The notes under the pieces were generated by a model. The model did no database searches. It saw nothing but the letters and a program-made list of their open reading frames with translations, and was not told where the DNA came from. This document shows positions 1-64,000 of a DNA stretch of 64,000 nucleotides, piece after piece. The position numbers and the translations under genes are program-made. How positions within the stretch are numbered: position 1 is the stretch's first letter; each line of letters begins with the position of its first letter. Source of the DNA: Thermoanaerobaculia bacterium (GTDB lineage Bacteria > Acidobacteriota > Thermoanaerobaculia > Gp7-AA8); assembly GCA_035482045.1 (NCBI GenBank), contig DATHRD010000081.1:88149-152148 (forward strand), written 5' to 3'.

Positions 1-1
1 T

Positions 2-3000
2 CCGGGACCCAACACCGGTACGGTGAACATCGCCTTCAGCCAGACCTTCACGGCTTCCAACACGATCGGCGCGGTCACGTTCTCGACAGCGAGCACGTTA
101 CCAGCTGGCCTTACCTTGTCCGCGGGCGGAGTGCTCTCGGGCACGCCGACGCAGACCGGCTCGTTCCCGATCGTGGTCAAGGCCACCGACGCGAACGGCT
201 GCTTCGGCAACGGCGCCACCTACACATTGACTATTGGTTGCCAGACCATCACCGTCAACAACCCCGGCACGAACAGCGGGACGGTCAACGTCGCCTTCAG
301 CCAGACCTTCACGGCCAGCAATACCATCGGCGCGCTGACGTTCTCGACGGCCTCGACGCTGCCCACGGGCATCGCGTTGTCGTCCGGCGGCGTTCTGTCC
401 GGCACGCCGACGCAGACCGGCTCGTTCCCGATCGTGGTGCATGTGGTCGACGCCAACGGTTGCTCGGCCAACGGCGCGACCTACACGCTGACCATCGCCT
501 GCCAGGTCATCACAGTCAACAACCCGGGCACGAGCAGCGGCACGGTCAACGTCGCCTTCAGTCAGACCTTCACGACTACGAACGCCATCGGCGCAACGAC
601 CTTCACGACCGCCAGCACGCTGCCTACGGGCCTGAGCCTGTCGACGGGCGGGGTGCTCTCCGGCACGCCGACGCAGACCGGCTCGTTCCCGATCGTGGGC
701 CACGTGGTTGACGCCAACGGCTGCGCAGGCAACGGCGCGACCTACACGCTGACCATCGCCTGCCAGGTCATCACCGTCAACAACCCGGGCACGAGCAGCG
801 GCACGGTCAACGTCGCCTTCAGTCAGACCTTCACGGCTACGAACGCCATCGGCGCGACGACCTTCAACACGGCCAGCACGCTGCCTACGGGCCTGAGCCT
901 GTCGACGGGCGGGGTGCTCTCCGGCACGCCGACGCAGACCGGCTCGTTCCCGATCGTGGTCCACGTGGTCGACGCCAACGGCTGCTCCGGCAACGGGGCC
1001 ACCTATACGCTGACCATCGCCTGCCAGGTCATCACGGTCAACAACCCGGGAACGAACAGCGGCACGGTCAACAGCGCGTTCAGTCAGACCTTCACGACCA
1101 GCAACGCCATCGGGACGGTGACGTTCACGACCGCTTCGACGCTCCCGACCGGTCTTTCGCTCTCGACGGGCGGAGTGCTGTCCGGTACGCCGTTGCAGGT
1201 CGGCTCGTTCCCGATCGTGGTCCACGCGGTCGACGCCAACGGCTGCTCGGGCAATGGCGCGACGTACACATTGACCATCGGCTGCCAGATCATCTCGGTC
1301 ACCAACCCGGCCACGACGACCGGCACGGTGAATACGGCCTTCAGCCAGACCTTCACGGCCGGCAACACCGTCGGCACGGTGACGTTCACCACCGCCAGCA
1401 CGCTGCCCACGGGCCTGAGCCTTTCGACTGGTGGAGTCCTCTCCGGTACGCCGACGCAGACCGGCTCGTTCCCGATCGTGGTCACAGCGACTGACGGTAA
1501 CGGCTGCTCGGGCTCGGGTTCCACGTACACCCTGGTCATCGGCTGCCAGACCATCACGGTAACCAACCCGTCCAACACCACTGGCACGGTCAGCGCGCCG
1601 TTCACCGAGGTATTCACATCGAGCAACACGATCGGAGCGGTGACTTACTCGACCGCCTCGACGCTGCCGGCCGGTCTTACGCTGGCCAGCAACGGTACCT
1701 TGTCGGGCACCCCGACCCAGTCGGGCACCTTCCCGATCGTGGTCACGGCCACCGACGCGAACGGCTGCATGGGCAACGGCGCCACGTACACCCTCGTCAT
1801 CGGCTGCCAGGTCATCACCGTGAATAACCCGGCCACCACGAGCAGCCCGGCCGGCACACCGCTCTCCATCAACTTCACGCAGAGTGGTTCAATCGGCACA
1901 GCCACGTTCACGACGGCGAGCACACTTCCGGCCGGCCTGACGCTCGATCCCGACGGCACTCTGCACGGCACGCCGACGCAGAACGGACCGTTCCCGATCG
2001 TCGTTACCGTCACCGACTCGAACGGCTGCACCGGCACGAACTCGGCCTACACGCTGACGCTGACCTGCCCGACGATCACCGTCACGAATCCGGGCACGAC
2101 CACCGGCACGGTCAACGTTGCCTTCAGCCAGACATTCACCCAGTCGGGCGGGGTGGGGACGACCACGTTCTCGATCTTCAGCGGGACGTTGCCCACGGGG
2201 CTGACGTTCCATCCGGCCACGGGTGTTCTGGACGGCACGCCAACGCAGACGGGCTCCTTCCCGCTGGTGATCCGCGCCACCGATGCCAACGGCTGCACCG
2301 GCGACGGTGCGACGTACACGCTTGTCATCGGTTGCCAGGTCATCACGGTCAACAATCCGGGCACCAACAGCGGCACGGTGAACACGGCCTTCAGCCAGAC
2401 CTTTACGGCAGGCAACACGATTGGCGCGGTGACGTTCTCGCTCAACAGCGGCACGCTGCCGGCCGGCCTCTCGCTGTCGACGGGTGGAGTTCTGTCCGGC
2501 ACGCCGACACAGACAGGTTCGTTCCCGATCACGGTCAAGGCCACCGACGCGAACGGCTGCTCGGGCATCGGCGCGACCTACACATTGACTATTGGCTGCC
2601 AGGTCATCTCGGTGACCAATCCATCGACGGCCACCGGCACGGTGAACACGGCCTTCGGTCAGACCTTCACGGCCGGCAACACAGTCGGCGCGGTGACGTT
2701 CACCACCGCCTCGACGCTGCCCACGGGCCTGAGCCTGTCGACCGGCGGAGTTCTGTCCGGCACGCCAACGCAGAGCGGCTCGTTCCCGATCGTGGTCACA
2801 GCCACAGACGGCAACGGCTGCTCGGGCTCGGGCTCCACGTACACCCTGGTCATCGGTTGCCAGACCATTACCGTTACAAATCCGGTCAACAGCACCGGGA
2901 CAGTGAATGTCGGCTTCAGCGAGCAGTTCACAGCCGGCAACACCATCGGATCGGTCACGTTCACCACGGCCAGCGCGTTACCTGCCGGCATCACGCTCTC

Positions 3001-6000
3001 CACCGGTGGCCTTCTCTCGGGCACGCCGACGCAGGCCGGCTCGTTCCCGATCGTGGTCACGGCCACCGACGCGAACGGCTGCAGCGGCAACGGCGCGACG
3101 TACACGCTGGTGATCAACTGCCAGACCATCACGGTTACTAACCCGGTCAACGCCACCGGCCCAGCCGGTACACCGTTCAGCGAGACCTTTACGCAGAGCG
3201 GCGCGATCGGCACGGTGACCTGGAGCGAGACCGGGGCCCTGCCGACCGGCATCACACTCAATCCATCGACCGGCGTCCTGTCCGGCACGCCGTTGCAGGG
3301 CGGCTGCTTCCCGATCACCGTCACTGTCACCGATTCGAACGGATGCACCGGCGCCGGCCCGACTTACACGCTGTGCATCACCTGCCCGACGATCACCGTG
3401 ACCAACCCAGGTGTATCGACGGGCACGGCCGGAACGGCCTTCAGCCAGACCTTCACCCAATCGGGCGGCATCGGCACGATGACTTGGTCCGAGACCGGCG
3501 CGCTCCCGAGCGGGATCACGCTCAACTCCTCGACCGGCGTGCTCTCGGGCACGACATCGCAGGTCGGCACGTTCCCGATCACCGTCACCGCCACCGACTC
3601 GAACGGTTGCCAGGGCACCGGCCCGACGTACAACCTGACGATTAATTGCCAGACGATCACGGTCACCAACCCGGGCGTGAACACGGGAACCGTTGACGCG
3701 CCCTTCAGCCAGACCTTCACCAAGAGCGGCATCCTCGGCACGGTGACGTGGACTGAGACGGGTACGCTGCCGCTTGGCGTCGCACTCAATTCTTCCACGG
3801 GGGTCCTCTCCGGTACGCCTGGCCAGCCGGGCAGCTTCCCGATCACGGTCACGGCCACTGATACGAACGGCTGCAGCGGCACCGGCCCGATCTATACGCT
3901 GACGATCGCTTGCCAGACCATCACGGTCACCAAGCCTGGGGTGACGACCGGCACCGTCGACACGCCGTTCAGCCAGACGTTCACTCAGAGCGGTGTCGGC
4001 ACCCACACGCCGGCGACCTTCACGCTGAACAGCGGCTCGCTGCCGTCAGGTCTCTCGCTCTCCACTGCCGGTGTGCTCTCCGGTACCCCTGATCAGCCGG
4101 GCACCTTCCCGATCACAGTCAAAGTCACGGACGCGAACGGCTGCACCGGGGTCAGCTCGACCTACACGCTCGTCATCGCCTGCCAGACGATTACCGTCAC
4201 CAACCCGGCCACCACCACCGGTACCGTAGCCGTGGCCTTCAGCCAGACGTTCACCCAGAGCGGCGTCGGCACACACACGCCGGCTACGTTTACCACCGCG
4301 TCGACGCTGCCGACCGGCTTCACGCTCTCGACGGCGGGCGTGCTGTCCGGCACCACCAACCAGCACGGTACGTTCCCGATCGTGGTCACTGTGACCGATG
4401 TCAATGGCTGCACCGGCACCGGCGCGACGTACAACCTGGTCATCAACTGCCAGACCATCACCGTCACCAACCCGGGCGTCACCACCGGTACGGTAGGTAC
4501 GCCGTTCAGCCAGACCTTCACGCAGAGTGGCGCGATCGGCGGGGCGACCTTTACCACCGCCAGCACGCTGCCGCTTGGACTCTCGCTCAGCACCGCCGGC
4601 GTCCTCTCCGGCACGCCCACCCAGTCCGGAACGTTCCCGATCGTCGTGACGGTCACGGACGGCAACGGCTGCACCGGCACCGGCTCCACCTACACGCTGA
4701 TCATCGCCTGCAACGTCATCAACGTGACCAATCCCGCCACGACTACGGGTACGGCGGGCGTGGCCTTCAGCGCCACGTTCACGCAGAGCGGCGGCAACGG
4801 CACGATCGTCTGGTCGAAGACCGGTGCGCTGCCGGCCGGCATCTCGCTCAACAGCTCCACCGGCGTTCTCTCCGGCACGACCACAGCTACCGGCTCGTTC
4901 CCGATCACGGTCACGGCCACCGACGCCAACGGCTGCACAGGCACCGGCCCGACCTACACGCTGGTCATCAACTGCCAGACCGTCACCGTGACCAACCCGG
5001 GTACCACCACCGGCACGGCCGGCGTGGCCTTTAGCCAGACCTTCACCGCCAGCGGCATCCTCGGCTCGGCCACATGGAGCGAGGTCGGCGCGCTGCCGAG
5101 CGGCTTCACCTTCAGCGCCGCCGGCGTCCTCTCTGGTACCACTAGCCAGATCGGCAGCTTCCCGATCACGGTCAAGGCCACGGACACCAACGGTTGCTTC
5201 GGCACGTCGAGCTACACCCTGGTCATCGTCTGCCAGACGGTTACGGTGACCAACCCCGGGGTCACTGCGGCGACCTTCAACGTTCCCTTCAGCGCCACCT
5301 TCACGGCCAGCGGCATCCTCGGCTCTGCCACGTTCACCCTCGCCAGCGGCACGCTGCCGACGGGTATGTCGCTTTCGGCCGCGGGCGTCCTTTCCGGCAC
5401 GCCGACGCAGACCGGCACCTTCCCGATCACGGTGAAGGCCACGGACACCAATACCTGCAATGGCACGGGCGCCACCTACACGCTGTCAGTGGCGCCAGTA
5501 GCCTCGGGTGATTCCTACAGCAACCTGGTCGACAACACCCAGGCAGTGGTCACCGGCGGCGGGACTTCATCGCCCGGAACACCGTTTGTGACGCTGAGCG
5601 GAGCGATCATCGCCAACGACACTCCGGCAGGCGGTGTGACCGCGAATCCAGGAACGTTCGCCACCTCGGCGGGCGGCAGCGTCACCATCGCCACGGACGG
5701 CACCTTCATCTATACGCCGAAGGCCAATTCGGGTGCCGCGGCGACGACCACGGACACCTTCACCTACACGGTCTCCAGCAACACCGGCGGCGTCGCGGCG
5801 GTGAACTCCGCGGCAGCCACGGTCACGCTGAATCTGACCGGCCGCGTCTGGTACGTGAAGAACAACGGCGGTGGCAGCAACGGCCAGTCGCAGTCGCCAT
5901 TCACCACCCTGGCTGCCGCGGCCGGGGCCTCAACCGCCAACGACATCATCTTCGTCTACAACGGCGACGGTACGAACAGCGGCCAGGACGCCGGCATCGC

Positions 6001-8698
6001 ACTCAAGAACGGGCAGCAGCTCCTCGGTGAGATCAACGGCCTGACCGTCAACGCCCAGACGCTCGTGGCGGCCGGCAGCAGGCCGACCATCGGCAACTCC
6101 GGCGGCGCCGGTGTCACCGTCGCCGCCAGCACGGCCAATGGTGACCGTACCGGCATCTTCATCAAGGGTCTTTCCATCGCCGGAACCACGAGCGCCATCA
6201 GTATCAGCTCCGCCAATGCGCAGACGCTCACGGCCACGGTCGACAACGTCAACATCACCGCGGCCACCGCCAACCACGGCGTCAGCGTCGCCGCCGCCGC
6301 AACGCTGACCTCCACCGTGACCGTGCAGAACAGCACGATCAGCGGCGTGGCGCAGAACGGCATCGACGCCCAGCAGACAACTGCAGGCAACCTGGTGCTC
6401 AACATCAACAACAACGCCGTCTCGGCGACGGGGACCGGCATCAACGTCGTCGGCACAGGCAGCACCAGCACCACCATCACCAACTTCGCCAGCAACGCCA
6501 TCAGCGGCAACACCGGCGGCAGCGGCATCACGGTCACCACCGCCACCTTCGACGCCACACCGGGTGGTACCTTCCAGACCGTCTCCGGCGGTACGACCAC
6601 AATTGGTGCGGCGGGCAATGGCGTCGGCGCGAACGGTATGGTGCTGACGAACGTGGCCGGTGATCTCAGCTTCACCGATCTCGACATCGTCACCAGCAAC
6701 GGCACGGGTCTCTTCGCCAGCGGTACGACGCCCTTTACCGGATCCGCCGGCTTCCAAATCGCGGTGGCCTCCGGCGTGGGAACGATCGACGCCACCGGCG
6801 GCGCGGCGGCCGATCTGAGCACCGTCACGGCCAATCTGCCATTCACCACGATCAAGAGCGCCACCAGCGTCTCGACCGGCGTGAATCTGAATGCGGTCCT
6901 CGGGACCTTCACGGCGGGTTCGGGCAGTTCGATCACCAACGCGACAAGCACTGACTTCAACATCAGCGGCGGCACCGCGACCGTGACCTACGACGGTACG
7001 ATCACCGACACCACCGGTCGCGCCGTGTCCGTGGCCAGCACTACGGGCGGAACGAAGACGTTCAGCGGGGCCATCACCAACAACGGCGGCACCGGTATCT
7101 CGCTGACGAGCAACACCGGGGCGACGATCAACTTCTCCGGTACGATCATTCTCTCCACCGGCGCCACCGACGCATTCACGGCCACCGGCGGCGGCACGGT
7201 CACGGCCACCAACACGTCGAGCACACTCACGACGACGACTGGTACGGCGTTGAATGTCGCGAACACAACGATCGGCGCGGGCGGTCTCAAGTTCCAGAGC
7301 ATTTCCGCCGGCACGGGCGCCTCGGGCCCGACAAGCGGCATCATCCTCAACAATACCGGCTCCTCCGGCGGTCTGACGATCAGCGGTACCGGTTCGGCGG
7401 GCACCGGCGGCACGATTCAGAAGATGACCGGCGCCGGAATCTCCCTCACCAGCACGAAGAACGTCAGCCTGTCGTTCATGGACGTTCAGAACGGCTCGAT
7501 GGAAGGCATCCTCGGAACCTCCGTCGACGGCTTTACGCTCACCAGTTGCTCTGTCACCGGCAACAGCACCTCCGGGAACAACCGGGACGGCATCAAGCTG
7601 ACGGACACCGTCAACGCCGTCACGTTCACGAGCGACACAGTGACCGGAAACTTCAACTCCAACGTGCAACTGACGACCGGAGGCTCTTCGACTGCGGTGA
7701 TGACGACGCTGACGGTTACGGGCGGTACCTACAGCACCAGTACGCAGAACGTCGGATTCCTCGTCGACCTCCATGGCAGCGCCGCGCTGAACACGGCCTC
7801 GGTCAGCGGCGCAACGTTCTCGGGTAACTTCTCCAAGGGCATCCAGTTCCAGCACAACGACAATTGCACGATGGGCAACGGAATTGGAGCACCGGCGACC
7901 GGAACGATCACGGTCAACAACAACACGATCACGAACAACGACGTCGGAGCGAGCTTCGAGAGCGGTGGCACCGGCGGTACGGGGTCCGCGTACTACCGGT
8001 TCACGAACAACGCCACCATCACCGGCAACCACAGCCTCGCGGTCAACTTCGCCAACGGCTCCACGGTGGGTAACGGTGCCTTCAAGGTCTTCTGCGACAG
8101 CAACCATATCGGCACGGCCGGCGTCCCCAACTCCGGTGCGGCAATTGGCGAGGGTATCCGCCTCTTCGCGCAGGGTAAGCAGACTGTGACGGCCGTGATC
8201 ACGAACAACACTATTCGGGACTTGTACAACGGCGCAGGCGGCTTCGATGCCCGCGGCATCGACGTCGAGGAGCTCGGCTCGTCGAATACGGGGCAGGGCC
8301 AGACGTCGATGGACGTGACCATCACCGGCAATAACGTCGACCAGGAGTACACGGGATCAACCTTCAACATTCAGTACGCCATCTACGTCGCGTGTGACGG
8401 GCAGGCCAGCGGCTCGGGCTCGAACGTCCATGCCGATATTCACGGCAACACCGTCCCGACGCAGAGTGCGTGCGACAGCAGCCCGTGCGCCGGCAACGAC
8501 TCGATGATCTGGATGGAGACGGTCAGCAACTCCAACAGCCCGTCCGGCGCTCTCTACAACCTGTTCGGCGAGGCTAGCGTGAACGCGGCCATCATCAACC
8601 ACAACACAGGCACAGCTGGAAAGGCTGCTGCGACGCAGAGCGGCGTTGGCCAGCCGGCCATTACCCTGACCGCCACGGCGCCGAACACGGTGAACTGA
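2..8698 (+). CDS. Giant exported repeat protein, 5'-partial (>2,890 aa): about 21 tandem Cys-paired Ig-like repeats followed by a parallel beta-helix-type C-terminal region
   Basis: The frame is open from the window edge (first codons PGPNTGTVNIAF continue the repeat) to TGA 8696-8698. It has 21 full copies of a ~87-aa unit, CQxITVxNPGxxxGTVxxAFSQTFTxxNxIGxxTFxTASTLPxGLSLSxGGVLSGTPTQxGSFPIVVxAxDANGCxGxGATYTLxI, with two conserved Cys per unit. These are followed by GRVWYVKNNGG..SPFTTL and ~1,000 aa of short G/N/T/S-rich turns (NNxIxG) typical of a right-handed beta-helix. The last ~440 aa are collinear with the product of 10765..17820. Confidence 0.85.
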   Translation, partial: PGPNTGTVNIAFSQTFTASNTIGAVTFSTASTLPAGLTLSAGGVLSGTPTQTGSFPIVVKATDANGCFGNGATYTLTIGCQTITVNNPGTNSGTVNVAFSQTFTASNTIGALTFSTASTLPTGIALSSGGVLSGTPTQTGSFPIVVHVVDANGCSANGATYTLTIACQVITVNNPGTSSGTVNVAFSQTFTTTNAIGATTFTTASTLPTGLSLSTGGVLSGTPTQTGSFPIVGHVVDANGCAGNGATYTLTIACQVITVNNPGTSSGTVNVAFSQTFTATNAIGATTFNTASTLPTGLSLSTGGVLSGTPTQTGSFPIVVHVVDANGCSGNGATYTLTIACQVITVNNPGTNSGTVNSAFSQTFTTSNAIGTVTFTTASTLPTGLSLSTGGVLSGTPLQVGSFPIVVHAVDANGCSGNGATYTLTIGCQIISVTNPATTTGTVNTAFSQTFTAGNTVGTVTFTTASTLPTGLSLSTGGVLSGTPTQTGSFPIVVTATDGNGCSGSGSTYTLVIGCQTITVTNPSNTTGTVSAPFTEVFTSSNTIGAVTYSTASTLPAGLTLASNGTLSGTPTQSGTFPIVVTATDANGCMGNGATYTLVIGCQVITVNNPATTSSPAGTPLSINFTQSGSIGTATFTTASTLPAGLTLDPDGTLHGTPTQNGPFPIVVTVTDSNGCTGTNSAYTLTLTCPTITVTNPGTTTGTVNVAFSQTFTQSGGVGTTTFSIFSGTLPTGLTFHPATGVLDGTPTQTGSFPLVIRATDANGCTGDGATYTLVIGCQVITVNNPGTNSGTVNTAFSQTFTAGNTIGAVTFSLNSGTLPAGLSLSTGGVLSGTPTQTGSFPITVKATDANGCSGIGATYTLTIGCQVISVTNPSTATGTVNTAFGQTFTAGNTVGAVTFTTASTLPTGLSLSTGGVLSGTPTQSGSFPIVVTATDGNGCSGSGSTYTLVIGCQTITVTNPVNSTGTVNVGFSEQFTAGNTIGSVTFTTASALPAGITLSTGGLLSGTPTQAGSFPIVVTATDANGCSGNGATYTLVINCQTITVTNPVNATGPAGTPFSETFTQSGAIGTVTWSETGALPTGITLNPSTGVLSGTPLQGGCFPITVTVTDSNGCTGAGPTYTLCITCPTITVTNPGVSTGTAGTAFSQTFTQSGGIGTMTWSETGALPSGITLNSSTGVLSGTTSQVGTFPITVTATDSNGCQGTGPTYNLTINCQTITVTNPGVNTGTVDAPFSQTFTKSGILGTVTWTETGTLPLGVALNSSTGVLSGTPGQPGSFPITVTATDTNGCSGTGPIYTLTIACQTITVTKPGVTTGTVDTPFSQTFTQSGVGTHTPATFTLNSGSLPSGLSLSTAGVLSGTPDQPGTFPITVKVTDANGCTGVSSTYTLVIACQTITVTNPATTTGTVAVAFSQTFTQSGVGTHTPATFTTASTLPTGFTLSTAGVLSGTTNQHGTFPIVVTVTDVNGCTGTGATYNLVINCQTITVTNPGVTTGTVGTPFSQTFTQSGAIGGATFTTASTLPLGLSLSTAGVLSGTPTQSGTFPIVVTVTDGNGCTGTGSTYTLIIACNVINVTNPATTTGTAGVAFSATFTQSGGNGTIVWSKTGALPAGISLNSSTGVLSGTTTATGSFPITVTATDANGCTGTGPTYTLVINCQTVTVTNPGTTTGTAGVAFSQTFTASGILGSATWSEVGALPSGFTFSAAGVLSGTTSQIGSFPITVKATDTNGCFGTSSYTLVIVCQTVTVTNPGVTAATFNVPFSATFTASGILGSATFTLASGTLPTGMSLSAAGVLSGTPTQTGTFPITVKATDTNTCNGTGATYTLSVAPVASGDSYSNLVDNTQAVVTGGGTSSPGTPFVTLSGAIIANDTPAGGVTANPGTFATSAGGSVTIATDGTFIYTPKANSGAAATTTDTFTYTVSSNTGGVAAVNSAAATVTLNLTGRVWYVKNNGGGSNGQSQSPFTTLAAAAGASTANDIIFVYNGDGTNSGQDAGIALKNGQQLLGEINGLTVNAQTLVAAGSRPTIGNSGGAGVTVAASTANGDRTGIFIKGLSIAGTTSAISISSANAQTLTATVDNVNITAATANHGVSVAAAATLTSTVTVQNSTISGVAQNGIDAQQTTAGNLVLNINNNAVSATGTGINVVGTGSTSTTITNFASNAISGNTGGSGITVTTATFDATPGGTFQTVSGGTTTIGAAGNGVGANGMVLTNVAGDLSFTDLDIVTSNGTGLFASGTTPFTGSAGFQIAVASGVGTIDATGGAAADLSTVTANLPFTTIKSATSVSTGVNLNAVLGTFTAGSGSSITNATSTDFNISGGTATVTYDGTITDTTGRAVSVASTTGGTKTFSGAITNNGGTGISLTSNTGATINFSGTIILSTGATDAFTATGGGTVTATNTSSTLTTTTGTALNVANTTIGAGGLKFQSISAGTGASGPTSGIILNNTGSSGGLTISGTGSAGTGGTIQKMTGAGISLTSTKNVSLSFMDVQNGSMEGILGTSVDGFTLTSCSVTGNSTSGNNRDGIKLTDTVNAVTFTSDTVTGNFNSNVQLTTGGSSTAVMTTLTVTGGTYSTSTQNVGFLVDLHGSAALNTASVSGATFSGNFSKGIQFQHNDNCTMGNGIGAPATGTITVNNNTITNNDVGASFESGGTGGTGSAYYRFTNNATITGNHSLAVNFANGSTVGNGAFKVFCDSNHIGTAGVPNSGAAIGEGIRLFAQGKQTVTAVITNNTIRDLYNGAGGFDARGIDVEELGSSNTGQGQTSMDVTITGNNVDQEYTGSTFNIQYAIYVACDGQASGSGSNVHADIHGNTVPTQSACDSSPCAGNDSMIWMETVSNSNSPSGALYNLFGEASVNAAIINHNTGTAGKAAATQSGVGQPAITLTATAPNTVN

Positions 8699-8716
8699 TC
8701 TTTCGATACCATGAGG

Positions 8717-8758
8717 CCCGGGAGCGCGAAACGCGTTCCCGGGTCCTTCTGTTTTCTT
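8717..8758 (+). terminator. Intrinsic terminator after giant gene 1
   Basis: Stem CCCGGGAGCGCG / CGCGTTCCCGGG (12 bp, 1 mismatch) with loop AAA at 8717-8743, followed by the T-rich tract tccttctgttttctt. Confidence 0.6.
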
Positions 8759-8765
8759 CGACCCC

Positions 8766-8793
8766 TTGATGTGAAATTGTGGTGAGATACACT
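8766..8793 (+). promoter_or_regulatory. Candidate sigma70-type promoter for the tail-collar operon
   Basis: TTGATG (8766-8771), 16-nt spacer, TACACT (8788-8793). This would give a ~175-nt leader before ATG 8970. Confidence 0.3.
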
Positions 8794-8969
8794 TACGTCC
8801 GGTTCAGATCAAGTAACATTCCCGCTCGGCCATCGATCCGAAAAAACAGTTCGTCCTGCTAAAGAGAGAAGAGAGAGGAGCGGATCGATGTCCGTCCGGC
8901 TCAGCAGACTCATCCCCAGGTTTCCGGCGGTCCAGCAACTGACGAGTAACGAACGATAAGGGAGGCACA

Positions 8970-9473
8970 ATGGCAGAACCATTTCTCAGCGAGATCAGGA
9001 TCATGAGTTTCGGTTTTCCGCCCAAGGGTTGGGCGACCTGCGACGGACAGCTCCTGCCGATCAACCAGAATCAGGCGCTGTTCTCACTGCTTGGGACGAC
9101 GTACGGTGGCGACGGACGCGTCAACTTCGGCCTGCCTAACCTGCAGGGGAATGCGCCCATGCACATGGGCGGCGGTCACACACTCGGTGAGCGCGGGGGC
9201 GAGCAGGCCCACACGCTGTCCATCTCCGAGATTCCCACGCACGTGCACACGGCCCAGGCCACCAGCTCGACGGGCGACCAGCCGGTGCCGGCCACGGCGT
9301 ATTACGGAGTATCGGCGTCGCAGCCCTATCTCCCGCCGGACGCCAACCTCGGTGCGCTGAACGCGGCTACGGTGGCCATGGTGGGGGGCAGCCAGGCCCA
9401 CCAGAACATGCAGCCTTTCCTGGTGCTGAACTTCTCAATCGCCCTGCAGGGCATTTTCCCGAGCCAGACCTAG
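8970..9473 (+). CDS. Phage tail-collar domain protein (MdpB-like), paralog 1
   Basis: RBS AAGGGAGG 5 nt upstream. The N-terminus FLSEIRIMSFGFPPKGWATCDGQLLPINQNQALFSLLGTTYGGDGRVNFGLPNLQG is the hallmark of the tail-collar family (expected Pfam PF07484). It has an HxH motif (THVHT) and the C-terminal motif GGSQAHQNMQPFLVLNFSIALQGIFP. Confidence 0.9.
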   Translation: MAEPFLSEIRIMSFGFPPKGWATCDGQLLPINQNQALFSLLGTTYGGDGRVNFGLPNLQGNAPMHMGGGHTLGERGGEQAHTLSISEIPTHVHTAQATSSTGDQPVPATAYYGVSASQPYLPPDANLGALNAATVAMVGGSQAHQNMQPFLVLNFSIALQGIFPSQT

Positions 9474-9489
9474 AGAGGAGGACGAAGAC

Positions 9490-9996
9490 ATGGCACAACC
9501 TTACGTTGGAGAAATTCGCATGTTCGCCGGCAACTTCGCCCCCGCGGGATGGATGTTCTGCGAGGGTCAGTTGCTTCCAATCTCTGAATACGAGACGTTG
9601 TTCAACCTTATCGGCACCACCTACGGCGGCGACGGTCAGAGCACCTTCGCGCTCCCCGACCTGCGCGGCCGCATCCCGCTGCACTTCGGCAACGGCTTCA
9701 CCCTGGCGGAGACGGGCGGCGTGGAGGATGTGACGCTGACGGTTTCGCAGATCCCGGCGCACAACCATTCGTTCCTGGGCACCTCCGGCACCGCCAACCA
9801 GACAAACCCGTTGACTAACGTCGTTGCACAGTCACTGGGCGGCGCCACCCTCTTCAACTCGGCCAATCCGAATTCGCCGATGGGGCCCAGTGCCACCACG
9901 TTGGTCGGGGGCAGCCAGCCGCACAACAATTTCCAACCCTACCTGTGCGTCGACTTCATCATTTCGCTCTTCGGGATCTTCCCGTCGCAGACCTAG
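9490..9996 (+). CDS. Phage tail-collar domain protein (MdpB-like), paralog 2
   Basis: RBS GAGGAGGA upstream. Same N-terminal collar motif (YVGEIRMFAGNFAPAGWMFCEGQLLPISEYETLFNLIGTTYGGDG), HxH motif (AHNHS) and C-terminal GGSQPHNNFQPYLCVDFIISLFGIFP. The central ~60 aa are divergent from the other paralogs. Confidence 0.9.
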   Translation: MAQPYVGEIRMFAGNFAPAGWMFCEGQLLPISEYETLFNLIGTTYGGDGQSTFALPDLRGRIPLHFGNGFTLAETGGVEDVTLTVSQIPAHNHSFLGTSGTANQTNPLTNVVAQSLGGATLFNSANPNSPMGPSATTLVGGSQPHNNFQPYLCVDFIISLFGIFPSQT

Positions 9997-10008
9997 GAGG
10001 ACATGACT

Positions 10009-10533
10009 ATGGATCCATTCGTAGCTGAAATCCGCATCTTCCCGTTCAACTTCGCGCCCAAAGGCTGGGCCTTTTGCGATGGCCAGATCCTGCCGCTCTC
10101 GCAGAACACGGCCCTCTTCTCGCTCCTCGGCACGACCTACGGCGGCGATGGTAAGTCGAACTTCGCTCTCCCCGACATGCAGGGGAACGTTCCCATGCAT
10201 CCCGGACAGGGCCCCGGCCTCTCGCTGCACGATCTCGGCGAGACCGGCGGCTCGGAAACCGTGACGTTGCTCGAGTCGGAGATTCCCTCCCACAACCACA
10301 ACATCATGGGCGTCAACTCGAACGGCAATCGCACCAACCCGGTCGGGAACTCCATTTCCCGTGCCGTCAACTCCACTCCGTACTTTCCCAGCAGCCCCAC
10401 GCCGCCCTTCGTGAATTTCAACGACAACGCCATCACGCCCGCCGGCGGCGACCAGCCGCACAACAACATGCAGCCGTACCTGACGCTCAACTTCTGCATC
10501 GCTCTGCAGGGCGTTTACCCGCCTCGCACGTAA
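10009..10533 (+). CDS. Phage tail-collar domain protein (MdpB-like), paralog 3
   Basis: The ORF opens at ATG 10003, but ATG 10009 has better spacing to AGGAGG (9995-10000) and aligns with the paralogs (MDPFVAEIRIFPFNFAPKGWAFCDGQILPLSQNTALFSLLGTTYGGDG). HxH motif (SHNHN); C-terminal GGDQPHNNMQPYLTLNFCIALQGVYP. Confidence 0.9.
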   Translation: MDPFVAEIRIFPFNFAPKGWAFCDGQILPLSQNTALFSLLGTTYGGDGKSNFALPDMQGNVPMHPGQGPGLSLHDLGETGGSETVTLLESEIPSHNHNIMGVNSNGNRTNPVGNSISRAVNSTPYFPSSPTPPFVNFNDNAITPAGGDQPHNNMQPYLTLNFCIALQGVYPPRT

Positions 10534-10550
10534 CCAGTCTTGTCGTGACC

Positions 10551-10587
10551 AGAGAGCCGCACGGATCGCCGTGCGGCTCTCTTTTTG
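10551..10587 (+). terminator. Strong intrinsic terminator after the tail-collar trio
   Basis: Perfect 14-bp stem AGAGAGCCGCACGG / CCGTGCGGCTCTCT with loop ATCG, followed by TTTTTG. Confidence 0.8.
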
Positions 10588-10627
10588 ATGCCAGTCACTT
10601 TTCCGTGACTTCATTCGGGAACTACGG

Positions 10628-10656
10628 TCGACAAGCGCGGCTCGTGTCGCTATCTT
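10628..10656 (+). promoter_or_regulatory. Candidate sigma70-type promoter for giant gene 2
   Basis: TCGACA (10628-10633), 17-nt spacer, TATCTT (10651-10656). Confidence 0.3.
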
Positions 10657-10764
10657 TCTGCCAGTCCGTTTCCACTAGTTCAGCGAAATCGTTCACGTAA
10701 CCTAACCTCGATCGTCGCTCTCCACCCGAGGGAGCGACTTTTGAATAGTAAGAGGGGTGCCGTC

Positions 10765-13700
10765 ATGGGTCGATTTGGTCGCACGCTACTGCCCGTAATC
10801 GCGGTCACGCTTTTCGCGTTCGCGCTTCCCGCGCTCGCCAGCAACGTCACCGTCAATGGCACCGCGAACTTCAGTTCGCTCGACGGTTCGGCCGACGATC
10901 AGGACCACGTCGTCAACGGTGTCTTTACCGTGAACGGGGACCTCATCATCAACGGCACGATCAACTGCAACGACGACGGGCCAGGAAACAACGCGGCCTG
11001 CTCCATGCGCTTCGACGTCAGCGGCAACGTCGTGATGAACGCCGGAAGCGCGCTGTATGCCGAGGACCGGAAAGGCAACGGACCGGGCGGCAACATCACC
11101 ATCAACGCCGGCGGGAGCGTGACTGTTCATGGCCCGTCCTCGGGCTTCGGCGGTGCGGTGATCTCCAGCGCATCCTTCGGCTCCAGCATCGGCAGCGGCG
11201 GCACCATCACCATCAACAGTGGAGGCCCGGCCACCTTCGAAGCCGGCACGGTCGTCAACACGGCCAGTAAGAGTAATGATGCAGGGAAGATCCTGCTCAC
11301 CTCCGGCGGCAGCATGACCGTCTCCGGTCTGCTCGCCGCGGGCGCAACGTCCACGCTCCTCTCCACGCGCCAGACCGGCGCCGTTCTGGATGGAGGAACC
11401 GCACATCAGCGCGGCGGCGAGATCCGTGTGCAGTCGACGTCGGTCTTCGATCCGTCCATCACCATCAACTCCACGGCCACCATCGTCTCGCAGAGCGATG
11501 CCGATGCCGCGGGACCCATCACCATCGAAGGCTGCGGCGTCATCATTCGCGGCCTCGTCGCATCCATTGCCAACGGCGATACGGCAACCCGGGTGGCCGT
11601 GCGGTCGGGCAAGGAGATCGTGATCGACGCCACCGACCTCGGCGTGAGCTCCGCGGGAACACGTCTCGGCCATCTGCGCGCCGATGCCACGAAGAACGGC
11701 GCGGCCACGAAGCGTGTCGATCTGTTTGCGAACGATGCAATCCAGGTCACCGGTCCCGATCCGTCTGCCAGCACTCTTTACGCGGTGACCAGCGTCCCCG
11801 GCAGCGACGACAAGAAGGTCGGCGGCGGGACGATCCGCGCCATCTCGTTGCAAGGAACCGTCAGTGGAAGCGGCAGGGTCTTCCTGGCCGGCTTGAACAA
11901 TGACGACAACTTCGGCGGGACGATCGACCTCTCCAGCCAGGGCACCGTCAACCTCGATCACGCTTTCCTCGAGGCGGTCGGAGACTTCACGAAGTTGAAG
12001 TCGGACGCGGCCGGTGGACACATCGCCGCCCGCTCGTACGCTGGCAACGTGAGTTGGGCATTGGGCATGGGCGATGTCCGCCCTGTCGGTGCCGGTGCCT
12101 CGGGTGTAGCCAGCCAAGGAACCATCGCACTCACCGCCTGCGGAACCGTGACCATCTCCGGCACGACCTTCCCGACCAACGGCCCGGCCGTCGGCGTCTT
12201 CCCCACGATCACCACCGGTTCCTGCTCGCCTTCCGCGCCAGCGCTTCCGGCCGGTGAGCCGCCGCTGCCGATCTGTTGCAACGTCATCACGATCACCAAC
12301 CCCGCCGTGACCAGCGGCGCGGCCGGCGTACCCTTCAGCCAGACCTTCACGCAGACCGGCGCCATCGGCACGGCGACATTCTCGATCGCCACCGGAACGC
12401 TTCCCTCCGGCCTCACGCTGGCCGCGAACGGCACGCTATCCGGCACGCCGACCGTCACGGGCTCCTTCCCGATCACGGTCATGGTCACCGACTCGCAGGG
12501 TTGCACCGGCGTCGGCCCGACCTACCCACTGCAGATCGTCTGTCCGACGATTACCGTCACCAATCCTGCCGTCAACAGCGGCGTGGCCGCGACGCCATTC
12601 AGCCAGACCTTCACGGAGAGCGGCGGGGTAGGGGCGACGACGTTCTCCCTGGCCAGCGGCACGCTGCCGGCGGGACTGACGCTCGCTTCGAACGGAGTGC
12701 TCTCGGGCACGCCGACGCAAACCGGAACCTTCCCGATCACCGTCGAGGCCACCGACGCGAACGGCTGCACTGGCACCGGCCCAACGTACACGCTGACGAT
12801 CACCTGCCAGACCATCACGGTCACGAATCCGGCCGTTTCGACCGGCGTGGCCGGCGCGCCGTTCAGTCAGACCTTCACGCAGAGCGGCGGCATCGGAACG
12901 ACCACGTTCTCGCTGGCCAGCGGCACGCTACCGGCCGGCCTTACGCTCGCCGCGAACGGGACGCTCTCCGGTTCACCGACGCAGACCGGCACGTTCGCCA
13001 TCACCGTCAAAGCCACGGATGTAAACGGCTGCAGCGGCACCGGCGCGACCTACACGCTGACGATCACCTGCCAGACCATCACGGTCACGAACCCGGCAGT
13101 GTCGACCGGCGTGGCCGGCGCGGCGTTCAGCCAGACCTTTACGCAGAGCGGCGCCATCGGAGCGACCACGTTCTCGCTGGCCAGCGGTACGCTGCCGGCC
13201 GGCCTCACGCTGGCCGCCAACGGCACGCTCTCCGGCGCACCGACGCAGACCGGTACATTCGCCATCACCGTCAAGGCCACCGACGCGAACGGCTGCAGCG
13301 GTACCGGCGCGACCTACACGCTGACGATCGCCTGCCAGACCATCACTGTCACGAATCCGTCCGTGAGCACCGGCGTAGCCGGTAGCCCGTTCAGCCAGAC
13401 CTTCACGCAGAGCAACGGCATCGGCGCGACGACGTTCTCGCTCGCCAGCGGCACGCTGCCTTCGGGGTTGACGCTCGCCTCGAACGGAACGCTCTCCGGT
13501 ACGCCGATGGTCGTCGGTACCTTCCCGATCACCGTCACGGTTACTGACGCGAACGGATGCACGGGAACGGGCCCGACCTATAACCTGACCATCACCTGCC
13601 AGACCATCACCGTCACGCCACCGGCGGTGAATACAGGAGTGGCAGGTACGCCGTTCAGTGTGACATTCACGGAGAGCGGCGCCATCGGCTCGGCCACGTT

Positions 13701-16700
13701 CTCGCTCGCCTCCGGCGTGCTCCCCTCGGGAATCTCGCTGGCGACCAATGGTGGGCTCTCGGGCACGCCGCTGCAGACAGGCAGCTTCCCGATCACCGTC
13801 AAGGTGACCGACGCGAACGGCTGCACCGGCACCACCGGCTACACGCTGACCATCGTCTGCCAGACCATCACGGTCACGAACCCCGCCGTGAACAGCGGCG
13901 TGGCAGGCTCGCCGTTCAGCCAGACATTCACGCAGAGCGGCGCCATCGGTTCGGCCACGTTCTCGCTCGCCAGCGGTTCGCTCCCGGCCGGGCTTAGCCT
14001 GTCGGCCTCGGGTGTCCTCTCCGGCACACCGACGCAGACCGGCACCTTCCCGATCACCGTGTCGGTGACGGACGCGAATGGTTGCGGCGGCACAGGCCCG
14101 ACCTACACGCTGACCATCGCCTGTCCGGTCATTACCGTGACAAATCCGTCGGTGACCATCGGCATCGCTGGCCAGGCATTCAGCCAGTCGTTCACGCAGA
14201 GCGGCGCCGTCGGTACGGCCACATTCACATTGGCCAGCGGCACGTTGCCCTCGGGTCTGAGCCTCGCCTCGGATGGCACGCTGGCGGGCGTTCCCCTGCA
14301 GACCGGCACGTTCCCGATCACCGTCACCGTCACCGATTCGAACGGTTGCACCGGGACGAGCGCGACCTACAACCTGACCATCAACTGCCAGACCATCACC
14401 GTCACCCACCCGGCCAACATGGACGGAACGGTCGGCGTGGCTTTCAGCGAGCAGTACACGCAGAGCGGTGGCATCGGAGCGGTGGTCTTCTCCACCGCCA
14501 GCACGCTTCCGACGGGGATGACTCTCGCGGCGGACGGTACGCTCTCCGGCACCCCGACCCAGAGCGGCTCGTTCCCGCTCACCGTCACCGTCACCGATTC
14601 CAACGGCTGCACCGGCTCGGATACCTTCACGCTGACCATCGGTTGCCAGACCATCACGGTCACCAATCCGGCCGTGTCGACCGGAACCGCCGGCACGCCG
14701 TTCAGCCAGACGTTCACTCAGAGCGGCGCCAATGGAACGGCGACGTTCTCGCTGGCCAGCGGCACGCTGCCGGCCGGAATGAGCCTCTCGGCCGCGGGCG
14801 TGCTCTCCGGTACCCCGACACAGACGGGCTCCTTCCCGATCACCGTCAAGGTGACCGACTCCAACGGCTGCACCGGAACGGGACCGACCTATACGCTCGT
14901 CATCGCCTGCCAGACCATCACCGTGACCAATCCCGGCACGACCACCGGAACGGTAGGAACGCCTTTCAGCCAGACCTTCACGCAAAGCGGCGGCATCGGC
15001 GCAGTCACCTTCTCCACATCCAGCGCTCTTCCGTCTGGCCTGAGTCTCTCGGCGTCGGGCGTGCTCTCCGGTACGCCGATGCAGCCCGGCACCTTCCCGA
15101 TCACGGTCATGGTGACCGATTCGAACGGTTGCACCGGAACCGGCGCGGCCTACACATTAGTCATCGCCTGCCAGACCATCACCGTGACGAACCCGGCCAC
15201 GACCACCGGTACGGTTGACGCGCCGTTCAGCCAGAGCTTCACGCAGGCCGGCGCCATCGGTACCGCCACATTCTCGATCGCCAGTGGCTCGCTGCCGGCG
15301 GGTTTGACTCTCTCTTCCAGCGGCGTTCTCTCCGGCACGCCGCAGGTGCCCGGCACCTTCACGATCACGGTCAAGGTCACCGACTCCAACGGCTGCACGG
15401 GTACGGGACCGACCTACACGCTGGTCATCGCCTGCCAGACCATCACGGTCACAAACCCCAGCTCGACGACCGGGATGTACAACGTGCCGCTGAGCGGCAG
15501 CTTCACCTTCACGCAGACGGGCGTCGGGGCGCACACCCCGGCGGTCTTCTCGCTCAACAGCGGTTCGTTGCCGTCAGGGGTATCGCTCTCCGCGAGCGGC
15601 GCCCTCACCGGCACACCCACCCAGACCGGCGTCTTCTCGATCACGGTCAAGGTGACGGACGCCAACGGCTGCACGGGGATCAGCAGCACGTACACGCTCA
15701 CGATCGCGCCGAATCTGACCACCAAGTCGTACATCGACGTGGGGAACACGCAACTCGACGGCGGCCTCCCGGCTCCGGCCACGCCGACGGTTCTTTCGGT
15801 CGCGGTATCGAATGGCGATTCTTCTGACGCCGCGATTACCTACGCGGTTACTGTTCCTCCCTTCAACGGCACGCTCACCACGTTCAACGCGAACGGAACG
15901 TTCCTCTACACCCCGAACGTCGGCAACGCGGCAGCCGACTCGTTCACCTACACCGGCACGTCGAACGGCATCACCGTGACGCGCAGCGCCACGATCACCT
16001 TCAGCGGCAGGGTCTGGTACGTCGACAACGCCACCGTCTCCGGCACGAATGACGGACGCTCGAATACGCCGTTCAAGACGATGACGGCGGTCGGCGCCGC
16101 GGCCACCGCGTCGGGCGACATCATCTACGTATCGAAAGGCTCCGGTCCCACGACGGGCACCTACACCATGCTGGTCAGCCAGCAACTCATCGGCGCCGGT
16201 GCCACGCTCAGCGTGGGCGGTGTCCTGAACGTTTCGGGAGTGGCAGCGAATACGCCGACGCTGAGCGGCACGCTCACGCTGGCCACGAACGTCACGGTCA
16301 ACGGGATCGACATGAGCACCGGGGCGACCAATGCCATCACGGGTGCGAACGTATCGGGCATCAATGTGACCGCTCGCAACGTGACCACAACGACGGGCAC
16401 GCCTGTGACCATCGTAAGTGCCAGCGGAACAATGAACGTTACGCAGATCAACGCCGGTACCTCGGCGGTCGGGCCGCCGAACGCCATCACGTTAACCAGT
16501 TACAGCGGTGGTTTCACTGTGGTGGGCGACGGCAGCAACGCCTCTAACGGTTCGGGTGGCACGATTCAGAAGACGACCGGCAATGCGATCAGCCTGACCA
16601 GCCTCACCGGCCCGGGGGTCAGTCTGTCCTCGATGATCATCAAGACCAGCACGCACGACGGCATCAACGGGACAGGCGTGAACAACTTCGCCTTGCTCGG

Positions 16701-17820
16701 GTGCCAGGTGCTGAACAACGGTACGACGTTCGCTGATAACGGGATCCACCTGTTCGACGTCAGCGGCGTGGCGACGTTCACCAACGACACGGTCACCGGC
16801 TCGTTCAACAACAACGTGTGGCTCGATGCCACGGGCGGTTCCACGGCGGTGATGACATCGCTCGCCGTTACGAACGGCAGCTACAGCGGCAGCGCCAATG
16901 ACGACGGGTTCCTGGTTTCGTTGAAGCATTCGGCCGCCATCAACACTGCCACGTTCACCGGTGCGACCTTCTCGGGCAACCTGGCGAAGGGACTTCAGCT
17001 CCAGCAGAACGACAATGCCATTCTTGGAAACGGCGTCGGAGCGCCGGCCACGGGCACGATTACGGTCAGCGGTTGCACGTTCACGAACAACGACGCCGGC
17101 GCCAGCTTCGAGGGCGGGGGCGGCGCAGCGGGCGCTACGGGAAGCGTCTACGTCAGGTTTGTAAACAATACAAACATCCTGGGCAATCAGAGTGTGGCAG
17201 TGAACTTTGCGAATGGCTCCGATAGCGGTGGTGGAACCTTCAAGGCGTTGGCCTCTGGCAACGTGATCGGAAATGCCGGCGTGGCCGGCTCCGGCTCTGC
17301 GTTCGGCGAGGGCATTCGTTTCTTCCTACAGGGGCAGCAGACCGCGACGGTAACAGTCCTGAACAACACTATCCGCCAGTGTCCGTTTGGCCGCGGGATC
17401 GACATCGAAGAGCTTGGACGCCCGGGATCGGGCCATGGGCAGACGCACCTCGATGCAAAGATCACTGGCAACGACGTCAATCCGCAGGACACGAGTGGCT
17501 TCCCGGCGTACGCGATCTATGTCGGGGCCGACGCGCAGGGCACGGGAACCTCGGGCTCCAATGTCAATGCCGAGATTCACGGCAACACGGTTCCGTCGAC
17601 GCCCGATGCATGCGACACCATGTGCGGCCCGGGGACGGGAATGATCGACTACGAACTGGTGGTCGGCGCGTCAGGTACCCAGATCGGAAGCCTTTTCAAC
17701 GCCTTCGGAGGCGCAACGGTGAACGACGAGATCGCCAACAACAACACAGGTACTTCGGGCAAGATCGTCACGCAGGGTGCGGTCACTTTGACTGCTACCC
17801 CTCCGAACACAGTGAACTAG
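10765..17820 (+). CDS. Giant secreted repeat protein (~2,351 aa): signal peptide, N-terminal beta-helix-like region, 13 Cys-paired Ig-like repeats, beta-helix-type C-terminal region; paralog of 2..8698
   Basis: The ORF track starts at TTG 10741. ATG 10765 is preferred because of the RBS AAGAGGGG 7 nt upstream. Sec signal MGRFGRTLLPVIAVTLFAFALPALA|SN. There are ~500 aa of G/N/S/T-rich turns, then 13 copies of CQTITVTNPAVxxGVAGxPFSQTFTQSGxIGxxTFSLASGTLPxGLxLxxxGxLSGTPTQTGTFPITVxxTDxNGCTGTGPTYTLTI, then GRVWYVDNATVSG..TPFKTM. The protein ends ..VTLTATPPNTVN, like giant 1 (..ITLTATAPNTVN). Confidence 0.85.
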   Translation: MGRFGRTLLPVIAVTLFAFALPALASNVTVNGTANFSSLDGSADDQDHVVNGVFTVNGDLIINGTINCNDDGPGNNAACSMRFDVSGNVVMNAGSALYAEDRKGNGPGGNITINAGGSVTVHGPSSGFGGAVISSASFGSSIGSGGTITINSGGPATFEAGTVVNTASKSNDAGKILLTSGGSMTVSGLLAAGATSTLLSTRQTGAVLDGGTAHQRGGEIRVQSTSVFDPSITINSTATIVSQSDADAAGPITIEGCGVIIRGLVASIANGDTATRVAVRSGKEIVIDATDLGVSSAGTRLGHLRADATKNGAATKRVDLFANDAIQVTGPDPSASTLYAVTSVPGSDDKKVGGGTIRAISLQGTVSGSGRVFLAGLNNDDNFGGTIDLSSQGTVNLDHAFLEAVGDFTKLKSDAAGGHIAARSYAGNVSWALGMGDVRPVGAGASGVASQGTIALTACGTVTISGTTFPTNGPAVGVFPTITTGSCSPSAPALPAGEPPLPICCNVITITNPAVTSGAAGVPFSQTFTQTGAIGTATFSIATGTLPSGLTLAANGTLSGTPTVTGSFPITVMVTDSQGCTGVGPTYPLQIVCPTITVTNPAVNSGVAATPFSQTFTESGGVGATTFSLASGTLPAGLTLASNGVLSGTPTQTGTFPITVEATDANGCTGTGPTYTLTITCQTITVTNPAVSTGVAGAPFSQTFTQSGGIGTTTFSLASGTLPAGLTLAANGTLSGSPTQTGTFAITVKATDVNGCSGTGATYTLTITCQTITVTNPAVSTGVAGAAFSQTFTQSGAIGATTFSLASGTLPAGLTLAANGTLSGAPTQTGTFAITVKATDANGCSGTGATYTLTIACQTITVTNPSVSTGVAGSPFSQTFTQSNGIGATTFSLASGTLPSGLTLASNGTLSGTPMVVGTFPITVTVTDANGCTGTGPTYNLTITCQTITVTPPAVNTGVAGTPFSVTFTESGAIGSATFSLASGVLPSGISLATNGGLSGTPLQTGSFPITVKVTDANGCTGTTGYTLTIVCQTITVTNPAVNSGVAGSPFSQTFTQSGAIGSATFSLASGSLPAGLSLSASGVLSGTPTQTGTFPITVSVTDANGCGGTGPTYTLTIACPVITVTNPSVTIGIAGQAFSQSFTQSGAVGTATFTLASGTLPSGLSLASDGTLAGVPLQTGTFPITVTVTDSNGCTGTSATYNLTINCQTITVTHPANMDGTVGVAFSEQYTQSGGIGAVVFSTASTLPTGMTLAADGTLSGTPTQSGSFPLTVTVTDSNGCTGSDTFTLTIGCQTITVTNPAVSTGTAGTPFSQTFTQSGANGTATFSLASGTLPAGMSLSAAGVLSGTPTQTGSFPITVKVTDSNGCTGTGPTYTLVIACQTITVTNPGTTTGTVGTPFSQTFTQSGGIGAVTFSTSSALPSGLSLSASGVLSGTPMQPGTFPITVMVTDSNGCTGTGAAYTLVIACQTITVTNPATTTGTVDAPFSQSFTQAGAIGTATFSIASGSLPAGLTLSSSGVLSGTPQVPGTFTITVKVTDSNGCTGTGPTYTLVIACQTITVTNPSSTTGMYNVPLSGSFTFTQTGVGAHTPAVFSLNSGSLPSGVSLSASGALTGTPTQTGVFSITVKVTDANGCTGISSTYTLTIAPNLTTKSYIDVGNTQLDGGLPAPATPTVLSVAVSNGDSSDAAITYAVTVPPFNGTLTTFNANGTFLYTPNVGNAAADSFTYTGTSNGITVTRSATITFSGRVWYVDNATVSGTNDGRSNTPFKTMTAVGAAATASGDIIYVSKGSGPTTGTYTMLVSQQLIGAGATLSVGGVLNVSGVAANTPTLSGTLTLATNVTVNGIDMSTGATNAITGANVSGINVTARNVTTTTGTPVTIVSASGTMNVTQINAGTSAVGPPNAITLTSYSGGFTVVGDGSNASNGSGGTIQKTTGNAISLTSLTGPGVSLSSMIIKTSTHDGINGTGVNNFALLGCQVLNNGTTFADNGIHLFDVSGVATFTNDTVTGSFNNNVWLDATGGSTAVMTSLAVTNGSYSGSANDDGFLVSLKHSAAINTATFTGATFSGNLAKGLQLQQNDNAILGNGVGAPATGTITVSGCTFTNNDAGASFEGGGGAAGATGSVYVRFVNNTNILGNQSVAVNFANGSDSGGGTFKALASGNVIGNAGVAGSGSAFGEGIRFFLQGQQTATVTVLNNTIRQCPFGRGIDIEELGRPGSGHGQTHLDAKITGNDVNPQDTSGFPAYAIYVGADAQGTGTSGSNVNAEIHGNTVPSTPDACDTMCGPGTGMIDYELVVGASGTQIGSLFNAFGGATVNDEIANNNTGTSGKIVTQGAVTLTATPPNTVN

Positions 17821-17879
17821 TGCAACCCTGAATCGGAAAAGGAGGATCGCACCGGGTAAGAGCATGGTTCAGCTCCTTC

Positions 17880-17965
17880 AGTTAGGGCTCAACACAGCAG
17901 CGATCGGTGTCCGTAAGGTGTTCGTCATGGCCGCCCGTTCGATCGCTTCCTGTTCCTGACTGTCG
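17880..17965 (-). pseudogene. Relic 3' fragment of a second RHH antitoxin gene
   Basis: nt 17895-17965 align with 18987-19045 inside the intact antitoxin gene. The core tcgatcgcttcctgttcctgact is identical at an offset of exactly 1,080 bp. The minus-strand translation ..IDSQEQEAIERAAMTNTL.. matches ..RESQEQEAIERAAITKHR... No N-terminal half is present. Confidence 0.45.
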
Positions 17966-17974
17966 ATGAAGACC

Positions 17975-18590
17975 GAGAACTTGGTTGGGTGGCTGCCGTA
18001 CCTGATGCGCTGGGAATCATCACCACCGGATATCCGGTGGCGTCATCTCGGGGGAGAGCGACTCGTCGAACCGTTCTTCGACCAGACGATCGATCGCTGC
18101 GGTCGCGACCCCAACAACCGTGAAGACCGCAGCACGTTGCTGGAAGCACTGGAGAGGCCTGCCGGCCGTTCGCCCTCCTGCGGGTTTCATCTTTCACATG
18201 TCTCGTTGCGGATCGACTCTCGTTGCTCAGATGTTGGCCTCCGTTCCCGAGCACATAGTCATCTCCGAGGCCACGATCGTTTCTTCGATCATTCGACCTC
18301 CGGCTCGGGCTCCTTAAGTGGCCCTCGGGCAGAGAGCCCGGGTGCTGCGACGCGTCGTGAACGCGCTAGCCCACCCCGAACCGAGCGAGAAGGTCTCTGC
18401 TTCATCAAATTTGGCGCGGGGAGCGTGCGGGACCTTGATCTGATCCGGTGCGCCTTCCCCGACGTGCCCTGGATCTATCTTTTATCGACACCCGTTGGAG
18501 GTCATGAGCGCGCTGCTGCGCACGCGAGGCGATTCCCTACCAGTGTAGACGGCGCTCGGCACGCTCGGCTTTCGGCCTGACCCGGAGCTC
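17975..18590 (+). pseudogene. Decayed sulfotransferase-family gene (multiple frameshifts, 3'-truncated)
   Basis: Homology hops between frames. The pieces are WLPYLMRWE..IRWRHLGGERLVEPFFDQTIDRC, then in another frame RPPAGFIFHMSRCGSTLVAQMLASVPEHIVISEATI (PAPS-loop-like SRCGST), then back to LCFIKFGAGSVRDLDLIRCAFPDVPWIYL, then ..RHPLEVMSALL. It ends against the MazF gene. Confidence 0.5.
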
Positions 18591-18591
18591 A

Positions 18592-18906
18592 TTACGCATT
18601 TGTTCTCCCCGCAGCCGGCAGGTCCAGGGCCCGGGCAAGAGCCTGGTTCAGCTCCTGGATTTTCGCGTTCGACAGTAGTCCGGCCCTTGCGGTGAGCTTG
18701 TCCTTAAACATCAGCATCAGGAAGTCGCAGCGGACCGCGCTGGAGCGAGGAATCCCCTCCTCGGGGCCGACGACGACCTCCGTGGCCAGCCCGAGGACTT
18801 CTCCGTAGACCGGTGCGCAGATGACGGTCGATATGTCGTCGTTGCCGGCGATAAACCCGCGCGAGACCACGACGTAGTAACCTGGTTTGTCTCCTCGTTC
18901 CGCCAC
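18592..18906 (-). CDS. PemK/MazF-family toxin (type II TA); annotated from GTG 18906, but homology extends to 18939 with no in-frame start (see findings)
   Basis: ..KRGEVYRTSHR|VAERGDKPGYYVVVSRGFIAGNDDISTVICAPVYGEVLGLATEVVVGPEEGIPRSSAVRCDFLMLMFKDKLTARAGLLSNAKIQELNQALARAL resembles PemK/MazF toxins (expected PF02452). It lies immediately downstream of the RHH antitoxin. Confidence 0.7.
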   Translation of the reverse strand: MAERGDKPGYYVVVSRGFIAGNDDISTVICAPVYGEVLGLATEVVVGPEEGIPRSSAVRCDFLMLMFKDKLTARAGLLSNAKIQELNQALARALDLPAAGRTNA

Positions 18907-18939
18907 GCGGTGGCTGGTCCGGTAGACTTCTCCGCGCTT

Positions 18940-19176
18940 TCATGATTTCGCTTGCTCGGCGACCATTGCCTTGGCTTGGCGAGCCAGCAGCGAGCGGTGT
19001 TTCGTAATCGCCGCCCGCTCGATCGCTTCCTGTTCCTGACTCTCGCGGCGCGCCAGGAATTCCAGCAGCGCTTCTCGAACGACCTCCGATCGCTTGCCTC
19101 GCACGCGTCCCTTCTGCGCAAGCCGGTCAAGAGCTCCGAGCGTCGGCTCGTCAATGGAGATTGCAATAGTTTTCAT
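18940..19176 (-). CDS. Ribbon-helix-helix (CopG-like) antitoxin
   Basis: MKTIAISIDEPTLGALDRLAQKG..RSEVVREALLEFL is a typical RHH N-terminus. ATG 19176 is preferred over the upstream ATG 19212. Its stop abuts the toxin gene. Confidence 0.8.
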   Translation of the reverse strand: MKTIAISIDEPTLGALDRLAQKGRVRGKRSEVVREALLEFLARRESQEQEAIERAAITKHRSLLARQAKAMVAEQAKS

Positions 19177-19315
19177 GGTAAGAAGTTTAATAGGTGATTG
19201 TTGGGGCCGCAAGCGGACGATCCGACACGCCGGCGAAGGCGATCGATCGCGATCTTGCTGGAGCGCAGGTCATGACGCTCGAAGGCGGCGGTTTCTTCGC
19301 TATCCTTCGCTGCGC

Positions 19316-19792
19316 ATGAACCCCTCCGAGGTGACTCTTCGTCCCGCGTCCGACGCCGACTACGACTTCATGCGCGGTCTCTATGCCGCCACGCGTGCCG
19401 AGGAGATGGAGCGCTTTCCTTTCGATGAAGCGCAAAAGCGGGTCTTTCTCGATCAGCAGTTTGCCGCGCAGTTCGAGCACTACGGCATTCACTATCCGAC
19501 GTGCGAACGGAACATCGTCGAGCAAGGCGGCGTGCCCATCGGCCGGCTCTGGGTCGATGAATGGCGCGACCAGATCCGCATCGTCGACATCGCCCTGCTG
19601 CCGGAACACCGAGGGGGCGGCATCGGCTCGCTGCTGCTGCACCAGGTACTCGACCGCGGTAACGCAGCCGGCAAGCCCGTCACGATTCACGTCGAGGCCT
19701 TCAACCCCGCCCTCCGCCTCTACCAGCGCCTCGGCTTCGAGCAGGTCGATACGAACGGGGTCTACTACCTCATGCGCCGGGCGCCCCGGTAG
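19316..19792 (+). CDS. GNAT-family N-acetyltransferase
   Basis: ATG 19316 (MNPSEVTLRPASDADYDFM..). Acetyl-CoA-binding motif IALLPEHRGGGIGSLLLHQVL and C-terminal ALRLYQRLGFEQV. The long upstream extension of ORF 19094 overlaps the antitoxin promoter region and is unlikely to be coding. Confidence 0.85.
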   Translation: MNPSEVTLRPASDADYDFMRGLYAATRAEEMERFPFDEAQKRVFLDQQFAAQFEHYGIHYPTCERNIVEQGGVPIGRLWVDEWRDQIRIVDIALLPEHRGGGIGSLLLHQVLDRGNAAGKPVTIHVEAFNPALRLYQRLGFEQVDTNGVYYLMRRAPR

Positions 19793-19795
19793 GGC

Positions 19796-20089
19796 TCAGG
19801 TGAAGACCGCTTCGTATTTGAAGCCGCTCGCGTCCGGCCCGATCGGAACCAGGAAGAGGTCGAGCGGCTCCGGAAACGCGTCGTGTGTCAGACGGTAGAT
19901 CTGTTGCGGCAGGAGGAGAGGGCCGAGGAAGTAGAGTGAGAACGCCGTCCGCTTCAGCCGCGCCGCCTCGCTCGCCATCACCCGCGCCGCCCGCGTGAGC
20001 CGCAACTCCACATTGTGGCCGCTCTCATGGAGCCAGAACGAGGTACCGACGTGAGGTTCGAACGATTCGATGGTGAGCGTGTCGAGCAT
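19796..20089 (-). CDS. Small conserved hypothetical protein (97 aa)
   Basis: MLDTLTIESFEPHVGTSFWL...FSLYFLGPLLLPQQIYRLTHDAFPEPLDLFLVPIG..FKYEAVFT. Globular-looking composition. It lies 17 bp downstream of, and co-oriented with, the ATPase gene. Confidence 0.6.
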   Translation of the reverse strand: MLDTLTIESFEPHVGTSFWLHESGHNVELRLTRAARVMASEAARLKRTAFSLYFLGPLLLPQQIYRLTHDAFPEPLDLFLVPIGPDASGFKYEAVFT

Positions 20090-20106
20090 GTCGAGTCATT
20101 TTACAG

Positions 20107-21225
20107 TCACACGAGCGTTTCCAGGAGACGCAGCGCGTGCGACACCCGAATCCCCGCGCTACTCTGATAGTCCTTCGTTCCGATGGCCGACACCTGCCAT
20201 GCCGCCGCATCGGGGAACTTCGCCCTGAGGTAATGAAGGCTCTTATCGATGGGCGCGTCTGCCCATTTGCATTCGACGAGCAGAACTGGCTTCGTTCGTT
20301 CGGTGACGACGAAGTCGACCTCACGACCGTCGATGTCCCGGAAGTAGCGAAGCTCCAGATCCCGCCCCTGCGTGTCCTGTTCGAAGTGAACCCATTTCAA
20401 GAGATGCGATGCCACGAGGTTCTCGAACCTCGCCGCGTCTTCCGGCACGAGGGACCAATCGAAGTGGTAGTGCTTCTGCTCCTTCTTCACGGCGCGAATC
20501 CGAGGCGCACCGAAGGGAGCCAGCCGGAAAACGGCGTAGAGCCTCTCCAGCGCTTGAATCCAGGATGACAAGGCCTTGTGGCTGACCTGCAGATCTTCGC
20601 GCAGGGCGTTGATCGACAAAGGAGACCCGACAAGATCCGGAAGGCGCAGCATGAGGAGCTCGAGATGACCGAGATCCTGAATCCGCTCAAGCGATACGAC
20701 ATCCTCGCGGATCAGTCGGGTGCGGTATTCGCGAGACCAGCGTCGGGCCTGAATTTCATTGCCGCCGAGGAACGGTTCGGGAAAACCACCGAGTCGGAGA
20801 AGCTGCTCGAACCCGTCACGATCGCGGATTCGCTGTTCGGCGACCGAGAAAGGGTGAAGATGAAGAAGGTGGTAGCGGCCCTGCAGCGAGTCCCCGCCGA
20901 ATCGATAGAGGTCAAGCCTTCCGCTGCCTGTGACCACGATCTTTTGACCGGGCGGGCGCCCGTCGTAGATCCCCTTCAGGTAGTTTCGCCAGCGGCGATA
21001 TTTGTGCAGTTCATCGAAAATCCAGAGCTTGCCCGTGGGGAGCTCATTCCTTAGAATTTTCTCGCGGTGTCCCGATATGTCCCAATTGAGATAACCCCTG
21101 GCCGCGCCGGGAAGCGATAAGGCGACCGTGGTCTTGCCAACCTGACGAGGTCCGGCCACGAACACCATCTTGCGCCTCAGGTCGGCGTGAATCTGCGCGG
21201 AGAGATACCTGCGTTTCGCGGCCAT
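20107..21225 (-). CDS. ATP-binding protein, AAA_14 + DUF4143-type architecture
   Basis: Walker A GPRQVGKTT and Walker B-like LWIFDELHK. The C-terminal half (..HYHFDWSLV..LENLVASHLLKW..LRYFRD.DGREVDFVV) is typical of the DUF4143 ATPase family (expected PF13173/PF13635). Confidence 0.85.
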   Translation of the reverse strand: MAAKRRYLSAQIHADLRRKMVFVAGPRQVGKTTVALSLPGAARGYLNWDISGHREKILRNELPTGKLWIFDELHKYRRWRNYLKGIYDGRPPGQKIVVTGSGRLDLYRFGGDSLQGRYHLLHLHPFSVAEQRIRDRDGFEQLLRLGGFPEPFLGGNEIQARRWSREYRTRLIREDVVSLERIQDLGHLELLMLRLPDLVGSPLSINALREDLQVSHKALSSWIQALERLYAVFRLAPFGAPRIRAVKKEQKHYHFDWSLVPEDAARFENLVASHLLKWVHFEQDTQGRDLELRYFRDIDGREVDFVVTERTKPVLLVECKWADAPIDKSLHYLRAKFPDAAAWQVSAIGTKDYQSSAGIRVSHALRLLETLV

Positions 21226-21247
21226 GAGCCGTTGTGACGATACGGGT

Positions 21248-21291
21248 ATTTTTGACTGGAGTCAAAAATAGCGGCAGGATTATTTGACTGG
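21248..21291. promoter_or_regulatory. Candidate operator in a divergent promoter region: 10-bp inverted repeat plus a third half-site
   Basis: ATTTTTGACT-GG-AGTCAAAAAT (21248-21269) has perfect 10-bp arms. A related half-site TTATTTGACTGG lies at 21280-21291. Both lie between divergent starts 21225 (-) and 21326 (+). Confidence 0.4.
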
Positions 21292-21325
21292 CTGCAACCG
21301 AATACCCATCTACAATAGCTCCTGC

Positions 21326-22405
21326 ATGGACCCCTTCCCCCTCCGGCCGCGCGAGGTCTTCGAGGAGCTGAGCAAGACCGTCGTCGGGCAGGATGAGGCC
21401 ATCCGCGAGCTGTCCGTCGCCATCGTCAAGCACCTCGTCGGCCATCCGGCGCCGAACATCCTGATGATCGGCAACTCCGGCTCCGGGAAGACGACCCTTA
21501 TGCGCGCGGTCGAGCACTTTCTGGCCAGCCGGTCTGATCTGAGCCACTCCGCGAACGTCATCCGCATCAACGCCAATGTTCTGGCCGAGGAGCATCAGGG
21601 GTATGGGCGGGCCGTTCTGGGCAGGCTCTTCTCGAACGCCAGAACCATCCTGGGCGTGAACGCGCCGATGCCCGACCTGCTCCGCTCCGTCGAACACGGC
21701 ATCGTCTTCATCGATGAGGTCGACAAGATCCGCGCCCAGGTCAGCGGGGATCCGAACGTGCGCGGCATCGTGGCGCAGGAAGCGCTGCTCACGCTGATGG
21801 AGAACGAGAACGTCGAGTTCGAAGTGAGCGGCATGACCTTCGGCGTCAATTCGTCCAACGTGCTCTTCATCGTCGGCGGCGCCTTCGAGGAGTTGTACGA
21901 GGCCGTCTTCCGCCGGGCCACCATTGGCCAGGACGTCGCGCCGATGAAGCCGATCGTGGTCGTCTCCGCGTCCGGCGAGGTCCGCGAGGAGTTGCCCTTT
22001 CATCTGCGGGACTACCTGAAATACGAAGACCTTTTCCGTTACGGCATGACCCCGCAGTTCGTCTCCCGCTTCGAATCGATCGTCGTGCTCAACGATCTGG
22101 CGGAGTCCGACCTGGCGCGTATCTTCGTCGAGCCCGAGGCGTCGATCTTCCGCACCTCGCGGGCTTACTTCCTGCGCTTCGGCATCGACCTGCAGATCAC
22201 GCGCGGCGCGCTGATCGCCATCGCCTGGGATGCCGCCCGCCAGAAACGCCTCGGCGCGCGCGCGCTGCGCGAGACCTTTCGCCGCGTGATCGGCGGCCTC
22301 GAGTTCGATCCCGCCGACGCCGGCTCGCGCGTCATCACCGTCGACGAGGCCATGGTCAAACAATCCATCGCCGGCCGCGAGCAGGGGACACCTCGGCCGC
22401 GATGA
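21326..22405 (+). CDS. ClpX/HslU-like AAA+ ATPase lacking a zinc-finger N-domain
   Basis: ATG 21326 is preferred over TTG 21284. VVGQDEAIRELSVAIVKHL...NILMIGNSGSGKTTLMRAVE (Walker A), GIVFIDEVDKI (Walker B), LFIVGGAF and sensor-2-like GARALRETF are collinear with ClpX. No CxxC zinc-binding domain and no IGF-type loop is visible. Confidence 0.8.
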   Translation: MDPFPLRPREVFEELSKTVVGQDEAIRELSVAIVKHLVGHPAPNILMIGNSGSGKTTLMRAVEHFLASRSDLSHSANVIRINANVLAEEHQGYGRAVLGRLFSNARTILGVNAPMPDLLRSVEHGIVFIDEVDKIRAQVSGDPNVRGIVAQEALLTLMENENVEFEVSGMTFGVNSSNVLFIVGGAFEELYEAVFRRATIGQDVAPMKPIVVVSASGEVREELPFHLRDYLKYEDLFRYGMTPQFVSRFESIVVLNDLAESDLARIFVEPEASIFRTSRAYFLRFGIDLQITRGALIAIAWDAARQKRLGARALRETFRRVIGGLEFDPADAGSRVITVDEAMVKQSIAGREQGTPRPR

Positions 22406-24381
22406 TCCGATCTCGGCTCCTGGCCAACCTCCTGGCCGTTCTCATGGTTTTCGCCGGCGCTGCCGCGGCTTCGGCAAGCGCCGTCTTCGTCGACAACCGG
22501 GCCACACCAGGAGGCAACGGCAGCCATCAGTGGCCGTTCACCACGATCGGGCAGGCCGTCCAGGCCGGCGCAGTCATCTACGTTGCGGAATCGGGTACGC
22601 CCTACGTCGAGAGCGTTACGCTGAGGAAGGGGCAGATGCTCATCGGCTCCGCCTTCGGCCTCGACGCCGCCCGCGTCGAATTTCATGCCGACATCGGCAC
22701 CGATAGCGTTCCAGCGGTACAGGGCCCCGGGCCGGCCATCCGCGGAACCATCGCCACCAGCGGCGATAACGTCATCGCCGGCTGTACGGTTTTTGCCGAC
22801 GGCATGAGCGGGATCTTCGGGAGCGGCGCCATCGGGGCGTTGACCGTTCGCAACGTCTACATCAAGAGCTCCCGGGCCGGATTCGCCATCTACCTGCTGG
22901 GGCAGCAGGGCAAGGTGAACATCTCCGGCGGAGCGATCGACGCCGCGGATCGGGGGAGCGGGATCGGTCTGGAGGGCGGCTACGGCGACGTCGTGATCGA
23001 CCGCGTGCCGATCTCCGGCGAGTTCAATTCGGCCCTTCGGATCCAAGGACGCAATTCCGGGACCGTCACCTTCCGCCGCGGCTCGAAGCTGCACGTGCGA
23101 GACGCCTTCGATGACGCGATCGTCATCGCCGGTATTGAGCGTCCCGCTGCCGTCATATTCGAGGACACGATCGAAGTGCGCGGGCGCAGGCGGGGACTGG
23201 TGGTCAACAAGGTGGCCAAGCTCGTCATCGGCGGCGCCTCCACCCTGAGCACCGCCAACGCCGCGGCACTCGAGGTGCATGACTTCGGGGGCGAGCTTTC
23301 GTTCGAGTCGGTATCGGCGGAAGGAGTGGCGCCGGGGACTCTCGACGACGGGATCATCCTCGACGGTGTCCACGGGAAGGTTTCGATCACCGGTCTTGAT
23401 GGGAAGCCTGGAACCGGCGGCGCCATTCAGCACGCACGTGGCAACGGCATGCGCATCGTCCAATCGAGCAACGTCCGCATCACCGGGATCACGCTCACCG
23501 GCAGCGGCGTCAACACGCCGTTGCGCGGCGTCCGGTGTGCCGGCGATTTCCAGGTGAACTCGACCGCCATCTGCCACGCCGCGCTCTACCTGCGTCACAT
23601 CAGCGATTCGGCGTTCGAGAACATCGTCGTCGACGGTGGCGGCGCCATGGGTATCAATGCCAACAACATTCGCGACGTTACCTTCGGCGGACTGGACGTC
23701 CATGGCGCCGGCAACGAGACGTTCGAGAGCGGTGTGCTGCTGCAGGAAGCGGGCGGCACGGTCACGTTCAGCCGTTCCTCGTTCGTCGACAACGCCGGCA
23801 GCGAGATGCTGATCGAGCAGCGCTTCAATAGCGGCCGGATCGTTCTCGACCGCTGCGTGCTCGCCGCAACAGGACGCCCCGAGGTTGCGCCGCACTTGCT
23901 GGAGGTGCGCACCTTCGGTACCTCCAGAATCAACGTCGAGCTGCGCAGCGCCGAGCTCAAAGACAACCTCGGATCGGCGATTGACGCGGCGGCCGCCGAA
24001 AAGAGCTTTCTTTCCGTCGATACCAGCGACTCGTCGTTGCAGCACTTCGGCCACGGCGTCGTGACAGTCGCGTCGGTGCAGAATGGGAACGCCGGGCTGA
24101 TTCTGCGAAACAACTCCGTCGTGGCGCTGGTGTCCGACCGCGCCTGGGTCGATGTGACCGCGTCCGATGCCGCCACCGCCTGTATCGACCTCGCTGCCAA
24201 CCGTTTCAGCAGCGTGCCGGGAACGGTGATCCACCTCGGGGCCTCCCCGCATTCATCGATACGAGTGATCGGTGCGCCGTCCGGCGACGCCCCGGCCATT
24301 GCGTCGATGATTGGGGCCGCAAACGGCGGAGCGATCGCAGTTGTGGATGGAGCCGTGGCGGCCGTTCCAACTTGCCCTTGA
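22402..24381 (+). CDS. Secreted right-handed beta-helix repeat protein
   Basis: ATGA overlap with the stop of the upstream ATPase gene. Signal peptide MIRSRLLANLLAVLMVFAGAAAASASA. The entry motif VFVDN..G.GS...PFTTIGQAVQAGAVIYV is followed by repeated ~22-25-aa G/V/I/N-rich turns. Confidence 0.75.
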   Translation: MIRSRLLANLLAVLMVFAGAAAASASAVFVDNRATPGGNGSHQWPFTTIGQAVQAGAVIYVAESGTPYVESVTLRKGQMLIGSAFGLDAARVEFHADIGTDSVPAVQGPGPAIRGTIATSGDNVIAGCTVFADGMSGIFGSGAIGALTVRNVYIKSSRAGFAIYLLGQQGKVNISGGAIDAADRGSGIGLEGGYGDVVIDRVPISGEFNSALRIQGRNSGTVTFRRGSKLHVRDAFDDAIVIAGIERPAAVIFEDTIEVRGRRRGLVVNKVAKLVIGGASTLSTANAAALEVHDFGGELSFESVSAEGVAPGTLDDGIILDGVHGKVSITGLDGKPGTGGAIQHARGNGMRIVQSSNVRITGITLTGSGVNTPLRGVRCAGDFQVNSTAICHAALYLRHISDSAFENIVVDGGGAMGINANNIRDVTFGGLDVHGAGNETFESGVLLQEAGGTVTFSRSSFVDNAGSEMLIEQRFNSGRIVLDRCVLAATGRPEVAPHLLEVRTFGTSRINVELRSAELKDNLGSAIDAAAAEKSFLSVDTSDSSLQHFGHGVVTVASVQNGNAGLILRNNSVVALVSDRAWVDVTASDAATACIDLAANRFSSVPGTVIHLGASPHSSIRVIGAPSGDAPAIASMIGAANGGAIAVVDGAVAAVPTCP

Positions 24382-24405
24382 ACTTCTGCCGCGTCGTGCT
24401 AGTAT
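24378..24405 (+). promoter_or_regulatory. Candidate sigma70-type promoter for the Tat-signal protein gene
   Basis: TTGAAC (24378-24383), 16-nt spacer, TAGTAT (24400-24405). It overlaps the stop codon of the beta-helix gene. Confidence 0.4.
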
Positions 24406-24473
24406 CAATAAGTCCAGTCTGCCACGATCCGCGAGTGCGCGATTTAAATGCGCATAGTTCTAATAAAGACATT

Positions 24474-25256
24474 ATGGAGAACCGCATGAAAGCCAAGGGT
24501 GTATCCGAAGGTATTCCACGTCGCGAGTTCCTCCGCATCAGTTCTGTCGCCGCGCTCGGCGTTGCTGTCGTCGGCGTCAGCGAACGGAGCCTCTTCGCCG
24601 CAAGCAGTTCGGGGATCGTGCCCTTGATGGATGTCGGGTACGCACCGTCGCTTCCGGCAGCCGGCTATTCGGTTCCACTGGCCAGTGCGTCCTCCATCCT
24701 CAGCCCCGACCCTCGCTTCATCAGTTCCGGCGCTCGTGTCTCCGTCGTCGGCGCCGTGCGTGCCGCCAGCCACAGGAACGCTCCCGGGGGCATCGCCGTC
24801 GATGCTCTCTTCCCGGTGTCGCACCGCGCGCCCGAGGATCCGTCTCACTATCGATTCTTCTCAATCGCCGGCCGTCCCGACGTCGACGCGATCAGCGGAC
24901 CGCTCAGCTTCACGATTCAAACGCCTGCCACTAACGGTGTGTCGCTTCTGGTCAGGCGTCAGCGGCCCTCCAACCAGCCGGATTCATCGACGCCGCCGCC
25001 GATCGAGACCGAGGCATCGCCCCTGACGCTGTCCCTCGGCAATGTGGCCGGACCGAAGCTCACCCGCGGTGTCTACGCCCTTGCCTTCCGCGAGGAAGAC
25101 GGCGATGGCATGCCGAGCTGGGGCCGCATGGCCATCGCACCGGCGAACGGCGGATACATCATCTCCGGGGCGACCTTCTCGTACCTCCTGCTGAACGTCG
25201 ACTACGCCGAGGCCGCAGTAGCAGCTCCGGATCGTCGCCGGGCGGCGGGACGGTAG
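24474..25256 (+). CDS. Hypothetical exported protein with twin-arginine (Tat) signal
   Basis: MENRMKAKGVSEGIPRREFLRISSVAALGVAVVG has the RRxFL Tat motif followed by an h-region. Start ATG 24474 or 24486. Confidence 0.65.
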   Translation: MENRMKAKGVSEGIPRREFLRISSVAALGVAVVGVSERSLFAASSSGIVPLMDVGYAPSLPAAGYSVPLASASSILSPDPRFISSGARVSVVGAVRAASHRNAPGGIAVDALFPVSHRAPEDPSHYRFFSIAGRPDVDAISGPLSFTIQTPATNGVSLLVRRQRPSNQPDSSTPPPIETEASPLTLSLGNVAGPKLTRGVYALAFREEDGDGMPSWGRMAIAPANGGYIISGATFSYLLLNVDYAEAAVAAPDRRRAAGR

Positions 25257-25297
25257 GACGGCGCTGCAGGCCTCCGAGATCCCGGCGAGAGATCCTG

Positions 25298-25710
25298 AGT
25301 CTCTAGCGTGAGACACTCCGAGTCCTAAGCTGAGACCCGCGAGTCCTAAAAAGGGACTCGCGAGTCCTAAGCAAGAGACCCCCGAGTCCTAAAAAGGGAC
25401 CCGCGAGTTCTAAGCAAGGGACCCGCGAGTCCTAAAAAGGGACCCGCGAGTCCTAAGCAAGAGACCCGCGAGTTCTAAGCATGGGACCCGCGAGTCCTAA
25501 GCAAGAGACCCGCGAGTCCTAAGCAAGAGACCCGCGAGTTCTAAAAAGGGACCCGCGAGTTCTAAGCAAGAGACCTCTGAGTCCTAAGCAGGGGACCCGC
25601 GAGACCTAAGCAAGAGACTCCCGAGTCCTAAAAAGGGACCGGCCAGTCCTAAGCGAGGGAACCGCCGAGTCTTAAGCAAGAAGCCCCCGAGTCTAAAGCG
25701 AGAGTGTCCG
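25298..25710. repeat. Tandem array of about 18-19 copies of a 21/22-bp unit with a palindromic core
   Basis: Unit starts (GAGT..) are at 25320, 25341, 25362, 25384, 25405, 25427, 25448, 25470, 25492, 25514, 25536, 25557, 25579, 25601, 25623, 25644, 25667 and 25689. Two variants occur: GAGTCCTAAGCAAGAGACCCGC (22 bp) and GAGTCCTAAAAAGGGACCCGC (21 bp). Unit junctions form GGAC(Y)CGCGAGTCC, which is a perfect palindrome (GGACTCGCGAGTCC) at ~25355-25368. Copies at both edges are degenerate. Confidence 0.95.
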
Positions 25711-25716
25711 GCTACA

Positions 25717-26661
25717 ATGCCCGCCGCCATGGCCGAGCAACCCAGGAAATCCCTCTTCGACAAGCTGAAGCGTGGGCTCTTCATGACCCACACCGAGATC
25801 ATCGAGAAGGTGCGGGAGTCGATGGTTCCCGACCTTCCGATCGATCAGTCGGCGATCGACGGCCTCGAAGAAGGCCTCCTGGGCGCGGACGTCGGCGCGG
25901 AGCTGACGATGTCGCTGGTCGACAGGATCCAGCAGCGCATCCGCGCCGAGCGGATCACGAAGATGGATCGCTTTACCGAGGTACTGCGTGAGGAGACGCG
26001 AGCCCTCATCCCGCAGCGTTTGTCTTCGCCGATCGACACCGCCCGCGCGAAGCCGTTCGTCATCCTCGTCGTCGGCGTCAACGGAACGGGGAAGACGACC
26101 ACGATCGCCAAGCTGGCCACGCGTTTTAGGAGCGAAGGCAAATCGGTCCTCCTCGGCGCAGCGGACACCTTCCGTGCCGCGGCCATCGAACAGCTCCAAC
26201 TGTGGGCCGACCGCATCGGCGTCGACATGGTCAAGCACAAGACCGGCTCGGACCCCGGCGCCGTCGCCCACGACACCGTCACCGCCGCGAAAGCACGCGG
26301 CACCGACATCGTTCTCGTCGACACGGCCGGACGCCTGCACAACAAGTCGCACCTGATGCAGGAGCTGTCGAAGGTGCGGCGCGTCATCGAGAAGGAGCTG
26401 CCCGGTGCGCCGCACGAAACGCTCCTGGTGATCGACGGCACGACCGGGCAGAACGGCGTCAGTCAGGCCGCGGCATTTCTCGAAGCGGTGCAGGTAACCG
26501 GCATGATCGTGACGAAGCTCGATGGTACCGCCAAGGGTGGCGTGATCCTCTCGATCATGCGGCAGTTCGACATCCCGGTGAAGTTCATCGGCGTCGGTGA
26601 GAGCGCGGACGACCTGATTCCGTTCGACCCCGCCGCCTACGTCGACACGCTCTTCGAATGA
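25717..26661 (+). CDS. ftsY: Signal recognition particle receptor FtsY
   Basis: VVGVNGTGKTTTIAKLA (G1), DTAGRLHNK (G3), TKLDGTAKGG (G4), GVGESADDL. Short N-terminal region. Start ATG 25717 or 25729. Confidence 0.95.
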   Translation: MPAAMAEQPRKSLFDKLKRGLFMTHTEIIEKVRESMVPDLPIDQSAIDGLEEGLLGADVGAELTMSLVDRIQQRIRAERITKMDRFTEVLREETRALIPQRLSSPIDTARAKPFVILVVGVNGTGKTTTIAKLATRFRSEGKSVLLGAADTFRAAAIEQLQLWADRIGVDMVKHKTGSDPGAVAHDTVTAAKARGTDIVLVDTAGRLHNKSHLMQELSKVRRVIEKELPGAPHETLLVIDGTTGQNGVSQAAAFLEAVQVTGMIVTKLDGTAKGGVILSIMRQFDIPVKFIGVGESADDLIPFDPAAYVDTLFE

Positions 26662-27161
26662 CTGAGTGCCCACCACGAGGCGAAGACGACGCCGAACATG
26701 CCGACGATGCGGAAGACAAGCTCCGCCGTCAGCCAGAAGTTCGCGGCTGCGTCGCCGTAGTTCTGCTCGCTCCACACTCCCTGGCGCACCGCGTAGGTCG
26801 ATTCGATGGAGATCACCAACCCGACGCAGTGTGACGCGAAGAGGATCACCAGCGCGATGCCAAGGGCGCGAAGGTTTGGTATGCGCCAGGCCTGGTCGTT
26901 CGACGCGAAGAGCGCAAGCAGGAGAATGATGTTGTAGGTGAGCTGATCGGCTGGAATGGTCGCTGTCGGCAGCGGCGTCGATGACGTGACGAAGATTTTG
27001 TGCTCCTGCGGCACGAGTACCGCGGCGGCAAGCCGGCGGTCGGCGTACAGCAGCAGTTGCGTGGCGGGGGCAAGCAGGCGGTTATAGGCCGGCGTGGCCG
27101 CCAACCAGATCCCGACGCCAACGGCGAGGCCGGCCAGGAACCTAAGTGCTCGCAGGAGCAT
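26637..27161 (-). CDS. Polytopic membrane protein, probable exosortase-associated partner
   Basis: Start ATG 27161 (MLLRALRFLAGLAVGVGIWLAA..) is preferred over 27212. It has 4-5 hydrophobic spans, overlaps the stop of the upstream exosortase-family gene by 20 nt, and overlaps the ftsY 3' end convergently by 25 nt. Confidence 0.55.
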   Translation of the reverse strand: MLLRALRFLAGLAVGVGIWLAATPAYNRLLAPATQLLLYADRRLAAAVLVPQEHKIFVTSSTPLPTATIPADQLTYNIILLLALFASNDQAWRIPNLRALGIALVILFASHCVGLVISIESTYAVRQGVWSEQNYGDAAANFWLTAELVFRIVGMFGVVFASWWALSHSKSVST

Positions 27162-27651
27162 TGCGCGGTGCCACGATCGAAGTCCAGATAAGGAAAATGA
27201 AGACCGCCGCACCGAACATCAACGTCTGCCAGACGGCCAGGTGGAACATCTCGAAGACCTTGCGGTGGTAAACGCCGAGGAGATAGAGCGTATCGATCCG
27301 GACCACGTTGAGCGTCTCGAGGATCACGGCCGCCGCGAGCGCGCCGACGATGCGCTTCCACGGCGGCGCGTGGAAGGCCAGCATGGCCGCGCAGACGAAG
27401 ACGACCGCCTCGAGACCGTTGCAGCCGCCGCGGATGTCGACGGCGAACCGCGGTCCGGCGATGACCGTAGTGGTCACGTGGACCGGCTCCCCGATCAGGT
27501 CGAGGGCTGCCCCTGAGATCCGCGCCAGCGCGGCCGTGAACGGCAGCACGACGTGCGTGTCGACCGCCCCTATGGTGATGACGGCATAGAACGAGATGAG
27601 CAGTACGGCGAAGACGATGAGGAACCGCGTCTGGCGCGGTGCGAGAGCCAT
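27142..27651 (-). CDS. Exosortase/archaeosortase-family protein, unusually short (169 aa)
   Basis: DIRGGCNGLEAVVFV (catalytic Cys-x-G motif), LNVVRIDTLYLL (N..RI motif) and MFHLAVWQ (conserved His) occur in the canonical order and spacing inside a multi-TM protein. Confidence 0.7.
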   Translation of the reverse strand: MALAPRQTRFLIVFAVLLISFYAVITIGAVDTHVVLPFTAALARISGAALDLIGEPVHVTTTVIAGPRFAVDIRGGCNGLEAVVFVCAAMLAFHAPPWKRIVGALAAAVILETLNVVRIDTLYLLGVYHRKVFEMFHLAVWQTLMFGAAVFIFLIWTSIVAPRNAPAST

Positions 27652-27679
27652 ACGCGGATTCTAGCAGCAGGACGAGGGC

Positions 27680-28921
27680 TCACTTGCGGTGGACGTGAAT
27701 CGTTTCGCCGACGCGCTCCTGGCGGAGGTTCGCGTCATCGAGAATCTTGGCGAATGCCTCCTGCCACGGTATGTCGTGGACCGAAATGGTCACGCTGCCG
27801 GAGACGTCGGCGTCGGCCAGAATCTCAGTGTTCGTCAACTGGGCGAAGGTGTGCAGCACATCGCGGATGTCGGCGTCCTTCAGATCGAGCGAGATCTTGT
27901 CCCTGCCTGGTTTCGCGCTGCTGGGAATGGCGCGGGTTACCGGGGTCTCGATGCTGGAGATCGATGATTGCGCGTCCTTTCCGGCGGACGGCAGGGCGTG
28001 CGCTACACCGATTCCGATGGTGGCGACGGCAAGAAGAGCAAGGGCGGCCGATGTGACGAGACGGTGCGGGAGAAGGCGGCGGGTTCCAAATCGCATGATG
28101 GCTTCCATCCTTTCTTGGATCGTGTTGCTGACGATGCAGGAGATCCCTGCGGCCCGCGGAGCGATCACAGCGCCGCAAACCTTGCCGAGGGCGGTGACAT
28201 AGACGTTGGGATCGCCGGAGGCGATGACGATCGCGTCGCAGGCCTCTTCGCGCGCGGCATCGAGCACGCGGCGGGCAATCCAGACCAGCGGGTGAAACCA
28301 GAGCGCGCAACCGGCGATCGTTTCGATGATGCCGAGAAGGTTGTCGTGCCGCGCGATGTGCGCGCATTCATGAGTGAGGATCGTTTCCAGCTCCGCGTCG
28401 GCGAGTTGTGTGCCGGCTGGGATGAGGATGACTGGTTGAAGAAGACGCACGGTTGCCGGTGTCGTGATCGGGGAACGGACCAGACGAAGCGCGCGTGTGA
28501 CGCCGGCGCGGGCGCGGGCGCGCGTCAGGACGGTCAGCGCGCGCGTATCGGCATCGAACGCGCCGAAGAGCGCCAGCCGCATGCCCGCTCGGCCGCGAAC
28601 GAGAGCGCGAGCCAGAAGGGCGATGGCGATCACGAGCCAGAGGGCGAGCGCCACCAAAGGCCAGATCGGCGTGTTCGTGGCGGGAAGGTTCGTGGCCACG
28701 AGTGGCCCGAGCGCGTCGATGAGGATCGTCCCTTTCGGTATCCTCGCCAGGTCGATACCGGCCAGGGCGAGCATGCGCGGCACCATCGCCGAGGGGATGG
28801 CGAACTTGAGGAGGGCCGCAAAGACGATCGCATAGCGCGTCTTTGCGGCCAGCCGGGGCATGTGCGCGATGAGGATAGCCATCGCCAGGAGCAGCGTCGA
28901 CTCGAGGAAGTGAGCGATCAT
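27680..28921 (-). CDS. BlaR1/MecR1-like M56 peptidase signal transducer with a secretin-N0-like C-terminal domain
   Basis: N-terminal TM segments and an HEXXH motif in ILTHECAHIARHDNL (expected PF05569). The C-terminal 80 aa, ISLDLKDADIRDVLHTFAQLTNTEILADADVSGSVTISVHDIPWQEAFAKIL, resemble the short N-terminal domain of secretins/TonB-dependent transducers. ATGA overlap with the blaI-like gene. Confidence 0.85.
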   Translation of the reverse strand: MIAHFLESTLLLAMAILIAHMPRLAAKTRYAIVFAALLKFAIPSAMVPRMLALAGIDLARIPKGTILIDALGPLVATNLPATNTPIWPLVALALWLVIAIALLARALVRGRAGMRLALFGAFDADTRALTVLTRARARAGVTRALRLVRSPITTPATVRLLQPVILIPAGTQLADAELETILTHECAHIARHDNLLGIIETIAGCALWFHPLVWIARRVLDAAREEACDAIVIASGDPNVYVTALGKVCGAVIAPRAAGISCIVSNTIQERMEAIMRFGTRRLLPHRLVTSAALALLAVATIGIGVAHALPSAGKDAQSSISSIETPVTRAIPSSAKPGRDKISLDLKDADIRDVLHTFAQLTNTEILADADVSGSVTISVHDIPWQEAFAKILDDANLRQERVGETIHVHRK

Positions 28922-29292
28922 TTCCTGCTCTTCTTCGCGGCTTTCTCGATCGCTTTGAGATCGTCGAGAGAGAGTTTTCCGCTCTCGACGAGGTGTGCCA
29001 CGAGCGGCTGCGAGCCTCCCACGAGATCGAGCAACTCGTCGACGAGCCGCCGGTAGACGGACTTGCGCGTAATGGCCGGCTCGAAGAAAAGCGCGTTGCC
29101 CTCTTTGCGCGTCCTCCGAACGGCGCCCTTCTGTTCCAGCCGCTGAATGATCGTCTGGACGGTGGTGTAGGCGGGGCGGTCGTTGCGGTCGATGGCGTCC
29201 TGCACCTCTCGCACCGTCGCTTCGCCGAGGCGCCAGAGGACGCTCATCACCTCGGTTTCGAACTTGGTGAGGGCGATGCGTTCACTGGCCAT
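28918..29292 (-). CDS. BlaI/MecI/CopY-family transcriptional repressor
   Basis: LTKFETEVMSVLWRLGEATVREVQDAI...PAYTTVQTIIQRLEQKGAV is a winged-helix of the Penicillinase_R family (expected PF03965). Confidence 0.9.
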   Translation of the reverse strand: MASERIALTKFETEVMSVLWRLGEATVREVQDAIDRNDRPAYTTVQTIIQRLEQKGAVRRTRKEGNALFFEPAITRKSVYRRLVDELLDLVGGSQPLVAHLVESGKLSLDDLKAIEKAAKKSRK

Positions 29293-29301
29293 GCTTGACG
29301 C

Positions 29302-29330
29302 ATACTACAACTGTAGTAGAGCGTCGTCAA
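29302..29330 (-). promoter_or_regulatory. Promoter of the blaI/blaR1-like operon with an embedded TACA/TGTA operator palindrome
   Basis: The minus strand reads TTGACG (29330-29325), 17 nt, TAGTAT (29307-29302). The palindrome TACTACA-AC-TGTAGTA (29303-29318) overlaps the spacer and -10. Only 9 nt separate the -10 from ATG 29292. Confidence 0.55.
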
Positions 29331-29344
29331 CCAGGCGGTCGAAT

Positions 29345-29369
29345 GAGGGCGGACCGTCAGTCCGCCCTC
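29345..29369 (-). terminator. GC-rich stem-loop downstream of the DUF1579-like gene
   Basis: GAGGGCGGAC-cgtca-GTCCGCCCTC, a perfect 10-bp stem 8 nt after the stop. No clear U-tract follows. Confidence 0.4.
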
Positions 29370-29376
29370 GCGTGAC

Positions 29377-29895
29377 TTACTGGCGCTTGCAGGTTTCCTG
29401 GTCGGTCTTGTTCCACGTACCCTTGTCTTCGATCTCGGACTCGTGGTGCACCTCGTTGTTGCCCACCTTCGTGAAGATGTCGCGGCCGTTCATGGTCATG
29501 CCGCCGCCGTGCGTCGGGCCGGTGAAGACGAGCTTGTCGCCATCCCATCCGGGAGACTGCGCCGTGGAGTAGCCGCCCATGTTGTCCAATTCCGCCGTTA
29601 CGAACGCCTTCGGCTGCTCGTCGTAACCCCAGAAGACGCGAACGTCGAACGGATGAGGATTCTTGGCCGTCTTCGTTTCTGCGTAGTGGAGCTCCAGCCA
29701 TCCTCCGCCGAGGACCCACGAGCCGTGGACGGTGGCCTTCGTCGGATGCTCCGGCCCCATTGGCGATGCGAACGCCACTCCGGTGCACTGCCAGGTCCCG
29801 ACGAAGAACTGCAACTCTTTCAGCTTCGGATTGCTCTGGCCGAACGCGGCCATCGTGGTGAGACAGACAACTACCGCCAGGATGCGAGTTTTCAT
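29377..29895 (-). CDS. Secreted DUF1579-like protein
   Basis: Signal peptide MKTRILAVVVCLTTMAAFG|Q. FFVGTWQCTG...HGSWVLGGGWLELHY...GYDEQPKAFV..DNMGG pattern. Confidence 0.65.
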   Translation of the reverse strand: MKTRILAVVVCLTTMAAFGQSNPKLKELQFFVGTWQCTGVAFASPMGPEHPTKATVHGSWVLGGGWLELHYAETKTAKNPHPFDVRVFWGYDEQPKAFVTAELDNMGGYSTAQSPGWDGDKLVFTGPTHGGGMTMNGRDIFTKVGNNEVHHESEIEDKGTWNKTDQETCKRQ

Positions 29896-29946
29896 TTGGT
29901 CTCCCTCCTTTTTGTGAACCTACGTGTTTGGTCGCAATTTGGATTG

Positions 29947-30435
29947 TTATTGCCGCGGCACCGCGATGTCGGCGACCGTGGCGCGTTGCAGCCGCAGGAG
30001 ATGTTCCGGTGCGATCCTGATCTTCGTGGAGCGGTTACCGCCGCCGACGATCACGTACTCGCGTTCCATGACGCACGCGTCGATATACAGTGGCACCGAG
30101 TCCGGCAGCCCGAAGACCGTGACGCCGCCGATGAGTTGGCCTGTCACTTCCTTGGTCTCCTCGGCCGATGCGAACGACAGCCGCTTGATGCCGATCAACT
30201 TGCTGATCTTGTGGTTGACGTCGAGTTTCATCGACGCCGTTACGAGGCAGGCCACGTATTGGCGCGGCTCCGTCTTCGCGGCCACGAGGATCGTGTTCGC
30301 GGCGTTATCGCGCGGGATGTCGTAGTTGGTGCAGAAGACGTCGGTGTCCGCCCATTCGGGGTTGCAGGGGAGGACTTCATGCGGGATCGCCAGCGAGTCG
30401 AGCTCGCGCTGGACGATGGGATCGAGCTGGCTCAT
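29947..30435 (-). CDS. YbaK/EbsC-type aminoacyl-tRNA editing (deacylase) domain protein
   Basis: The real start is ATG 30435 (MSQLDPIVQREL..). ..NTILVAAKTEPRQYVACLVTASMKLDVNHKISKLIG..LSFASAEETKEVTGQLIGGVTVFGLP..PLYIDACV. ATGA overlap with the upstream gene. Confidence 0.75.
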   Translation of the reverse strand: MSQLDPIVQRELDSLAIPHEVLPCNPEWADTDVFCTNYDIPRDNAANTILVAAKTEPRQYVACLVTASMKLDVNHKISKLIGIKRLSFASAEETKEVTGQLIGGVTVFGLPDSVPLYIDACVMEREYVIVGGGNRSTKIRIAPEHLLRLQRATVADIAVPRQ

Positions 30436-31991
30436 GGGGCCGCACTCCAGACAGCCACGCGGCCCGCCTCGACGTTCACTGTCCCCGAACGCGCGCCGGC
30501 CACGACGCGGTACTGGCCCGGCGCCAGGCCGAGCATGCCGAAGAAGCCGGTTCCGTCGCTGTGCGTGGTGCGGGTGGCCAGCGTCGTCAGCGACTCGACG
30601 GTCACGAGGGTGCCATCGCCGTCGATCTGGCCCATGACCGAGCCTTTGCTTTCGTCGGGCTTGCGCGGCGGAGGCGACGCCACATCGAAGAGCGGCTTCG
30701 CCATTCGCTCGAATGACGTCCGCCCGTCCGTGGCCGTGCTCGTCCGAAGAGCGGCGAAGAACTCCTCGTTCGGACGCTTCGGTGTGTAGACGCCGGCAAC
30801 CGGCAGCGCGTAGGGGTTTTGCCTGACCGCGTTGTTGGTGCTGTTGGCCAGGATCGACCACGGCTTCGTATCCCCCATGGCGAAGAAGAGGATGCCGTCG
30901 GCGTTTGCTTCGCGCGCACGGCGTGACTGGCGCAGAGTTCCCTCGATCGAGTTGAGATAGGCGCCGATGCCGGGCACGGCGGTCCGGCCGTAGGCGTGCG
31001 CGGTGGTGACGACGAACTGCAGCCAATCGTCGAACTGCTTGCGCTCGGCCGGTGCGTGCTCGCGTTTGTAGAGCATCGGGCTGGCCAGGTCGATGATCCC
31101 TTCGCGCAGCCAGGCGTCCCACTCCTGAAAGGCGACGCGGTAGGAGTCGGTCTTGTCGAAACCGCCGCTCGCGGCCGGGCCGGAGCCCCAGGCGATGAGC
31201 GCGGCCGAGATGGTGATGGACGGGCGGATGGCTCTCGCGCCGAGGGCCAGGCGCCGCACGAAACTCGTCACCTGTTCGCGGCGCCAGTCGTTCCAGAGCG
31301 CGTCATTGGCGTGGGGAAGCCTTCCGTATCGCGCGCGAAAGCGGGCCACGCTCGTCTCGTTGTAGCCGGCGTCGCCGCGCGGCGTCTCCGGATAGCGAAT
31401 GCGGTCGAGATGAATGCCGTCGATGTCGTACGCCCGGACGAGATGGAGCAACACGCCGGCCGTATAGGCGGCGGCCGCGGGATGCCCGAGGTCGATGTAC
31501 CAGTCGGGGCCGAACTGATAGCGGCCCTTGCTCGTTTTGGTGGCCCACTGCCGCGCGCCCGTGTAGGGCTGATGCGTCCTGGCGTCCCACACGTGCTGCA
31601 GGAAGACGTGGTGCGGATCGCGCGGGAGAGGATCGGACTTCGGATCGCCGTGGAAGACCGCACCGACGATGACGAACGCATGGACCTGGATGCCACGAGC
31701 GTGCGCCGCGTCCAGGAGCACGCGCAGTGGATCGAACGTGCCATCCATCGTCTCCGCCATCGGTTCGGCGGCGTCGAGGTACCAGGCGTCACCGCGGCGG
31801 CGCACCTGGACGAAGAGAGCGTTGGCATTGCTCTCCACGGCCGCGTCGACGATGCGATCGACATCCGCGCGTGTGGCGAACGGCGTGCGAAACGTGTCCA
31901 CCCAATAGGCGCGGTATTCGGGACGAGGCTCGTCCGCACGGGCGACCGTGGCCGCGGCGAGGAGCAGGATGATGGCGAGAGACCGCTTCAC
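30432..31991 (-). CDS. Secreted family-10-like glycosylhydrolase (GHL10/DUF187-type) with a C-terminal carboxypeptidase-regulatory-like domain
   Basis: GTG 31991 (VKRSLAIILLLAAATVARA signal). YRAYWVDTFRT..IVDAAVESNANALFVQVRRRGDAWY...DAAHARGIQVHAF...YDIDGIHLDRIRYPE. The tail is ..DGTGFFGMLGLAPGQYRVVA. Confidence 0.75.
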   Translation of the reverse strand: MKRSLAIILLLAAATVARADEPRPEYRAYWVDTFRTPFATRADVDRIVDAAVESNANALFVQVRRRGDAWYLDAAEPMAETMDGTFDPLRVLLDAAHARGIQVHAFVIVGAVFHGDPKSDPLPRDPHHVFLQHVWDARTHQPYTGARQWATKTSKGRYQFGPDWYIDLGHPAAAAYTAGVLLHLVRAYDIDGIHLDRIRYPETPRGDAGYNETSVARFRARYGRLPHANDALWNDWRREQVTSFVRRLALGARAIRPSITISAALIAWGSGPAASGGFDKTDSYRVAFQEWDAWLREGIIDLASPMLYKREHAPAERKQFDDWLQFVVTTAHAYGRTAVPGIGAYLNSIEGTLRQSRRAREANADGILFFAMGDTKPWSILANSTNNAVRQNPYALPVAGVYTPKRPNEEFFAALRTSTATDGRTSFERMAKPLFDVASPPPRKPDESKGSVMGQIDGDGTLVTVESLTTLATRTTHSDGTGFFGMLGLAPGQYRVVAGARSGTVNVEAGRVAVWSAAP

Positions 31992-32036
31992 TGAACTAGA
32001 TGATTGTAAATGGTGAGTGTTCAATGTTGAATACCG

Positions 32037-32190
32037 GCGGGGGTCGGGAGTCGGGGGTCGGAGCTGTGACCCAGCACAGACAAGAGTGTCTGTCTGTGCC
32101 ACATTAGGAGAGCCCTTGTGGCATGGCACAAATGCTCTTGTCTGTGCTGGGTCACAGCTCCGACCCCCGACCCCCGACTCCCGACCCCCG
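32037..32190. repeat. 154-bp palindromic (MITE/REP-like) element filling a divergent intergenic region
   Basis: The left arm CGGGGGTCGGGAGTCGGGGGTCGGAGCTGTGACCCAGCACAGACAAGAG (32037-32086) is the reverse complement of 32135-32190. The centre carries a GTGGCA/TGCCAC sub-palindrome. Confidence 0.9.
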
Positions 32191-32203
32191 ATTTGACGAC
32201 ACA

Positions 32204-32974
32204 ATGGCCAACGTCCAAAAACCTCCGCCCGGCAACCGCCCGCTGAAGACCCTGGAGCGCGTCCTCTCCAAGGCCGGCCTGGGATCGCGAACGGAGGCGC
32301 GTAGTTGGATCGGCGGGGGACGGGTGAGCGTCAACGGCCGCGTGGTGCGCGATCCCGATGCCTGGGTCGACCTCGAGCGCGACCGCGTCGCCTTCGACGG
32401 CAAGCCGCTGCGCAACGAGCAGCGCACGTACCTGCTACTGCACAAACCGGCCGGGTACATCACCACCTATCGCGATCCGCACGGGCGTCCGACCATCTAC
32501 GACCTCATGCCGGACCGCGAACGCTATCTGTTCCCCGTCGGCCGGCTCGATCTCGAGACGAGCGGTCTGCTGATCCTCACGAATGACACCCAGTTCGCCG
32601 AACACCTGACCAATCCCGAGTACCACGTCCCCAAGACCTACCTCGTCCACGCCACCCGGCCGCTCTCTGACGAAGAGCTGGAAACCCTCCGCCGCGGCAT
32701 CGAGCTACGCGACGGGCCGACGCGTCCCGCCCGCGTCACGCGGGTAGGGGAGAGCGCTTTCGAGATCACCATCACCGAAGGCCGCAACCGCCAGGTCCGC
32801 CGGATGGTCGAATCGCTCGACGCCTCGGTGACGACTCTCGAACGCACCGCCATCGGGTCGATCCGCACCGGTAATCTACCCGTCGGCCAGATTCGTGCGT
32901 TGACCGCGGAGGAAGTGAGGACGTTGTTGGCGGGTGTCGGGAGTCGGGGGTCGGGGGTGGGAGGACGGCGGTAG
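32204..32974 (+). CDS. Pseudouridine synthase, RsuA/RluB/RluF family, with S4 domain
   Basis: ATG 32204 (MANVQKPP..). LERVLSKAGLGSRTEARSWIGGGRVSVNGRVV (S4 domain), FPVGRLDLETSGLLILTNDTQF (catalytic Asp motif), GRNRQVRRM. The last 13 codons (GVGSRGSGVGGRR*) lie in a copy of the G-rich repeat arm. Confidence 0.9.
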   Translation: MANVQKPPPGNRPLKTLERVLSKAGLGSRTEARSWIGGGRVSVNGRVVRDPDAWVDLERDRVAFDGKPLRNEQRTYLLLHKPAGYITTYRDPHGRPTIYDLMPDRERYLFPVGRLDLETSGLLILTNDTQFAEHLTNPEYHVPKTYLVHATRPLSDEELETLRRGIELRDGPTRPARVTRVGESAFEITITEGRNRQVRRMVESLDASVTTLERTAIGSIRTGNLPVGQIRALTAEEVRTLLAGVGSRGSGVGGRR

Positions 32975-33050
32975 GTCGCGGTCGCGTGGTTTAGCGGTTG
33001 GGGTTCACTCTGGAGTTGGACGTTTCGGTAGCACCTGGAAACGGCGCCGG

Positions 33051-33286
33051 ACGCGCGCGAAGGCGCGCCTGGACAAACCAGCCCCGCGCTCGGCGCGGGG
33101 TTTTGCGCGGGAAATGGTGTGCGGCCGCGGAGGCGGCCGCTACAACAGTCGAAGCCGCATCTGTTGTGTCCAACTTTTTCAGCGGCGGTTTTGTAGCGGC
33201 CGCCTCCGCGGCCGCACACCTCCGAATCACGAACGTACCCCGCGCCGAGCGCGGGGCTAGCTTGTGCAGCGCGCCTTCGCGCGCGT
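33051..33286. repeat. ~236-bp nested imperfect palindrome (MITE/REP-like)
   Basis: Outer arms ACGCGCGCGAAGGCGCGC (33051-33068) / GCGCGCCTTCGCGCGCGT (33269-33286). Middle arms CCCCGCGCTCGGCGCGGGG / CCCCGCGCCGAGCGCGGGG. Inner arms GTGTGCGGCCGCGGAGGCGGCCGCTACAA / TTGTAGCGGCCGCCTCCGCGGCCGCACAC. Confidence 0.9.
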
Positions 33287-33305
33287 GGATTGAACTCAGC
33301 CGGGC

Positions 33306-33379
33306 AACGAGACCGCGAGACGGCGCAACCCCGAGACGGCGCAACCCCGAGACCGCGCAACCCCGAGACCGCGCAACCC
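33306..33379. repeat. 16-bp tandem repeat, about 4.6 copies
   Basis: GAGACGGCGCAACCCC x2 followed by GAGACCGCGCAACCC(C) x2 (33317-33379), plus a partial leading copy. It ends 25 nt before ATG 33405. Confidence 0.9.
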
Positions 33380-33404
33380 GTTACCGTTATACGATCCCCA
33401 TCCC

Positions 33405-33908
33405 ATGTGGACCGCACGCCGAATCATCAAAGAACTCGCTGATCCTGACCGCCGCCGGCGCATCCTCGTGGCCTTCTGGCGCTTCGGCGAGGATACGGCC
33501 AAGCTGATCGCCGTCGCTCAGTTGGCCAAGGCGCTGCACTTTCGCGAAGAATCGATCCGGAAGATGCCGGTGGAGAAGAAGGCCGATCTCTTCGCCTCGC
33601 GTGCCTCGGCACCGGAATACGAACAGCCGCTCGAGGCCGCGCTGATGCACTACCACACGCACGAGCAGAGCGCTCTCTTGGCGGCCTTCCTCGATTACTG
33701 GAAGATCCCGCACGTCAACGGCTCGATCGAGGTCGACGACTATGCCACCCCATCCCTCGATCAGGTGCGCGCCGCGGCGCGCGAACTCAGCGATTTCCCG
33801 CCGCGCGATGTCGCCATCTATCTCGCCTCGGCCGGGCTGCTCATGGGTGAAGGATGGCGCGAGTCAACATGGCCGGTGGTTGACGAGATGGCAGGGGCGC
33901 TGACCTAG
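33405..33908 (+). CDS. Hypothetical protein (167 aa)
   Basis: ATG-initiated ORF with balanced, non-repetitive composition (MWTARRIIKELADPDRRRRILVAFWRFGED...). No motif recognised. Confidence 0.55.
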   Translation: MWTARRIIKELADPDRRRRILVAFWRFGEDTAKLIAVAQLAKALHFREESIRKMPVEKKADLFASRASAPEYEQPLEAALMHYHTHEQSALLAAFLDYWKIPHVNGSIEVDDYATPSLDQVRAAARELSDFPPRDVAIYLASAGLLMGEGWRESTWPVVDEMAGALT

Positions 33909-34016
33909 GAGCCTGCGCAACAGAACGTTCGAGCGCGCCTGTTGGTCGAGCCTTGGGCAACCAATGCTGCCGGCCGTGCCGGCTAGCCTGCCCCGGGCTG
34001 AATATACTCGTGATCT

Positions 34017-35831
34017 GTGCTCGACCCCCGCCTCACCTACGACGAACGGCTGACGAAACATCGCGCCGAAGCCGGCGCGCTTCGATCGCGCGAACGCGCA
34101 ATATCGATGGCGCGCATCGTTCTCTTCATTGCTGCCGCGGTCATCGCCGTGGTTCATTTCAGCGGATGGATTGCCATTCCGATCGTCGGCTTCGTCGCCC
34201 TCGTCATCGCGCACGACAAGGTGATCAAACGCCGATGCCGTGCCGATGCCGCCGCCCGATTCTGCGAGCGCGGTATCGAGCGGCTGAGCGGCCAATGGCA
34301 AGGGAAAGGGTTCGCCGGCGCCGGCTTTGCCGGCGAACATCATCCCTTCGCCGACGATCTCGACTTGTTCGGGACAGGATCGATTTACGAGCTGCTCTGC
34401 CTTGCGGCGACGGCCACCGGACGTTCGACGCTGGCTCGATGGCTTCTGCATCCCGGCAACGTCACAGCCGCTGAGATACACGAGAGGCAGGCCGCAGTCG
34501 AAGAGCTGCGCGGGGGCGTCGATCTGCGCGAGGAAGTCTTCGTCGCTGCCACCGAGGTGGCCAAGGATGTCAAGGAAGCCAGGCTCGATGAATGGTCGCG
34601 CAGCAGCCCGTCGCTCGGCAGGGGAGAACGAGTTGCGGCGATCGGGATCACCGCGCTGACGTTGATCGCCTCCGCCATCGGAATCCCGTCCCTCGTGGCC
34701 CGATTCGTCAACGCCACGAATCCCGGTGCCATGGCGGCGCACTCGCCGCTGGAGTCGCTGCCGTTCCTGGTGATGATCGTCGTGGTCAGCCTATTCACAC
34801 GCCGGCTGGCCTCACGCGTCATCAGCGTCGTCGGCGCGGTCGAGCAGCGCGAGCCTGCCTTTGCCTTGCTGGCCGGGTTGCTGGCCGTGATCGAGCGCCA
34901 ATCGTTTTCCGCTCCCCGGCTGATCGCTCTCCGCGCCACGCTCGAACGCGACGGCGTCCCCGCATCGCACCAGATCGAGCGGTTGCGCAAGCTCGTGGCC
35001 CTGCTCGAGGCGCGGCGCAATCAGTTCTTCGCCCCGTTCGCCATGCTTTTTCTATGGACGACACATATCGCATTCGCCATCGAGCGCTGGCGCGCCGAAT
35101 CGGGCGCCGAGGTCGTCGCCTGGATTGACGCCATCGGCGAGATGGAGGCCCTTCTCTCGCTGAGCTCCTTCGCCTTCGAGCATCCGTCCTTCGCGATGCC
35201 CGAGGTGATCGGCGGTGACGCGCTCTTCGACGGCGATGCCGTCGGCCATCCGCTCATCCCCGACGGCCGGCGCGTCGCCAACGACGTCCGCATCGGCGGC
35301 GAGCTTCGCCTCCTCATCGTCAGCGGTTCGAACATGTCGGGCAAGAGCACGCTGCTGCGCGCCATCGGCGTCAACACGATCCTCGCTCTGGCCGGCGCTC
35401 CTGCCTGCGCTTCGCGTCTGCGCGTGAGCCCGATGGCGGTCGGCGCCTCGATCAGCCTCAACGACTCGCTGCAGGAAGGAGCCTCCCGCTTCTACGCCGA
35501 GATCCTCCGCATCCGCGACATCCTCGGCACCCAGCCGCCCCTCCTCTTCCTCCTCGACGAGGTCCTCGGCGGAACGAACTCCCACGATCGCCGCATCGGC
35601 GCCGAGGCCATCATCAGAAGTCTCGTTGCCCGAGGCGCCATCGGCCTGGCCACGACCCACGACCTCGCCCTTGCCCAGATCGCCGAGGAGCTGTCTCCTC
35701 GGGGTGCGAACGTCCACTTCGAAGACCGCGTCGAAGAGGGCCGGGTTACCTTCGACTACCGCATGCGCCCGGGAGTCGTGACGAAGAGCAACGCCCTGGA
35801 GCTGATGCGGGCGGTGGGAATCGAGGTGTGA
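34017..35831 (+). CDS. MutS-related protein (MutS ATPase domain V with N-terminal TM segments; no mismatch-binding or Smr domain visible)
   Basis: GTG 34017. Two N-terminal hydrophobic helices. LLIVSGSNMSGKSTLLRAIGVNTILALAGAP (Walker A), LLFLLDEVLGGTNSHDR (Walker B), ATTHDLAL. Confidence 0.85.
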   Translation: MLDPRLTYDERLTKHRAEAGALRSRERAISMARIVLFIAAAVIAVVHFSGWIAIPIVGFVALVIAHDKVIKRRCRADAAARFCERGIERLSGQWQGKGFAGAGFAGEHHPFADDLDLFGTGSIYELLCLAATATGRSTLARWLLHPGNVTAAEIHERQAAVEELRGGVDLREEVFVAATEVAKDVKEARLDEWSRSSPSLGRGERVAAIGITALTLIASAIGIPSLVARFVNATNPGAMAAHSPLESLPFLVMIVVVSLFTRRLASRVISVVGAVEQREPAFALLAGLLAVIERQSFSAPRLIALRATLERDGVPASHQIERLRKLVALLEARRNQFFAPFAMLFLWTTHIAFAIERWRAESGAEVVAWIDAIGEMEALLSLSSFAFEHPSFAMPEVIGGDALFDGDAVGHPLIPDGRRVANDVRIGGELRLLIVSGSNMSGKSTLLRAIGVNTILALAGAPACASRLRVSPMAVGASISLNDSLQEGASRFYAEILRIRDILGTQPPLLFLLDEVLGGTNSHDRRIGAEAIIRSLVARGAIGLATTHDLALAQIAEELSPRGANVHFEDRVEEGRVTFDYRMRPGVVTKSNALELMRAVGIEV

Positions 35832-35846
35832 GGGGGGCAGCAGAGA

Positions 35847-36155
35847 TCAAACGCCGCGCCGCGCTGCTGACGCCAAAGCTCTGGCCACGACGCCGGGAGC
35901 TTTCGACGCAACGACGAGGAGCGCCCTCGCTGGGCCTTGCGGTTCACGCCGGCCCTGCTCCCAGTTCTGGAGCGTCGATAGGGTGACCCCGATCATTTGC
36001 GCGAACTCGCTTTGGGACTTCTGAAGTTTCTCGCGGATTGAGCGAACGTCTTCGGGCTTGAACACGAACTTGCGTGAAGGTGGCGTTTCGCCGCGATGGA
36101 TCTTGCCTGCCTGTTGAACGCTTTCCACCAGTTCGGCAAAGAGCTGCTTTTTCAT
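35847..36155 (-). CDS. XRE-type HTH antitoxin (HigA-2/NadS-like)
   Basis: ..IREKLQKSQSEFAQMIGVTLSTLQNWEQGRREPQGPARALL is a typical HTH_XRE. It overlaps the upstream toxin gene by 4 nt. Confidence 0.75.
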   Translation of the reverse strand: MKKQLFAELVESVQQAGKIHRGETPPSRKFVFKPEDVRSIREKLQKSQSEFAQMIGVTLSTLQNWEQGRREPQGPARALLVVASKAPGVVARALASAARRGV

Positions 36156-36478
36156 GGGAACTCCTCCGTGACAAGCTTCTTCAAGATTCGCTTCTCAGAC
36201 GCCGAAAGATCATCCTGCGCTCCCTTTGAGTACGCGAGAAGCATGTAGATGACGCTGCCGGGGCTGTACCAGTAATAGATGATCCGCATACCGCCGCGCT
36301 TCCCTTTGCCACGATTCTGTTGATGCCACCGGATTTTGCGAAGTCCACCTGACCCGGGGATCAGATCTCCGGATTCAGGATTGACGATGAGTGTTCCCTG
36401 GAGAGTTGCATACTCCAAATCACTCAGGAGCGCCGCGATTCGTCGGGTGAATACCGGCGTTTCGAGGAAGATAAGCAT
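36152..36478 (-). CDS. RelE/HigB-2-like toxin (type II TA, toxin-first order)
   Basis: ..NPESGDLIPGSGGLRKIRW....GKGKRGGMRIIYYWYSPGSVIYMLLAYSKGAQDDLS is characteristic of the HigB-2-type (RelE-superfamily) toxins that precede an XRE antitoxin. Confidence 0.75.
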   Translation of the reverse strand: MLIFLETPVFTRRIAALLSDLEYATLQGTLIVNPESGDLIPGSGGLRKIRWHQQNRGKGKRGGMRIIYYWYSPGSVIYMLLAYSKGAQDDLSASEKRILKKLVTEEFP

Positions 36479-36556
36479 CCTCTGTAGTGTACGTCAATGG
36501 CTGATAGAACGATTCCTGACGTGAGAGGATTCCGAAGGAGTTCGACATCTCAGGTG

Positions 36557-36694
36557 ACAGGCGCGGGTGAGGAGACCGACGCAGACGACGACGTACACAC
36601 TGACGGCGACCGGCGCGGGCGGCACGATGACGGGCCAGGCCACTGTAACGGTGTCGCAGCCGCCACCGCCGAGGCGCCGGGCAGTGCTGCACTA
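36557..36694 (+). pseudogene. Orphan C-terminal fragment of an Ig-like-domain protein gene
   Basis: The frame starting after TGA 36554-36556 reads QARVRRPTQTTTYTLTATGAGGTMTGQATVTVSQPPPPRRRAVLH*. The motif TTTYTLTATGAGG..QATVTV is a typical last strand of bacterial Ig-like domains. No upstream coding continuation exists. Confidence 0.35.
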
Positions 36695-36746
36695 AGGGGA
36701 CAGGTTCGCGCGTCCGGCTCGGTTGAGGTAGGCTCCCTCCTTCCAT

Positions 36747-37736
36747 ATGGCCAATGGAGCGCAGAGCGTCTTCGAGGAGAGCGATCGTCTGGTCGCCTCG
36801 GTCATGTCCGAGGACGACGGTGCACGGGAACGGGCCGCCGAGGCTCTGCTGCTCGACGACGCCCGCCGCGTCATCCGCCGTGTCCTCCTCAGCAGCCGCC
36901 ATAACGTTCGCGAAGACGATTTCGCCGACATCGTTTCCACGGTGAACCTTCGCATCGTGCGGCGCCTTCGCCAACGCGATCAGGAGTCGATCGCCAACTT
37001 CGCTGACTACGTGGCCACGCTCACGTACAACGTCATCTACGACTTTCTGCGCAGCCGCTATCCCCAGCGCACGCGCCTGAAGAATCGCGTCCGTTACGCC
37101 CTGCAGAAGGACGGCCGCTTCGCGCTCTGGGAGGCGAATGGGGAGACAGTGGCGGGTCTGGCCTCGTGGGTCGGGCGCGAGCCTGGATCGATGCCTGTCC
37201 AGTCTGCCGACATCGCCTCGGTCGCTGCCGCCGACCCTCAACGGACGGCAAAGGGCATCGGAGCCGTCTTCGCCCACACCGAAGCGCCGATGCTGCTGGA
37301 CGGCCTGGTGACGTTGCTGGGCGAAATGTGGAATGTGACCGATCTGCACGGGCTGGCCGGGAACGACGACGTAGCGTCCGCGGCCGCCGGTCCCGCGGCG
37401 CAGTACGAGTCGCGGCAATATCTGGCCAGGGTTTGGGAGGAAGTGCGTACGCTGCGGCAGCCGCAACGTGCGGCGCTGCTTCTCAACCTGCGGGATGGCG
37501 ACGGCCGGAATGCGGTGGCCCTGCTTCTGCTGGCCCGGATCGCCACCGCCGAACAGATCGCCGAGGCTATCGGCATCACGCCCCGGAGACTGACCGAGAT
37601 CTGGAACGACCTTCCCCTTGATGATCTGAGCATCGCTTCGATGCTCGGAGGGACGAGGCAACAGGTCATCAATTTGCGAAAGGCCGCGCGCGAACGGCTC
37701 ACGCGCAGAATGAATCTTGACCGGCGAAAGCCATAA
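36747..37736 (+). CDS. ECF-like sigma-70 family factor with a long (~130-150 aa) insertion between sigma2 and sigma4
   Basis: The sigma2-like part is DDFADIVSTVNLRIVRRL....FADYVATLTYNVIYDFLRSRYP. The sigma4-like part is LRQPQRAALLLNL....LSIASMLGGTRQQVINLRKAARERL. At 329 aa it is far longer than ~190-aa ECFs. The start is uncertain because no clear RBS is present. Confidence 0.7.
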   Translation: MANGAQSVFEESDRLVASVMSEDDGARERAAEALLLDDARRVIRRVLLSSRHNVREDDFADIVSTVNLRIVRRLRQRDQESIANFADYVATLTYNVIYDFLRSRYPQRTRLKNRVRYALQKDGRFALWEANGETVAGLASWVGREPGSMPVQSADIASVAAADPQRTAKGIGAVFAHTEAPMLLDGLVTLLGEMWNVTDLHGLAGNDDVASAAAGPAAQYESRQYLARVWEEVRTLRQPQRAALLLNLRDGDGRNAVALLLLARIATAEQIAEAIGITPRRLTEIWNDLPLDDLSIASMLGGTRQQVINLRKAARERLTRRMNLDRRKP

Positions 37737-37762
37737 AGGAGACGCCTCGCCGTCTATACCCA

Positions 37763-38830
37763 ATGAGAGGGCACATCACGAGTCAAGAGATGCATTTGGC
37801 GTCCGGGGGGGCGATCGATCCTGATTCGCTGCTCGAGATCAGCCGTCACCTCGACGCATGTGACCACTGCGCGCGACGAGCCGCGGAACTGGCCGACGTC
37901 GACGCGCTGGCCGCCGGTATGCGCGAAGCGATCTCCGCGGACGAACATCCGGCGATGGCGGATCTCACCGCGTATGCCGAGGACGAGATCGACGAGGCGG
38001 CGCGCGAGTGGGTCGAGGCGCATCTGGAGTCGTGCATCCGCTGCCGCGAAGACGTGGCCGACATCCGCGCGGAGCAGGAGAGCCTCGGCGGCGGATGGCG
38101 CGGGTGGCAGTGGATCGCAGCCGGGATTCTCGTCCTCGCTGCGACCGGAGCAGGCACGATGTGGCTGCAGCGTAGATCGGGGTTACCGTCGTCGCCGCCA
38201 GGCCGGAGCTCGCACATCCAGGCGCCTCACGCTCCACCCTCTCCGCCGCCCGATTCATTCAGTGAGATCGAGCGCTTGGTCCTGGCCGCCGGCCGGATCG
38301 AGCCTCCGAAGATTCTCCAGGCGCTCCGGCCGGTGGCACAGACGCTCCGTGGCAGCGAGACGGCCGTCGTCGCCGAGTTGCATCCCGCCGGCGAGGTGGT
38401 CGAAGACGACCGGCCTGCCTTTAGCTGGACGGCGACGCCCGGCGCCCGGTATGTCGTCATGGTTCTCGCCAACGACGAGCCGGTTGCCACCAGCGAGCCA
38501 CTCGGAGACACCGAGTGGAGGCCCTCGCGTCCCCTTCGCCGAGGAACGACGTACTCCTGGCAGGTCGAGACCCGGCGCTCCGACGGTTCGACGACGGTCG
38601 CTCCCGCTCCCCCTCAGCCGGAGGCGCTCTTCCGCATCGCGGATGCGGACACGCTCGCCGAAATCGACGCCGCAAGCCGCGCCCACCCCGACGATCACCT
38701 TCTCCTGGCCATCCTCTATGCCCGGGCCGGGATGAAGACTCGCGCCGTGGCGGAGCTGGACTCCCATCTGGCCGCGCATCCCGCCGACGCCCAAGCCGCC
38801 TCCCTGGCGGATGGCATCCGGCGCTGGTGA
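37763..38830 (+). CDS. Anti-sigma factor, zf-HC2 (ZAS) type, single-pass, with an extracytoplasmic domain
   Basis: Two H-x3-C-x2-C motifs are present: HLDACDHCARR and HLESCIRCRED. TM segment WQWIAAGILVLAATGAGTMWL. A ~210-aa C-terminal domain follows. The gene starts 27 nt after the sigma gene. Confidence 0.75.
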   Translation: MRGHITSQEMHLASGGAIDPDSLLEISRHLDACDHCARRAAELADVDALAAGMREAISADEHPAMADLTAYAEDEIDEAAREWVEAHLESCIRCREDVADIRAEQESLGGGWRGWQWIAAGILVLAATGAGTMWLQRRSGLPSSPPGRSSHIQAPHAPPSPPPDSFSEIERLVLAAGRIEPPKILQALRPVAQTLRGSETAVVAELHPAGEVVEDDRPAFSWTATPGARYVVMVLANDEPVATSEPLGDTEWRPSRPLRRGTTYSWQVETRRSDGSTTVAPAPPQPEALFRIADADTLAEIDAASRAHPDDHLLLAILYARAGMKTRAVAELDSHLAAHPADAQAASLADGIRRW

Positions 38831-39043
38831 GCCGGCACGGCTGACCTCGCTGATTTGGCGTAATTCGGTCCGGACCAGCCAGGCTTTTTTAACACCCACG
38901 CAAGCGCGCGGTAATTTCGGAGTTCCATCCGCCGTCTTCCAGACGAATGGTGACTTGAAGCGCGTCAATCCGGGCGAAGTCAAGGCGCCCGCGGAATCGG
39001 CAAGAGTTCGCTTCACCAAAATTTCGTAGAGGAGGCTCGTTTA

Positions 39044-42000
39044 ATGCGAGTTTCAAATTCCAGGAGACTTCCCATGAAATCGATCTATCTGGCAGCGGTC
39101 GCTGTCGCGGCGCTCTCGCTGTTCGTCGCGCCCAACCTCAGCGCTTGTGTCTCCAACGACACGATGATGTCCTATCACGGCGGCGGCGATGAAACCGACC
39201 TGAACGACTACGGCGCGCTTTTCATCGACGCTGGCGATCCGGGCTGCGCCAAAGACGCGATGACCAGGCTCACTAAGAAATTGGAGAGCCACCTTGCCTC
39301 TTCCAGCCCGTTTCAGCACTGGGGCGACGGCTACTACGTCGCGCTCATCTACGGCGCAGCTCTTCGCCTCGGCGAACAGGGTTGGGCAATGAAAGATCTC
39401 GACTGGCAACTCGACTACTCGCCTGACGAATCTCCGCATGCGACGGTTGCGAACAAGTTCATGCATGTAGACTCCGGTAGCAACGGCGTCCCGGCCTGTA
39501 ATCCGGATGGATTCAACACCTGTATGGACGACTTTGCCGGCAGCGCGGCTGGCTACGCGTGGATGGCGGTGTACAAATCGCGCCGCGTCATGCCCGGGCA
39601 CAACACCACTGACGATGTGAAGGCCGCGCTTGGCCTTGCCGCTCTTCACATTCATAACTCGCTGAGTCAGTCGACGGGCGCCATCTGCATTCGCAAGCTG
39701 CCCCTCGATGACAACACCCGACTGTTCCCGATCTGCGACGGCACGATCGATATGCTCACGGCCGGAACCGCTCAGACGTTATCCGTCAACGGCACAGTCC
39801 AGCTCATTCATTATGGATTCGGTCTGATGACCAGCGTGCTTTCCGCCGCCCAGGGCTATGAAATCGCTTCCGCCACTCTCACCCCCAAAGGCGGACCGAT
39901 CGTTTTCTCACCCTCGGAAATAGCGATCGCGAAAGGACTCTACGATGAAATCGTGCGGCACACTGATACGTCCGGGAACTTCCTGCCCCCAGATTGTCTC
40001 AAGCTCGTGGGTGGTGTGATCGAGGGAAACTCGCCGTGCGACGGCAGTTTCATCGGCGATAAAAGCTACGCGGGCTCGGCGTACGAGCCGAACATGTACC
40101 AGCTGAAGGGGGCATACGACAAATACTTCCCTCGTGTCATTCCAGATGAAAGCACCCCACCGGAAATGACCCCTTATATCTCGAACAACTTCCAAATTGG
40201 TTTGTTCCCCAATGTCTCCGATCCCAAGGATCACTTCGGATATGGCCGTCTCGCTACGTATCGCGACATGGGAGGATACTGGATCCCGGGCGGCAACCCA
40301 AACATGCCGTCGGACGGACCGCCGAACATGCCGTCTGACGTTTACGATCCGCTTCCGGGCTCCCTCAGCATCAGCCCCTCCGGATACGCAACCGGCTGGA
40401 CCTGCGATCAGGATGCGCCGAACGGAGCGATCGAAGTGGATTTCTACACAGGCGATCTCTGGCCGCCTGTATACGTTCTACCAGTAGCCACTACCTACGC
40501 GAACCTCGCGAGTGAGAGCGCCGTCAATTCGGCGTGCTCGCCGGACGGTATCTTGAGCGGCGGTACAGCGCATCGATTCGCGATCCAATTGCCGCCCCAG
40601 GCAGCGGGCCTGGCTATCCACGCGTTTGGGCTCGACTACACGTGGTACGGATTCACCGAGCTCCTTTGCTCGTCAGGTACGGTGTGCTCCTTTGCCGCCT
40701 GCTCCACGGCAACGATCACCGCGCAACCGGTGAGCAGCCCGGGGTCGATCGCCTCCGGTGAAAGCTCCACTCTGACGATTGGGGTGAGCGGCACATCGCC
40801 AACCATTCAGTGGTACACCTCTTCCGGCACGTATGTCGGCTCGGGCTCGAGCATCACCGTCAGCCCGACAACGACCACGACGTACTATGCGACTGTCGGC
40901 AATTCCTGCACATCAACATTCCCGAGCGCGAATGTGACGGTCAGCGTCAGCCCGACTTGCATTACGGCGACGATCACCGCTCAACCCGTCAGTAACCCGG
41001 GCACGATCGGATCGGGTGGAAGCTCCACCCTGACGATCGGCGTGAGCGGCACATCGCCAACCATTCAGTGGTACACCTCTTCCGGCACGTATATCGGCTC
41101 GGGCACGTACTGCGCCGTCAGCCCGACAACGAACACGACGTACTATGCGATCGTCAGCAATTCCTGCACATCGCCGATTCAAAGCGCGAACGTCTCCGTG
41201 ATCGTCGTGCCCTGCTCGCCGCCGGTGATCGTCATGCAACCTGCTGGATCGACGATCGCCTCGGGGCAGACGGCCACACTCTCGCTGAGTGCGAGCGGCA
41301 GTCAGCCTCTTTCCATCCAATGGTTCACCGCCCTCGGGGCCCCCGCCGGAACCGGGGCCACGATCACCGTTTCACCGGCGGAAACGACCGGCTATTACGC
41401 AACCGTCAGTAACAGCTGCGGCTCGGTGAACACCCAGACCGTCACGATCACTGTTTCCGTCTGTGCCGCTCCAGTCATCACCAGCCAGCCTCAAGGCCTC
41501 TCCGTCTTTTTCGGAAGCACCGCCACGCTCAGCGTCACCGCCACGGTCACCACGGCCACGCCATTGACCTATCAGTGGTACGTGGGCGACAGCGGCACGA
41601 CGACCTCGCCGATCTCTGGGGCGACGAGCTCCAGCTACACCACGCCGCCGCTGACCACGGACACGAGCTACTGGGTGGCCGTCTCATCCGATATCTGCGG
41701 TCCGACGCTGAGCGATGCGGCCATTGTCTCGATCTGCCCGCTGCCGCCGACCATGCCCGCCGCGCCCGATCAAACGATCCGCCTCGGTCAGACGGCGCAC
41801 GTGGAGCTCGCGCCGTTCTCTCCACCCACCGGGAACACCTTCTTCTGGTATCAGGGCGCCTCCGGCGACACCTCGAATCCTCTCGGAGACTTCACCGGAG
41901 ACTGGGGGCCGTACGACTACATCGATGTTTCCCCGGCGGTGACGACCCAGTATTGGGCGCAGATCAAGAACGGCAGCTGCGTCGCCAACACCGGCACCAC

Positions 42001-45000
42001 AACCATTAGCGTCTGCATCCCGACCATCACGCAGCAGCCCACTGGCCTCATGATCAACGGCGGCCAGTCGACGACTCTTACGGTCGTCGCCAATACACCT
42101 GGGCTGACCTATCAGTGGTACACGGGAGCGAGCGGCAACACCTCCTCGCCGATCTCCGGCGCGACGAACGCCAGCTACATCGCCAGCCCCACCGTCACGA
42201 CGAGCTACTGGGTTCGCGTGACCGGCCTCTGCGCGCAGTCGGCCGACAGCAACACCGCCACCATCACCATCTGCCAGCCGCCGTCGGCCATCTCGCTCAG
42301 CGGGGGAGGGGAGATCGTCCGCGGCCAGTCGATGACGCTCTTCGCCAGCTCCACGGGGACGGGCATTACCTATCAGTGGTACCAGGGCTCGGCCAGCGAC
42401 ACCTCCACGCCGATTTACAACGGAGCGCAGTCGATCACAGTGAACCCGCAGAGCCTGACCAACTATTGGGTCCGCGTGAGCGGCACCTGCGGATCGCGCG
42501 ACAGCGCGACCGTAACGGTGAACGTCTGCGCCGCCCCGACCATCACCAGCCAGCCGCAGAGCGTCTCCGTCTTCAGCGGGGGCACCACCACGCTCAGCGT
42601 CAGTGCCTCGGTGGCCACGGCCACACCGTTGACCTATCAGTGGTACATCGGCGCCAGCGGCACGACGAGCTCTCCCATCTCCGGTGCGACGAGCTCCAGC
42701 TACACCACTCCCGCGTTGACCACCGACACGAGCTACTGGGTGGCCGTCTCATCCGACATCTGCGGCCCGACGCTGAGCGATGCGGCCACTGTCTCGATCT
42801 GCCCGCTGCCGCCGACCATGACCGGCGCGCCGAGCCAGTCCATCTCCCTCGGCCAGACAGCACACCTGGTCATCCCGCCGTTCTCTCCGAGCACCGGCGA
42901 TACCTACTTCTGGTATCAGGGCGCCGCCGGCGACACCTCGCATCCTCTTGGAGACTACAGCGGAGACTGGGGACCGTATAACTACATCGACGTCTCTCCG
43001 GCCGTGACGACGCAGTACTGGGCTCAGATCAAGAACGGTACCTGCATCGCCAGTACGGGGACGACCACGGTCAGCGTCTGCATTCCGACGATTACGCAGC
43101 AGCCGGCCAGCCTCATGATCAACAGCGGCCAGACGACCACGCTCACGGTCGCGGCCAACACGGCCGGGCTGACCTACCATTGGTATCAAGGCGCCAGCGG
43201 CAACACTTCGGTCCCGGTGGGAACCAACTCCCCAACCTTCACTACGCCGGCCCTGACCGCCACCACAAGCTACTGGGTCCTTGTGACCGGTACTTGCGGC
43301 CAGTCCGTGAGCAGCAACACGGCCACGGTCACGATCTGCCAGACGCCCGCGATCACAGTTCAGCCGGCGGGGACCTCACTCGTGCGCGGGTACAGCACCA
43401 CTCTCAGCGTCTCGGCTACCGGGACGGGTCTGAGCTACCAGTGGTACCTCGGCACGAGCGGCAACACCAGTAACCCGCTCGCTGGCAACACAAACTCGTA
43501 CACGGTCACGAACCCGCAGAACCCGGTCGATTACTGGGTCAAGGTCTCCGGCACGTGCGGAACCGCAGTCAACAGCGCCACGGCGCACATCTCGGTCTGC
43601 ACCACACCGACGATCAACACGCAGCCGCAAAGCTCTTACACGTTCAGCGGAGGATCGGCCACGCTCAGCGTCTCGGCCTCCGAGGCAACGGGCGAGACGT
43701 TGCACTACCAGTGGCACAAGGGAACCACGAGTCCGGTCAACGTCGGTACCGATTCACCGACCTACAACACGGGAGCCCTCTCGGCCGTCACCTCGTACTA
43801 CGTCACCGTCACCGCCGGCACGGCCGGCCTCTGCTCGGTCGACAGCGCGGCAGCGACGGTCTCGATCTGCACGTACCCGCAGACGGTTACCGGCGCTCCG
43901 AACGCGAACACCTCACCCGGACAGTCGGTGCGTCTGACGATCACCCCGAACTACGGTGTCACGTCATACCTCTGGTACCGCGGTGTGAGCGGCGACACGA
44001 GCAACCCGATGGGCGGTTGGCAGGCTGCCAACTACGTCGACGTCGCTCCGACGACGACCACGAGCTACTGGGCGCAATGGCAGGCCGACTCCGGCTCCTG
44101 CATCTCGAACACGACCACGACGACCGTGAGCGTCTGCATCCCCGTCATCACCACACAGCCGGCCAACGTAACGATCGCTTCCGGCTCGACCACGCTCTCG
44201 GTCGTTTCGAACCTGCCGGGCTCCACGTATCAGTGGTACGTCGGCGCGAGCGGCACGACCACCTCGCCGATCTCGGGCGCAACCTCTGCCAGCGTCACGG
44301 TCTCGCCCGGGACGACGACCAGCTACTGGTGCCGCGTGTCGGGCTCCTGCGCCACGGCCAACAGCAACACGGCCACGGTCACGATCTGCTCGCCGCCGGC
44401 GATCACGCATCAACCGACCAACTCGGTCGCGCAAAGCGGCCAATTGAACGTCCTGACCGTGACCGCCACAGGGACGAACCTCACGTACCAGTGGTACATG
44501 GGCGCGAGCGGCGACACCAGCAACCCGATGAGCGGCAGGACGACTAGTACGCTGCAGAACAACCTCACCAGCAGCGTGCAGTACTGGGTGAAGGTGAGCG
44601 GCACATGCGGTTCGGTCAACAGTAGCGCCGCGTGGATGTCGGTACCCCCTGGAATCCTCTCGCAGCCACAGCAGACGACGTATGTGGCCCAGGGCTCGAA
44701 AGGCAATCTCTTCGTGAACGCGGCGGGGACGGGCCTGCACTATCAATGGTGGGGCGACAGCGGCCCGGTTGCCGGAGCGCCTGACTCGCCGAACTTCATC
44801 TCACCCGACGTCAATGCCACGGCAGACTACTACTGCATCATCACCAGTTCCGGCGGAGCGCAGACCACGAGCTGGACGGGGACCTTCTACCTCTGCACCG
44901 GGGTCCCCATCAACAGCACCACGGTAACCAATGCCGGGGGCAACTGCCGCAACCTGATCTCGAACGTCGCCGGGTCGTACAACAACATGACCTGGTATCA

Positions 45001-45157
45001 GGGACAACGGGGCGATACGTCGGTCCAGGTTGGCACGAACTACTACCTGTCCGTCTGCCCCTCGACGTCGACCACCTACTGGTTCCGCGTCTTCAACACC
45101 GACTCGAGCCAGGGCGTCTCCTGCTACACCGACAGCGCCACGTCAACCGTGCCATAG
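39044..45157 (+). CDS. Giant lipoprotein (2,037 aa): ~560-aa Cys-rich N-terminal domain of unknown function plus 17 Ig-like repeats
   Basis: RBS GAGGAGG 8 nt upstream. The signal peptide has lipobox ..FVAPNLSAC. The 17 repeats of ~75-90 aa carry the core motif (T/L)YQWYxGxSGxTSxPIxGAT..SYT..P..TTSYWVRVSGxCG...S..ATVT(V/I)C. Confidence 0.85.
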   Translation: MRVSNSRRLPMKSIYLAAVAVAALSLFVAPNLSACVSNDTMMSYHGGGDETDLNDYGALFIDAGDPGCAKDAMTRLTKKLESHLASSSPFQHWGDGYYVALIYGAALRLGEQGWAMKDLDWQLDYSPDESPHATVANKFMHVDSGSNGVPACNPDGFNTCMDDFAGSAAGYAWMAVYKSRRVMPGHNTTDDVKAALGLAALHIHNSLSQSTGAICIRKLPLDDNTRLFPICDGTIDMLTAGTAQTLSVNGTVQLIHYGFGLMTSVLSAAQGYEIASATLTPKGGPIVFSPSEIAIAKGLYDEIVRHTDTSGNFLPPDCLKLVGGVIEGNSPCDGSFIGDKSYAGSAYEPNMYQLKGAYDKYFPRVIPDESTPPEMTPYISNNFQIGLFPNVSDPKDHFGYGRLATYRDMGGYWIPGGNPNMPSDGPPNMPSDVYDPLPGSLSISPSGYATGWTCDQDAPNGAIEVDFYTGDLWPPVYVLPVATTYANLASESAVNSACSPDGILSGGTAHRFAIQLPPQAAGLAIHAFGLDYTWYGFTELLCSSGTVCSFAACSTATITAQPVSSPGSIASGESSTLTIGVSGTSPTIQWYTSSGTYVGSGSSITVSPTTTTTYYATVGNSCTSTFPSANVTVSVSPTCITATITAQPVSNPGTIGSGGSSTLTIGVSGTSPTIQWYTSSGTYIGSGTYCAVSPTTNTTYYAIVSNSCTSPIQSANVSVIVVPCSPPVIVMQPAGSTIASGQTATLSLSASGSQPLSIQWFTALGAPAGTGATITVSPAETTGYYATVSNSCGSVNTQTVTITVSVCAAPVITSQPQGLSVFFGSTATLSVTATVTTATPLTYQWYVGDSGTTTSPISGATSSSYTTPPLTTDTSYWVAVSSDICGPTLSDAAIVSICPLPPTMPAAPDQTIRLGQTAHVELAPFSPPTGNTFFWYQGASGDTSNPLGDFTGDWGPYDYIDVSPAVTTQYWAQIKNGSCVANTGTTTISVCIPTITQQPTGLMINGGQSTTLTVVANTPGLTYQWYTGASGNTSSPISGATNASYIASPTVTTSYWVRVTGLCAQSADSNTATITICQPPSAISLSGGGEIVRGQSMTLFASSTGTGITYQWYQGSASDTSTPIYNGAQSITVNPQSLTNYWVRVSGTCGSRDSATVTVNVCAAPTITSQPQSVSVFSGGTTTLSVSASVATATPLTYQWYIGASGTTSSPISGATSSSYTTPALTTDTSYWVAVSSDICGPTLSDAATVSICPLPPTMTGAPSQSISLGQTAHLVIPPFSPSTGDTYFWYQGAAGDTSHPLGDYSGDWGPYNYIDVSPAVTTQYWAQIKNGTCIASTGTTTVSVCIPTITQQPASLMINSGQTTTLTVAANTAGLTYHWYQGASGNTSVPVGTNSPTFTTPALTATTSYWVLVTGTCGQSVSSNTATVTICQTPAITVQPAGTSLVRGYSTTLSVSATGTGLSYQWYLGTSGNTSNPLAGNTNSYTVTNPQNPVDYWVKVSGTCGTAVNSATAHISVCTTPTINTQPQSSYTFSGGSATLSVSASEATGETLHYQWHKGTTSPVNVGTDSPTYNTGALSAVTSYYVTVTAGTAGLCSVDSAAATVSICTYPQTVTGAPNANTSPGQSVRLTITPNYGVTSYLWYRGVSGDTSNPMGGWQAANYVDVAPTTTTSYWAQWQADSGSCISNTTTTTVSVCIPVITTQPANVTIASGSTTLSVVSNLPGSTYQWYVGASGTTTSPISGATSASVTVSPGTTTSYWCRVSGSCATANSNTATVTICSPPAITHQPTNSVAQSGQLNVLTVTATGTNLTYQWYMGASGDTSNPMSGRTTSTLQNNLTSSVQYWVKVSGTCGSVNSSAAWMSVPPGILSQPQQTTYVAQGSKGNLFVNAAGTGLHYQWWGDSGPVAGAPDSPNFISPDVNATADYYCIITSSGGAQTTSWTGTFYLCTGVPINSTTVTNAGGNCRNLISNVAGSYNNMTWYQGQRGDTSVQVGTNYYLSVCPSTSTTYWFRVFNTDSSQGVSCYTDSATSTVP

Positions 45158-45184
45158 GTTGAATGACCGGACTCATATGACACC

Positions 45185-45224
45185 ACAGAGGCACTGAGGA
45201 ACGGAAAACCTCAGTGCTCTCTGT
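45185..45224 (+). terminator. Stem-loop terminator candidate after the lipoprotein gene
   Basis: ACAGAGGCACTGAGG-aacggaaaa-CCTCAGTGCTCTCTGT, a 15-bp stem with a 1-nt bulge. No strong T-tract follows. Confidence 0.45.
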
Positions 45225-45265
45225 ACTACTAACCCCGGATTTCTGCGCGCGGCACAAGAACTCTC

Positions 45266-45333
45266 TCACGCGAAGACGCGAAGAAACGAAGGTTTGCGAT
45301 GATCTCCTTCGCGTTCTTCGCGTCTTTGCGTGA
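45266..45333. repeat. Imperfect 27-bp-arm palindrome between convergent genes (REP-like / bidirectional terminator candidate)
   Basis: TCACGCGAAGACGCGAAGAAACGAAGG ... CCTTCGCGTTCTTCGCGTCTTTGCGTGA. Confidence 0.7.
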
Positions 45334-45387
45334 GAATTGGGTTGCGGGCCATGCCAGCGCTGTGTCTCGTGGTCGGCTTTGTTTCGG

Positions 45388-48300
45388 CTACTCCGCCGCT
45401 CCGATCAACACGAACGGCGACCAGTAGTACGGATGGTGGTAGCGGGGGTCGCGCAGGAGGGCCAGGCGCGCCTCGCGCAGCGCCTCCGCCTTTGCGAATG
45501 GGTGCCCGGCGGCCCGGGCGGCGAGCCACTTGCGGTAGAAGTTCACCATCAGGACGGCCGTCGTGGCCGAGCCGACGGGCCATTCACTGGCCACTACGGA
45601 GGGGCAGCCGGCGGCGAAGAGAGCCCAGGCCATGCCGGTCAGACCCTCGCCGGCATGGACACTACCCCGGGCCGTGTCGCACGCGGACAGCACGACCAGC
45701 TCAGCCGAGAGGTGCATCTTCATCATCTCGCGCGCTTCGAGCGCCCCGTCCTCCCGGTCGCCCTCGCGCCGCGCCAGCAACAGATGCGAATACATCGGGT
45801 TCGCGTCGTCGATGACGCCGTGAGTGGCGAAGTGGATGATCGCGTAGCCGGGGGCTTCCGCTTTGACGCGCGACTCCAGCGCCTCGTCTACGACGTAGAC
45901 GGTACTCGCCCCCGGCCCGAACAGACGGCCGATGGCCCGCACTTCATCCCCCGCTTCGGGAATCGCCGCGAGACTCACACGGCGCACGGCGTTGTCCGTT
46001 TGTGTGGAGGCAAGACGCGGGTTTCCGACGCCGAGGAAAACGTGCGCCGCCGTGTCGATGTTCGTCGTGCGGCGCGAACTGTTGCCGAGCAGTACGGCCG
46101 CCGAAAGACCGTAGTGAAAGGCGTGCTGTTCGATGGCGAACCTTCCCTGCCCGTCCATGAGCGTTTCGAAGGGGACGCGCCACAAGGCGTCATCCGGCAC
46201 GATCGTGAAGAGGGTGGCCGTGCCGGCCGCTTCGACCGCGGGCTTGAGCAGGAGGTCATACAACTGCCGCGCCGCCGGCCGGTAGGCGGCATTGCGGGAG
46301 GCGAGCTGCGTCGAGAATTGATCGATGAGACGTGCCAGCGCCGCCTGTTCGATCGGCACGGTTCGGACGGTCAGCCGCGGCTGCTTTCCCGCCTGAACGA
46401 TGAACAGATGCACGTTATGGGGACTGACGACATACTCCACCAGGGCGGCCTTGCCACCGGATAGAAGCGGCGCCAGCGAGGAGAGCGCGGTCAGATCGCC
46501 CGCTCCGCGTGCGGCGTGCAGAGGCGGATAGCGCGCGTCGAGGGCCGCCCGATACGACTCCAGGTCGAGCCGCGCCTTCTCCACGTTCGCCGCGCCGCCG
46601 GAATTCGTCGCTGCGTTCCGATTGGCCTCGACCAGCTTCTGTTCGAGCTGCTGCTCCTCGTCGATCTCCGCGGGCGGCACATCCTGCTCCGCGCTCGACC
46701 GTTCCGAACTGAGCACGTCGAGCAGCGCCCGCGCCTTCGCCTTCTCCGCGACCAGGAACGCTTCGTCGTACCGGTGGTCTTCGATGAGCAGGTCGACGAG
46801 CATGACGTATGCGGCGGCCGCCGGCTCGAACAAGAGCTCCAGTTGCCGTTCGCTTCCGGCGATCCCGGCGCGTTCCTGCTCGCCGTAGTCGACGGCGGAC
46901 CGCAGGGCCGCGTAGGTTGCCGTGCGATCGCCGAGCGCGAGATGGGCCCGGGCGGCCAGCAGCCAGGGCGTGAGTCTTGACACGGCTTTCTGTTTCGAAC
47001 GCGCATCGATCGATCGTTGCGCGGCCCGAACCGCGTCGTCATACCGGTGCTGCGCGAGCCGGACACGGGCCAGGGTCTCGAATGTCTGCGCCTTCGTTTC
47101 ATCCTCGACGCCTGTTTCCGCATCGCTGGCCGCCTCCTGAATCGCGGCCTCGGCCTTCACGAGATCGCCATGCTGTAAGCGCTCGACCGCGACGTCCGTT
47201 CGAACTTGCGTGGCAAGGTCCTTCAGGGCACCAGTGGCGCGTTTCAGCACGTCGCCGGCTGCCGCCCGGAACTCCGCCGTTCTGCCGAGGCGGAGATAAC
47301 AACGCGCCAGCATCCGGGTCGCGCCGACATACCCGCTCTCGAAATGCACCCTGTCGGCAAACACCTGCGCCCGTTTGAGATGCATGGCGGCTAGCTCAAA
47401 ATCGTTTTCGCTGACATAGATCTCGCCGAGCATGGTCTCGAGGCCGCAGAGGTCGGTCGCGTTGTTCGCGCGCGTAGCGATCTCTTCAGCGATCTGGAGG
47501 TAGGGAAAGCAGGCCCGATAATCGCCACGCTCCTCGTGTACGCCCGCCATCAGGATCGCGGCGCGCGAAACGAGCCCCTGGTCTTCGATGACAGCACGCG
47601 CCGAGAGGACTCTCTCGGCGAGGGGAGCCACTCTCGTCGAGTTCCCATCGTGCCACTGGTAAGCTCGCACCACGTTCAGGAGCGCAGAGGCCAGCACATC
47701 GGGATCGCCGAAAGGCTCCGCCACGGCCAGGGCCTCTTCGACGCTGACAAGGGCTTTGGCCTGGTCCGGTTTCGGTCCTATCCGCTCGGAGATCGACTCG
47801 AGCACCTCCGTCGTGGAGAGTATCCCGTCGTCGGCCGTCATGGCCGCGAGCTCCCGCAACGCCGTGGTCAGCCGTTCCTCGGCATCGAACAGGTGCTGGT
47901 TGAGGAGTGCCGACGACTTCCGGCGCAGGCCGCGGTAGAACGCAAAGTCGAGCAGTTCAGCGTTCTCCCGTACAAGCGAGCGCGCTTCGTCAATGCTCTT
48001 CGCGGCCACGACGCGGTCGACGAGCTCGTCCTCCTTCAACGTCCAGCGGTCGATGCGCCACTCGTCATGCTCGCGCTTCATCCCGATCGTGGCGTGCTCG
48101 ATGTCGGCGGACATCCGTCCGTTGATCCGGCTTGTCCTCGAGAGCACGGCCACGGCCGGCACCTCCGCGCGGCCGGCATCGATCCGCGGCTCGTCTGCAT
48201 GAAACATGATGAGTGTGATGCATTTGACGCGCTGTTCATTGGTGAGGTCGGCGAGGTGAACCGGCGTGACGCCCTCGGCCCACAACCGCTTGAACCCGTC

Positions 48301-48429
48301 AGCGTCGCCATCGGCGTAGCTCGCGTAGAGGGCATGCGCCACCGCGGCGGGGGTGTCGGCGGCGAACACCGTCGCCGAGAAACCTAAGACGGCAAAAGCG
48401 AGCGTACTGATCCGGTTGGCGTTTTTCAT
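45388..48429 (-). CDS. Secreted TPR-repeat / CHAT-domain (caspase-like) protease
   Basis: Signal peptide MKNANRISTLAFAVLGFSATVFA|AD. An NTF2-like N-domain is followed by a long TPR-like helical region. The C-terminal CHAT domain has the His/Cys dyad motifs IIHFATHG and LVVLSACDTARG (expected PF12770). Confidence 0.9.
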   Translation of the reverse strand: MKNANRISTLAFAVLGFSATVFAADTPAAVAHALYASYADGDADGFKRLWAEGVTPVHLADLTNEQRVKCITLIMFHADEPRIDAGRAEVPAVAVLSRTSRINGRMSADIEHATIGMKREHDEWRIDRWTLKEDELVDRVVAAKSIDEARSLVRENAELLDFAFYRGLRRKSSALLNQHLFDAEERLTTALRELAAMTADDGILSTTEVLESISERIGPKPDQAKALVSVEEALAVAEPFGDPDVLASALLNVVRAYQWHDGNSTRVAPLAERVLSARAVIEDQGLVSRAAILMAGVHEERGDYRACFPYLQIAEEIATRANNATDLCGLETMLGEIYVSENDFELAAMHLKRAQVFADRVHFESGYVGATRMLARCYLRLGRTAEFRAAAGDVLKRATGALKDLATQVRTDVAVERLQHGDLVKAEAAIQEAASDAETGVEDETKAQTFETLARVRLAQHRYDDAVRAAQRSIDARSKQKAVSRLTPWLLAARAHLALGDRTATYAALRSAVDYGEQERAGIAGSERQLELLFEPAAAAYVMLVDLLIEDHRYDEAFLVAEKAKARALLDVLSSERSSAEQDVPPAEIDEEQQLEQKLVEANRNAATNSGGAANVEKARLDLESYRAALDARYPPLHAARGAGDLTALSSLAPLLSGGKAALVEYVVSPHNVHLFIVQAGKQPRLTVRTVPIEQAALARLIDQFSTQLASRNAAYRPAARQLYDLLLKPAVEAAGTATLFTIVPDDALWRVPFETLMDGQGRFAIEQHAFHYGLSAAVLLGNSSRRTTNIDTAAHVFLGVGNPRLASTQTDNAVRRVSLAAIPEAGDEVRAIGRLFGPGASTVYVVDEALESRVKAEAPGYAIIHFATHGVIDDANPMYSHLLLARREGDREDGALEAREMMKMHLSAELVVLSACDTARGSVHAGEGLTGMAWALFAAGCPSVVASEWPVGSATTAVLMVNFYRKWLAARAAGHPFAKAEALREARLALLRDPRYHHPYYWSPFVLIGAAE

Positions 48430-48618
48430 TGTTTGCGGCAGTGGATGCCGGAATCCGGCCCGTCATCAACGACCTGCACGAACTCTATCATCCGCCGTAC
48501 GCAGTCATTGATGCACTGACATACATACGGCTTCGCTCTCAAACTCGATGCGATACCAGCAGGGAGCTTCACCAGGCGCTCCGGGAGCGATGTGGCACCA
48601 GGGTGCTGCGCTCCACTG

Positions 48619-48871
48619 CACTGTCATCCTGAGGCTGCCGCAGCCGCGCCTCGAATGTTGGTGCTTGCGCAATGAGAATTCGCGGCGGAGGACGCCGAAG
48701 GACCCCCTACCTGCTTGCGCGGAAGGGTGGTGGGGGTGTCGCAGACGCGTTGAATCCCCCTCCCTTTCCGGCTCGTAGTTGGGGGGTCCTTCGGCGTCCT
48801 CCGCCGCGACGTTTGATCTGTGCAAGCACCGACATTCGAGGCGCGGCTGCGGCAGCCTCAGGATGACAGTG
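48619..48871. repeat. ~253-bp nested palindromic element (MITE-like)
   Basis: Outer arms CACTGTCATCCTGAGGCTGCCGCAGCCGCGCCTCGAATGTTGGTGCTTGC / reverse complement at 48822-48871. Inner arms GCGGCGGAGGACGCCGAAGGACCCCC (48682-48707) / GGGGGTCCTTCGGCGTCCTCCGCCGC (48782-48807). Confidence 0.9.
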
Positions 48872-48913
48872 AAGTGAGAGGCGCTTAACCTCCGATTTCA
48901 ATCTTGACGCGCC

Positions 48914-49020
48914 ACTAGGTGGAATCGCAGGCAGAGTGTTTATCGAGCGTCCTTCTCCCCACCGCGCTTTTCAGCGGGGGGGAGAAGGCTCTCGACGTTA
49001 CACGGTGTCCGCGATTCCAG
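48914..49020. repeat. Hairpin repeat, family 'GGAATCGC...CCTTCTCCCC..GGGGAGAAGG...GCGATTCC', copy 1 (complete)
   Basis: GGTGGAATCGCAGGCAGAGTGTT..TCCTTCTCCCCaccgcgcttttcagcgGGGGGGAGAAGG..ACACGGTGTCCGCGATTCCAG. It lies 16 nt downstream of the BNR gene stop. Confidence 0.85.
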
Positions 49021-49035
49021 AGTCGGAAAAGCGGC

Positions 49036-50835
49036 CTAACGCCGCCGCACGGCGCGCATGCGCAATGGCAGCGCCAGATCGAGAACGCCGTGGGCGCTCG
49101 TTCCGGCGATCAACCTCTCATTGCGGAAGAGCAACGCCATGATCGGCGATCCGGCCGGCGTATCGCTACGGCGGATCCAGTAGATGTTGTCCAGCAGCTC
49201 GAACACGTCGCCGGCCGATGCCGCGAACAAGCGATCGGAGGCAGATGCCAGTGCGGTGATGTTCGGCGGGCTGTTCGAGACGGGCGCCCAGTTCGCACCG
49301 TGATCGAGAGTGGAGAAGAGGGCGGTGTCCGTGGCTGCATAGGCGAATCGCGTGGTGGTGGCGAGGGCCACAGCCGCCGCTGAGAGCGTGCGGGTCCAGG
49401 TGGCGCCGTCATCGTGGCTCACGAACACGCCGGTTGCTGTCGCTGCATAGACCGTCTGAGCATCGAAGGCGAACGACAGGACGCGTTCACCGGGGAGGGC
49501 GGTGGACCAGGTCGCGCCGCCGTCGCGCGAACGCATCAAGCCGTCGTTCAACCCGGCGTACACCGATTGCGATGACCGCGGATCGACAGCCAGCGCCTGC
49601 ACCCCTGCACCGATGTCGCCAGTCCAGAGCACGCTCCATGTGGCGCCGCCGTCGGATGTGCGTGAGATCGTGGCGTGAAAGGAAAGAGGATTTCCGAACG
49701 GACGGGCTGTTCCGGCGTATGCGATCGCGCCGTCGTTCGGATCGGCGGCCATCGTCGCCGCGCCGGCATTTCCGGTGATCCAGGTCGAGCCGCCGTCGTC
49801 ACTGCGCCAGATCTGCCCATCTTCGACGGCCCAGGTCGTCGTGGCATTCTCCGCCAGCGAAGAGATCGATCCTTCCCCCGGCAGCGCCGCGGTGATCGAC
49901 CATGCACGCTCGCCGTCGCTGCGCCGGTACACACCCGGTTGCGCCGCCGCGCACAGCGTTGTTCCGGCCAGCGTCATGGCGCTGATGTTCGGCGGCGACG
50001 GCACGAAGCCATCGTTGGTCATGGTCCACGTCCGGCCGCCATCATCGCTGCGCGCCGATCCGCCGATGTTGCCGTGCAGGTAGACGGTCGCGCCGAGGCC
50101 GGGGATGACGTCCTGTACAGGACTGACGCGCGCCGAATCGGTCAGTCCGGAATTCGATTCGGTCCATGTCTGGCCGTCGTCGATGCTGCGCAGAGCTCCG
50201 AATCCAACCGTTCCGGCCAGGAATGTGCCGTCGGACAGGATCGCAACGCGTTCTCCGAACGTCGTCGAGACCCGCGACCAGTTCTTTCCGTGATCGGCGC
50301 TGCGATACAAGCCGCTGGTTTCCGCCGCCACCAGCGTGTTGCCGTGAATGGCCACTCCCGTCACCCAGTCGTCGACGTTGTCGAGACCGTTGATGATCGG
50401 CTCCCAGGTCACTCCGCCGTCGCTCGTGCGCGCAAGGTTGAAGGGAGGCCCGAATGCATACAGCGTGGAACCGTCGATGGCCAGACCTCCGGCAATATCG
50501 GCGTAGAGGGTCGAGATCACCGTCCAGCTCGATCCTGGGTTCCGGCTGGCCAGCAATCCGATGTTCGTCATGGCGTAGACGGTTCCTGCCGGGTCGATCA
50601 CCATGGCGAAGACAAACGCCTGCGCGGTCGCGGAGTTGTTGATCTCCGTCCACGTCCGGCCGTCGTCTCCGCTCCGGAAGAAGCCATTGCCGTACGTGCC
50701 GGCGTAGATCGTCCCGTCGTGACCGGCCAGCGCTCGCACACCGACGCCGACCGGACCGTGACCGATCCACGGCGCGCCGCTGAGAGGAAAACCGACGGCG
50801 AGCATGGCCAGAACGGCGAGACGGGTGAGGAGCAT
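49036..50835 (-). CDS. Secreted BNR/Asp-box repeat beta-propeller protein
   Basis: Signal peptide MLLTRLAVLAMLAVGFPLSGA. At least 10 SxDxGxTW Asp-box motifs are present: SGDDGRTWT, TSDGGVTWE, SADHGKNWS, SIDDGQTWT, SDDGGRTWT, SDDGGSTWI, TSDGGATWS, SRDGGATWS, SHDDGATWT, TLDHGANWA. Confidence 0.85.
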   Translation of the reverse strand: MLLTRLAVLAMLAVGFPLSGAPWIGHGPVGVGVRALAGHDGTIYAGTYGNGFFRSGDDGRTWTEINNSATAQAFVFAMVIDPAGTVYAMTNIGLLASRNPGSSWTVISTLYADIAGGLAIDGSTLYAFGPPFNLARTSDGGVTWEPIINGLDNVDDWVTGVAIHGNTLVAAETSGLYRSADHGKNWSRVSTTFGERVAILSDGTFLAGTVGFGALRSIDDGQTWTESNSGLTDSARVSPVQDVIPGLGATVYLHGNIGGSARSDDGGRTWTMTNDGFVPSPPNISAMTLAGTTLCAAAQPGVYRRSDGERAWSITAALPGEGSISSLAENATTTWAVEDGQIWRSDDGGSTWITGNAGAATMAADPNDGAIAYAGTARPFGNPLSFHATISRTSDGGATWSVLWTGDIGAGVQALAVDPRSSQSVYAGLNDGLMRSRDGGATWSTALPGERVLSFAFDAQTVYAATATGVFVSHDDGATWTRTLSAAAVALATTTRFAYAATDTALFSTLDHGANWAPVSNSPPNITALASASDRLFAASAGDVFELLDNIYWIRRSDTPAGSPIMALLFRNERLIAGTSAHGVLDLALPLRMRAVRRR

Positions 50836-50870
50836 GTCAGTTAGCTACTGATAAGTATACGTTCGCGCTC

Positions 50871-50970
50871 GGATGGCTAACCCGGACTTCTCACCACTAA
50901 GTGGAATCGCAGACACGGTGTTCATCGAGCGTCCTTCTCCCCACCGCGCTTTTCAGCGGGGGGGAGAAGG
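50871..50970. repeat. Hairpin repeat family copy 2 (right half replaced), in direct orientation with copy 1
   Basis: 50896-50970, CTAAGTGGAATCGCAGACACGGTGTTCATCGAGCGTCCTTCTCCCCACCGCGCTTTTCAGCGGGGGGGAGAAGG, is ~90% identical to 48917-48990. It is preceded by GGCTAACCCGGACTTCTCAC, which is inverted relative to 51780-51800. Confidence 0.85.
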
Positions 50971-51257
50971 TGCCCCTTCGTCGCTGTAGCTCCTCAGGGC
51001 AGGCTCCGGCGGATGAGGGGGTTTTGGCGCTTGCCGATCAGTGAACTATTTCATGACCGGGCGGTGGAAACTGATGAAAACAATCAACTTCGGCGCGAGA
51101 AACGCCCCCTGCTCTGAAAATGGGCGTAAACTACTGATCTCTCATCCTTCAAAACTGAATAGTCAACATCAACTGAAAAATGGGCACGGTCTACCCATTT
51201 TCGTCCTCGGTGGTCTGCCGCGCCGCAGAGCCGCGGCAGGTGAAGTCTCATCCGCCT

Positions 51258-51333
51258 GTCGGCACCTTCTCCCCCGCAAGAAACCGCGGGGGAGAAGGGC
51301 TCTCGACGGGGTAGAGGGTGCCGACGATTCCAG
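51258..51333. repeat. Hairpin repeat family copy 3 (diverged)
   Basis: GTCGGCACCTTCTCCCCCgcaagaaaccgcGGGGGAGAAGGgctctcgacggggtagagGGTGCCGACGATTCCAG. Confidence 0.75.
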
Positions 51334-51597
51334 TGACAATGTGAGAAATCCAGGCTAAGGCTAAGGGCGCGGCAGTACCAGATCCAGCCCGATACGCAAC
51401 GATGCTGAAGAGGCTTCCGGAGTTACCCCCCGATTCCGATGCCTGAGACAGGACCGCGCGCGCTCGGCAAGACCGGCTAATAACGATCATGGCAAGAGAA
51501 CGCGGAAAACCGGAAGCGGTAAGCACTACTTCCTCGGTGGGTTAGCCTGGATTTCTCACGACCCGGTTGAGCCTCCCTGCCTGCCGCCGCAAGCCAG

Positions 51598-51720
51598 GGA
51601 CCGATGTGGCACAGACACTCATGTCTGTGCTCCGGCCGAAGCCGCGTGCCGTGAGCGCTTGCAGTCTCTCGAGTCGGGCGAGACCCCGCACAGACAAGAG
51701 TGTCTGTGCCACATCGGTCC
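51598..51720. repeat. 123-bp palindromic element of the 'GTGGCACAGACA' family (shared with 32066-32150)
   Basis: GGACCGATGTGGCACAGACA (51598-51617) is the reverse complement of TGTCTGTGCCACATCGGTCC (51701-51720). The internal CACAGACAAGAGTGTCTGTGCCAC also occurs at 32075-32100. Confidence 0.85.
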
Positions 51721-51931
51721 TGCTCATCGGCACCACTCCGCACGATCGGCAGACAGGCTGCGGGCGATTCCACTCGTCGTGTGAGAAATATGGGTTAGCC
51801 TCGAGCGAAAAACGAAGGTCTGACCCTCGAGACTGCGTCTTCCAGCAGGGATTCAATTCACGACCGCGCAGGCGATCGTCCCAGGCCGCGTCGAACACCG
51901 GCCTCTACCGCATGACGCGTTGCCGCCGAGG

Positions 51932-52441
51932 TCATGGAATGTTCGATGCCGCGGCCGGCCGCCCTTTTCGTTTGGATCGCCCCTGTTCGTCATGGAGGAG
52001 CCGGTGCAGCCGGCGGATCGATGCCGACAGTGGGGTCGTGGTGTCGCGGGCTTCGGGCAGGGCGTTCCACGCCTGGAACGCGGCCAGGACATTCTCCCTC
52101 ATGCCGGCGGATACCGATTCCATCTCCGAAGAGAGGAGGTCGCGAATGTAGGAAACCTGCGCCAGGATCTGTCTCGACAGCAGCCGGCAGGCCAGCTCCT
52201 TTTCCAGGTCGTCGGCCAGCGTACCGGCCTTGACGGAAGGGTCGCGTGGCTGGAGCACGCCGGAACGCAGACGGGCGATCTCGCGCCGGAGCCTGGCGTC
52301 CGGCAGGTGCCGCACGCGCAGCGACAGCTCGTCGGGAGGTCTTGAGGTGTTCGTGAGCGCCTCCGTCACGGCGTCGATCCGGCGCCTGAAGTCGCCGGCC
52401 ATCTCGCGGACACGTTCCTCGAGTGTCTTGCTGCTCATCAC
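51932..52441 (-). CDS. Hypothetical protein (169 aa, helical, charged)
   Basis: ATG ORF downstream of and co-oriented with 52529..53110. Non-repetitive composition; no motif recognised. Confidence 0.5.
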   Translation of the reverse strand: MMSSKTLEERVREMAGDFRRRIDAVTEALTNTSRPPDELSLRVRHLPDARLRREIARLRSGVLQPRDPSVKAGTLADDLEKELACRLLSRQILAQVSYIRDLLSSEMESVSAGMRENVLAAFQAWNALPEARDTTTPLSASIRRLHRLLHDEQGRSKRKGRPAAASNIP

Positions 52442-52528
52442 CGACCTCCTTCTATTCTCTCCGATGACTCCCGAAATTGGAAAAACGACCGGGCGCGCAT
52501 ACGGCGCGCCCGGTCCACAACCAAACAG

Positions 52529-53110
52529 CTACTGCCTGACTGCTACCGGGGTCTCCGTTGCTTCCGGCGCGGAAACCGCCGGTGCATTGGGAACCGGCGC
52601 CGGAGTCGGCGGCGTGGTCGTGACGCGCTTCTTCCGGCGGGTAATGCTCCTCAGCCGCTTTACCTCCTCGAGATGCGGTACGAGCGAGGCGTGTTCCGGA
52701 TCGCGAGCCAACTGCTTGCCGATCAGAAACGACCGCACGGCCACCAGAGCGATCCGCTGCCGGCGGATGAGGTTCGTACCGGTCACGCCGTTCAGCGTTG
52801 CACGCAACTCCCCCTCCACCGCACTCCAGCGGTTGGCCTCGTCGACCATCGACTGCACCTCTTCCACCGGCTGACCGACTGCCTGCGTGATGATGTCCGC
52901 GGCTCCGAGGACGTTGAGCGACGCCTGGACGACCGCCTCGGACATCCTTGACTGCTGCCGGAGAGTCTTGCGTTGCTCCGGCGTCAACGGAGAGATCTCA
53001 CCGATCTGCGCCTGCAGCGCCCGCAACTGCGCCACCACCTGCTCCGGCGTCACTGCCGGGGTGGGCGTGGGTACTGCCACTTCCTGGGGATTCGAACTGA
53101 TTGTGGACAT
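52529..53110 (-). CDS. Hypothetical protein (193 aa) with Pro/Thr-rich termini and a helical core
   Basis: Good RBS (AAGGAG, reverse complement of 53116-53121) before ATG 53110. No motif recognised. Confidence 0.55.
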   Translation of the reverse strand: MSTISSNPQEVAVPTPTPAVTPEQVVAQLRALQAQIGEISPLTPEQRKTLRQQSRMSEAVVQASLNVLGAADIITQAVGQPVEEVQSMVDEANRWSAVEGELRATLNGVTGTNLIRRQRIALVAVRSFLIGKQLARDPEHASLVPHLEEVKRLRSITRRKKRVTTTPPTPAPVPNAPAVSAPEATETPVAVRQ

Positions 53111-53156
53111 GATTGTTCTCCTTTACCGGGGTTGCAAAGGCCGGAGGGAGCGACGA

Positions 53157-53174
53157 GCACTCGTGCACGAGTGC
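53157..53174. promoter_or_regulatory. Perfect 18-bp palindrome upstream of gene 52529..53110 (operator candidate)
   Basis: GCACTCGTGCACGAGTGC is its own reverse complement. It lies 47-64 nt upstream of ATG 53110. Confidence 0.45.
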
Positions 53175-53400
53175 AGGCGGCCACCGGCTGGAAGGACGCG
53201 GTTTTTCACGCCGAGACCTTCCGGTTGATGATTCCCCGAAGTGCGCACTCCGGGAGCCGACGGCAGGAGGAGTACAACTCGACTCCCGCATTGACGAGCA
53301 CCCGGCACTATCCAGCGCTCCGGCTCGTCAGTTGGCCGCTATCAGATAGTTTAGCCATCCCTTTTCCGGATGTCAATAGGTACACCGAAGATATTCGCCG

Positions 53401-53739
53401 CACACCAGCGGATGAACACGACACACCGGCGGAGTAACGCGCTACATCGGCGGAGTAACGCGATTCACCGGCTCAGTCACGCGATTCACCGGCTCAGTCA
53501 CGCGATTCACCGGCTCAGTCACGCGACACAAGTGGCGGAGTTACGCGACACACCGGCGGAGTTACGCGACACACCAGGCGGAGGAACACGACACACCAGC
53601 CGGTGGAACACGAAACACAGCCGGTGAAACACGAAACACAGCCGGTGAAACACGAAACACAGCCGGTGGAACACGAAACACAGCCGGTGGAACACGACAC
53701 ACGGGCGGTGGAACACGACACGCGGGCGGAGTAACACGG
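53401..53739. repeat. Tandem array of 16 copies of a 21-bp (occasionally 22-bp) unit
   Basis: Consensus CACACCGGCGGAGTAACACGA. There are blocks of identical copies: TTCACCGGCTCAGTCACGCGA x3 (53464-53526), AACACAGCCGGTGAAACACGA x2 and AACACAGCCGGTGGAACACGA x2 (53614-53697). The array generates spurious heptad-repeat ORFs on both strands. Confidence 0.95.
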
Positions 53740-53901
53740 CAAGATCTTGGTGCCGGTTAGTCCAGAAGGGCGGATCCCCACTTCTCTACCGCCAGGAGGA
53801 TTAAGGATGACGATCCCAGAGGTCGAACGCCGGCGTCTTTACCGCTCGCCTATGGAGAGAAAGGTTGCCGGATCGATCATCCGGCAACCTGATTCGTCAG
53901 A

Positions 53902-56900
53902 CTACCTTGGCAACTCCGGGATCCGTCCCGGCGTCCACGGCGCGCCTCGTTCGTTCATCTGCTTCTCCACGGCCGCGAGATCGACTTCGATCAGCTTGTG
54001 CAGGCGGTCGAGGAGCGGGCCGGTCTGCTGCTGGGCGATGGCGAGCGATTCGCGATGCGTCGCCGTCGGAGGGGCTGTCGTCGTCAGGCCGTTCACGGCG
54101 GTGTTGACGCGATCGAGCAGCGACGGCGCAACGGGCTCGTTGGACCGGCGCAGGATCGGATCGCCGTTGAGCTGATCGTTGATGTCGTGCAGCGCCGCGT
54201 CGATGGTGTTCACCTGCGCCACGAGTTTCGGATCGGGGCCGGCGATCTCATCGAGGGCGCGCCGGACGTACTGGATGCGCGTGAGCGCCTCGCGGGTCAC
54301 TCGGCCTGCACCCATCACCGTCCGCTGCAGGCTGGCGGCCTTCTTCTGGAAGTCGAGGACGGCGGCCCGGTCGCTCTCCTTCATGATCGAGAGATAGAGC
54401 GGTACGACGTTGAAGTTCTGCGGCTGTCCCAGCACCGTCTCGACACCGTCGATGTGCTTGACGATGCGGACGGTGTACTTGCCCGGGGCCACGAGCGGCC
54501 CTCCTGGCGGCTGCTGGAAGACGTCGGCCTCCGGTTCCTTCAGCTCGACCGGCGAAGGCGGCGGATAGCGGAGGTCCCACGCCACTCGGTGGAAGCCTGC
54601 CTTGGCCGGGCCGCTCACGCGGCGAATGACGTTACCCTCTTCATCGGACACGATCATCACTACCGCCGGCTCGATCTCGCGGTCCTCGGCGCGCAACTGA
54701 TCGAGCGTCGGATACGGCGGCTGCTGCGCGTGTCCAGGCTCATTACCCTTGTCTTTCTCGATCTTCGCCTCCGCTTCCTGGCGCTGCTTGCGGCGGCTCT
54801 TCAGTTCGTCCTTCACGTAGTAGGTGAAGATGGCGCCGAACGGCGGGTTGGGCGCGGTGAAGTAGGTCTGTCCCTGAAACGATTTGCCCGGCAGCCCGAG
54901 CTGCGCACGCTCGACGTAGAGCTCCGCGTCGCGGGTCGGGAAGAGCGTTGCTTCGTTGGCGGCCACGGCCTGCGACATGGTGCGCAGCGGCTGCACGTCG
55001 TCGAGGACCCAGAAGCCGCGGCCGAAGGTGGCGATGACGAGATCGTCATGCCGCTTCTGGAACCAGAGGTCGCGCACGGCCACGGTGGGGAAGCTGCCTT
55101 TCAGCGGAATCCAGGAGGAGCCTCCGTTCTGCGAGACGAAGAGGCCGTACTCCGTTCCCAGGTAGAGCAGCTTCGGATCGACGCGGTCCTCGACGAGCGC
55201 GTACGAGCTGCCGCGTGCGGGCAGATCCCCCGTGATCGACGTCCATGTCTTCCCACGGTCGCTGCTCTTCAAGACATACGGCTTGAAGTCGCCGTTCTGA
55301 TGGTTGTCGAAGGCGGCGTAGACGACATTTGCGTCGTGCTGCGAGGCCTCGAGACGGGAGACGTACGACATGTCCGGCACACCGGCGACGTGATCGATTT
55401 TCCGCCAGTGCGCGCCTCCGTCTTCGGTGATCTGAATCAGGCCGTCGTCGGTGCCGGCGTAGATCAGCCCCTCCTGCAACGGCGACTCGGCCAGCGAGAC
55501 GATGTTCCCGTACCACGACGTCGACGACCCTTTGGCCACGGCGTCGACACCCCACACGCGTCCCATGACCGGCAGCGTGTCGCGGTCGATGTGGCGGGTC
55601 AGATCGGGGCTGATCGCTTTCCAGGCGTTGCCGCGGTCGTCGCTGCGGAAGAGGTACTGCGCGGCGAAGTAGAGGCGGTTGCTGTCGTGCGGGCTGACGA
55701 TGATGGGGGAGTCCCAATTCTTGCGCAGCGGATCCATGGTGCCGGCCGGCTGCGGCTCGATGTCGAGCGCCTCGCCGGTGCGTTTGTCGAAGCGCACCAG
55801 GCCGCCGTTCTGCGACTCGGCGTAGATGATGTTCGAGTCCTTCGGATCGGGGACGGAGCGGAAGCCGTCGCCGCCCTGCGTGACGTACCAGTCGGCGTTG
55901 ACGATGCCCTTCGCGTCCGTCGTGCGGGCCGGACCGCCGAGGCTGAAGTTGTCCTGCGTGCCGCCGTAGACGCTGTAGAAGGGCAGGGCGTCGTCGGCGC
56001 TCACGCGATAGAACTGCGTGACCGGCAGATTGTCCTTGAAGCTCCACGACTCGGCGCGGTCGAACGATTCATAGAGGCCGCCGTCGCAGCCGATGAGCAG
56101 ATGGTCGCTGCTGGCTGGATCGATCCAGACGACATGGTTGTCGGGATGCTTCCACTTCTCGTCGAGCCTGCGCCAGGTCTTGCCGCCGTCGTCGGACACG
56201 CGAACCCACACGTCGGCGGAATAGATGCGGTTGTCATCGTTCGGGTCGACGAAGATCTCGCCGTAGTATTGGGCGCCCGGCGCGGAGTAATCGTTGACCT
56301 TTTTCCAGGAGGAACCGCCGTCTTTCGAGACGAAGAATCCTCCCGCTTTGCGCGTCGACTCGATCGTGGCGTAGACGACTTTCGGGTTGTGCGCCGCGAT
56401 GCCCAGGCCGATGCGCCCCATGTCCTCCTTCGGCAGGCCATCCTTGAGCTTCGTCCAGGTCTTGCCTGCGTCGGTCGACTTGTAGATTGCCGACTCGGGG
56501 CCCCCGTCGATGAGCGTGAATACGTGGCGACGGCGCTGATACGCCGAGGCGTAGAGGATGTCGGCGTTGGAGGGATCCAGCACCACGTCGGTGACGCCGG
56601 TGTTCTCGCTGATCGTCAGCACGTCCTTCCACGTCTTGCCGCCGTCCGTGGTCTTGTAGAGGCCGCGATCTCCGCCCGGCGCCCAGAGCGGCCCCTGCGC
56701 GGCGACATAGACGACGTTGGAGTCGCGGGGGTCGACGACGATCTTGGAGATGTGCTCGGACTTCTCCAGACCAACGTTCTTCCAGCTCTTGCCGCCGTCG
56801 ATCGATTTGTAGATGCCGTCGCCCATCGACACCGAGCGCTGGCTGTTGTTCTCGCCGGACCCCACCCAGACCACGAGAGAGTCGTGCGGGTCGATGGTCA

Positions 56901-57258
56901 CGCAGCCGATAGAGAACGATTTCTGATCGTCGAAGATTGGCGTGAAGCTCGTGCCCGCGTTCGTCGTCTTCCAGACACCGCCGCCGGCCGTGGCGATGTA
57001 CCAGACCCGCGCGTCGCGCGGATCGACGGCCAGATCGATGATGCGGCCCGAGGTCAGCGCCGGTCCGATCTCTCGCAGTGTGAGGCCGGCGAAGGTCTTC
57101 TCGCCGTACTTCGATTCTTTCTCTTTCGCGTCCGAGGCAGGAGTGGAAGCGTCAGCCTTCTTCGGCGAGGCGGCGTCCGCCTTCTTCGCCGACTGTGCGT
57201 TGAGAAAAACTCCGAATGAAAGGAAGACCGCTAGGATGCAGGTGAGGCGCTGGTTCAT
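53902..57258 (-). CDS. Secreted VPS10/sortilin-type BNR-repeat double-propeller protein (1,118 aa)
   Basis: Signal peptide MNQRLTCILAVFLSFGVFLNA. GGVWKTTNAGTSFTPIF, SIDGGKSWK, TTDGGKTWK, STDAGKTWT, SKDGGSSWK, SDDGGKTWR, ITEDGGAHWR, SSDRGKTWT, SQNGGSSW. Confidence 0.85.
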   Translation of the reverse strand: MNQRLTCILAVFLSFGVFLNAQSAKKADAASPKKADASTPASDAKEKESKYGEKTFAGLTLREIGPALTSGRIIDLAVDPRDARVWYIATAGGGVWKTTNAGTSFTPIFDDQKSFSIGCVTIDPHDSLVVWVGSGENNSQRSVSMGDGIYKSIDGGKSWKNVGLEKSEHISKIVVDPRDSNVVYVAAQGPLWAPGGDRGLYKTTDGGKTWKDVLTISENTGVTDVVLDPSNADILYASAYQRRRHVFTLIDGGPESAIYKSTDAGKTWTKLKDGLPKEDMGRIGLGIAAHNPKVVYATIESTRKAGGFFVSKDGGSSWKKVNDYSAPGAQYYGEIFVDPNDDNRIYSADVWVRVSDDGGKTWRRLDEKWKHPDNHVVWIDPASSDHLLIGCDGGLYESFDRAESWSFKDNLPVTQFYRVSADDALPFYSVYGGTQDNFSLGGPARTTDAKGIVNADWYVTQGGDGFRSVPDPKDSNIIYAESQNGGLVRFDKRTGEALDIEPQPAGTMDPLRKNWDSPIIVSPHDSNRLYFAAQYLFRSDDRGNAWKAISPDLTRHIDRDTLPVMGRVWGVDAVAKGSSTSWYGNIVSLAESPLQEGLIYAGTDDGLIQITEDGGAHWRKIDHVAGVPDMSYVSRLEASQHDANVVYAAFDNHQNGDFKPYVLKSSDRGKTWTSITGDLPARGSSYALVEDRVDPKLLYLGTEYGLFVSQNGGSSWIPLKGSFPTVAVRDLWFQKRHDDLVIATFGRGFWVLDDVQPLRTMSQAVAANEATLFPTRDAELYVERAQLGLPGKSFQGQTYFTAPNPPFGAIFTYYVKDELKSRRKQRQEAEAKIEKDKGNEPGHAQQPPYPTLDQLRAEDREIEPAVVMIVSDEEGNVIRRVSGPAKAGFHRVAWDLRYPPPSPVELKEPEADVFQQPPGGPLVAPGKYTVRIVKHIDGVETVLGQPQNFNVVPLYLSIMKESDRAAVLDFQKKAASLQRTVMGAGRVTREALTRIQYVRRALDEIAGPDPKLVAQVNTIDAALHDINDQLNGDPILRRSNEPVAPSLLDRVNTAVNGLTTTAPPTATHRESLAIAQQQTGPLLDRLHKLIEVDLAAVEKQMNERGAPWTPGRIPELPR

Positions 57259-57332
57259 CGATGACCTCTCTCAGGTGTGGCGTTCTTGGAAGCGCGGCAA
57301 TGCTAATCGAAGAGGTCGCCCGGAAGCACTCC

Positions 57333-58553
57333 TCACCACGGCCACCAAGACCGGCGAGGCGGCGTTTCGTCAGGAGAACGGCGCGCGATCTGCCCCTCCA
57401 TGAAGTCGACGAATGCGGAGAGGCAGGTCTTCGTTCTCCATTCGACGCTCAGCGCCTGGGCTGCCTGCTGCAATGATTCCAAGTCCGCGACGCAGCGGGC
57501 GATGGCCCGGGCGATGGAATCGGGCTGCAGGTCTTCGGAGACCGCCCCCGCCGCCCGGCCCGCCTCGATCTGCTCCGCCATCCAGGTGCCGGCCGTGGCA
57601 ATGACCGGCATGCCGAGGGTGACGGCCTCCGCGAACACACCGGAAACCCGTTTGCGATAAGGGATGACCTCGTACGGAAACAGAGCGATGTCGGCGCTGT
57701 CGAACGCGGCCTTGTACTCCGACAGCGGCAGCGCTTCGCGGATGACGGACACCCGCGGCTCTCCGGCGATCAGCGCCAGCCGGGCGGCCTCTTCGGCGCT
57801 GAGCGTGTTGTTGGTGAGATGGACCAGGAACTCGACCTCGACGACTGACTGGCATGCGCGAATGATGTCTGGGATCAGATAGGAGCCCTTTTCGCGGCGT
57901 GTGCCCCCGAGGATAGCCACGCGCGGCAGAGAAGAAGGGCGGCTCTCGGACTTGAGCGGCCGGGGTTCGCCGTAATAGTCGAGCGGTAGCGGTGCGACGT
58001 CCACCGTTGTGCCGAGCAATTCGCTCAGTTCCTCGGCCAGCAGGTCGGTGAGAGTGCAGAAGATAAGCCTGCGCGCATCCTCCTCCGCGAGGTTCGTGAT
58101 CGCCGTCCTGAGCGCTCGGAATTCGGCGATCTGCCGGTCGTATTCGTCACGTCCGGCGCGGTTCCAGCGGTCGCTGACGAAGAGAATGACGATCCACGGT
58201 TTCTTCCGGCGCGGCAGACCCCGCAGCCAGCGCGTGAGCGCGTGCGCCTCGAGCTGCGTGGAAACGGTGATCAGCACGCGGTCGCCGGCACTCAGTCGCC
58301 AATCGACATTCTTGTGCAGCATCCTGACGAAACGGTGGCTGCGCTCCTCGAAGCTCCATTCCAGACGGAACGTCGGATCGTCCAGAACAGCGTGGGCTCT
58401 GAGCTCCGCGACAATTCCAGGCTGAGCTTGAGCGTTGACCAGCAGGACGAATCGTGTCCCGCGCCGATCGAACTCCTCCATGAATCCATGAGCTTCGTTG
58501 AAGTGATGGCTGCTGTAGCCGGCAAGGCGAGGATGAATGCAGATGATTTTCAT
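57333..58553 (-). CDS. Glycosyltransferase, GT-B fold (GT4-like)
   Basis: The C-terminal half ..ILGGTRREKG...ADIALFPY....SGVFAEAVTLGMPVIATAGTWMAEQI matches the GT1/GT4 nucleotide-sugar-binding region. Confidence 0.6.
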   Translation of the reverse strand: MKIICIHPRLAGYSSHHFNEAHGFMEEFDRRGTRFVLLVNAQAQPGIVAELRAHAVLDDPTFRLEWSFEERSHRFVRMLHKNVDWRLSAGDRVLITVSTQLEAHALTRWLRGLPRRKKPWIVILFVSDRWNRAGRDEYDRQIAEFRALRTAITNLAEEDARRLIFCTLTDLLAEELSELLGTTVDVAPLPLDYYGEPRPLKSESRPSSLPRVAILGGTRREKGSYLIPDIIRACQSVVEVEFLVHLTNNTLSAEEAARLALIAGEPRVSVIREALPLSEYKAAFDSADIALFPYEVIPYRKRVSGVFAEAVTLGMPVIATAGTWMAEQIEAGRAAGAVSEDLQPDSIARAIARCVADLESLQQAAQALSVEWRTKTCLSAFVDFMEGQIARRSPDETPPRRSWWPW

Positions 58554-58582
58554 GAACGATCTTCAGTATCCTCCACACCCCT

Positions 58583-60478
58583 ATGCCCGGATCCGTCCGA
58601 GCGGCCGACGTCGTGGTCGGAATGCTCACCGAAAACACCGCGGGGATGCTCACGCAGGCGATCCGTCTGCTTCGCTCGCTGCGCTGGTTCGGCGGTGAGC
58701 TTGCGGAGGCGCGCGTGGTCGTGTGCGGCGTTGGCCCGCTCGAATCGGGCGCGCACGCGGCGCTCGAGGCGCTGGGTGCCGAGGTTCGCACCGTATCGCG
58801 TTTTCACCCTGCCAATCCGACGGCAAACAAGCTCCAGCTGCTCGCTGAACTGCTCGGGGTGCCGGGAGAAACCGTCTTCATTCTTGACTGCGACACCATC
58901 ATTGTCCGCGACCCGTTGCCGTATCTGACCGCCGATGCCTTTCAGGCGAAAGTCGCGCCGACGCCGACCGTGAGCGATGAGGTTTTCGAGCGTTTGTTCG
59001 CGCATTTCGAGATCCCGAAACCCCCTCGCTCCCGCGTCGCTCCGTTAGGCGGCGCACCGATGATTCCGTACTTCAACGCCGGCGTTCTGGTCATTCCGAA
59101 GGCCATGGCCCGAACTCTGTCGCCGGTGTGGCGCAAGTACAACCAGATCCTGGCCGACCATCCCGAGCTCATCGCGCCTTGTCAGCGGCACATGCACCAG
59201 GCCAGTCTCGCGCTGGCATTGGCGGAGACGGGACTGCCGTGCGTGGATCTGCCGATGGAGATGAATTTTCAGATCAACGCCACGCACGTTACGCGGCCGT
59301 CCGGATTCGCGGAGACGGACCCTGTGATCATCCACTATCACGAACTGGCCACGGACGATGGATTCCTGTTGCCGAGTCCTTATCCCGCCGCGCAGGCGCG
59401 GATCGAGATGTTTCACGAACGTCTGCGCGCCGAGGGGTTTACTCCTGAGCCGGCACCTGCCATGACGCGCGAGTCGCGTCCCGTCGTCGTTCTCGGCATG
59501 CACCGTTCCGGTACCTCGGTCGTGGCTCAAGTCCTCAACACATTAGGTGTTTACGCCGGCCGGCCGGACGAGTTCGCTCAGGCGGATATGTTCAATCCCA
59601 CCGGCTTCTGGGAGCACAAAGAGGTCGTGGAGCTCAATAACGAGATCCTCGCGGCGCTCGGCGCAAGCTGGATCGACCCGTCGCGCGCCGATGTTTCCCG
59701 GCTGTCCGACGATCGGCGCGCGGTTTACGTGGCGCGGGCCAGGCAGATTGTCGATCGATCGCTGCAGGGGCGCGGACCGTTTCTGCTCAAGGACCCGCGC
59801 ATGGCCTTGCTCTTTCCGCTTTGGCGCGAGGCACTGCAGAACGCGATCTGTGTCATCGCCTGGCGTGATCCGATGGCTGTGGCACGGTCGCTGGCCACTC
59901 GCGACAAGCAACCACTCCTCGTTTCGGTCGCCGTGTGGGAGCATTACACCCGCACGCTCCTCCGCCACTCGGAAGGATGTCCGCGCGTGCTCGTGTCCTA
60001 CGAGGCGCTCATCGCGGAGCCGGCCCGCGTCACACGCGAACTGCACGCCGCGTTGACCGGCTTCGGGATTGAAGGGCTGCGAGTCCTCGCCGAGGAGCGC
60101 GTCCGGCAGATCGTGAACTCCGACTTCAACCGCAGCGGGCGCGGGGCGGAGGCAGACGAGACGCTGTTGGACGACGCCCAGCGCACACTTGTCGCGGACC
60201 TGAGGAGCGGTGCGGTGCTTCACGGGCCCGTGGCGCCCACTCCGCCTCGCACGCGGGAACTGCTCGCGGAATTCGGCGAGCTCGACGCGCTTCGCCGCGA
60301 GCTCGTCGATCGAGATCGGATTCTCACCGAACGGGATCAGCTTCTCAATGTGGTGTTCGAGTCGAGGAGCTGGCGCATCGGTCACCGGATGACCGGTCTT
60401 CTGCGGTTTCTGCGGCGGAGCCGTGACGTCTCCGCGGTGGATCGATGGCGCGAGATGCCGCGGCGACGGCCCAGGTAA
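58583..60478 (+). CDS. Fusion protein: GT8-like nucleotide-sugar transferase domain + sulfotransferase domain + C-terminal coiled-coil
   Basis: N-terminal part: FILDCDTIIVRDPLPYL (DxD) and IPYFNAGVLVIPK. Middle part: PVVVLGMHRSGTSVVAQVL (PAPS 5'-phosphosulfate loop) and IAWRDPMAVARSL (3'-phosphate motif). C-terminal part: ELVDRDRILTERDQLLNVVFESRSWRIGHRMTGLLRF. Confidence 0.7.
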   Translation: MPGSVRAADVVVGMLTENTAGMLTQAIRLLRSLRWFGGELAEARVVVCGVGPLESGAHAALEALGAEVRTVSRFHPANPTANKLQLLAELLGVPGETVFILDCDTIIVRDPLPYLTADAFQAKVAPTPTVSDEVFERLFAHFEIPKPPRSRVAPLGGAPMIPYFNAGVLVIPKAMARTLSPVWRKYNQILADHPELIAPCQRHMHQASLALALAETGLPCVDLPMEMNFQINATHVTRPSGFAETDPVIIHYHELATDDGFLLPSPYPAAQARIEMFHERLRAEGFTPEPAPAMTRESRPVVVLGMHRSGTSVVAQVLNTLGVYAGRPDEFAQADMFNPTGFWEHKEVVELNNEILAALGASWIDPSRADVSRLSDDRRAVYVARARQIVDRSLQGRGPFLLKDPRMALLFPLWREALQNAICVIAWRDPMAVARSLATRDKQPLLVSVAVWEHYTRTLLRHSEGCPRVLVSYEALIAEPARVTRELHAALTGFGIEGLRVLAEERVRQIVNSDFNRSGRGAEADETLLDDAQRTLVADLRSGAVLHGPVAPTPPRTRELLAEFGELDALRRELVDRDRILTERDQLLNVVFESRSWRIGHRMTGLLRFLRRSRDVSAVDRWREMPRRRPR

Positions 60479-60549
60479 ACCGCTGCCCAATCTTCGCTGC
60501 ACACCCTGTGTTATATTGATCGACCCCGCGCAGTCCAGCGGGTTGCGCC

Positions 60550-61584
60550 ATGATCGAGATCCAGATCGTTCCGAGCGATATCCGTCGCCGCGTGCGCTAC
60601 GTCTTCTTCGACCGTAGCCGCGTCGTCGCCAGCCTGGTATTGCTCTCGCTCGTCCTGGCGGGCCTGCTCGGATCGATGGCGGCTGCCCCCACGGTGATCC
60701 GCCGCGTATACAAAGACAACTACCTCAAGTCGATGCGCAACGAGCGCGACATCCAGCGCGGGCGGCTTCAGGAAAACGTGGTGCAGATGACCTCGCTCGA
60801 GCGCAGCCTCGAGGAGCAGCGCATCCGCGTTGAGAAGCTGGTCACCGTCTATGGTCTCGACCGCAACCTCGGCGTGGGCGGCTTCTCGCTGCCGATTCGC
60901 GGTGCGAAGACCGACGCCGACTTCCATATCGACGACGCGCACCTCCGCGAGGCGGCCCTGCGCAACGCCATGCGCCGTCTCCAGGACCAACTCGACCTGT
61001 TGGGCCGTTATGAGACCGAGAACGCCGACCTCGTGCGCCACACCCCGTCCATCCTCCCGCTGCCGGCCGACCAGTTCGTCCTCACGTCGCCTTTCGGCAT
61101 GCGCATATCGCCGTTCACCCGCGCAGCGGATTTTCACAAGGGCCTCGATCTCTCCGCTCCGACCGGCACGCCGATCTACGCCGCCGCCGATGGCGTCGTC
61201 AGTTTCTCCGGGCGCTATCCGTTGCGCGAGAGCGTCCCCTGGTGGCGCTTCGGCAACGTCGTCGTCATCGATCACGCCGACCGCTTCGTCACGATCTATG
61301 GCCATTGCGACACGGTCAAGGTGACCGCGGGGCAGAAGGTCAGGCAGGGTGAGGTCATCGCTACCGTCGGCTCGACCGGATGGAGCACGAATTCGCATCT
61401 GCACTACGAGGTGCGCAGCGATCTCGAACAGCCTGGAAGCTACATCCCCATCGACCCGCGCATTTACATCCTCAACTACCAGTGGAACAATGAAGCATCC
61501 CTGTTGATGAAGTCGCGTACCAGTAAGGATTACAAGGATTTCGATCCTCTTCCATCGGCGTTTCTTGGGCGCAGGAGGGTGTGA
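60550..61584 (+). CDS. M23-family metallopeptidase with N-terminal TM and coiled-coil
   Basis: FHKGLDLSAPTGTPIYAAADGVV...VVIDHADRFVTIYGHC...VGSTGWSTNSHLHYEVR (HxxxD and HxH motifs of PF01551). Confidence 0.9.
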   Translation: MIEIQIVPSDIRRRVRYVFFDRSRVVASLVLLSLVLAGLLGSMAAAPTVIRRVYKDNYLKSMRNERDIQRGRLQENVVQMTSLERSLEEQRIRVEKLVTVYGLDRNLGVGGFSLPIRGAKTDADFHIDDAHLREAALRNAMRRLQDQLDLLGRYETENADLVRHTPSILPLPADQFVLTSPFGMRISPFTRAADFHKGLDLSAPTGTPIYAAADGVVSFSGRYPLRESVPWWRFGNVVVIDHADRFVTIYGHCDTVKVTAGQKVRQGEVIATVGSTGWSTNSHLHYEVRSDLEQPGSYIPIDPRIYILNYQWNNEASLLMKSRTSKDYKDFDPLPSAFLGRRRV

Positions 61585-62357
61585 TGAGCAGCAACGCCGC
61601 CGACCAGGCAAATTTCCCGACGATGATCATCCCGCGTGGGACGGAGATCCGCGTCAACGCTACCGGCCAGCTATCGATCAAGACGCCGGGCAATCTCGTC
61701 ATCCAGAACTCCGGGACGTACTCGGATATCGAATCGACCAACGGCTCGATCCGGATCGAAGAGAACGTGACCGTCGAGGCGGTGACCATCCGGGCCGGTC
61801 AGGCCTGTTTCATCCAGGGCACGCTCACGGCCTGGCGTGTTCACGCCAAGCGCATCACCCTCGAAGAGCGCGCCAGGGCTTTCATCATGCTGCAGGAGTC
61901 CGAGCACCTGGAGATGGCCAAGAACGCGCGTCTGGTCGGCAACTTCTCGGACGAGAAGGAGCTCTTCTTCATGATGGGGAAGTTCAGCCCTCAGCTGAAA
62001 GAACTGCCGGGCGCGGTCGACCTGGCATCGCCGAATACGCTCGCAGGCCGCGCGCCCGCCGCCTTCATCCCGGCGGCCTCGCAACCTGGCACGATGCCAA
62101 CGCCGGCGCCGGCGTCGCGTGATGACAGCGGCGAGCACCTTCGTGTCGCGCAGTCGCTCCTGGAGCGTGAGATCAGCCGCACCGATCTCGCGCCCGCCGA
62201 GGCCGAAGCGCTGCGCGAAGTGCTGTACGCGCTCCGCGAGCGGAACGTCACACGCGTGGGCGGTATCTACCGCGGTGCCTTCGCCGAGCTGAAAACGCAA
62301 AGCGAAGGGGTGCGGCAGGCGTACGAGCATCTGGATAAGCACTTCGGCGCGCGCTGA
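61584..62357 (+). CDS. Putative bactofilin-like (beta-helical polymer-forming) protein with a helical C-terminal extension
   Basis: ATG 61584 overlaps the M23 gene stop (TGATG) and has RBS GGAGGG upstream. The N-terminal 110 aa show alternating short hydrophobic-turn periodicity (IIPRGTEIRVNATGQLSIKTPGNLVIQNSGTYSDIESTNGSIRIEENVTVEAVTIRAGQACFIQGTLTAWRVHAKRITLEE) reminiscent of bactofilin (PF04519). This is a weak assignment. Confidence 0.4.
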   Translation: MSSNAADQANFPTMIIPRGTEIRVNATGQLSIKTPGNLVIQNSGTYSDIESTNGSIRIEENVTVEAVTIRAGQACFIQGTLTAWRVHAKRITLEERARAFIMLQESEHLEMAKNARLVGNFSDEKELFFMMGKFSPQLKELPGAVDLASPNTLAGRAPAAFIPAASQPGTMPTPAPASRDDSGEHLRVAQSLLEREISRTDLAPAEAEALREVLYALRERNVTRVGGIYRGAFAELKTQSEGVRQAYEHLDKHFGAR

Positions 62358-62392
62358 GCTGCGCGGCGTGAGCCGCGCAGTATCATTCGGCC

Positions 62393-63094
62393 TTGCTCCC
62401 TCTCGCAGATCACAATCCGCGACAGACGACGCCTGTTGTCAACATCATCCTTGTGGCCGTCAACGTGATGGTGTTTCTGTGGGAGATATCCCTCGGACCG
62501 CAAATCGAGCCCGTGCTGTTCAACGTTGCCTTCGTTCCTGCGCGTTTGTGGCACGTGCCCGGCGCCCTGCTGCCGAACGTCATCACGATGTTCGTTTCGA
62601 TGTTCCTGCACGGCGGCTGGCTGCACCTCGGCGGGAACATGCTCTACCTCTGGATCTTCGGCGACAACATCGAGGACCGCCTCGGGCACGGGAAGTACCT
62701 CTTCTTCTATCTCGCCTGCGGCCTCCTGGCCACGCTCACACACGCGGTGATGAATCCTGAATCACGCCTGCCGTCGATCGGGGCCTCCGGCGCGATTGCC
62801 GGCGTCCTCGGCGCGTACGTCGTGCTCTTTCCGAAGCAGCGGGTGACGACGCTGATTCCGATCTTCATCTTCATCATCGTCCGCGAGATCCCGGCGGTGT
62901 TTCTCCTCGGCTTCTGGGTCTTGATCCAGATCTTCTTCGGCGCCGCGTCGATGAGCGGTGACCTGCAGAGCGCCGGTGGCGTCGCTTACTTCGCACACAT
63001 CGGCGGCTTCGTCGCCGGGATGCTGTTGATCGTCCTCATGGGCGGCTTGCGCCGACGTCCCCGGGCCGTGTACTCCGATTACTGGCGGCGATGA
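62393..63094 (+). CDS. Rhomboid-family intramembrane serine protease
   Basis: TTG 62393. HGGWLHLGGNMLYLWIFGDNIE, catalytic GASGAIAGVLGAY, and AYFAHIGGFVAG (catalytic His). Confidence 0.9.
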   Translation: MLPLADHNPRQTTPVVNIILVAVNVMVFLWEISLGPQIEPVLFNVAFVPARLWHVPGALLPNVITMFVSMFLHGGWLHLGGNMLYLWIFGDNIEDRLGHGKYLFFYLACGLLATLTHAVMNPESRLPSIGASGAIAGVLGAYVVLFPKQRVTTLIPIFIFIIVREIPAVFLLGFWVLIQIFFGAASMSGDLQSAGGVAYFAHIGGFVAGMLLIVLMGGLRRRPRAVYSDYWRR

Positions 63095-63999
63095 GCGATG
63101 CGACTGCTTCGCGAAGCGAGGTAACTCGCAGTTTCGACAGGCCCGATCGTATTGACGAACGTGCCGGTTCCGATCTCCAGCCCGGCGATCATGGCGGTAC
63201 GCGGAAGGAGCTCGAGGTACCAATGCCCGCGGTGCTCGTGCGGGAACGTCACGAACGCCCAGTTGAATGACTCGCTGACGCCGCGCATTGCTCGAACCGA
63301 GGTTTGTATCAGCGAGGCCAGCTCGCGCGGTGTGTTGAGGTCGTGCTCGTGCTCCTTCGGTACGATCCATTGCTGGTAGGCGAAACGCGCGCCGCGCGGA
63401 GCGATCCAGCGGTAGTGCCCGGTCTCGGCGATGAGTGGATGCTCGCTTACATTGCACAGCGGGCACGTCGCCGCACGCGCGAATGCTTCCCCCTCAGCGG
63501 CAACGCGCGGCGGCACGAACGGGAGGCCGACGAGCTGTGAGTGCAGGTGCGGGATCGATGCGCCGGCCAGGCGACCGTGGTTCTTGAAGATGCAGACGTA
63601 TGCACTCGTCGTTGCCAGCGCGTGGTAGCGCTCGAACGTGATCTCGACGGCGCGCTGTGCATGATCCGTCACGAGATCGTCGAAGGCATCGTCGTGCCTG
63701 GCGCTCTCGACGACGATCTCGGAATGCTCGGTCGGTGGGTACCGATTGGGGAAGGCGCGAATGCGCCACGGGTCGCCATTACGGCAGATTTCCGGTGGCG
63801 TCTGGTCCTCCGCACCAGGGCAGAAGGGACACGGTGCGCCGTCGTAACCGTTCGGCCGCTCCTCGCGCCCGGGCGCGAGGATGACCGGCTCGCCTGTGAT
63901 CGGGGTCTTCTCGATCACGAACGCTCCAGCCGGAGAGCGACGCGAAAGCGCTGCACCACGCCGAAGAACGCGAAGACGATCATCACGGCGGCCAGCCAT
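63079..63999 (-). CDS. galT: GalT-family (HIT superfamily) hexose-1-phosphate nucleotidyltransferase
   Basis: CPFCPGAED (zinc knuckle), FPNRYP, IVVESARH, NHGRLAGASIPHLHSQL (HxHxQ active site). The start is ambiguous: ATG 63999 or GTG 63918. It overlaps the rhomboid 3' end convergently by 16 nt. Confidence 0.8.
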   Translation of the reverse strand: MAGRRDDRLRVLRRGAALSRRSPAGAFVIEKTPITGEPVILAPGREERPNGYDGAPCPFCPGAEDQTPPEICRNGDPWRIRAFPNRYPPTEHSEIVVESARHDDAFDDLVTDHAQRAVEITFERYHALATTSAYVCIFKNHGRLAGASIPHLHSQLVGLPFVPPRVAAEGEAFARAATCPLCNVSEHPLIAETGHYRWIAPRGARFAYQQWIVPKEHEHDLNTPRELASLIQTSVRAMRGVSESFNWAFVTFPHEHRGHWYLELLPRTAMIAGLEIGTGTFVNTIGPVETASYLASRSSRIAHRRQ

Positions 64000-64000
64000 T

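Follow-up and report, generated by a model that had tools for sequence, protein, structure and literature searches.

What are three phage tail-collar genes doing between two giant exoprotein genes, in bacterial DNA that holds no phage tail? In the 64-kb stretch of Thermoanaerobaculia DNA that we analyzed (the window), the original prediction had read this arrangement as a phage-fibre-derived surface apparatus or a bacteriocin-like system, and every element of the gene layout that it described, with the giants bracketing the collar trio, was found in place. Giant1 (2..8698, + strand) is an open frame that runs off the left edge of the window and is 5'-truncated, encoding at least 2898 aa; sister assemblies with an identical collar1 carry it at a full length of 3489-3577 aa. 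From nt 2 to ~5490 it consists of 21 Ig-like repeats of the He_PIG type; a linker domain and then a beta-helix module follow. Giant2 (10765..17820, + strand) has 2351 aa from the ATG at 10765, in a frame that can also be called from 10741. Its N-terminus reads MGRFGRTLLPVIAVTLFAFALPALA followed by S, a Sec-type signal as judged by eye, and leads into a G/N/T-rich domain; 13 He_PIG repeats come next, and then a beta-helix module (nt 16006-17817) that is shorter than that of giant1. The G/N/T-rich N-terminal domain is common to the second giants of other loci, and giant2 is missing from the same position in the closest relative, locus L001, indicating that it is an added second giant. Terminator-like hairpins lie 3' of giant1 (8715..8745, + strand, a 14-bp stem then a T-rich tail) and of collar3 (10551..10582, + strand), and a sigma-70-like promoter, a consensus match only, lies 5' of giant2 (10628..10656, + strand), as had been predicted. 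Given the hairpins between giant1, the collars, and giant2, co-transcription is not necessary here.

The repeats of both giants match Pfam He_PIG (PF05345, 94 bits). Counting their boundaries gave 20 in giant1 and 12 in giant2 (13 if CCNVITITNP is included), spaced 86-90 aa apart, which agrees with the at least 21 and 13 copies reported earlier. The shared GRVWYV motif was recovered at aa 1946 of giant1 and aa 1747 of giant2, and the collinear C-termini, previously put at ~440 aa, span ~480 aa at 53% identity (E 1e-120).

The part common to all collar-linked giants is the beta-helix module, which in giant1 runs from GRVWYV to the C-terminus (5840..8695, + strand, ~950 aa). The claim that the giants contain a beta-helix was supported by structure prediction but not by Pfam, as PF13229 scored 24 bits on giant1, below its cut-off of 25.9. 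AlphaFold2 modeled the module as a long all-beta solenoid (pLDDT 86.9, pTM 0.83), and the Foldseek neighbours of this model were right-handed parallel beta-helix proteins only, all weak (best E 0.019, none at or below 0.001, with low TM scores), including polysaccharide lyases (PL6 alginate lyases), RbmB, the HK620, Dettilon, and phi297 tailspikes, and GH28. The ~700-1000-aa module shared by the giants is thus predicted to have a right-handed beta-helix fold of the tailspike/polysaccharide-lyase type, and its N-cap, '...VWYV.N...G.G....PF.T...A', is typical of such helices. At about twice the length of such beta-helix enzymes, the module also differs from them in being joined to tens of Ig-like repeats; Pfam and NCBIfam yielded no enzyme family for it, and no catalytic residues were identified. 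The giant1 module was modeled as a single-chain solenoid with no sign of a trimer or docking site, which does not bear out the earlier suggestion that the collars trimerise the giant.

The collar genes, all on the + strand, encode collar1 (8970..9473, 167 aa, N-terminus MAEPFL, no signal peptide, HxH motif IPTHVH), collar2 (9490..9996, 168 aa, N-terminus MAQPYV, IPAHNH), and collar3 (10003..10533, 176 aa, IPSHNH). A Pfam scan assigned all three to PF07484, as anticipated, with E-values of 1.1e-25, 3.2e-30, and 1.1e-27 and scores of 89.7, 104.3, and 96.2 bits against a cut-off of 24; collar3 also matches Gp10_C weakly (PF21939, E 4.9e-5). In each, the collar domain begins at residue 4-9, leaving no N-terminal shaft to a baseplate or tail.

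One-to-one orthologues of collar1, collar2, and collar3 occur in 82 loci, which belong to Acidobacteriota, Chloroflexota, Pseudomonadota, Bacteroidota, Verrucomicrobiota, and Actinomycetota, and to Deinococcota plasmids. The order 1-2-3 is kept, with tight spacing, in all complete loci but two. Of the 51 loci in which each flank spans at least 5 kb, 48 have a module-bearing giant within ~4 kb of the trio; L012 and L045 have trios without a giant. The neighbourhood survey proposed at the outset therefore found conserved linkage of trio and giant across seven phyla. The giant may lie upstream, downstream, or divergent relative to the trio, with its module-coding end always facing the collars. 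A jackhmmer profile of the module matched every collar-adjacent giant and none of 49 non-adjacent large same-strand ORFs. The module sits always at the collar-proximal end of the primary giant and is constant while the remainder of the giant varies. No protein fusing a collar to this beta-helix module was found among the top 150 representatives of the collar family, and three of five tested module-bearing proteins on long contigs had no collars nearby. The genes upstream of complete giants in other loci are ordinary, unrelated genes.

The only recurrent neighbours in the 82 loci are collars, the giant, a protein with a Tat signal, a GNAT acetyltransferase, and a DUF6916 protein, the last two being conserved members of the module that were absent from the original prediction. 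In the window, the GNAT gene (19316..19792, + strand, 158 aa, PF00583 E 7e-13) and the DUF6916 gene (19796..20089, - strand, 97 aa, PF21880 E 1.5e-26) lie beyond giant2, and the unit as first delimited was too short: membership reaches at least 20089 and probably continues to 25253. GNAT homologues occur in 72 of 82 loci, and DUF6916 in 69 of 83 locus records, one record being a duplicate (68-69 loci); the two genes are usually convergent. No NCBIfam match placed the GNAT in a subfamily, and its closest solved relatives are weak matches to N-alpha-acetyltransferases, a generic similarity of the acetyl-CoA core. AlphaFold2 predicted DUF6916 to be a small six-stranded all-beta barrel (pLDDT 77.6), for which Foldseek searches of the PDB and BFVD returned only insignificant small-barrel matches (tail-tube-like proteins, PilZ, protease half-barrels). 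Apparent DUF6916 fusions, in ORFs of up to 775 aa, were rejected as over-extended start-codon calls because the domain always stands at the ORF's end. We also rejected a pairing of GNAT toxin with DUF1778 antitoxin, given the all-beta fold, the convergent genes, and a DUF1778 match of only E 0.17.

In Aminobacter and Deinococcus, megaplasmids carry the module. Identity ignores taxonomy, with a Chloroflexia MAG 82% identical, which suggests horizontal transfer. Toxin-antitoxin and defence-like genes are inserted within the module in both the window and L001; an inserted DUF4143 ATPase matches the PADLOC candidate PDC-S01. We considered whether the module is itself a known anti-phage defence system and rejected this, as PADLOC gave no match for its core genes, the collars, GNAT, and DUF6916, or for the beta-helix paralogue described below. 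No structured RNA or riboswitch was matched by Rfam in the whole window.

Across phyla, median identity is 69% for collar1, 73% for collar2, and 71% for collar3, versus 45% for GNAT and 40% for DUF6916; judged by sequence identity, the collars are the most conserved component of the module. They are thus not typical fast-evolving receptor-binding tips, the role first proposed for them, and only residues ~95-135 vary. In an alignment of 238 collars, the HxH (H91, H93) and 43 columns are at least 97% invariant, and 24 columns are fixed differently in each paralogue. The collars resemble the tip of T4 gp12 and the fibres 8kec and 9nxk, members of a trimeric family, in the collar domain (PF07484, and the related Gp10_C, PF21939), in an HxH ~25-35 residues downstream of it, and in a C-terminal GG.QPH.N.QP strand. 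The HxH of collar2 aligns with the SHQH of 8kec, a solved phage long tail fibre, and we regard it as a candidate metal site of the gp12 type. Unlike gp12, the window collars are stand-alone proteins of 167-176 aa with no shaft or attachment domain, and they are three ordered paralogues rather than one homotrimer-forming gene, in cellular genomes without tail genes.

Collar units also come in threes within single proteins. The top 150 representatives of the family include 25 single-chain proteins with exactly three complete collar units, and in long proteins, too, the units are grouped by threes. Proteins of 1000-6000 aa join collar triplets to Cadherin_4, Cadherin_5, Big_9, and further repeats of the Ig type, and these repeat families are those of the collar-adjacent giants. 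Seven of the 25 single-chain triplets bear a Sec, lipoprotein, or Tat signal and 18 do not. Single-chain triplets, and triplets embedded in giant cadherin/Ig proteins, speak for a heterotrimer of 1:1:1 composition acting together with secreted giants; they also favour the earlier idea of a trimeric knob of a giant extracellular protein. Taking these together with the trimeric fold family (T4 gp12, PDB matches) and the paralogue-specific fixed columns, we infer that the three collars probably assemble 1:1:1 into a heterotrimeric gp12-like knob, the putative HxH metal site lying along its axis. Its conserved scaffold would probably be formed by the first ~95 and the last ~30 residues of the collars, and its variable surface loops by residues ~95-135.

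How such a knob could meet the giants is less straightforward. The giants are exported, whereas no signal peptide is present in the collars, GNAT, or DUF6916, and a physical complex at the surface would need an export route that was absent from the original prediction. One candidate lies in what is probably a satellite operon. Its first gene encodes a ClpX-like AAA+ ATPase (21284..22402, + strand), whose membership of the module is uncertain. This is followed by a 659-aa beta-helix paralogue of the giants' module (22402..24378, + strand) with a Sec signal and the N-cap 'VFVDN...PFTTIGQAV', which matches PF13229 above threshold (29.7 bits) and the giants' module profile at E 1.4e-37. Next comes a protein with a twin-arginine signal (24477..25253, + strand; IPRREFLRISSVAALGVAVVG), a homologue (family HMM E 3.9e-10) of a ~260-aa family encoded directly 3' of collar3 in other loci. 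By regex scan, a Tat-signal ORF directly follows collar3 in 25 of the 82 loci, and such ORFs make up 17% of nearby ORFs versus 1.5% of background ORFs. The RR is invariant in 12 aligned family members, that of the window included, and the mature part has no similarity in Pfam, NCBIfam, or the PDB. In the window this protein lies 14 kb from the collars, beside a different beta-helix gene. The position after collar3 and the homologue in the window suggest, speculatively, that signal-less collars might be exported by Tat hitch-hiking.

For the giants themselves, the analysis agreed with the earlier statement that there is no autotransporter barrel, LPXTG, or PEP-CTERM signal and no T1SS, T5SS, or TPS partner. 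Pfam and NCBIfam scans of the N- and C-terminal parts of the giants matched no TPS domain or beta-barrel, and no TpsB-type family recurs near the 82 collar loci. Likewise, no RTX repeats, C-terminal type I signal, or ABC/MFP/TolC genes were found among the genes of the window or the recurrent neighbours of the 82 loci, and those neighbours include no usher partner genes. Both giants end in ...TLTAT(A/P)PNTVN without a hydrophobic tail, which speaks against PEP-CTERM and LPXTG sorting; of an exosortase gene, the window contains no more than a fragment (27142-27651). The C-terminus of giant1 matches no T9SS sorting domain, whereas collar-context giants of Flavobacterium carry TIGR04183 (40.4 and 27.7 bits, cut-off 23); this mark of T9SS substrates is thus seen in Bacteroidota members only. 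Giant adhesins, such as the T1SS RTX proteins LapA, SiiE, and MpIBP and T9SS proteins of the SprB type, carry a secretion signal and a long Ig-like extender with a separate ligand-binding module at one of its ends. The collar-linked giants have the same architecture, and the Flavobacterium members are T9SS type A substrates, but the system differs from giant adhesins in lacking RTX repeats as well as any T1SS, TPS, or usher partner, and in its constant collar trio, GNAT, and DUF6916.

The components shown to make up the module are thus one or more giants with a variable Ig-like stalk and a beta-helix, three collars, a GNAT, and DUF6916. Our preferred reading, to which we assign a probability of roughly 45%, is that the window contains one copy of a conserved, non-phage module, chromosomal or on a megaplasmid, whose phage-fibre-like parts are assembled into an extracellular fibre or adhesin. 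The idea of a phage-fibre-derived surface apparatus of collars and giants gains from the conserved linkage and from the collar units in threes, and is weakened by signal-less collars and collar-free giants. Under the fibre or adhesin reading, the knob may work physically with the giants' beta-helix module as an accessory ligand-binding or capping subunit, and one trio may serve several giants: giant1, giant2, and perhaps the 659-aa paralogue. More speculatively, the signal-less knob would fold and take up metal in the cytoplasm, the GNAT might acetylate the conserved MA(E/Q/D)P(F/Y) collar N-termini, DUF6916 might be a maturation or assembly factor, and the small twin-arginine-signal protein might carry the knob across the inner membrane as a hitch-hiker; the roles given to GNAT and DUF6916 are guesses. 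The boldest version, a new surface organelle in at least seven phyla in which a metal-centred heterotrimeric knob of phage-fibre-tip origin, matured by a dedicated GNAT and DUF6916 and exported in folded form by Tat hitch-hiking, is mounted in trans on the beta-helix of one or several giants as a 'tail fibre without a tail', is in our view doubtful as a whole.

The missing signal peptides could instead mean that the collars, GNAT, and DUF6916 stay in the cytoplasm and work on the giant ahead of or during its export, for instance by acetylating it, by keeping its beta-helix module competent for export, or by sensing and regulating its production, a role that may be likened to that of the cytoplasmic modifying enzymes of other giant exoproteins. 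GNATs are a cytoplasmic class of acetyl-CoA-dependent enzymes, 18 of the 25 single-chain triple-collar proteins also have no signal, and collar identity of 69-73% is more readily explained by an invariant partner inside the cell than by a ligand from the environment. However, the collar fold has no known setting other than the distal tip of phage fibres, which are extracellular; collar triplets occur inside giants with secretion signals, some free triplets have Sec or Tat signals of their own, and the Tat-signal protein is enriched directly after collar3. No chaperone-like or regulatory domain was detected, and we consider a purely cytoplasmic role unlikely, if still a serious contender. Somewhat harder to credit is a self-contained unit of trio, GNAT, and DUF6916, lectin-like or stress-related, that is merely co-inherited with giants on a mobile or variable island. 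The megaplasmid locations, the insertions in the window and L001, the suggested horizontal transfer, the solitary module giants, and the giant-less trios L012 and L045 would all fit such an island. Against it, adjacency survives repeated rearrangement with the module end always facing the collars, the partner is always the same beta-helix module however the remainder of the giant differs, and the giants' repeat families recur in fusion with collar triplets.

Two further readings take the phage connection more literally. Tailocins use phage-fibre parts, and a GNAT beside a small protein loosely recalls GNAT-toxin/antitoxin pairs, with the marginal DUF1778 match of DUF6916 pointing the same way; from this one could construct a bacteriocin-like or contact-dependent antagonism system in which the giant or the collars are toxic and GNAT and DUF6916 confer immunity. 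We think this very improbable. The giants and collars contain no toxin domain, GNAT and DUF6916 are usually convergent and not co-transcribed, the collars show more conservation than an arms-race component would, and no lysis or secretion partner gene recurs near the 82 loci; with no toxin, immunity, or lysis gene and no PADLOC match, the bacteriocin-like half of the original prediction finds no support. That the fibre genes survive from a decayed prophage, tailocin, or contractile injection system is scarcely credible, despite domain families of phage origin, distant stand-alone collar trios on contigs classed as viral, and an Acaryochloris marina trio co-induced with sheath and baseplate genes elsewhere in its genome (PMC11633204). 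Pfam scans of the other ~30 genes of the 64 kb found no capsid, sheath, tube, baseplate, terminase, or integrase, and no structural, packaging, or integration genes recur among the neighbours of the 82 loci, in line with the original view that this is not a prophage or tailocin. Moreover, the collars are at most 40% identical to phage proteins compared with ~70% among bacterial loci, and conserved order, paralogue identity, and purifying conservation over seven phyla mark a functional cellular module.

Phage receptor-binding modules have been domesticated in R- and F-type tailocins, extracellular contractile injection systems, and the chimeric fibre proteins of Bdellovibrio, as single-gene homotrimers that sit on a tail or baseplate or are self-anchored by their own signal. 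The module described here differs in having no tail, a tip split over three genes, and, as putative shaft, a separate giant of monomer type. Closer in annotation are the bacterial, non-phage COG4675 proteins MdpB/MrpB and RhiB of Rhizobium leguminosarum; source annotations name the collar homologues 'microcystin-dependent protein', and RhiB is listed as a COG4675 tail-collar protein. The window, with its three paralogues, GNAT, DUF6916, and giant, contrasts with rhiABC, a quorum-sensing-controlled operon in which one collar gene is accompanied by RhiA and RhiC. COG4675 proteins have been detected in soil metaproteomes. In A. marina, an acetyltransferase (AM1_3686), AM1_3687, and three tail-collar genes (AM1_3688-3690) are co-induced (PMC11633204), which we take as a lead only. 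Full-text searches of the literature turned up no description of the module, only incidental mentions (RhiB, soil metaproteomes, Solibacter paralogues, and the A. marina expression table), and a Ruegeria exoproteome paper does not mention collar proteins. The module is widespread, non-phage, and, it appears, previously undescribed.

The COG4675 'microcystin-dependent' or 'tail fiber protein' family comprises 57,376 clusters at 50% identity in public data, and its genes are routinely mis-annotated as phage and are essentially without an assigned function. Placing one highly conserved branch in a fixed cellular module with giant secreted proteins gives the family a testable context, and identifies collar trios as a source of false prophage calls. 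It also offers a structural hypothesis, an obligate heterotrimer for which the single-chain pseudo-trimers are natural controls, and the cultured carriers, which include Flavobacterium sp. ENC and LHD-85, Mesorhizobium sp. WSM4083, Aminobacter aminovorans KCTC 2477, and Deinococcus ficus CC-FR2-10, are probably tractable. If the knob is mounted on giant adhesins, this would be a new bacterial reuse of phage receptor-binding hardware, and, if the export route holds, a new class of cargo for Tat hitch-hiking. If true, the module could help to explain adhesion, matrix handling, or cell-cell recognition in soil phyla that are abundant yet little studied, such as Acidobacteriota and Chloroflexota.

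The arrangement of giant1, three collar genes and giant2 was confirmed by the ORFs, Pfam matches, hairpins and promoter-like site. Giant1 is open in frame 2 on the plus strand from base 2 to its stop (2-8698; at least 2898 aa inside the window) and is followed, on the same strand, by collar1 (8970-9473, 167 aa), collar2 (9490-9996, 168 aa) and collar3 (10003-10533, 176 aa). The giant2 ORF, also on the plus strand, begins at 10741 (TTG), or more likely at an ATG at 10765, and ends at 17820. Two hairpins followed by a T-tract (8715-8745 and 10551-10582) and the promoter-like site (10628-10656) are also present. In Pfam, all three collars match PF07484 Collar (E 1e-25 to 3e-30), with weak Gp10_C matches in two of them, and the repeats of the giants are He_PIG (PF05345). 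Giant1 has 20 countable repeat boundaries and giant2 has 12, spaced 86-90 aa apart; towards its C-terminus giant1 gives a sub-threshold Beta_helix match. The two giants have the motif GRVWYV in common and are 53% identical over their final ~480 aa (E 1e-120), and the N-terminus of giant2, judged by eye, is a Sec-type signal. Gene order is unchanged in sister assemblies carrying an identical collar1, in which giant1 is 3489-3577 aa long, implying that its start lies only ~2 kb to the left of the window.

In close relatives the order is giant, three collars, a GNAT gene and a DUF6916 gene, as seen at loci L001/L002, whose collar2 is 91% identical to that of the window, and at L003, a 3-Mb contig. 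The distal end of the window matches this order, with GNAT (19316-19792, 158 aa) followed by a convergent DUF6916 gene (19796-20089, 97 aa; PF21880, E 1.5e-26). Between collar3 and GNAT the window has giant2, an orphan 204-aa ORF and a PemK/RHH toxin-antitoxin pair, whereas the ORF map of L001 places GNAT 2 nt past the end of collar3. Thus, giant2 is an added second giant. The original prediction, a fibre/adhesin or bacteriocin-like system in which two giants bracket the collars, was right that both giants are present, but they do not form a symmetrical bracket, and the unit extends beyond giants and collars to GNAT and DUF6916. Sister assembly L166 annotates the 204-aa ORF (17966-18580, +) as a gene; no homologue of it turned up in Pfam, PADLOC or the other loci, its composition is atypical and rich in Arg and Ser, and it may not be a real gene. 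Genes inserted in the window are PemK/MazF with RHH (18592-19212, -) and a DUF4143/AAA_14 ATPase (20107-21225, -), the latter matching PADLOC candidate PDC-S01 (E 7e-41). At the equivalent place L001 carries PIN/RHH, AbiEii and PIN/MazE genes (12252-15729). The space separating collars, GNAT and DUF6916 thus behaves as a hot spot where toxin-antitoxin and defence-like genes insert.

The other ~45 kb of the window is ordinary chromosome (FtsY, a MutS-family protein, an RluA-type pseudouridine synthase, BlaI/BlaR1, ECF sigma/anti-sigma) and contains no phage structural, packaging or integration genes, so the locus is not a prophage or tailocin, in agreement with the original prediction. A third giant (2037 aa; Ig_7 x10, Ig_3, I-set) lies in 36747-45157 (+) beside an ECF-type sigma factor and a zf-HC2 anti-sigma factor; it has no beta-helix module and bears no relationship to giant1 or giant2. 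A gene at 45388-48429 (-) encodes a 1013-aa protein with TPR and caspase-like CHAT domains (PF12770, E 2e-70). At 26637-27651 (-), a 169-aa ORF whose match to the exosortase EpsH model is limited to positions 101-251 is overlapped by a 191-aa ORF in a different frame, and might represent an exosortase that has been truncated or frameshifted. Neither giant1 nor giant2 has a PEP-CTERM tail.

A pattern scan in which a single genome represented each GTDB species yielded at least 582 relatives, of which the best 80 loci are 66-82% identical to collar2. The best loci come from Acidobacteriota (several classes), Chloroflexota, Bacteroidota, Verrucomicrobiota, Actinomycetota and Alpha-, Beta- and Gammaproteobacteria, and their cultured carriers include Mesorhizobium (Proteobacteria; strain WSM4083) and Flavobacterium (Bacteroidota; strains ENC and LHD-85, with a six-gene operon). 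PLSDB adds megaplasmid copies from cultured Aminobacter (A. aminovorans KCTC 2477, AA2016_RS29755-RS29785) and Deinococcus (D. ficus CC-FR2-10), whose genes are labelled in RefSeq as hypothetical, three times "tail fiber protein", and GNAT. We mapped loci by comparing all six-frame ORFs with phmmer. Collar1, collar2 and collar3 have one-to-one orthologues at every mapped locus, in the order 1-2-3 at all complete loci but two, with intergenic gaps of ~7-20 nt. The sole recurrent families in an all-against-all clustering of flanking ORFs were the collars at 82 loci, GNAT at 72, DUF6916 at 68 (by HMM, in 69 of 83 locus records) and a family of ~260 aa; no secretion-system partner recurs among the flanking ORF clusters of the 82 loci.

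Plain phmmer connects just some of the giants. A jackhmmer profile seeded with residues 1900-2898 of giant1, covering the beta-helix module, matches every collar-adjacent giant, whether upstream, downstream or divergent, and none of 49 other large same-strand ORFs of the loci. The linkage of collars to giants is real: where at least 5 kb of sequence flanks both sides, a module-bearing giant lies within ~4 kb at 48 of 51 loci, the exceptions being L012, L018 and L045. All 23 complete upstream giants carry the module at the C-terminus; where the giant is downstream or divergent, as in Chloroflexota, Pyrinomonadaceae, Flavobacterium and Verrucomicrobiota, it is N-proximal (residues ~170-1000). 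Thus, the module-coding region always faces the collar genes. The reciprocal direction is weaker: collars, GNAT and DUF6916 adjoin two of five module-bearing proteins on long contigs and are absent at the other three, so the presence of collars implies a giant, but some paralogues of the giants stand free of collars.

AlphaFold2, given a 32-sequence alignment, predicts the module to be a continuous all-beta solenoid (pLDDT 86.9, pTM 0.83), and its Foldseek neighbours are all right-handed parallel beta-helices (PL6 lyases, RbmB, polygalacturonases, phage tailspikes, pertactin), supporting a beta-helix fold. These matches are all weak (best E 0.019), and an enzymatic activity of the module is unsupported. 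The remainder of the giants varies (He_PIG, Cadherin_4/5, Big_9, Big_5), as does the secretion signal, which in the Flavobacterium giants is a C-terminal T9SS type A sorting domain. Upstream-type giants have short conserved tails ("...GGAAC.TPP", "...SGFSNCSLP", "...G.CG.FP") with a Cys 2-5 residues ahead of the terminal Pro (L003, L011, L013, L021, L032, L047, L054 and others), and the window-type tail is "...TLTATPPNTVN". Known sorting-signal models do not match these tails.

Each collar corresponds to the distal part of a phage fibre, encoded as a stand-alone protein. Their best PDB sequence matches are the phage long tail fibre 8kec, T4 gp12 and other tail fibres, and their HxH aligns with SHQH of 8kec. 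None of the 798 matching phage records reaches 60% identity (best ~40%); the best IMG/VR match, at 59%, is on a contig that also carries GNAT, and others are at most 49%. Judged by these identities, the collars are not recent phage genes. Across 82 loci, the median identity with the window's copies is 69% for collar1, 73% for collar2 and 71% for collar3, compared with 45.5% for GNAT and 39.6% for DUF6916. The original prediction had cast the collars as a possible receptor-binding tip; they are the conserved core rather than a variable tip. The bacteriocin reading found no support. Across 238 aligned collars, 43 columns are at least 97% invariant, including H65, H91, H93, H145 and N147. A further 24 are fixed inside each paralogue and differ between paralogues, clustering at the N-terminus (MAEPFL / MAQPYV / MADPFV) and the C-terminus, and variation is restricted to residues ~95-135. 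This is how three non-equivalent subunits should look if their assembly scaffold is conserved and their surface loops vary.

Searched exhaustively with phmmer, 1.84 billion cluster representatives revealed a very large collar family, with 57,376 clusters at E <= 1e-3 and 2,919 at E <= 1e-30. Among the top 150 representatives, 25 are single chains of ~500-560 aa with exactly three full-length collar units, 7 of them starting with a Sec, lipoprotein or Tat signal, and 44 have two units. Proteins of 1000-6000 aa in this set carry collar units in threes, as one, two or four triplets, joined to Cadherin_4, Cadherin_5, Big_9, Laminin_G_3, Calx-beta and other Ig-type domains, and these fused repeat families are also found in collar-adjacent giants. 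By Rosetta-stone logic, the triplet chains and their fusions support the proposal that three collar units would form one pseudo-threefold body, and that this body probably belongs with giant secreted repeat proteins. The beta-helix module is absent from the collar fusions in the top 150, so the specific docking site is still an inference. The giant proteins P0361 (4832 aa), P0400 (3740 aa), P0445, P0376 and P0414 have two or four collar triplets between cadherin-/Ig-type repeats, several with an N-terminal motif "LE(D/P)R.LLS", and may correspond to the split system in single-chain form. Tandem threes are also seen among more distant stand-alone collar genes (30-50% identity) on contigs classed as viral (L087, which is IMG/VR UViG_2848685470_000004, 5.4 kb; L085, L086, L088, L089, L116, L122, L136), with nine in a row on one such contig, indicating that triplet organisation is general to small collar genes, beyond this module.

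GNAT similarity is generic, marginally closest to N-alpha-acetyltransferases. The collar N-termini are invariant, most with Ala at position 2, and could conceivably be a GNAT substrate; that GNAT acts on them is speculative. The predicted DUF6916 fold is a small barrel of six strands, for which no significant structural neighbour turned up. GNAT (+) and DUF6916 (-) are convergent, their 3' ends overlapping by exactly 8 nt, in at least 12 loci of different lineages (L011, L013, L016, L029, L032, L033, L052, L056, L059, L065, L071, L077); they are 3 nt apart in the window and co-directional in Chloroflexota and Flavobacterium.

The giants are exported, but neither the collars nor GNAT nor DUF6916 carries a signal peptide. 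In 13 loci a member of the ~260-aa family is encoded between collar3 and GNAT, and the twin-arginine signal of this family is invariant. By motif scan, a Tat-signal ORF (200-285 aa) immediately follows collar3 in 25 of 82 loci; these ORFs belong to at least two sequence families, and Tat signals mark 17% of nearby ORFs versus 1.5% of background ORFs. In the window, a gene of this family (24477-25253, +; family HMM E 3.9e-10; "IPRREFLRISSVAALGVAVVG") is directly 3' of a Sec-signal beta-helix paralogue of the giants' module (22402-24378, +; 659 aa; module profile E 1.4e-37), itself preceded by a ClpX-like AAA+ ATPase gene (21284-22402, +). With its overlapping stops and starts, 21284-25253 (+) looks like a three-gene operon. 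The paralogue and Tat-family pair is also found in L001 (15884-18622). We hypothesize that a folded, metal-loaded, signal-less collar knob could be carried out of the cytoplasm by a Tat-signal partner, which would reconcile signal-less collars with exported giants.

A full-text literature search found no description of the collar/GNAT/DUF6916/giant module. RhiB of rhiABC is a COG4675/tail-collar protein (PMC6969944, PMC13133039), soil metaproteomes contain COG4675 proteins (PMC5579227), and Solibacter usitatus is on record as having tail-collar paralogues (PMC3174227). In Acaryochloris marina, AM1_3686-3690 comprise an acetyltransferase, a hypothetical gene and three adjacent tail-collar genes, and are among the genes most strongly co-induced in low far-red light in two strains (PMC11633204); this candidate counterpart of the trio is a lead for co-expression.

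Taken together, the interpretation of the locus was partly supported, its linkage and non-phage nature holding up. That the module is a distinct surface organelle seems unlikely. We rate it as a case of cells reusing components of phage fibres in combination with giant adhesins, the most likely role of the trio being that of a heterotrimeric knob acting together with the giant secreted proteins.
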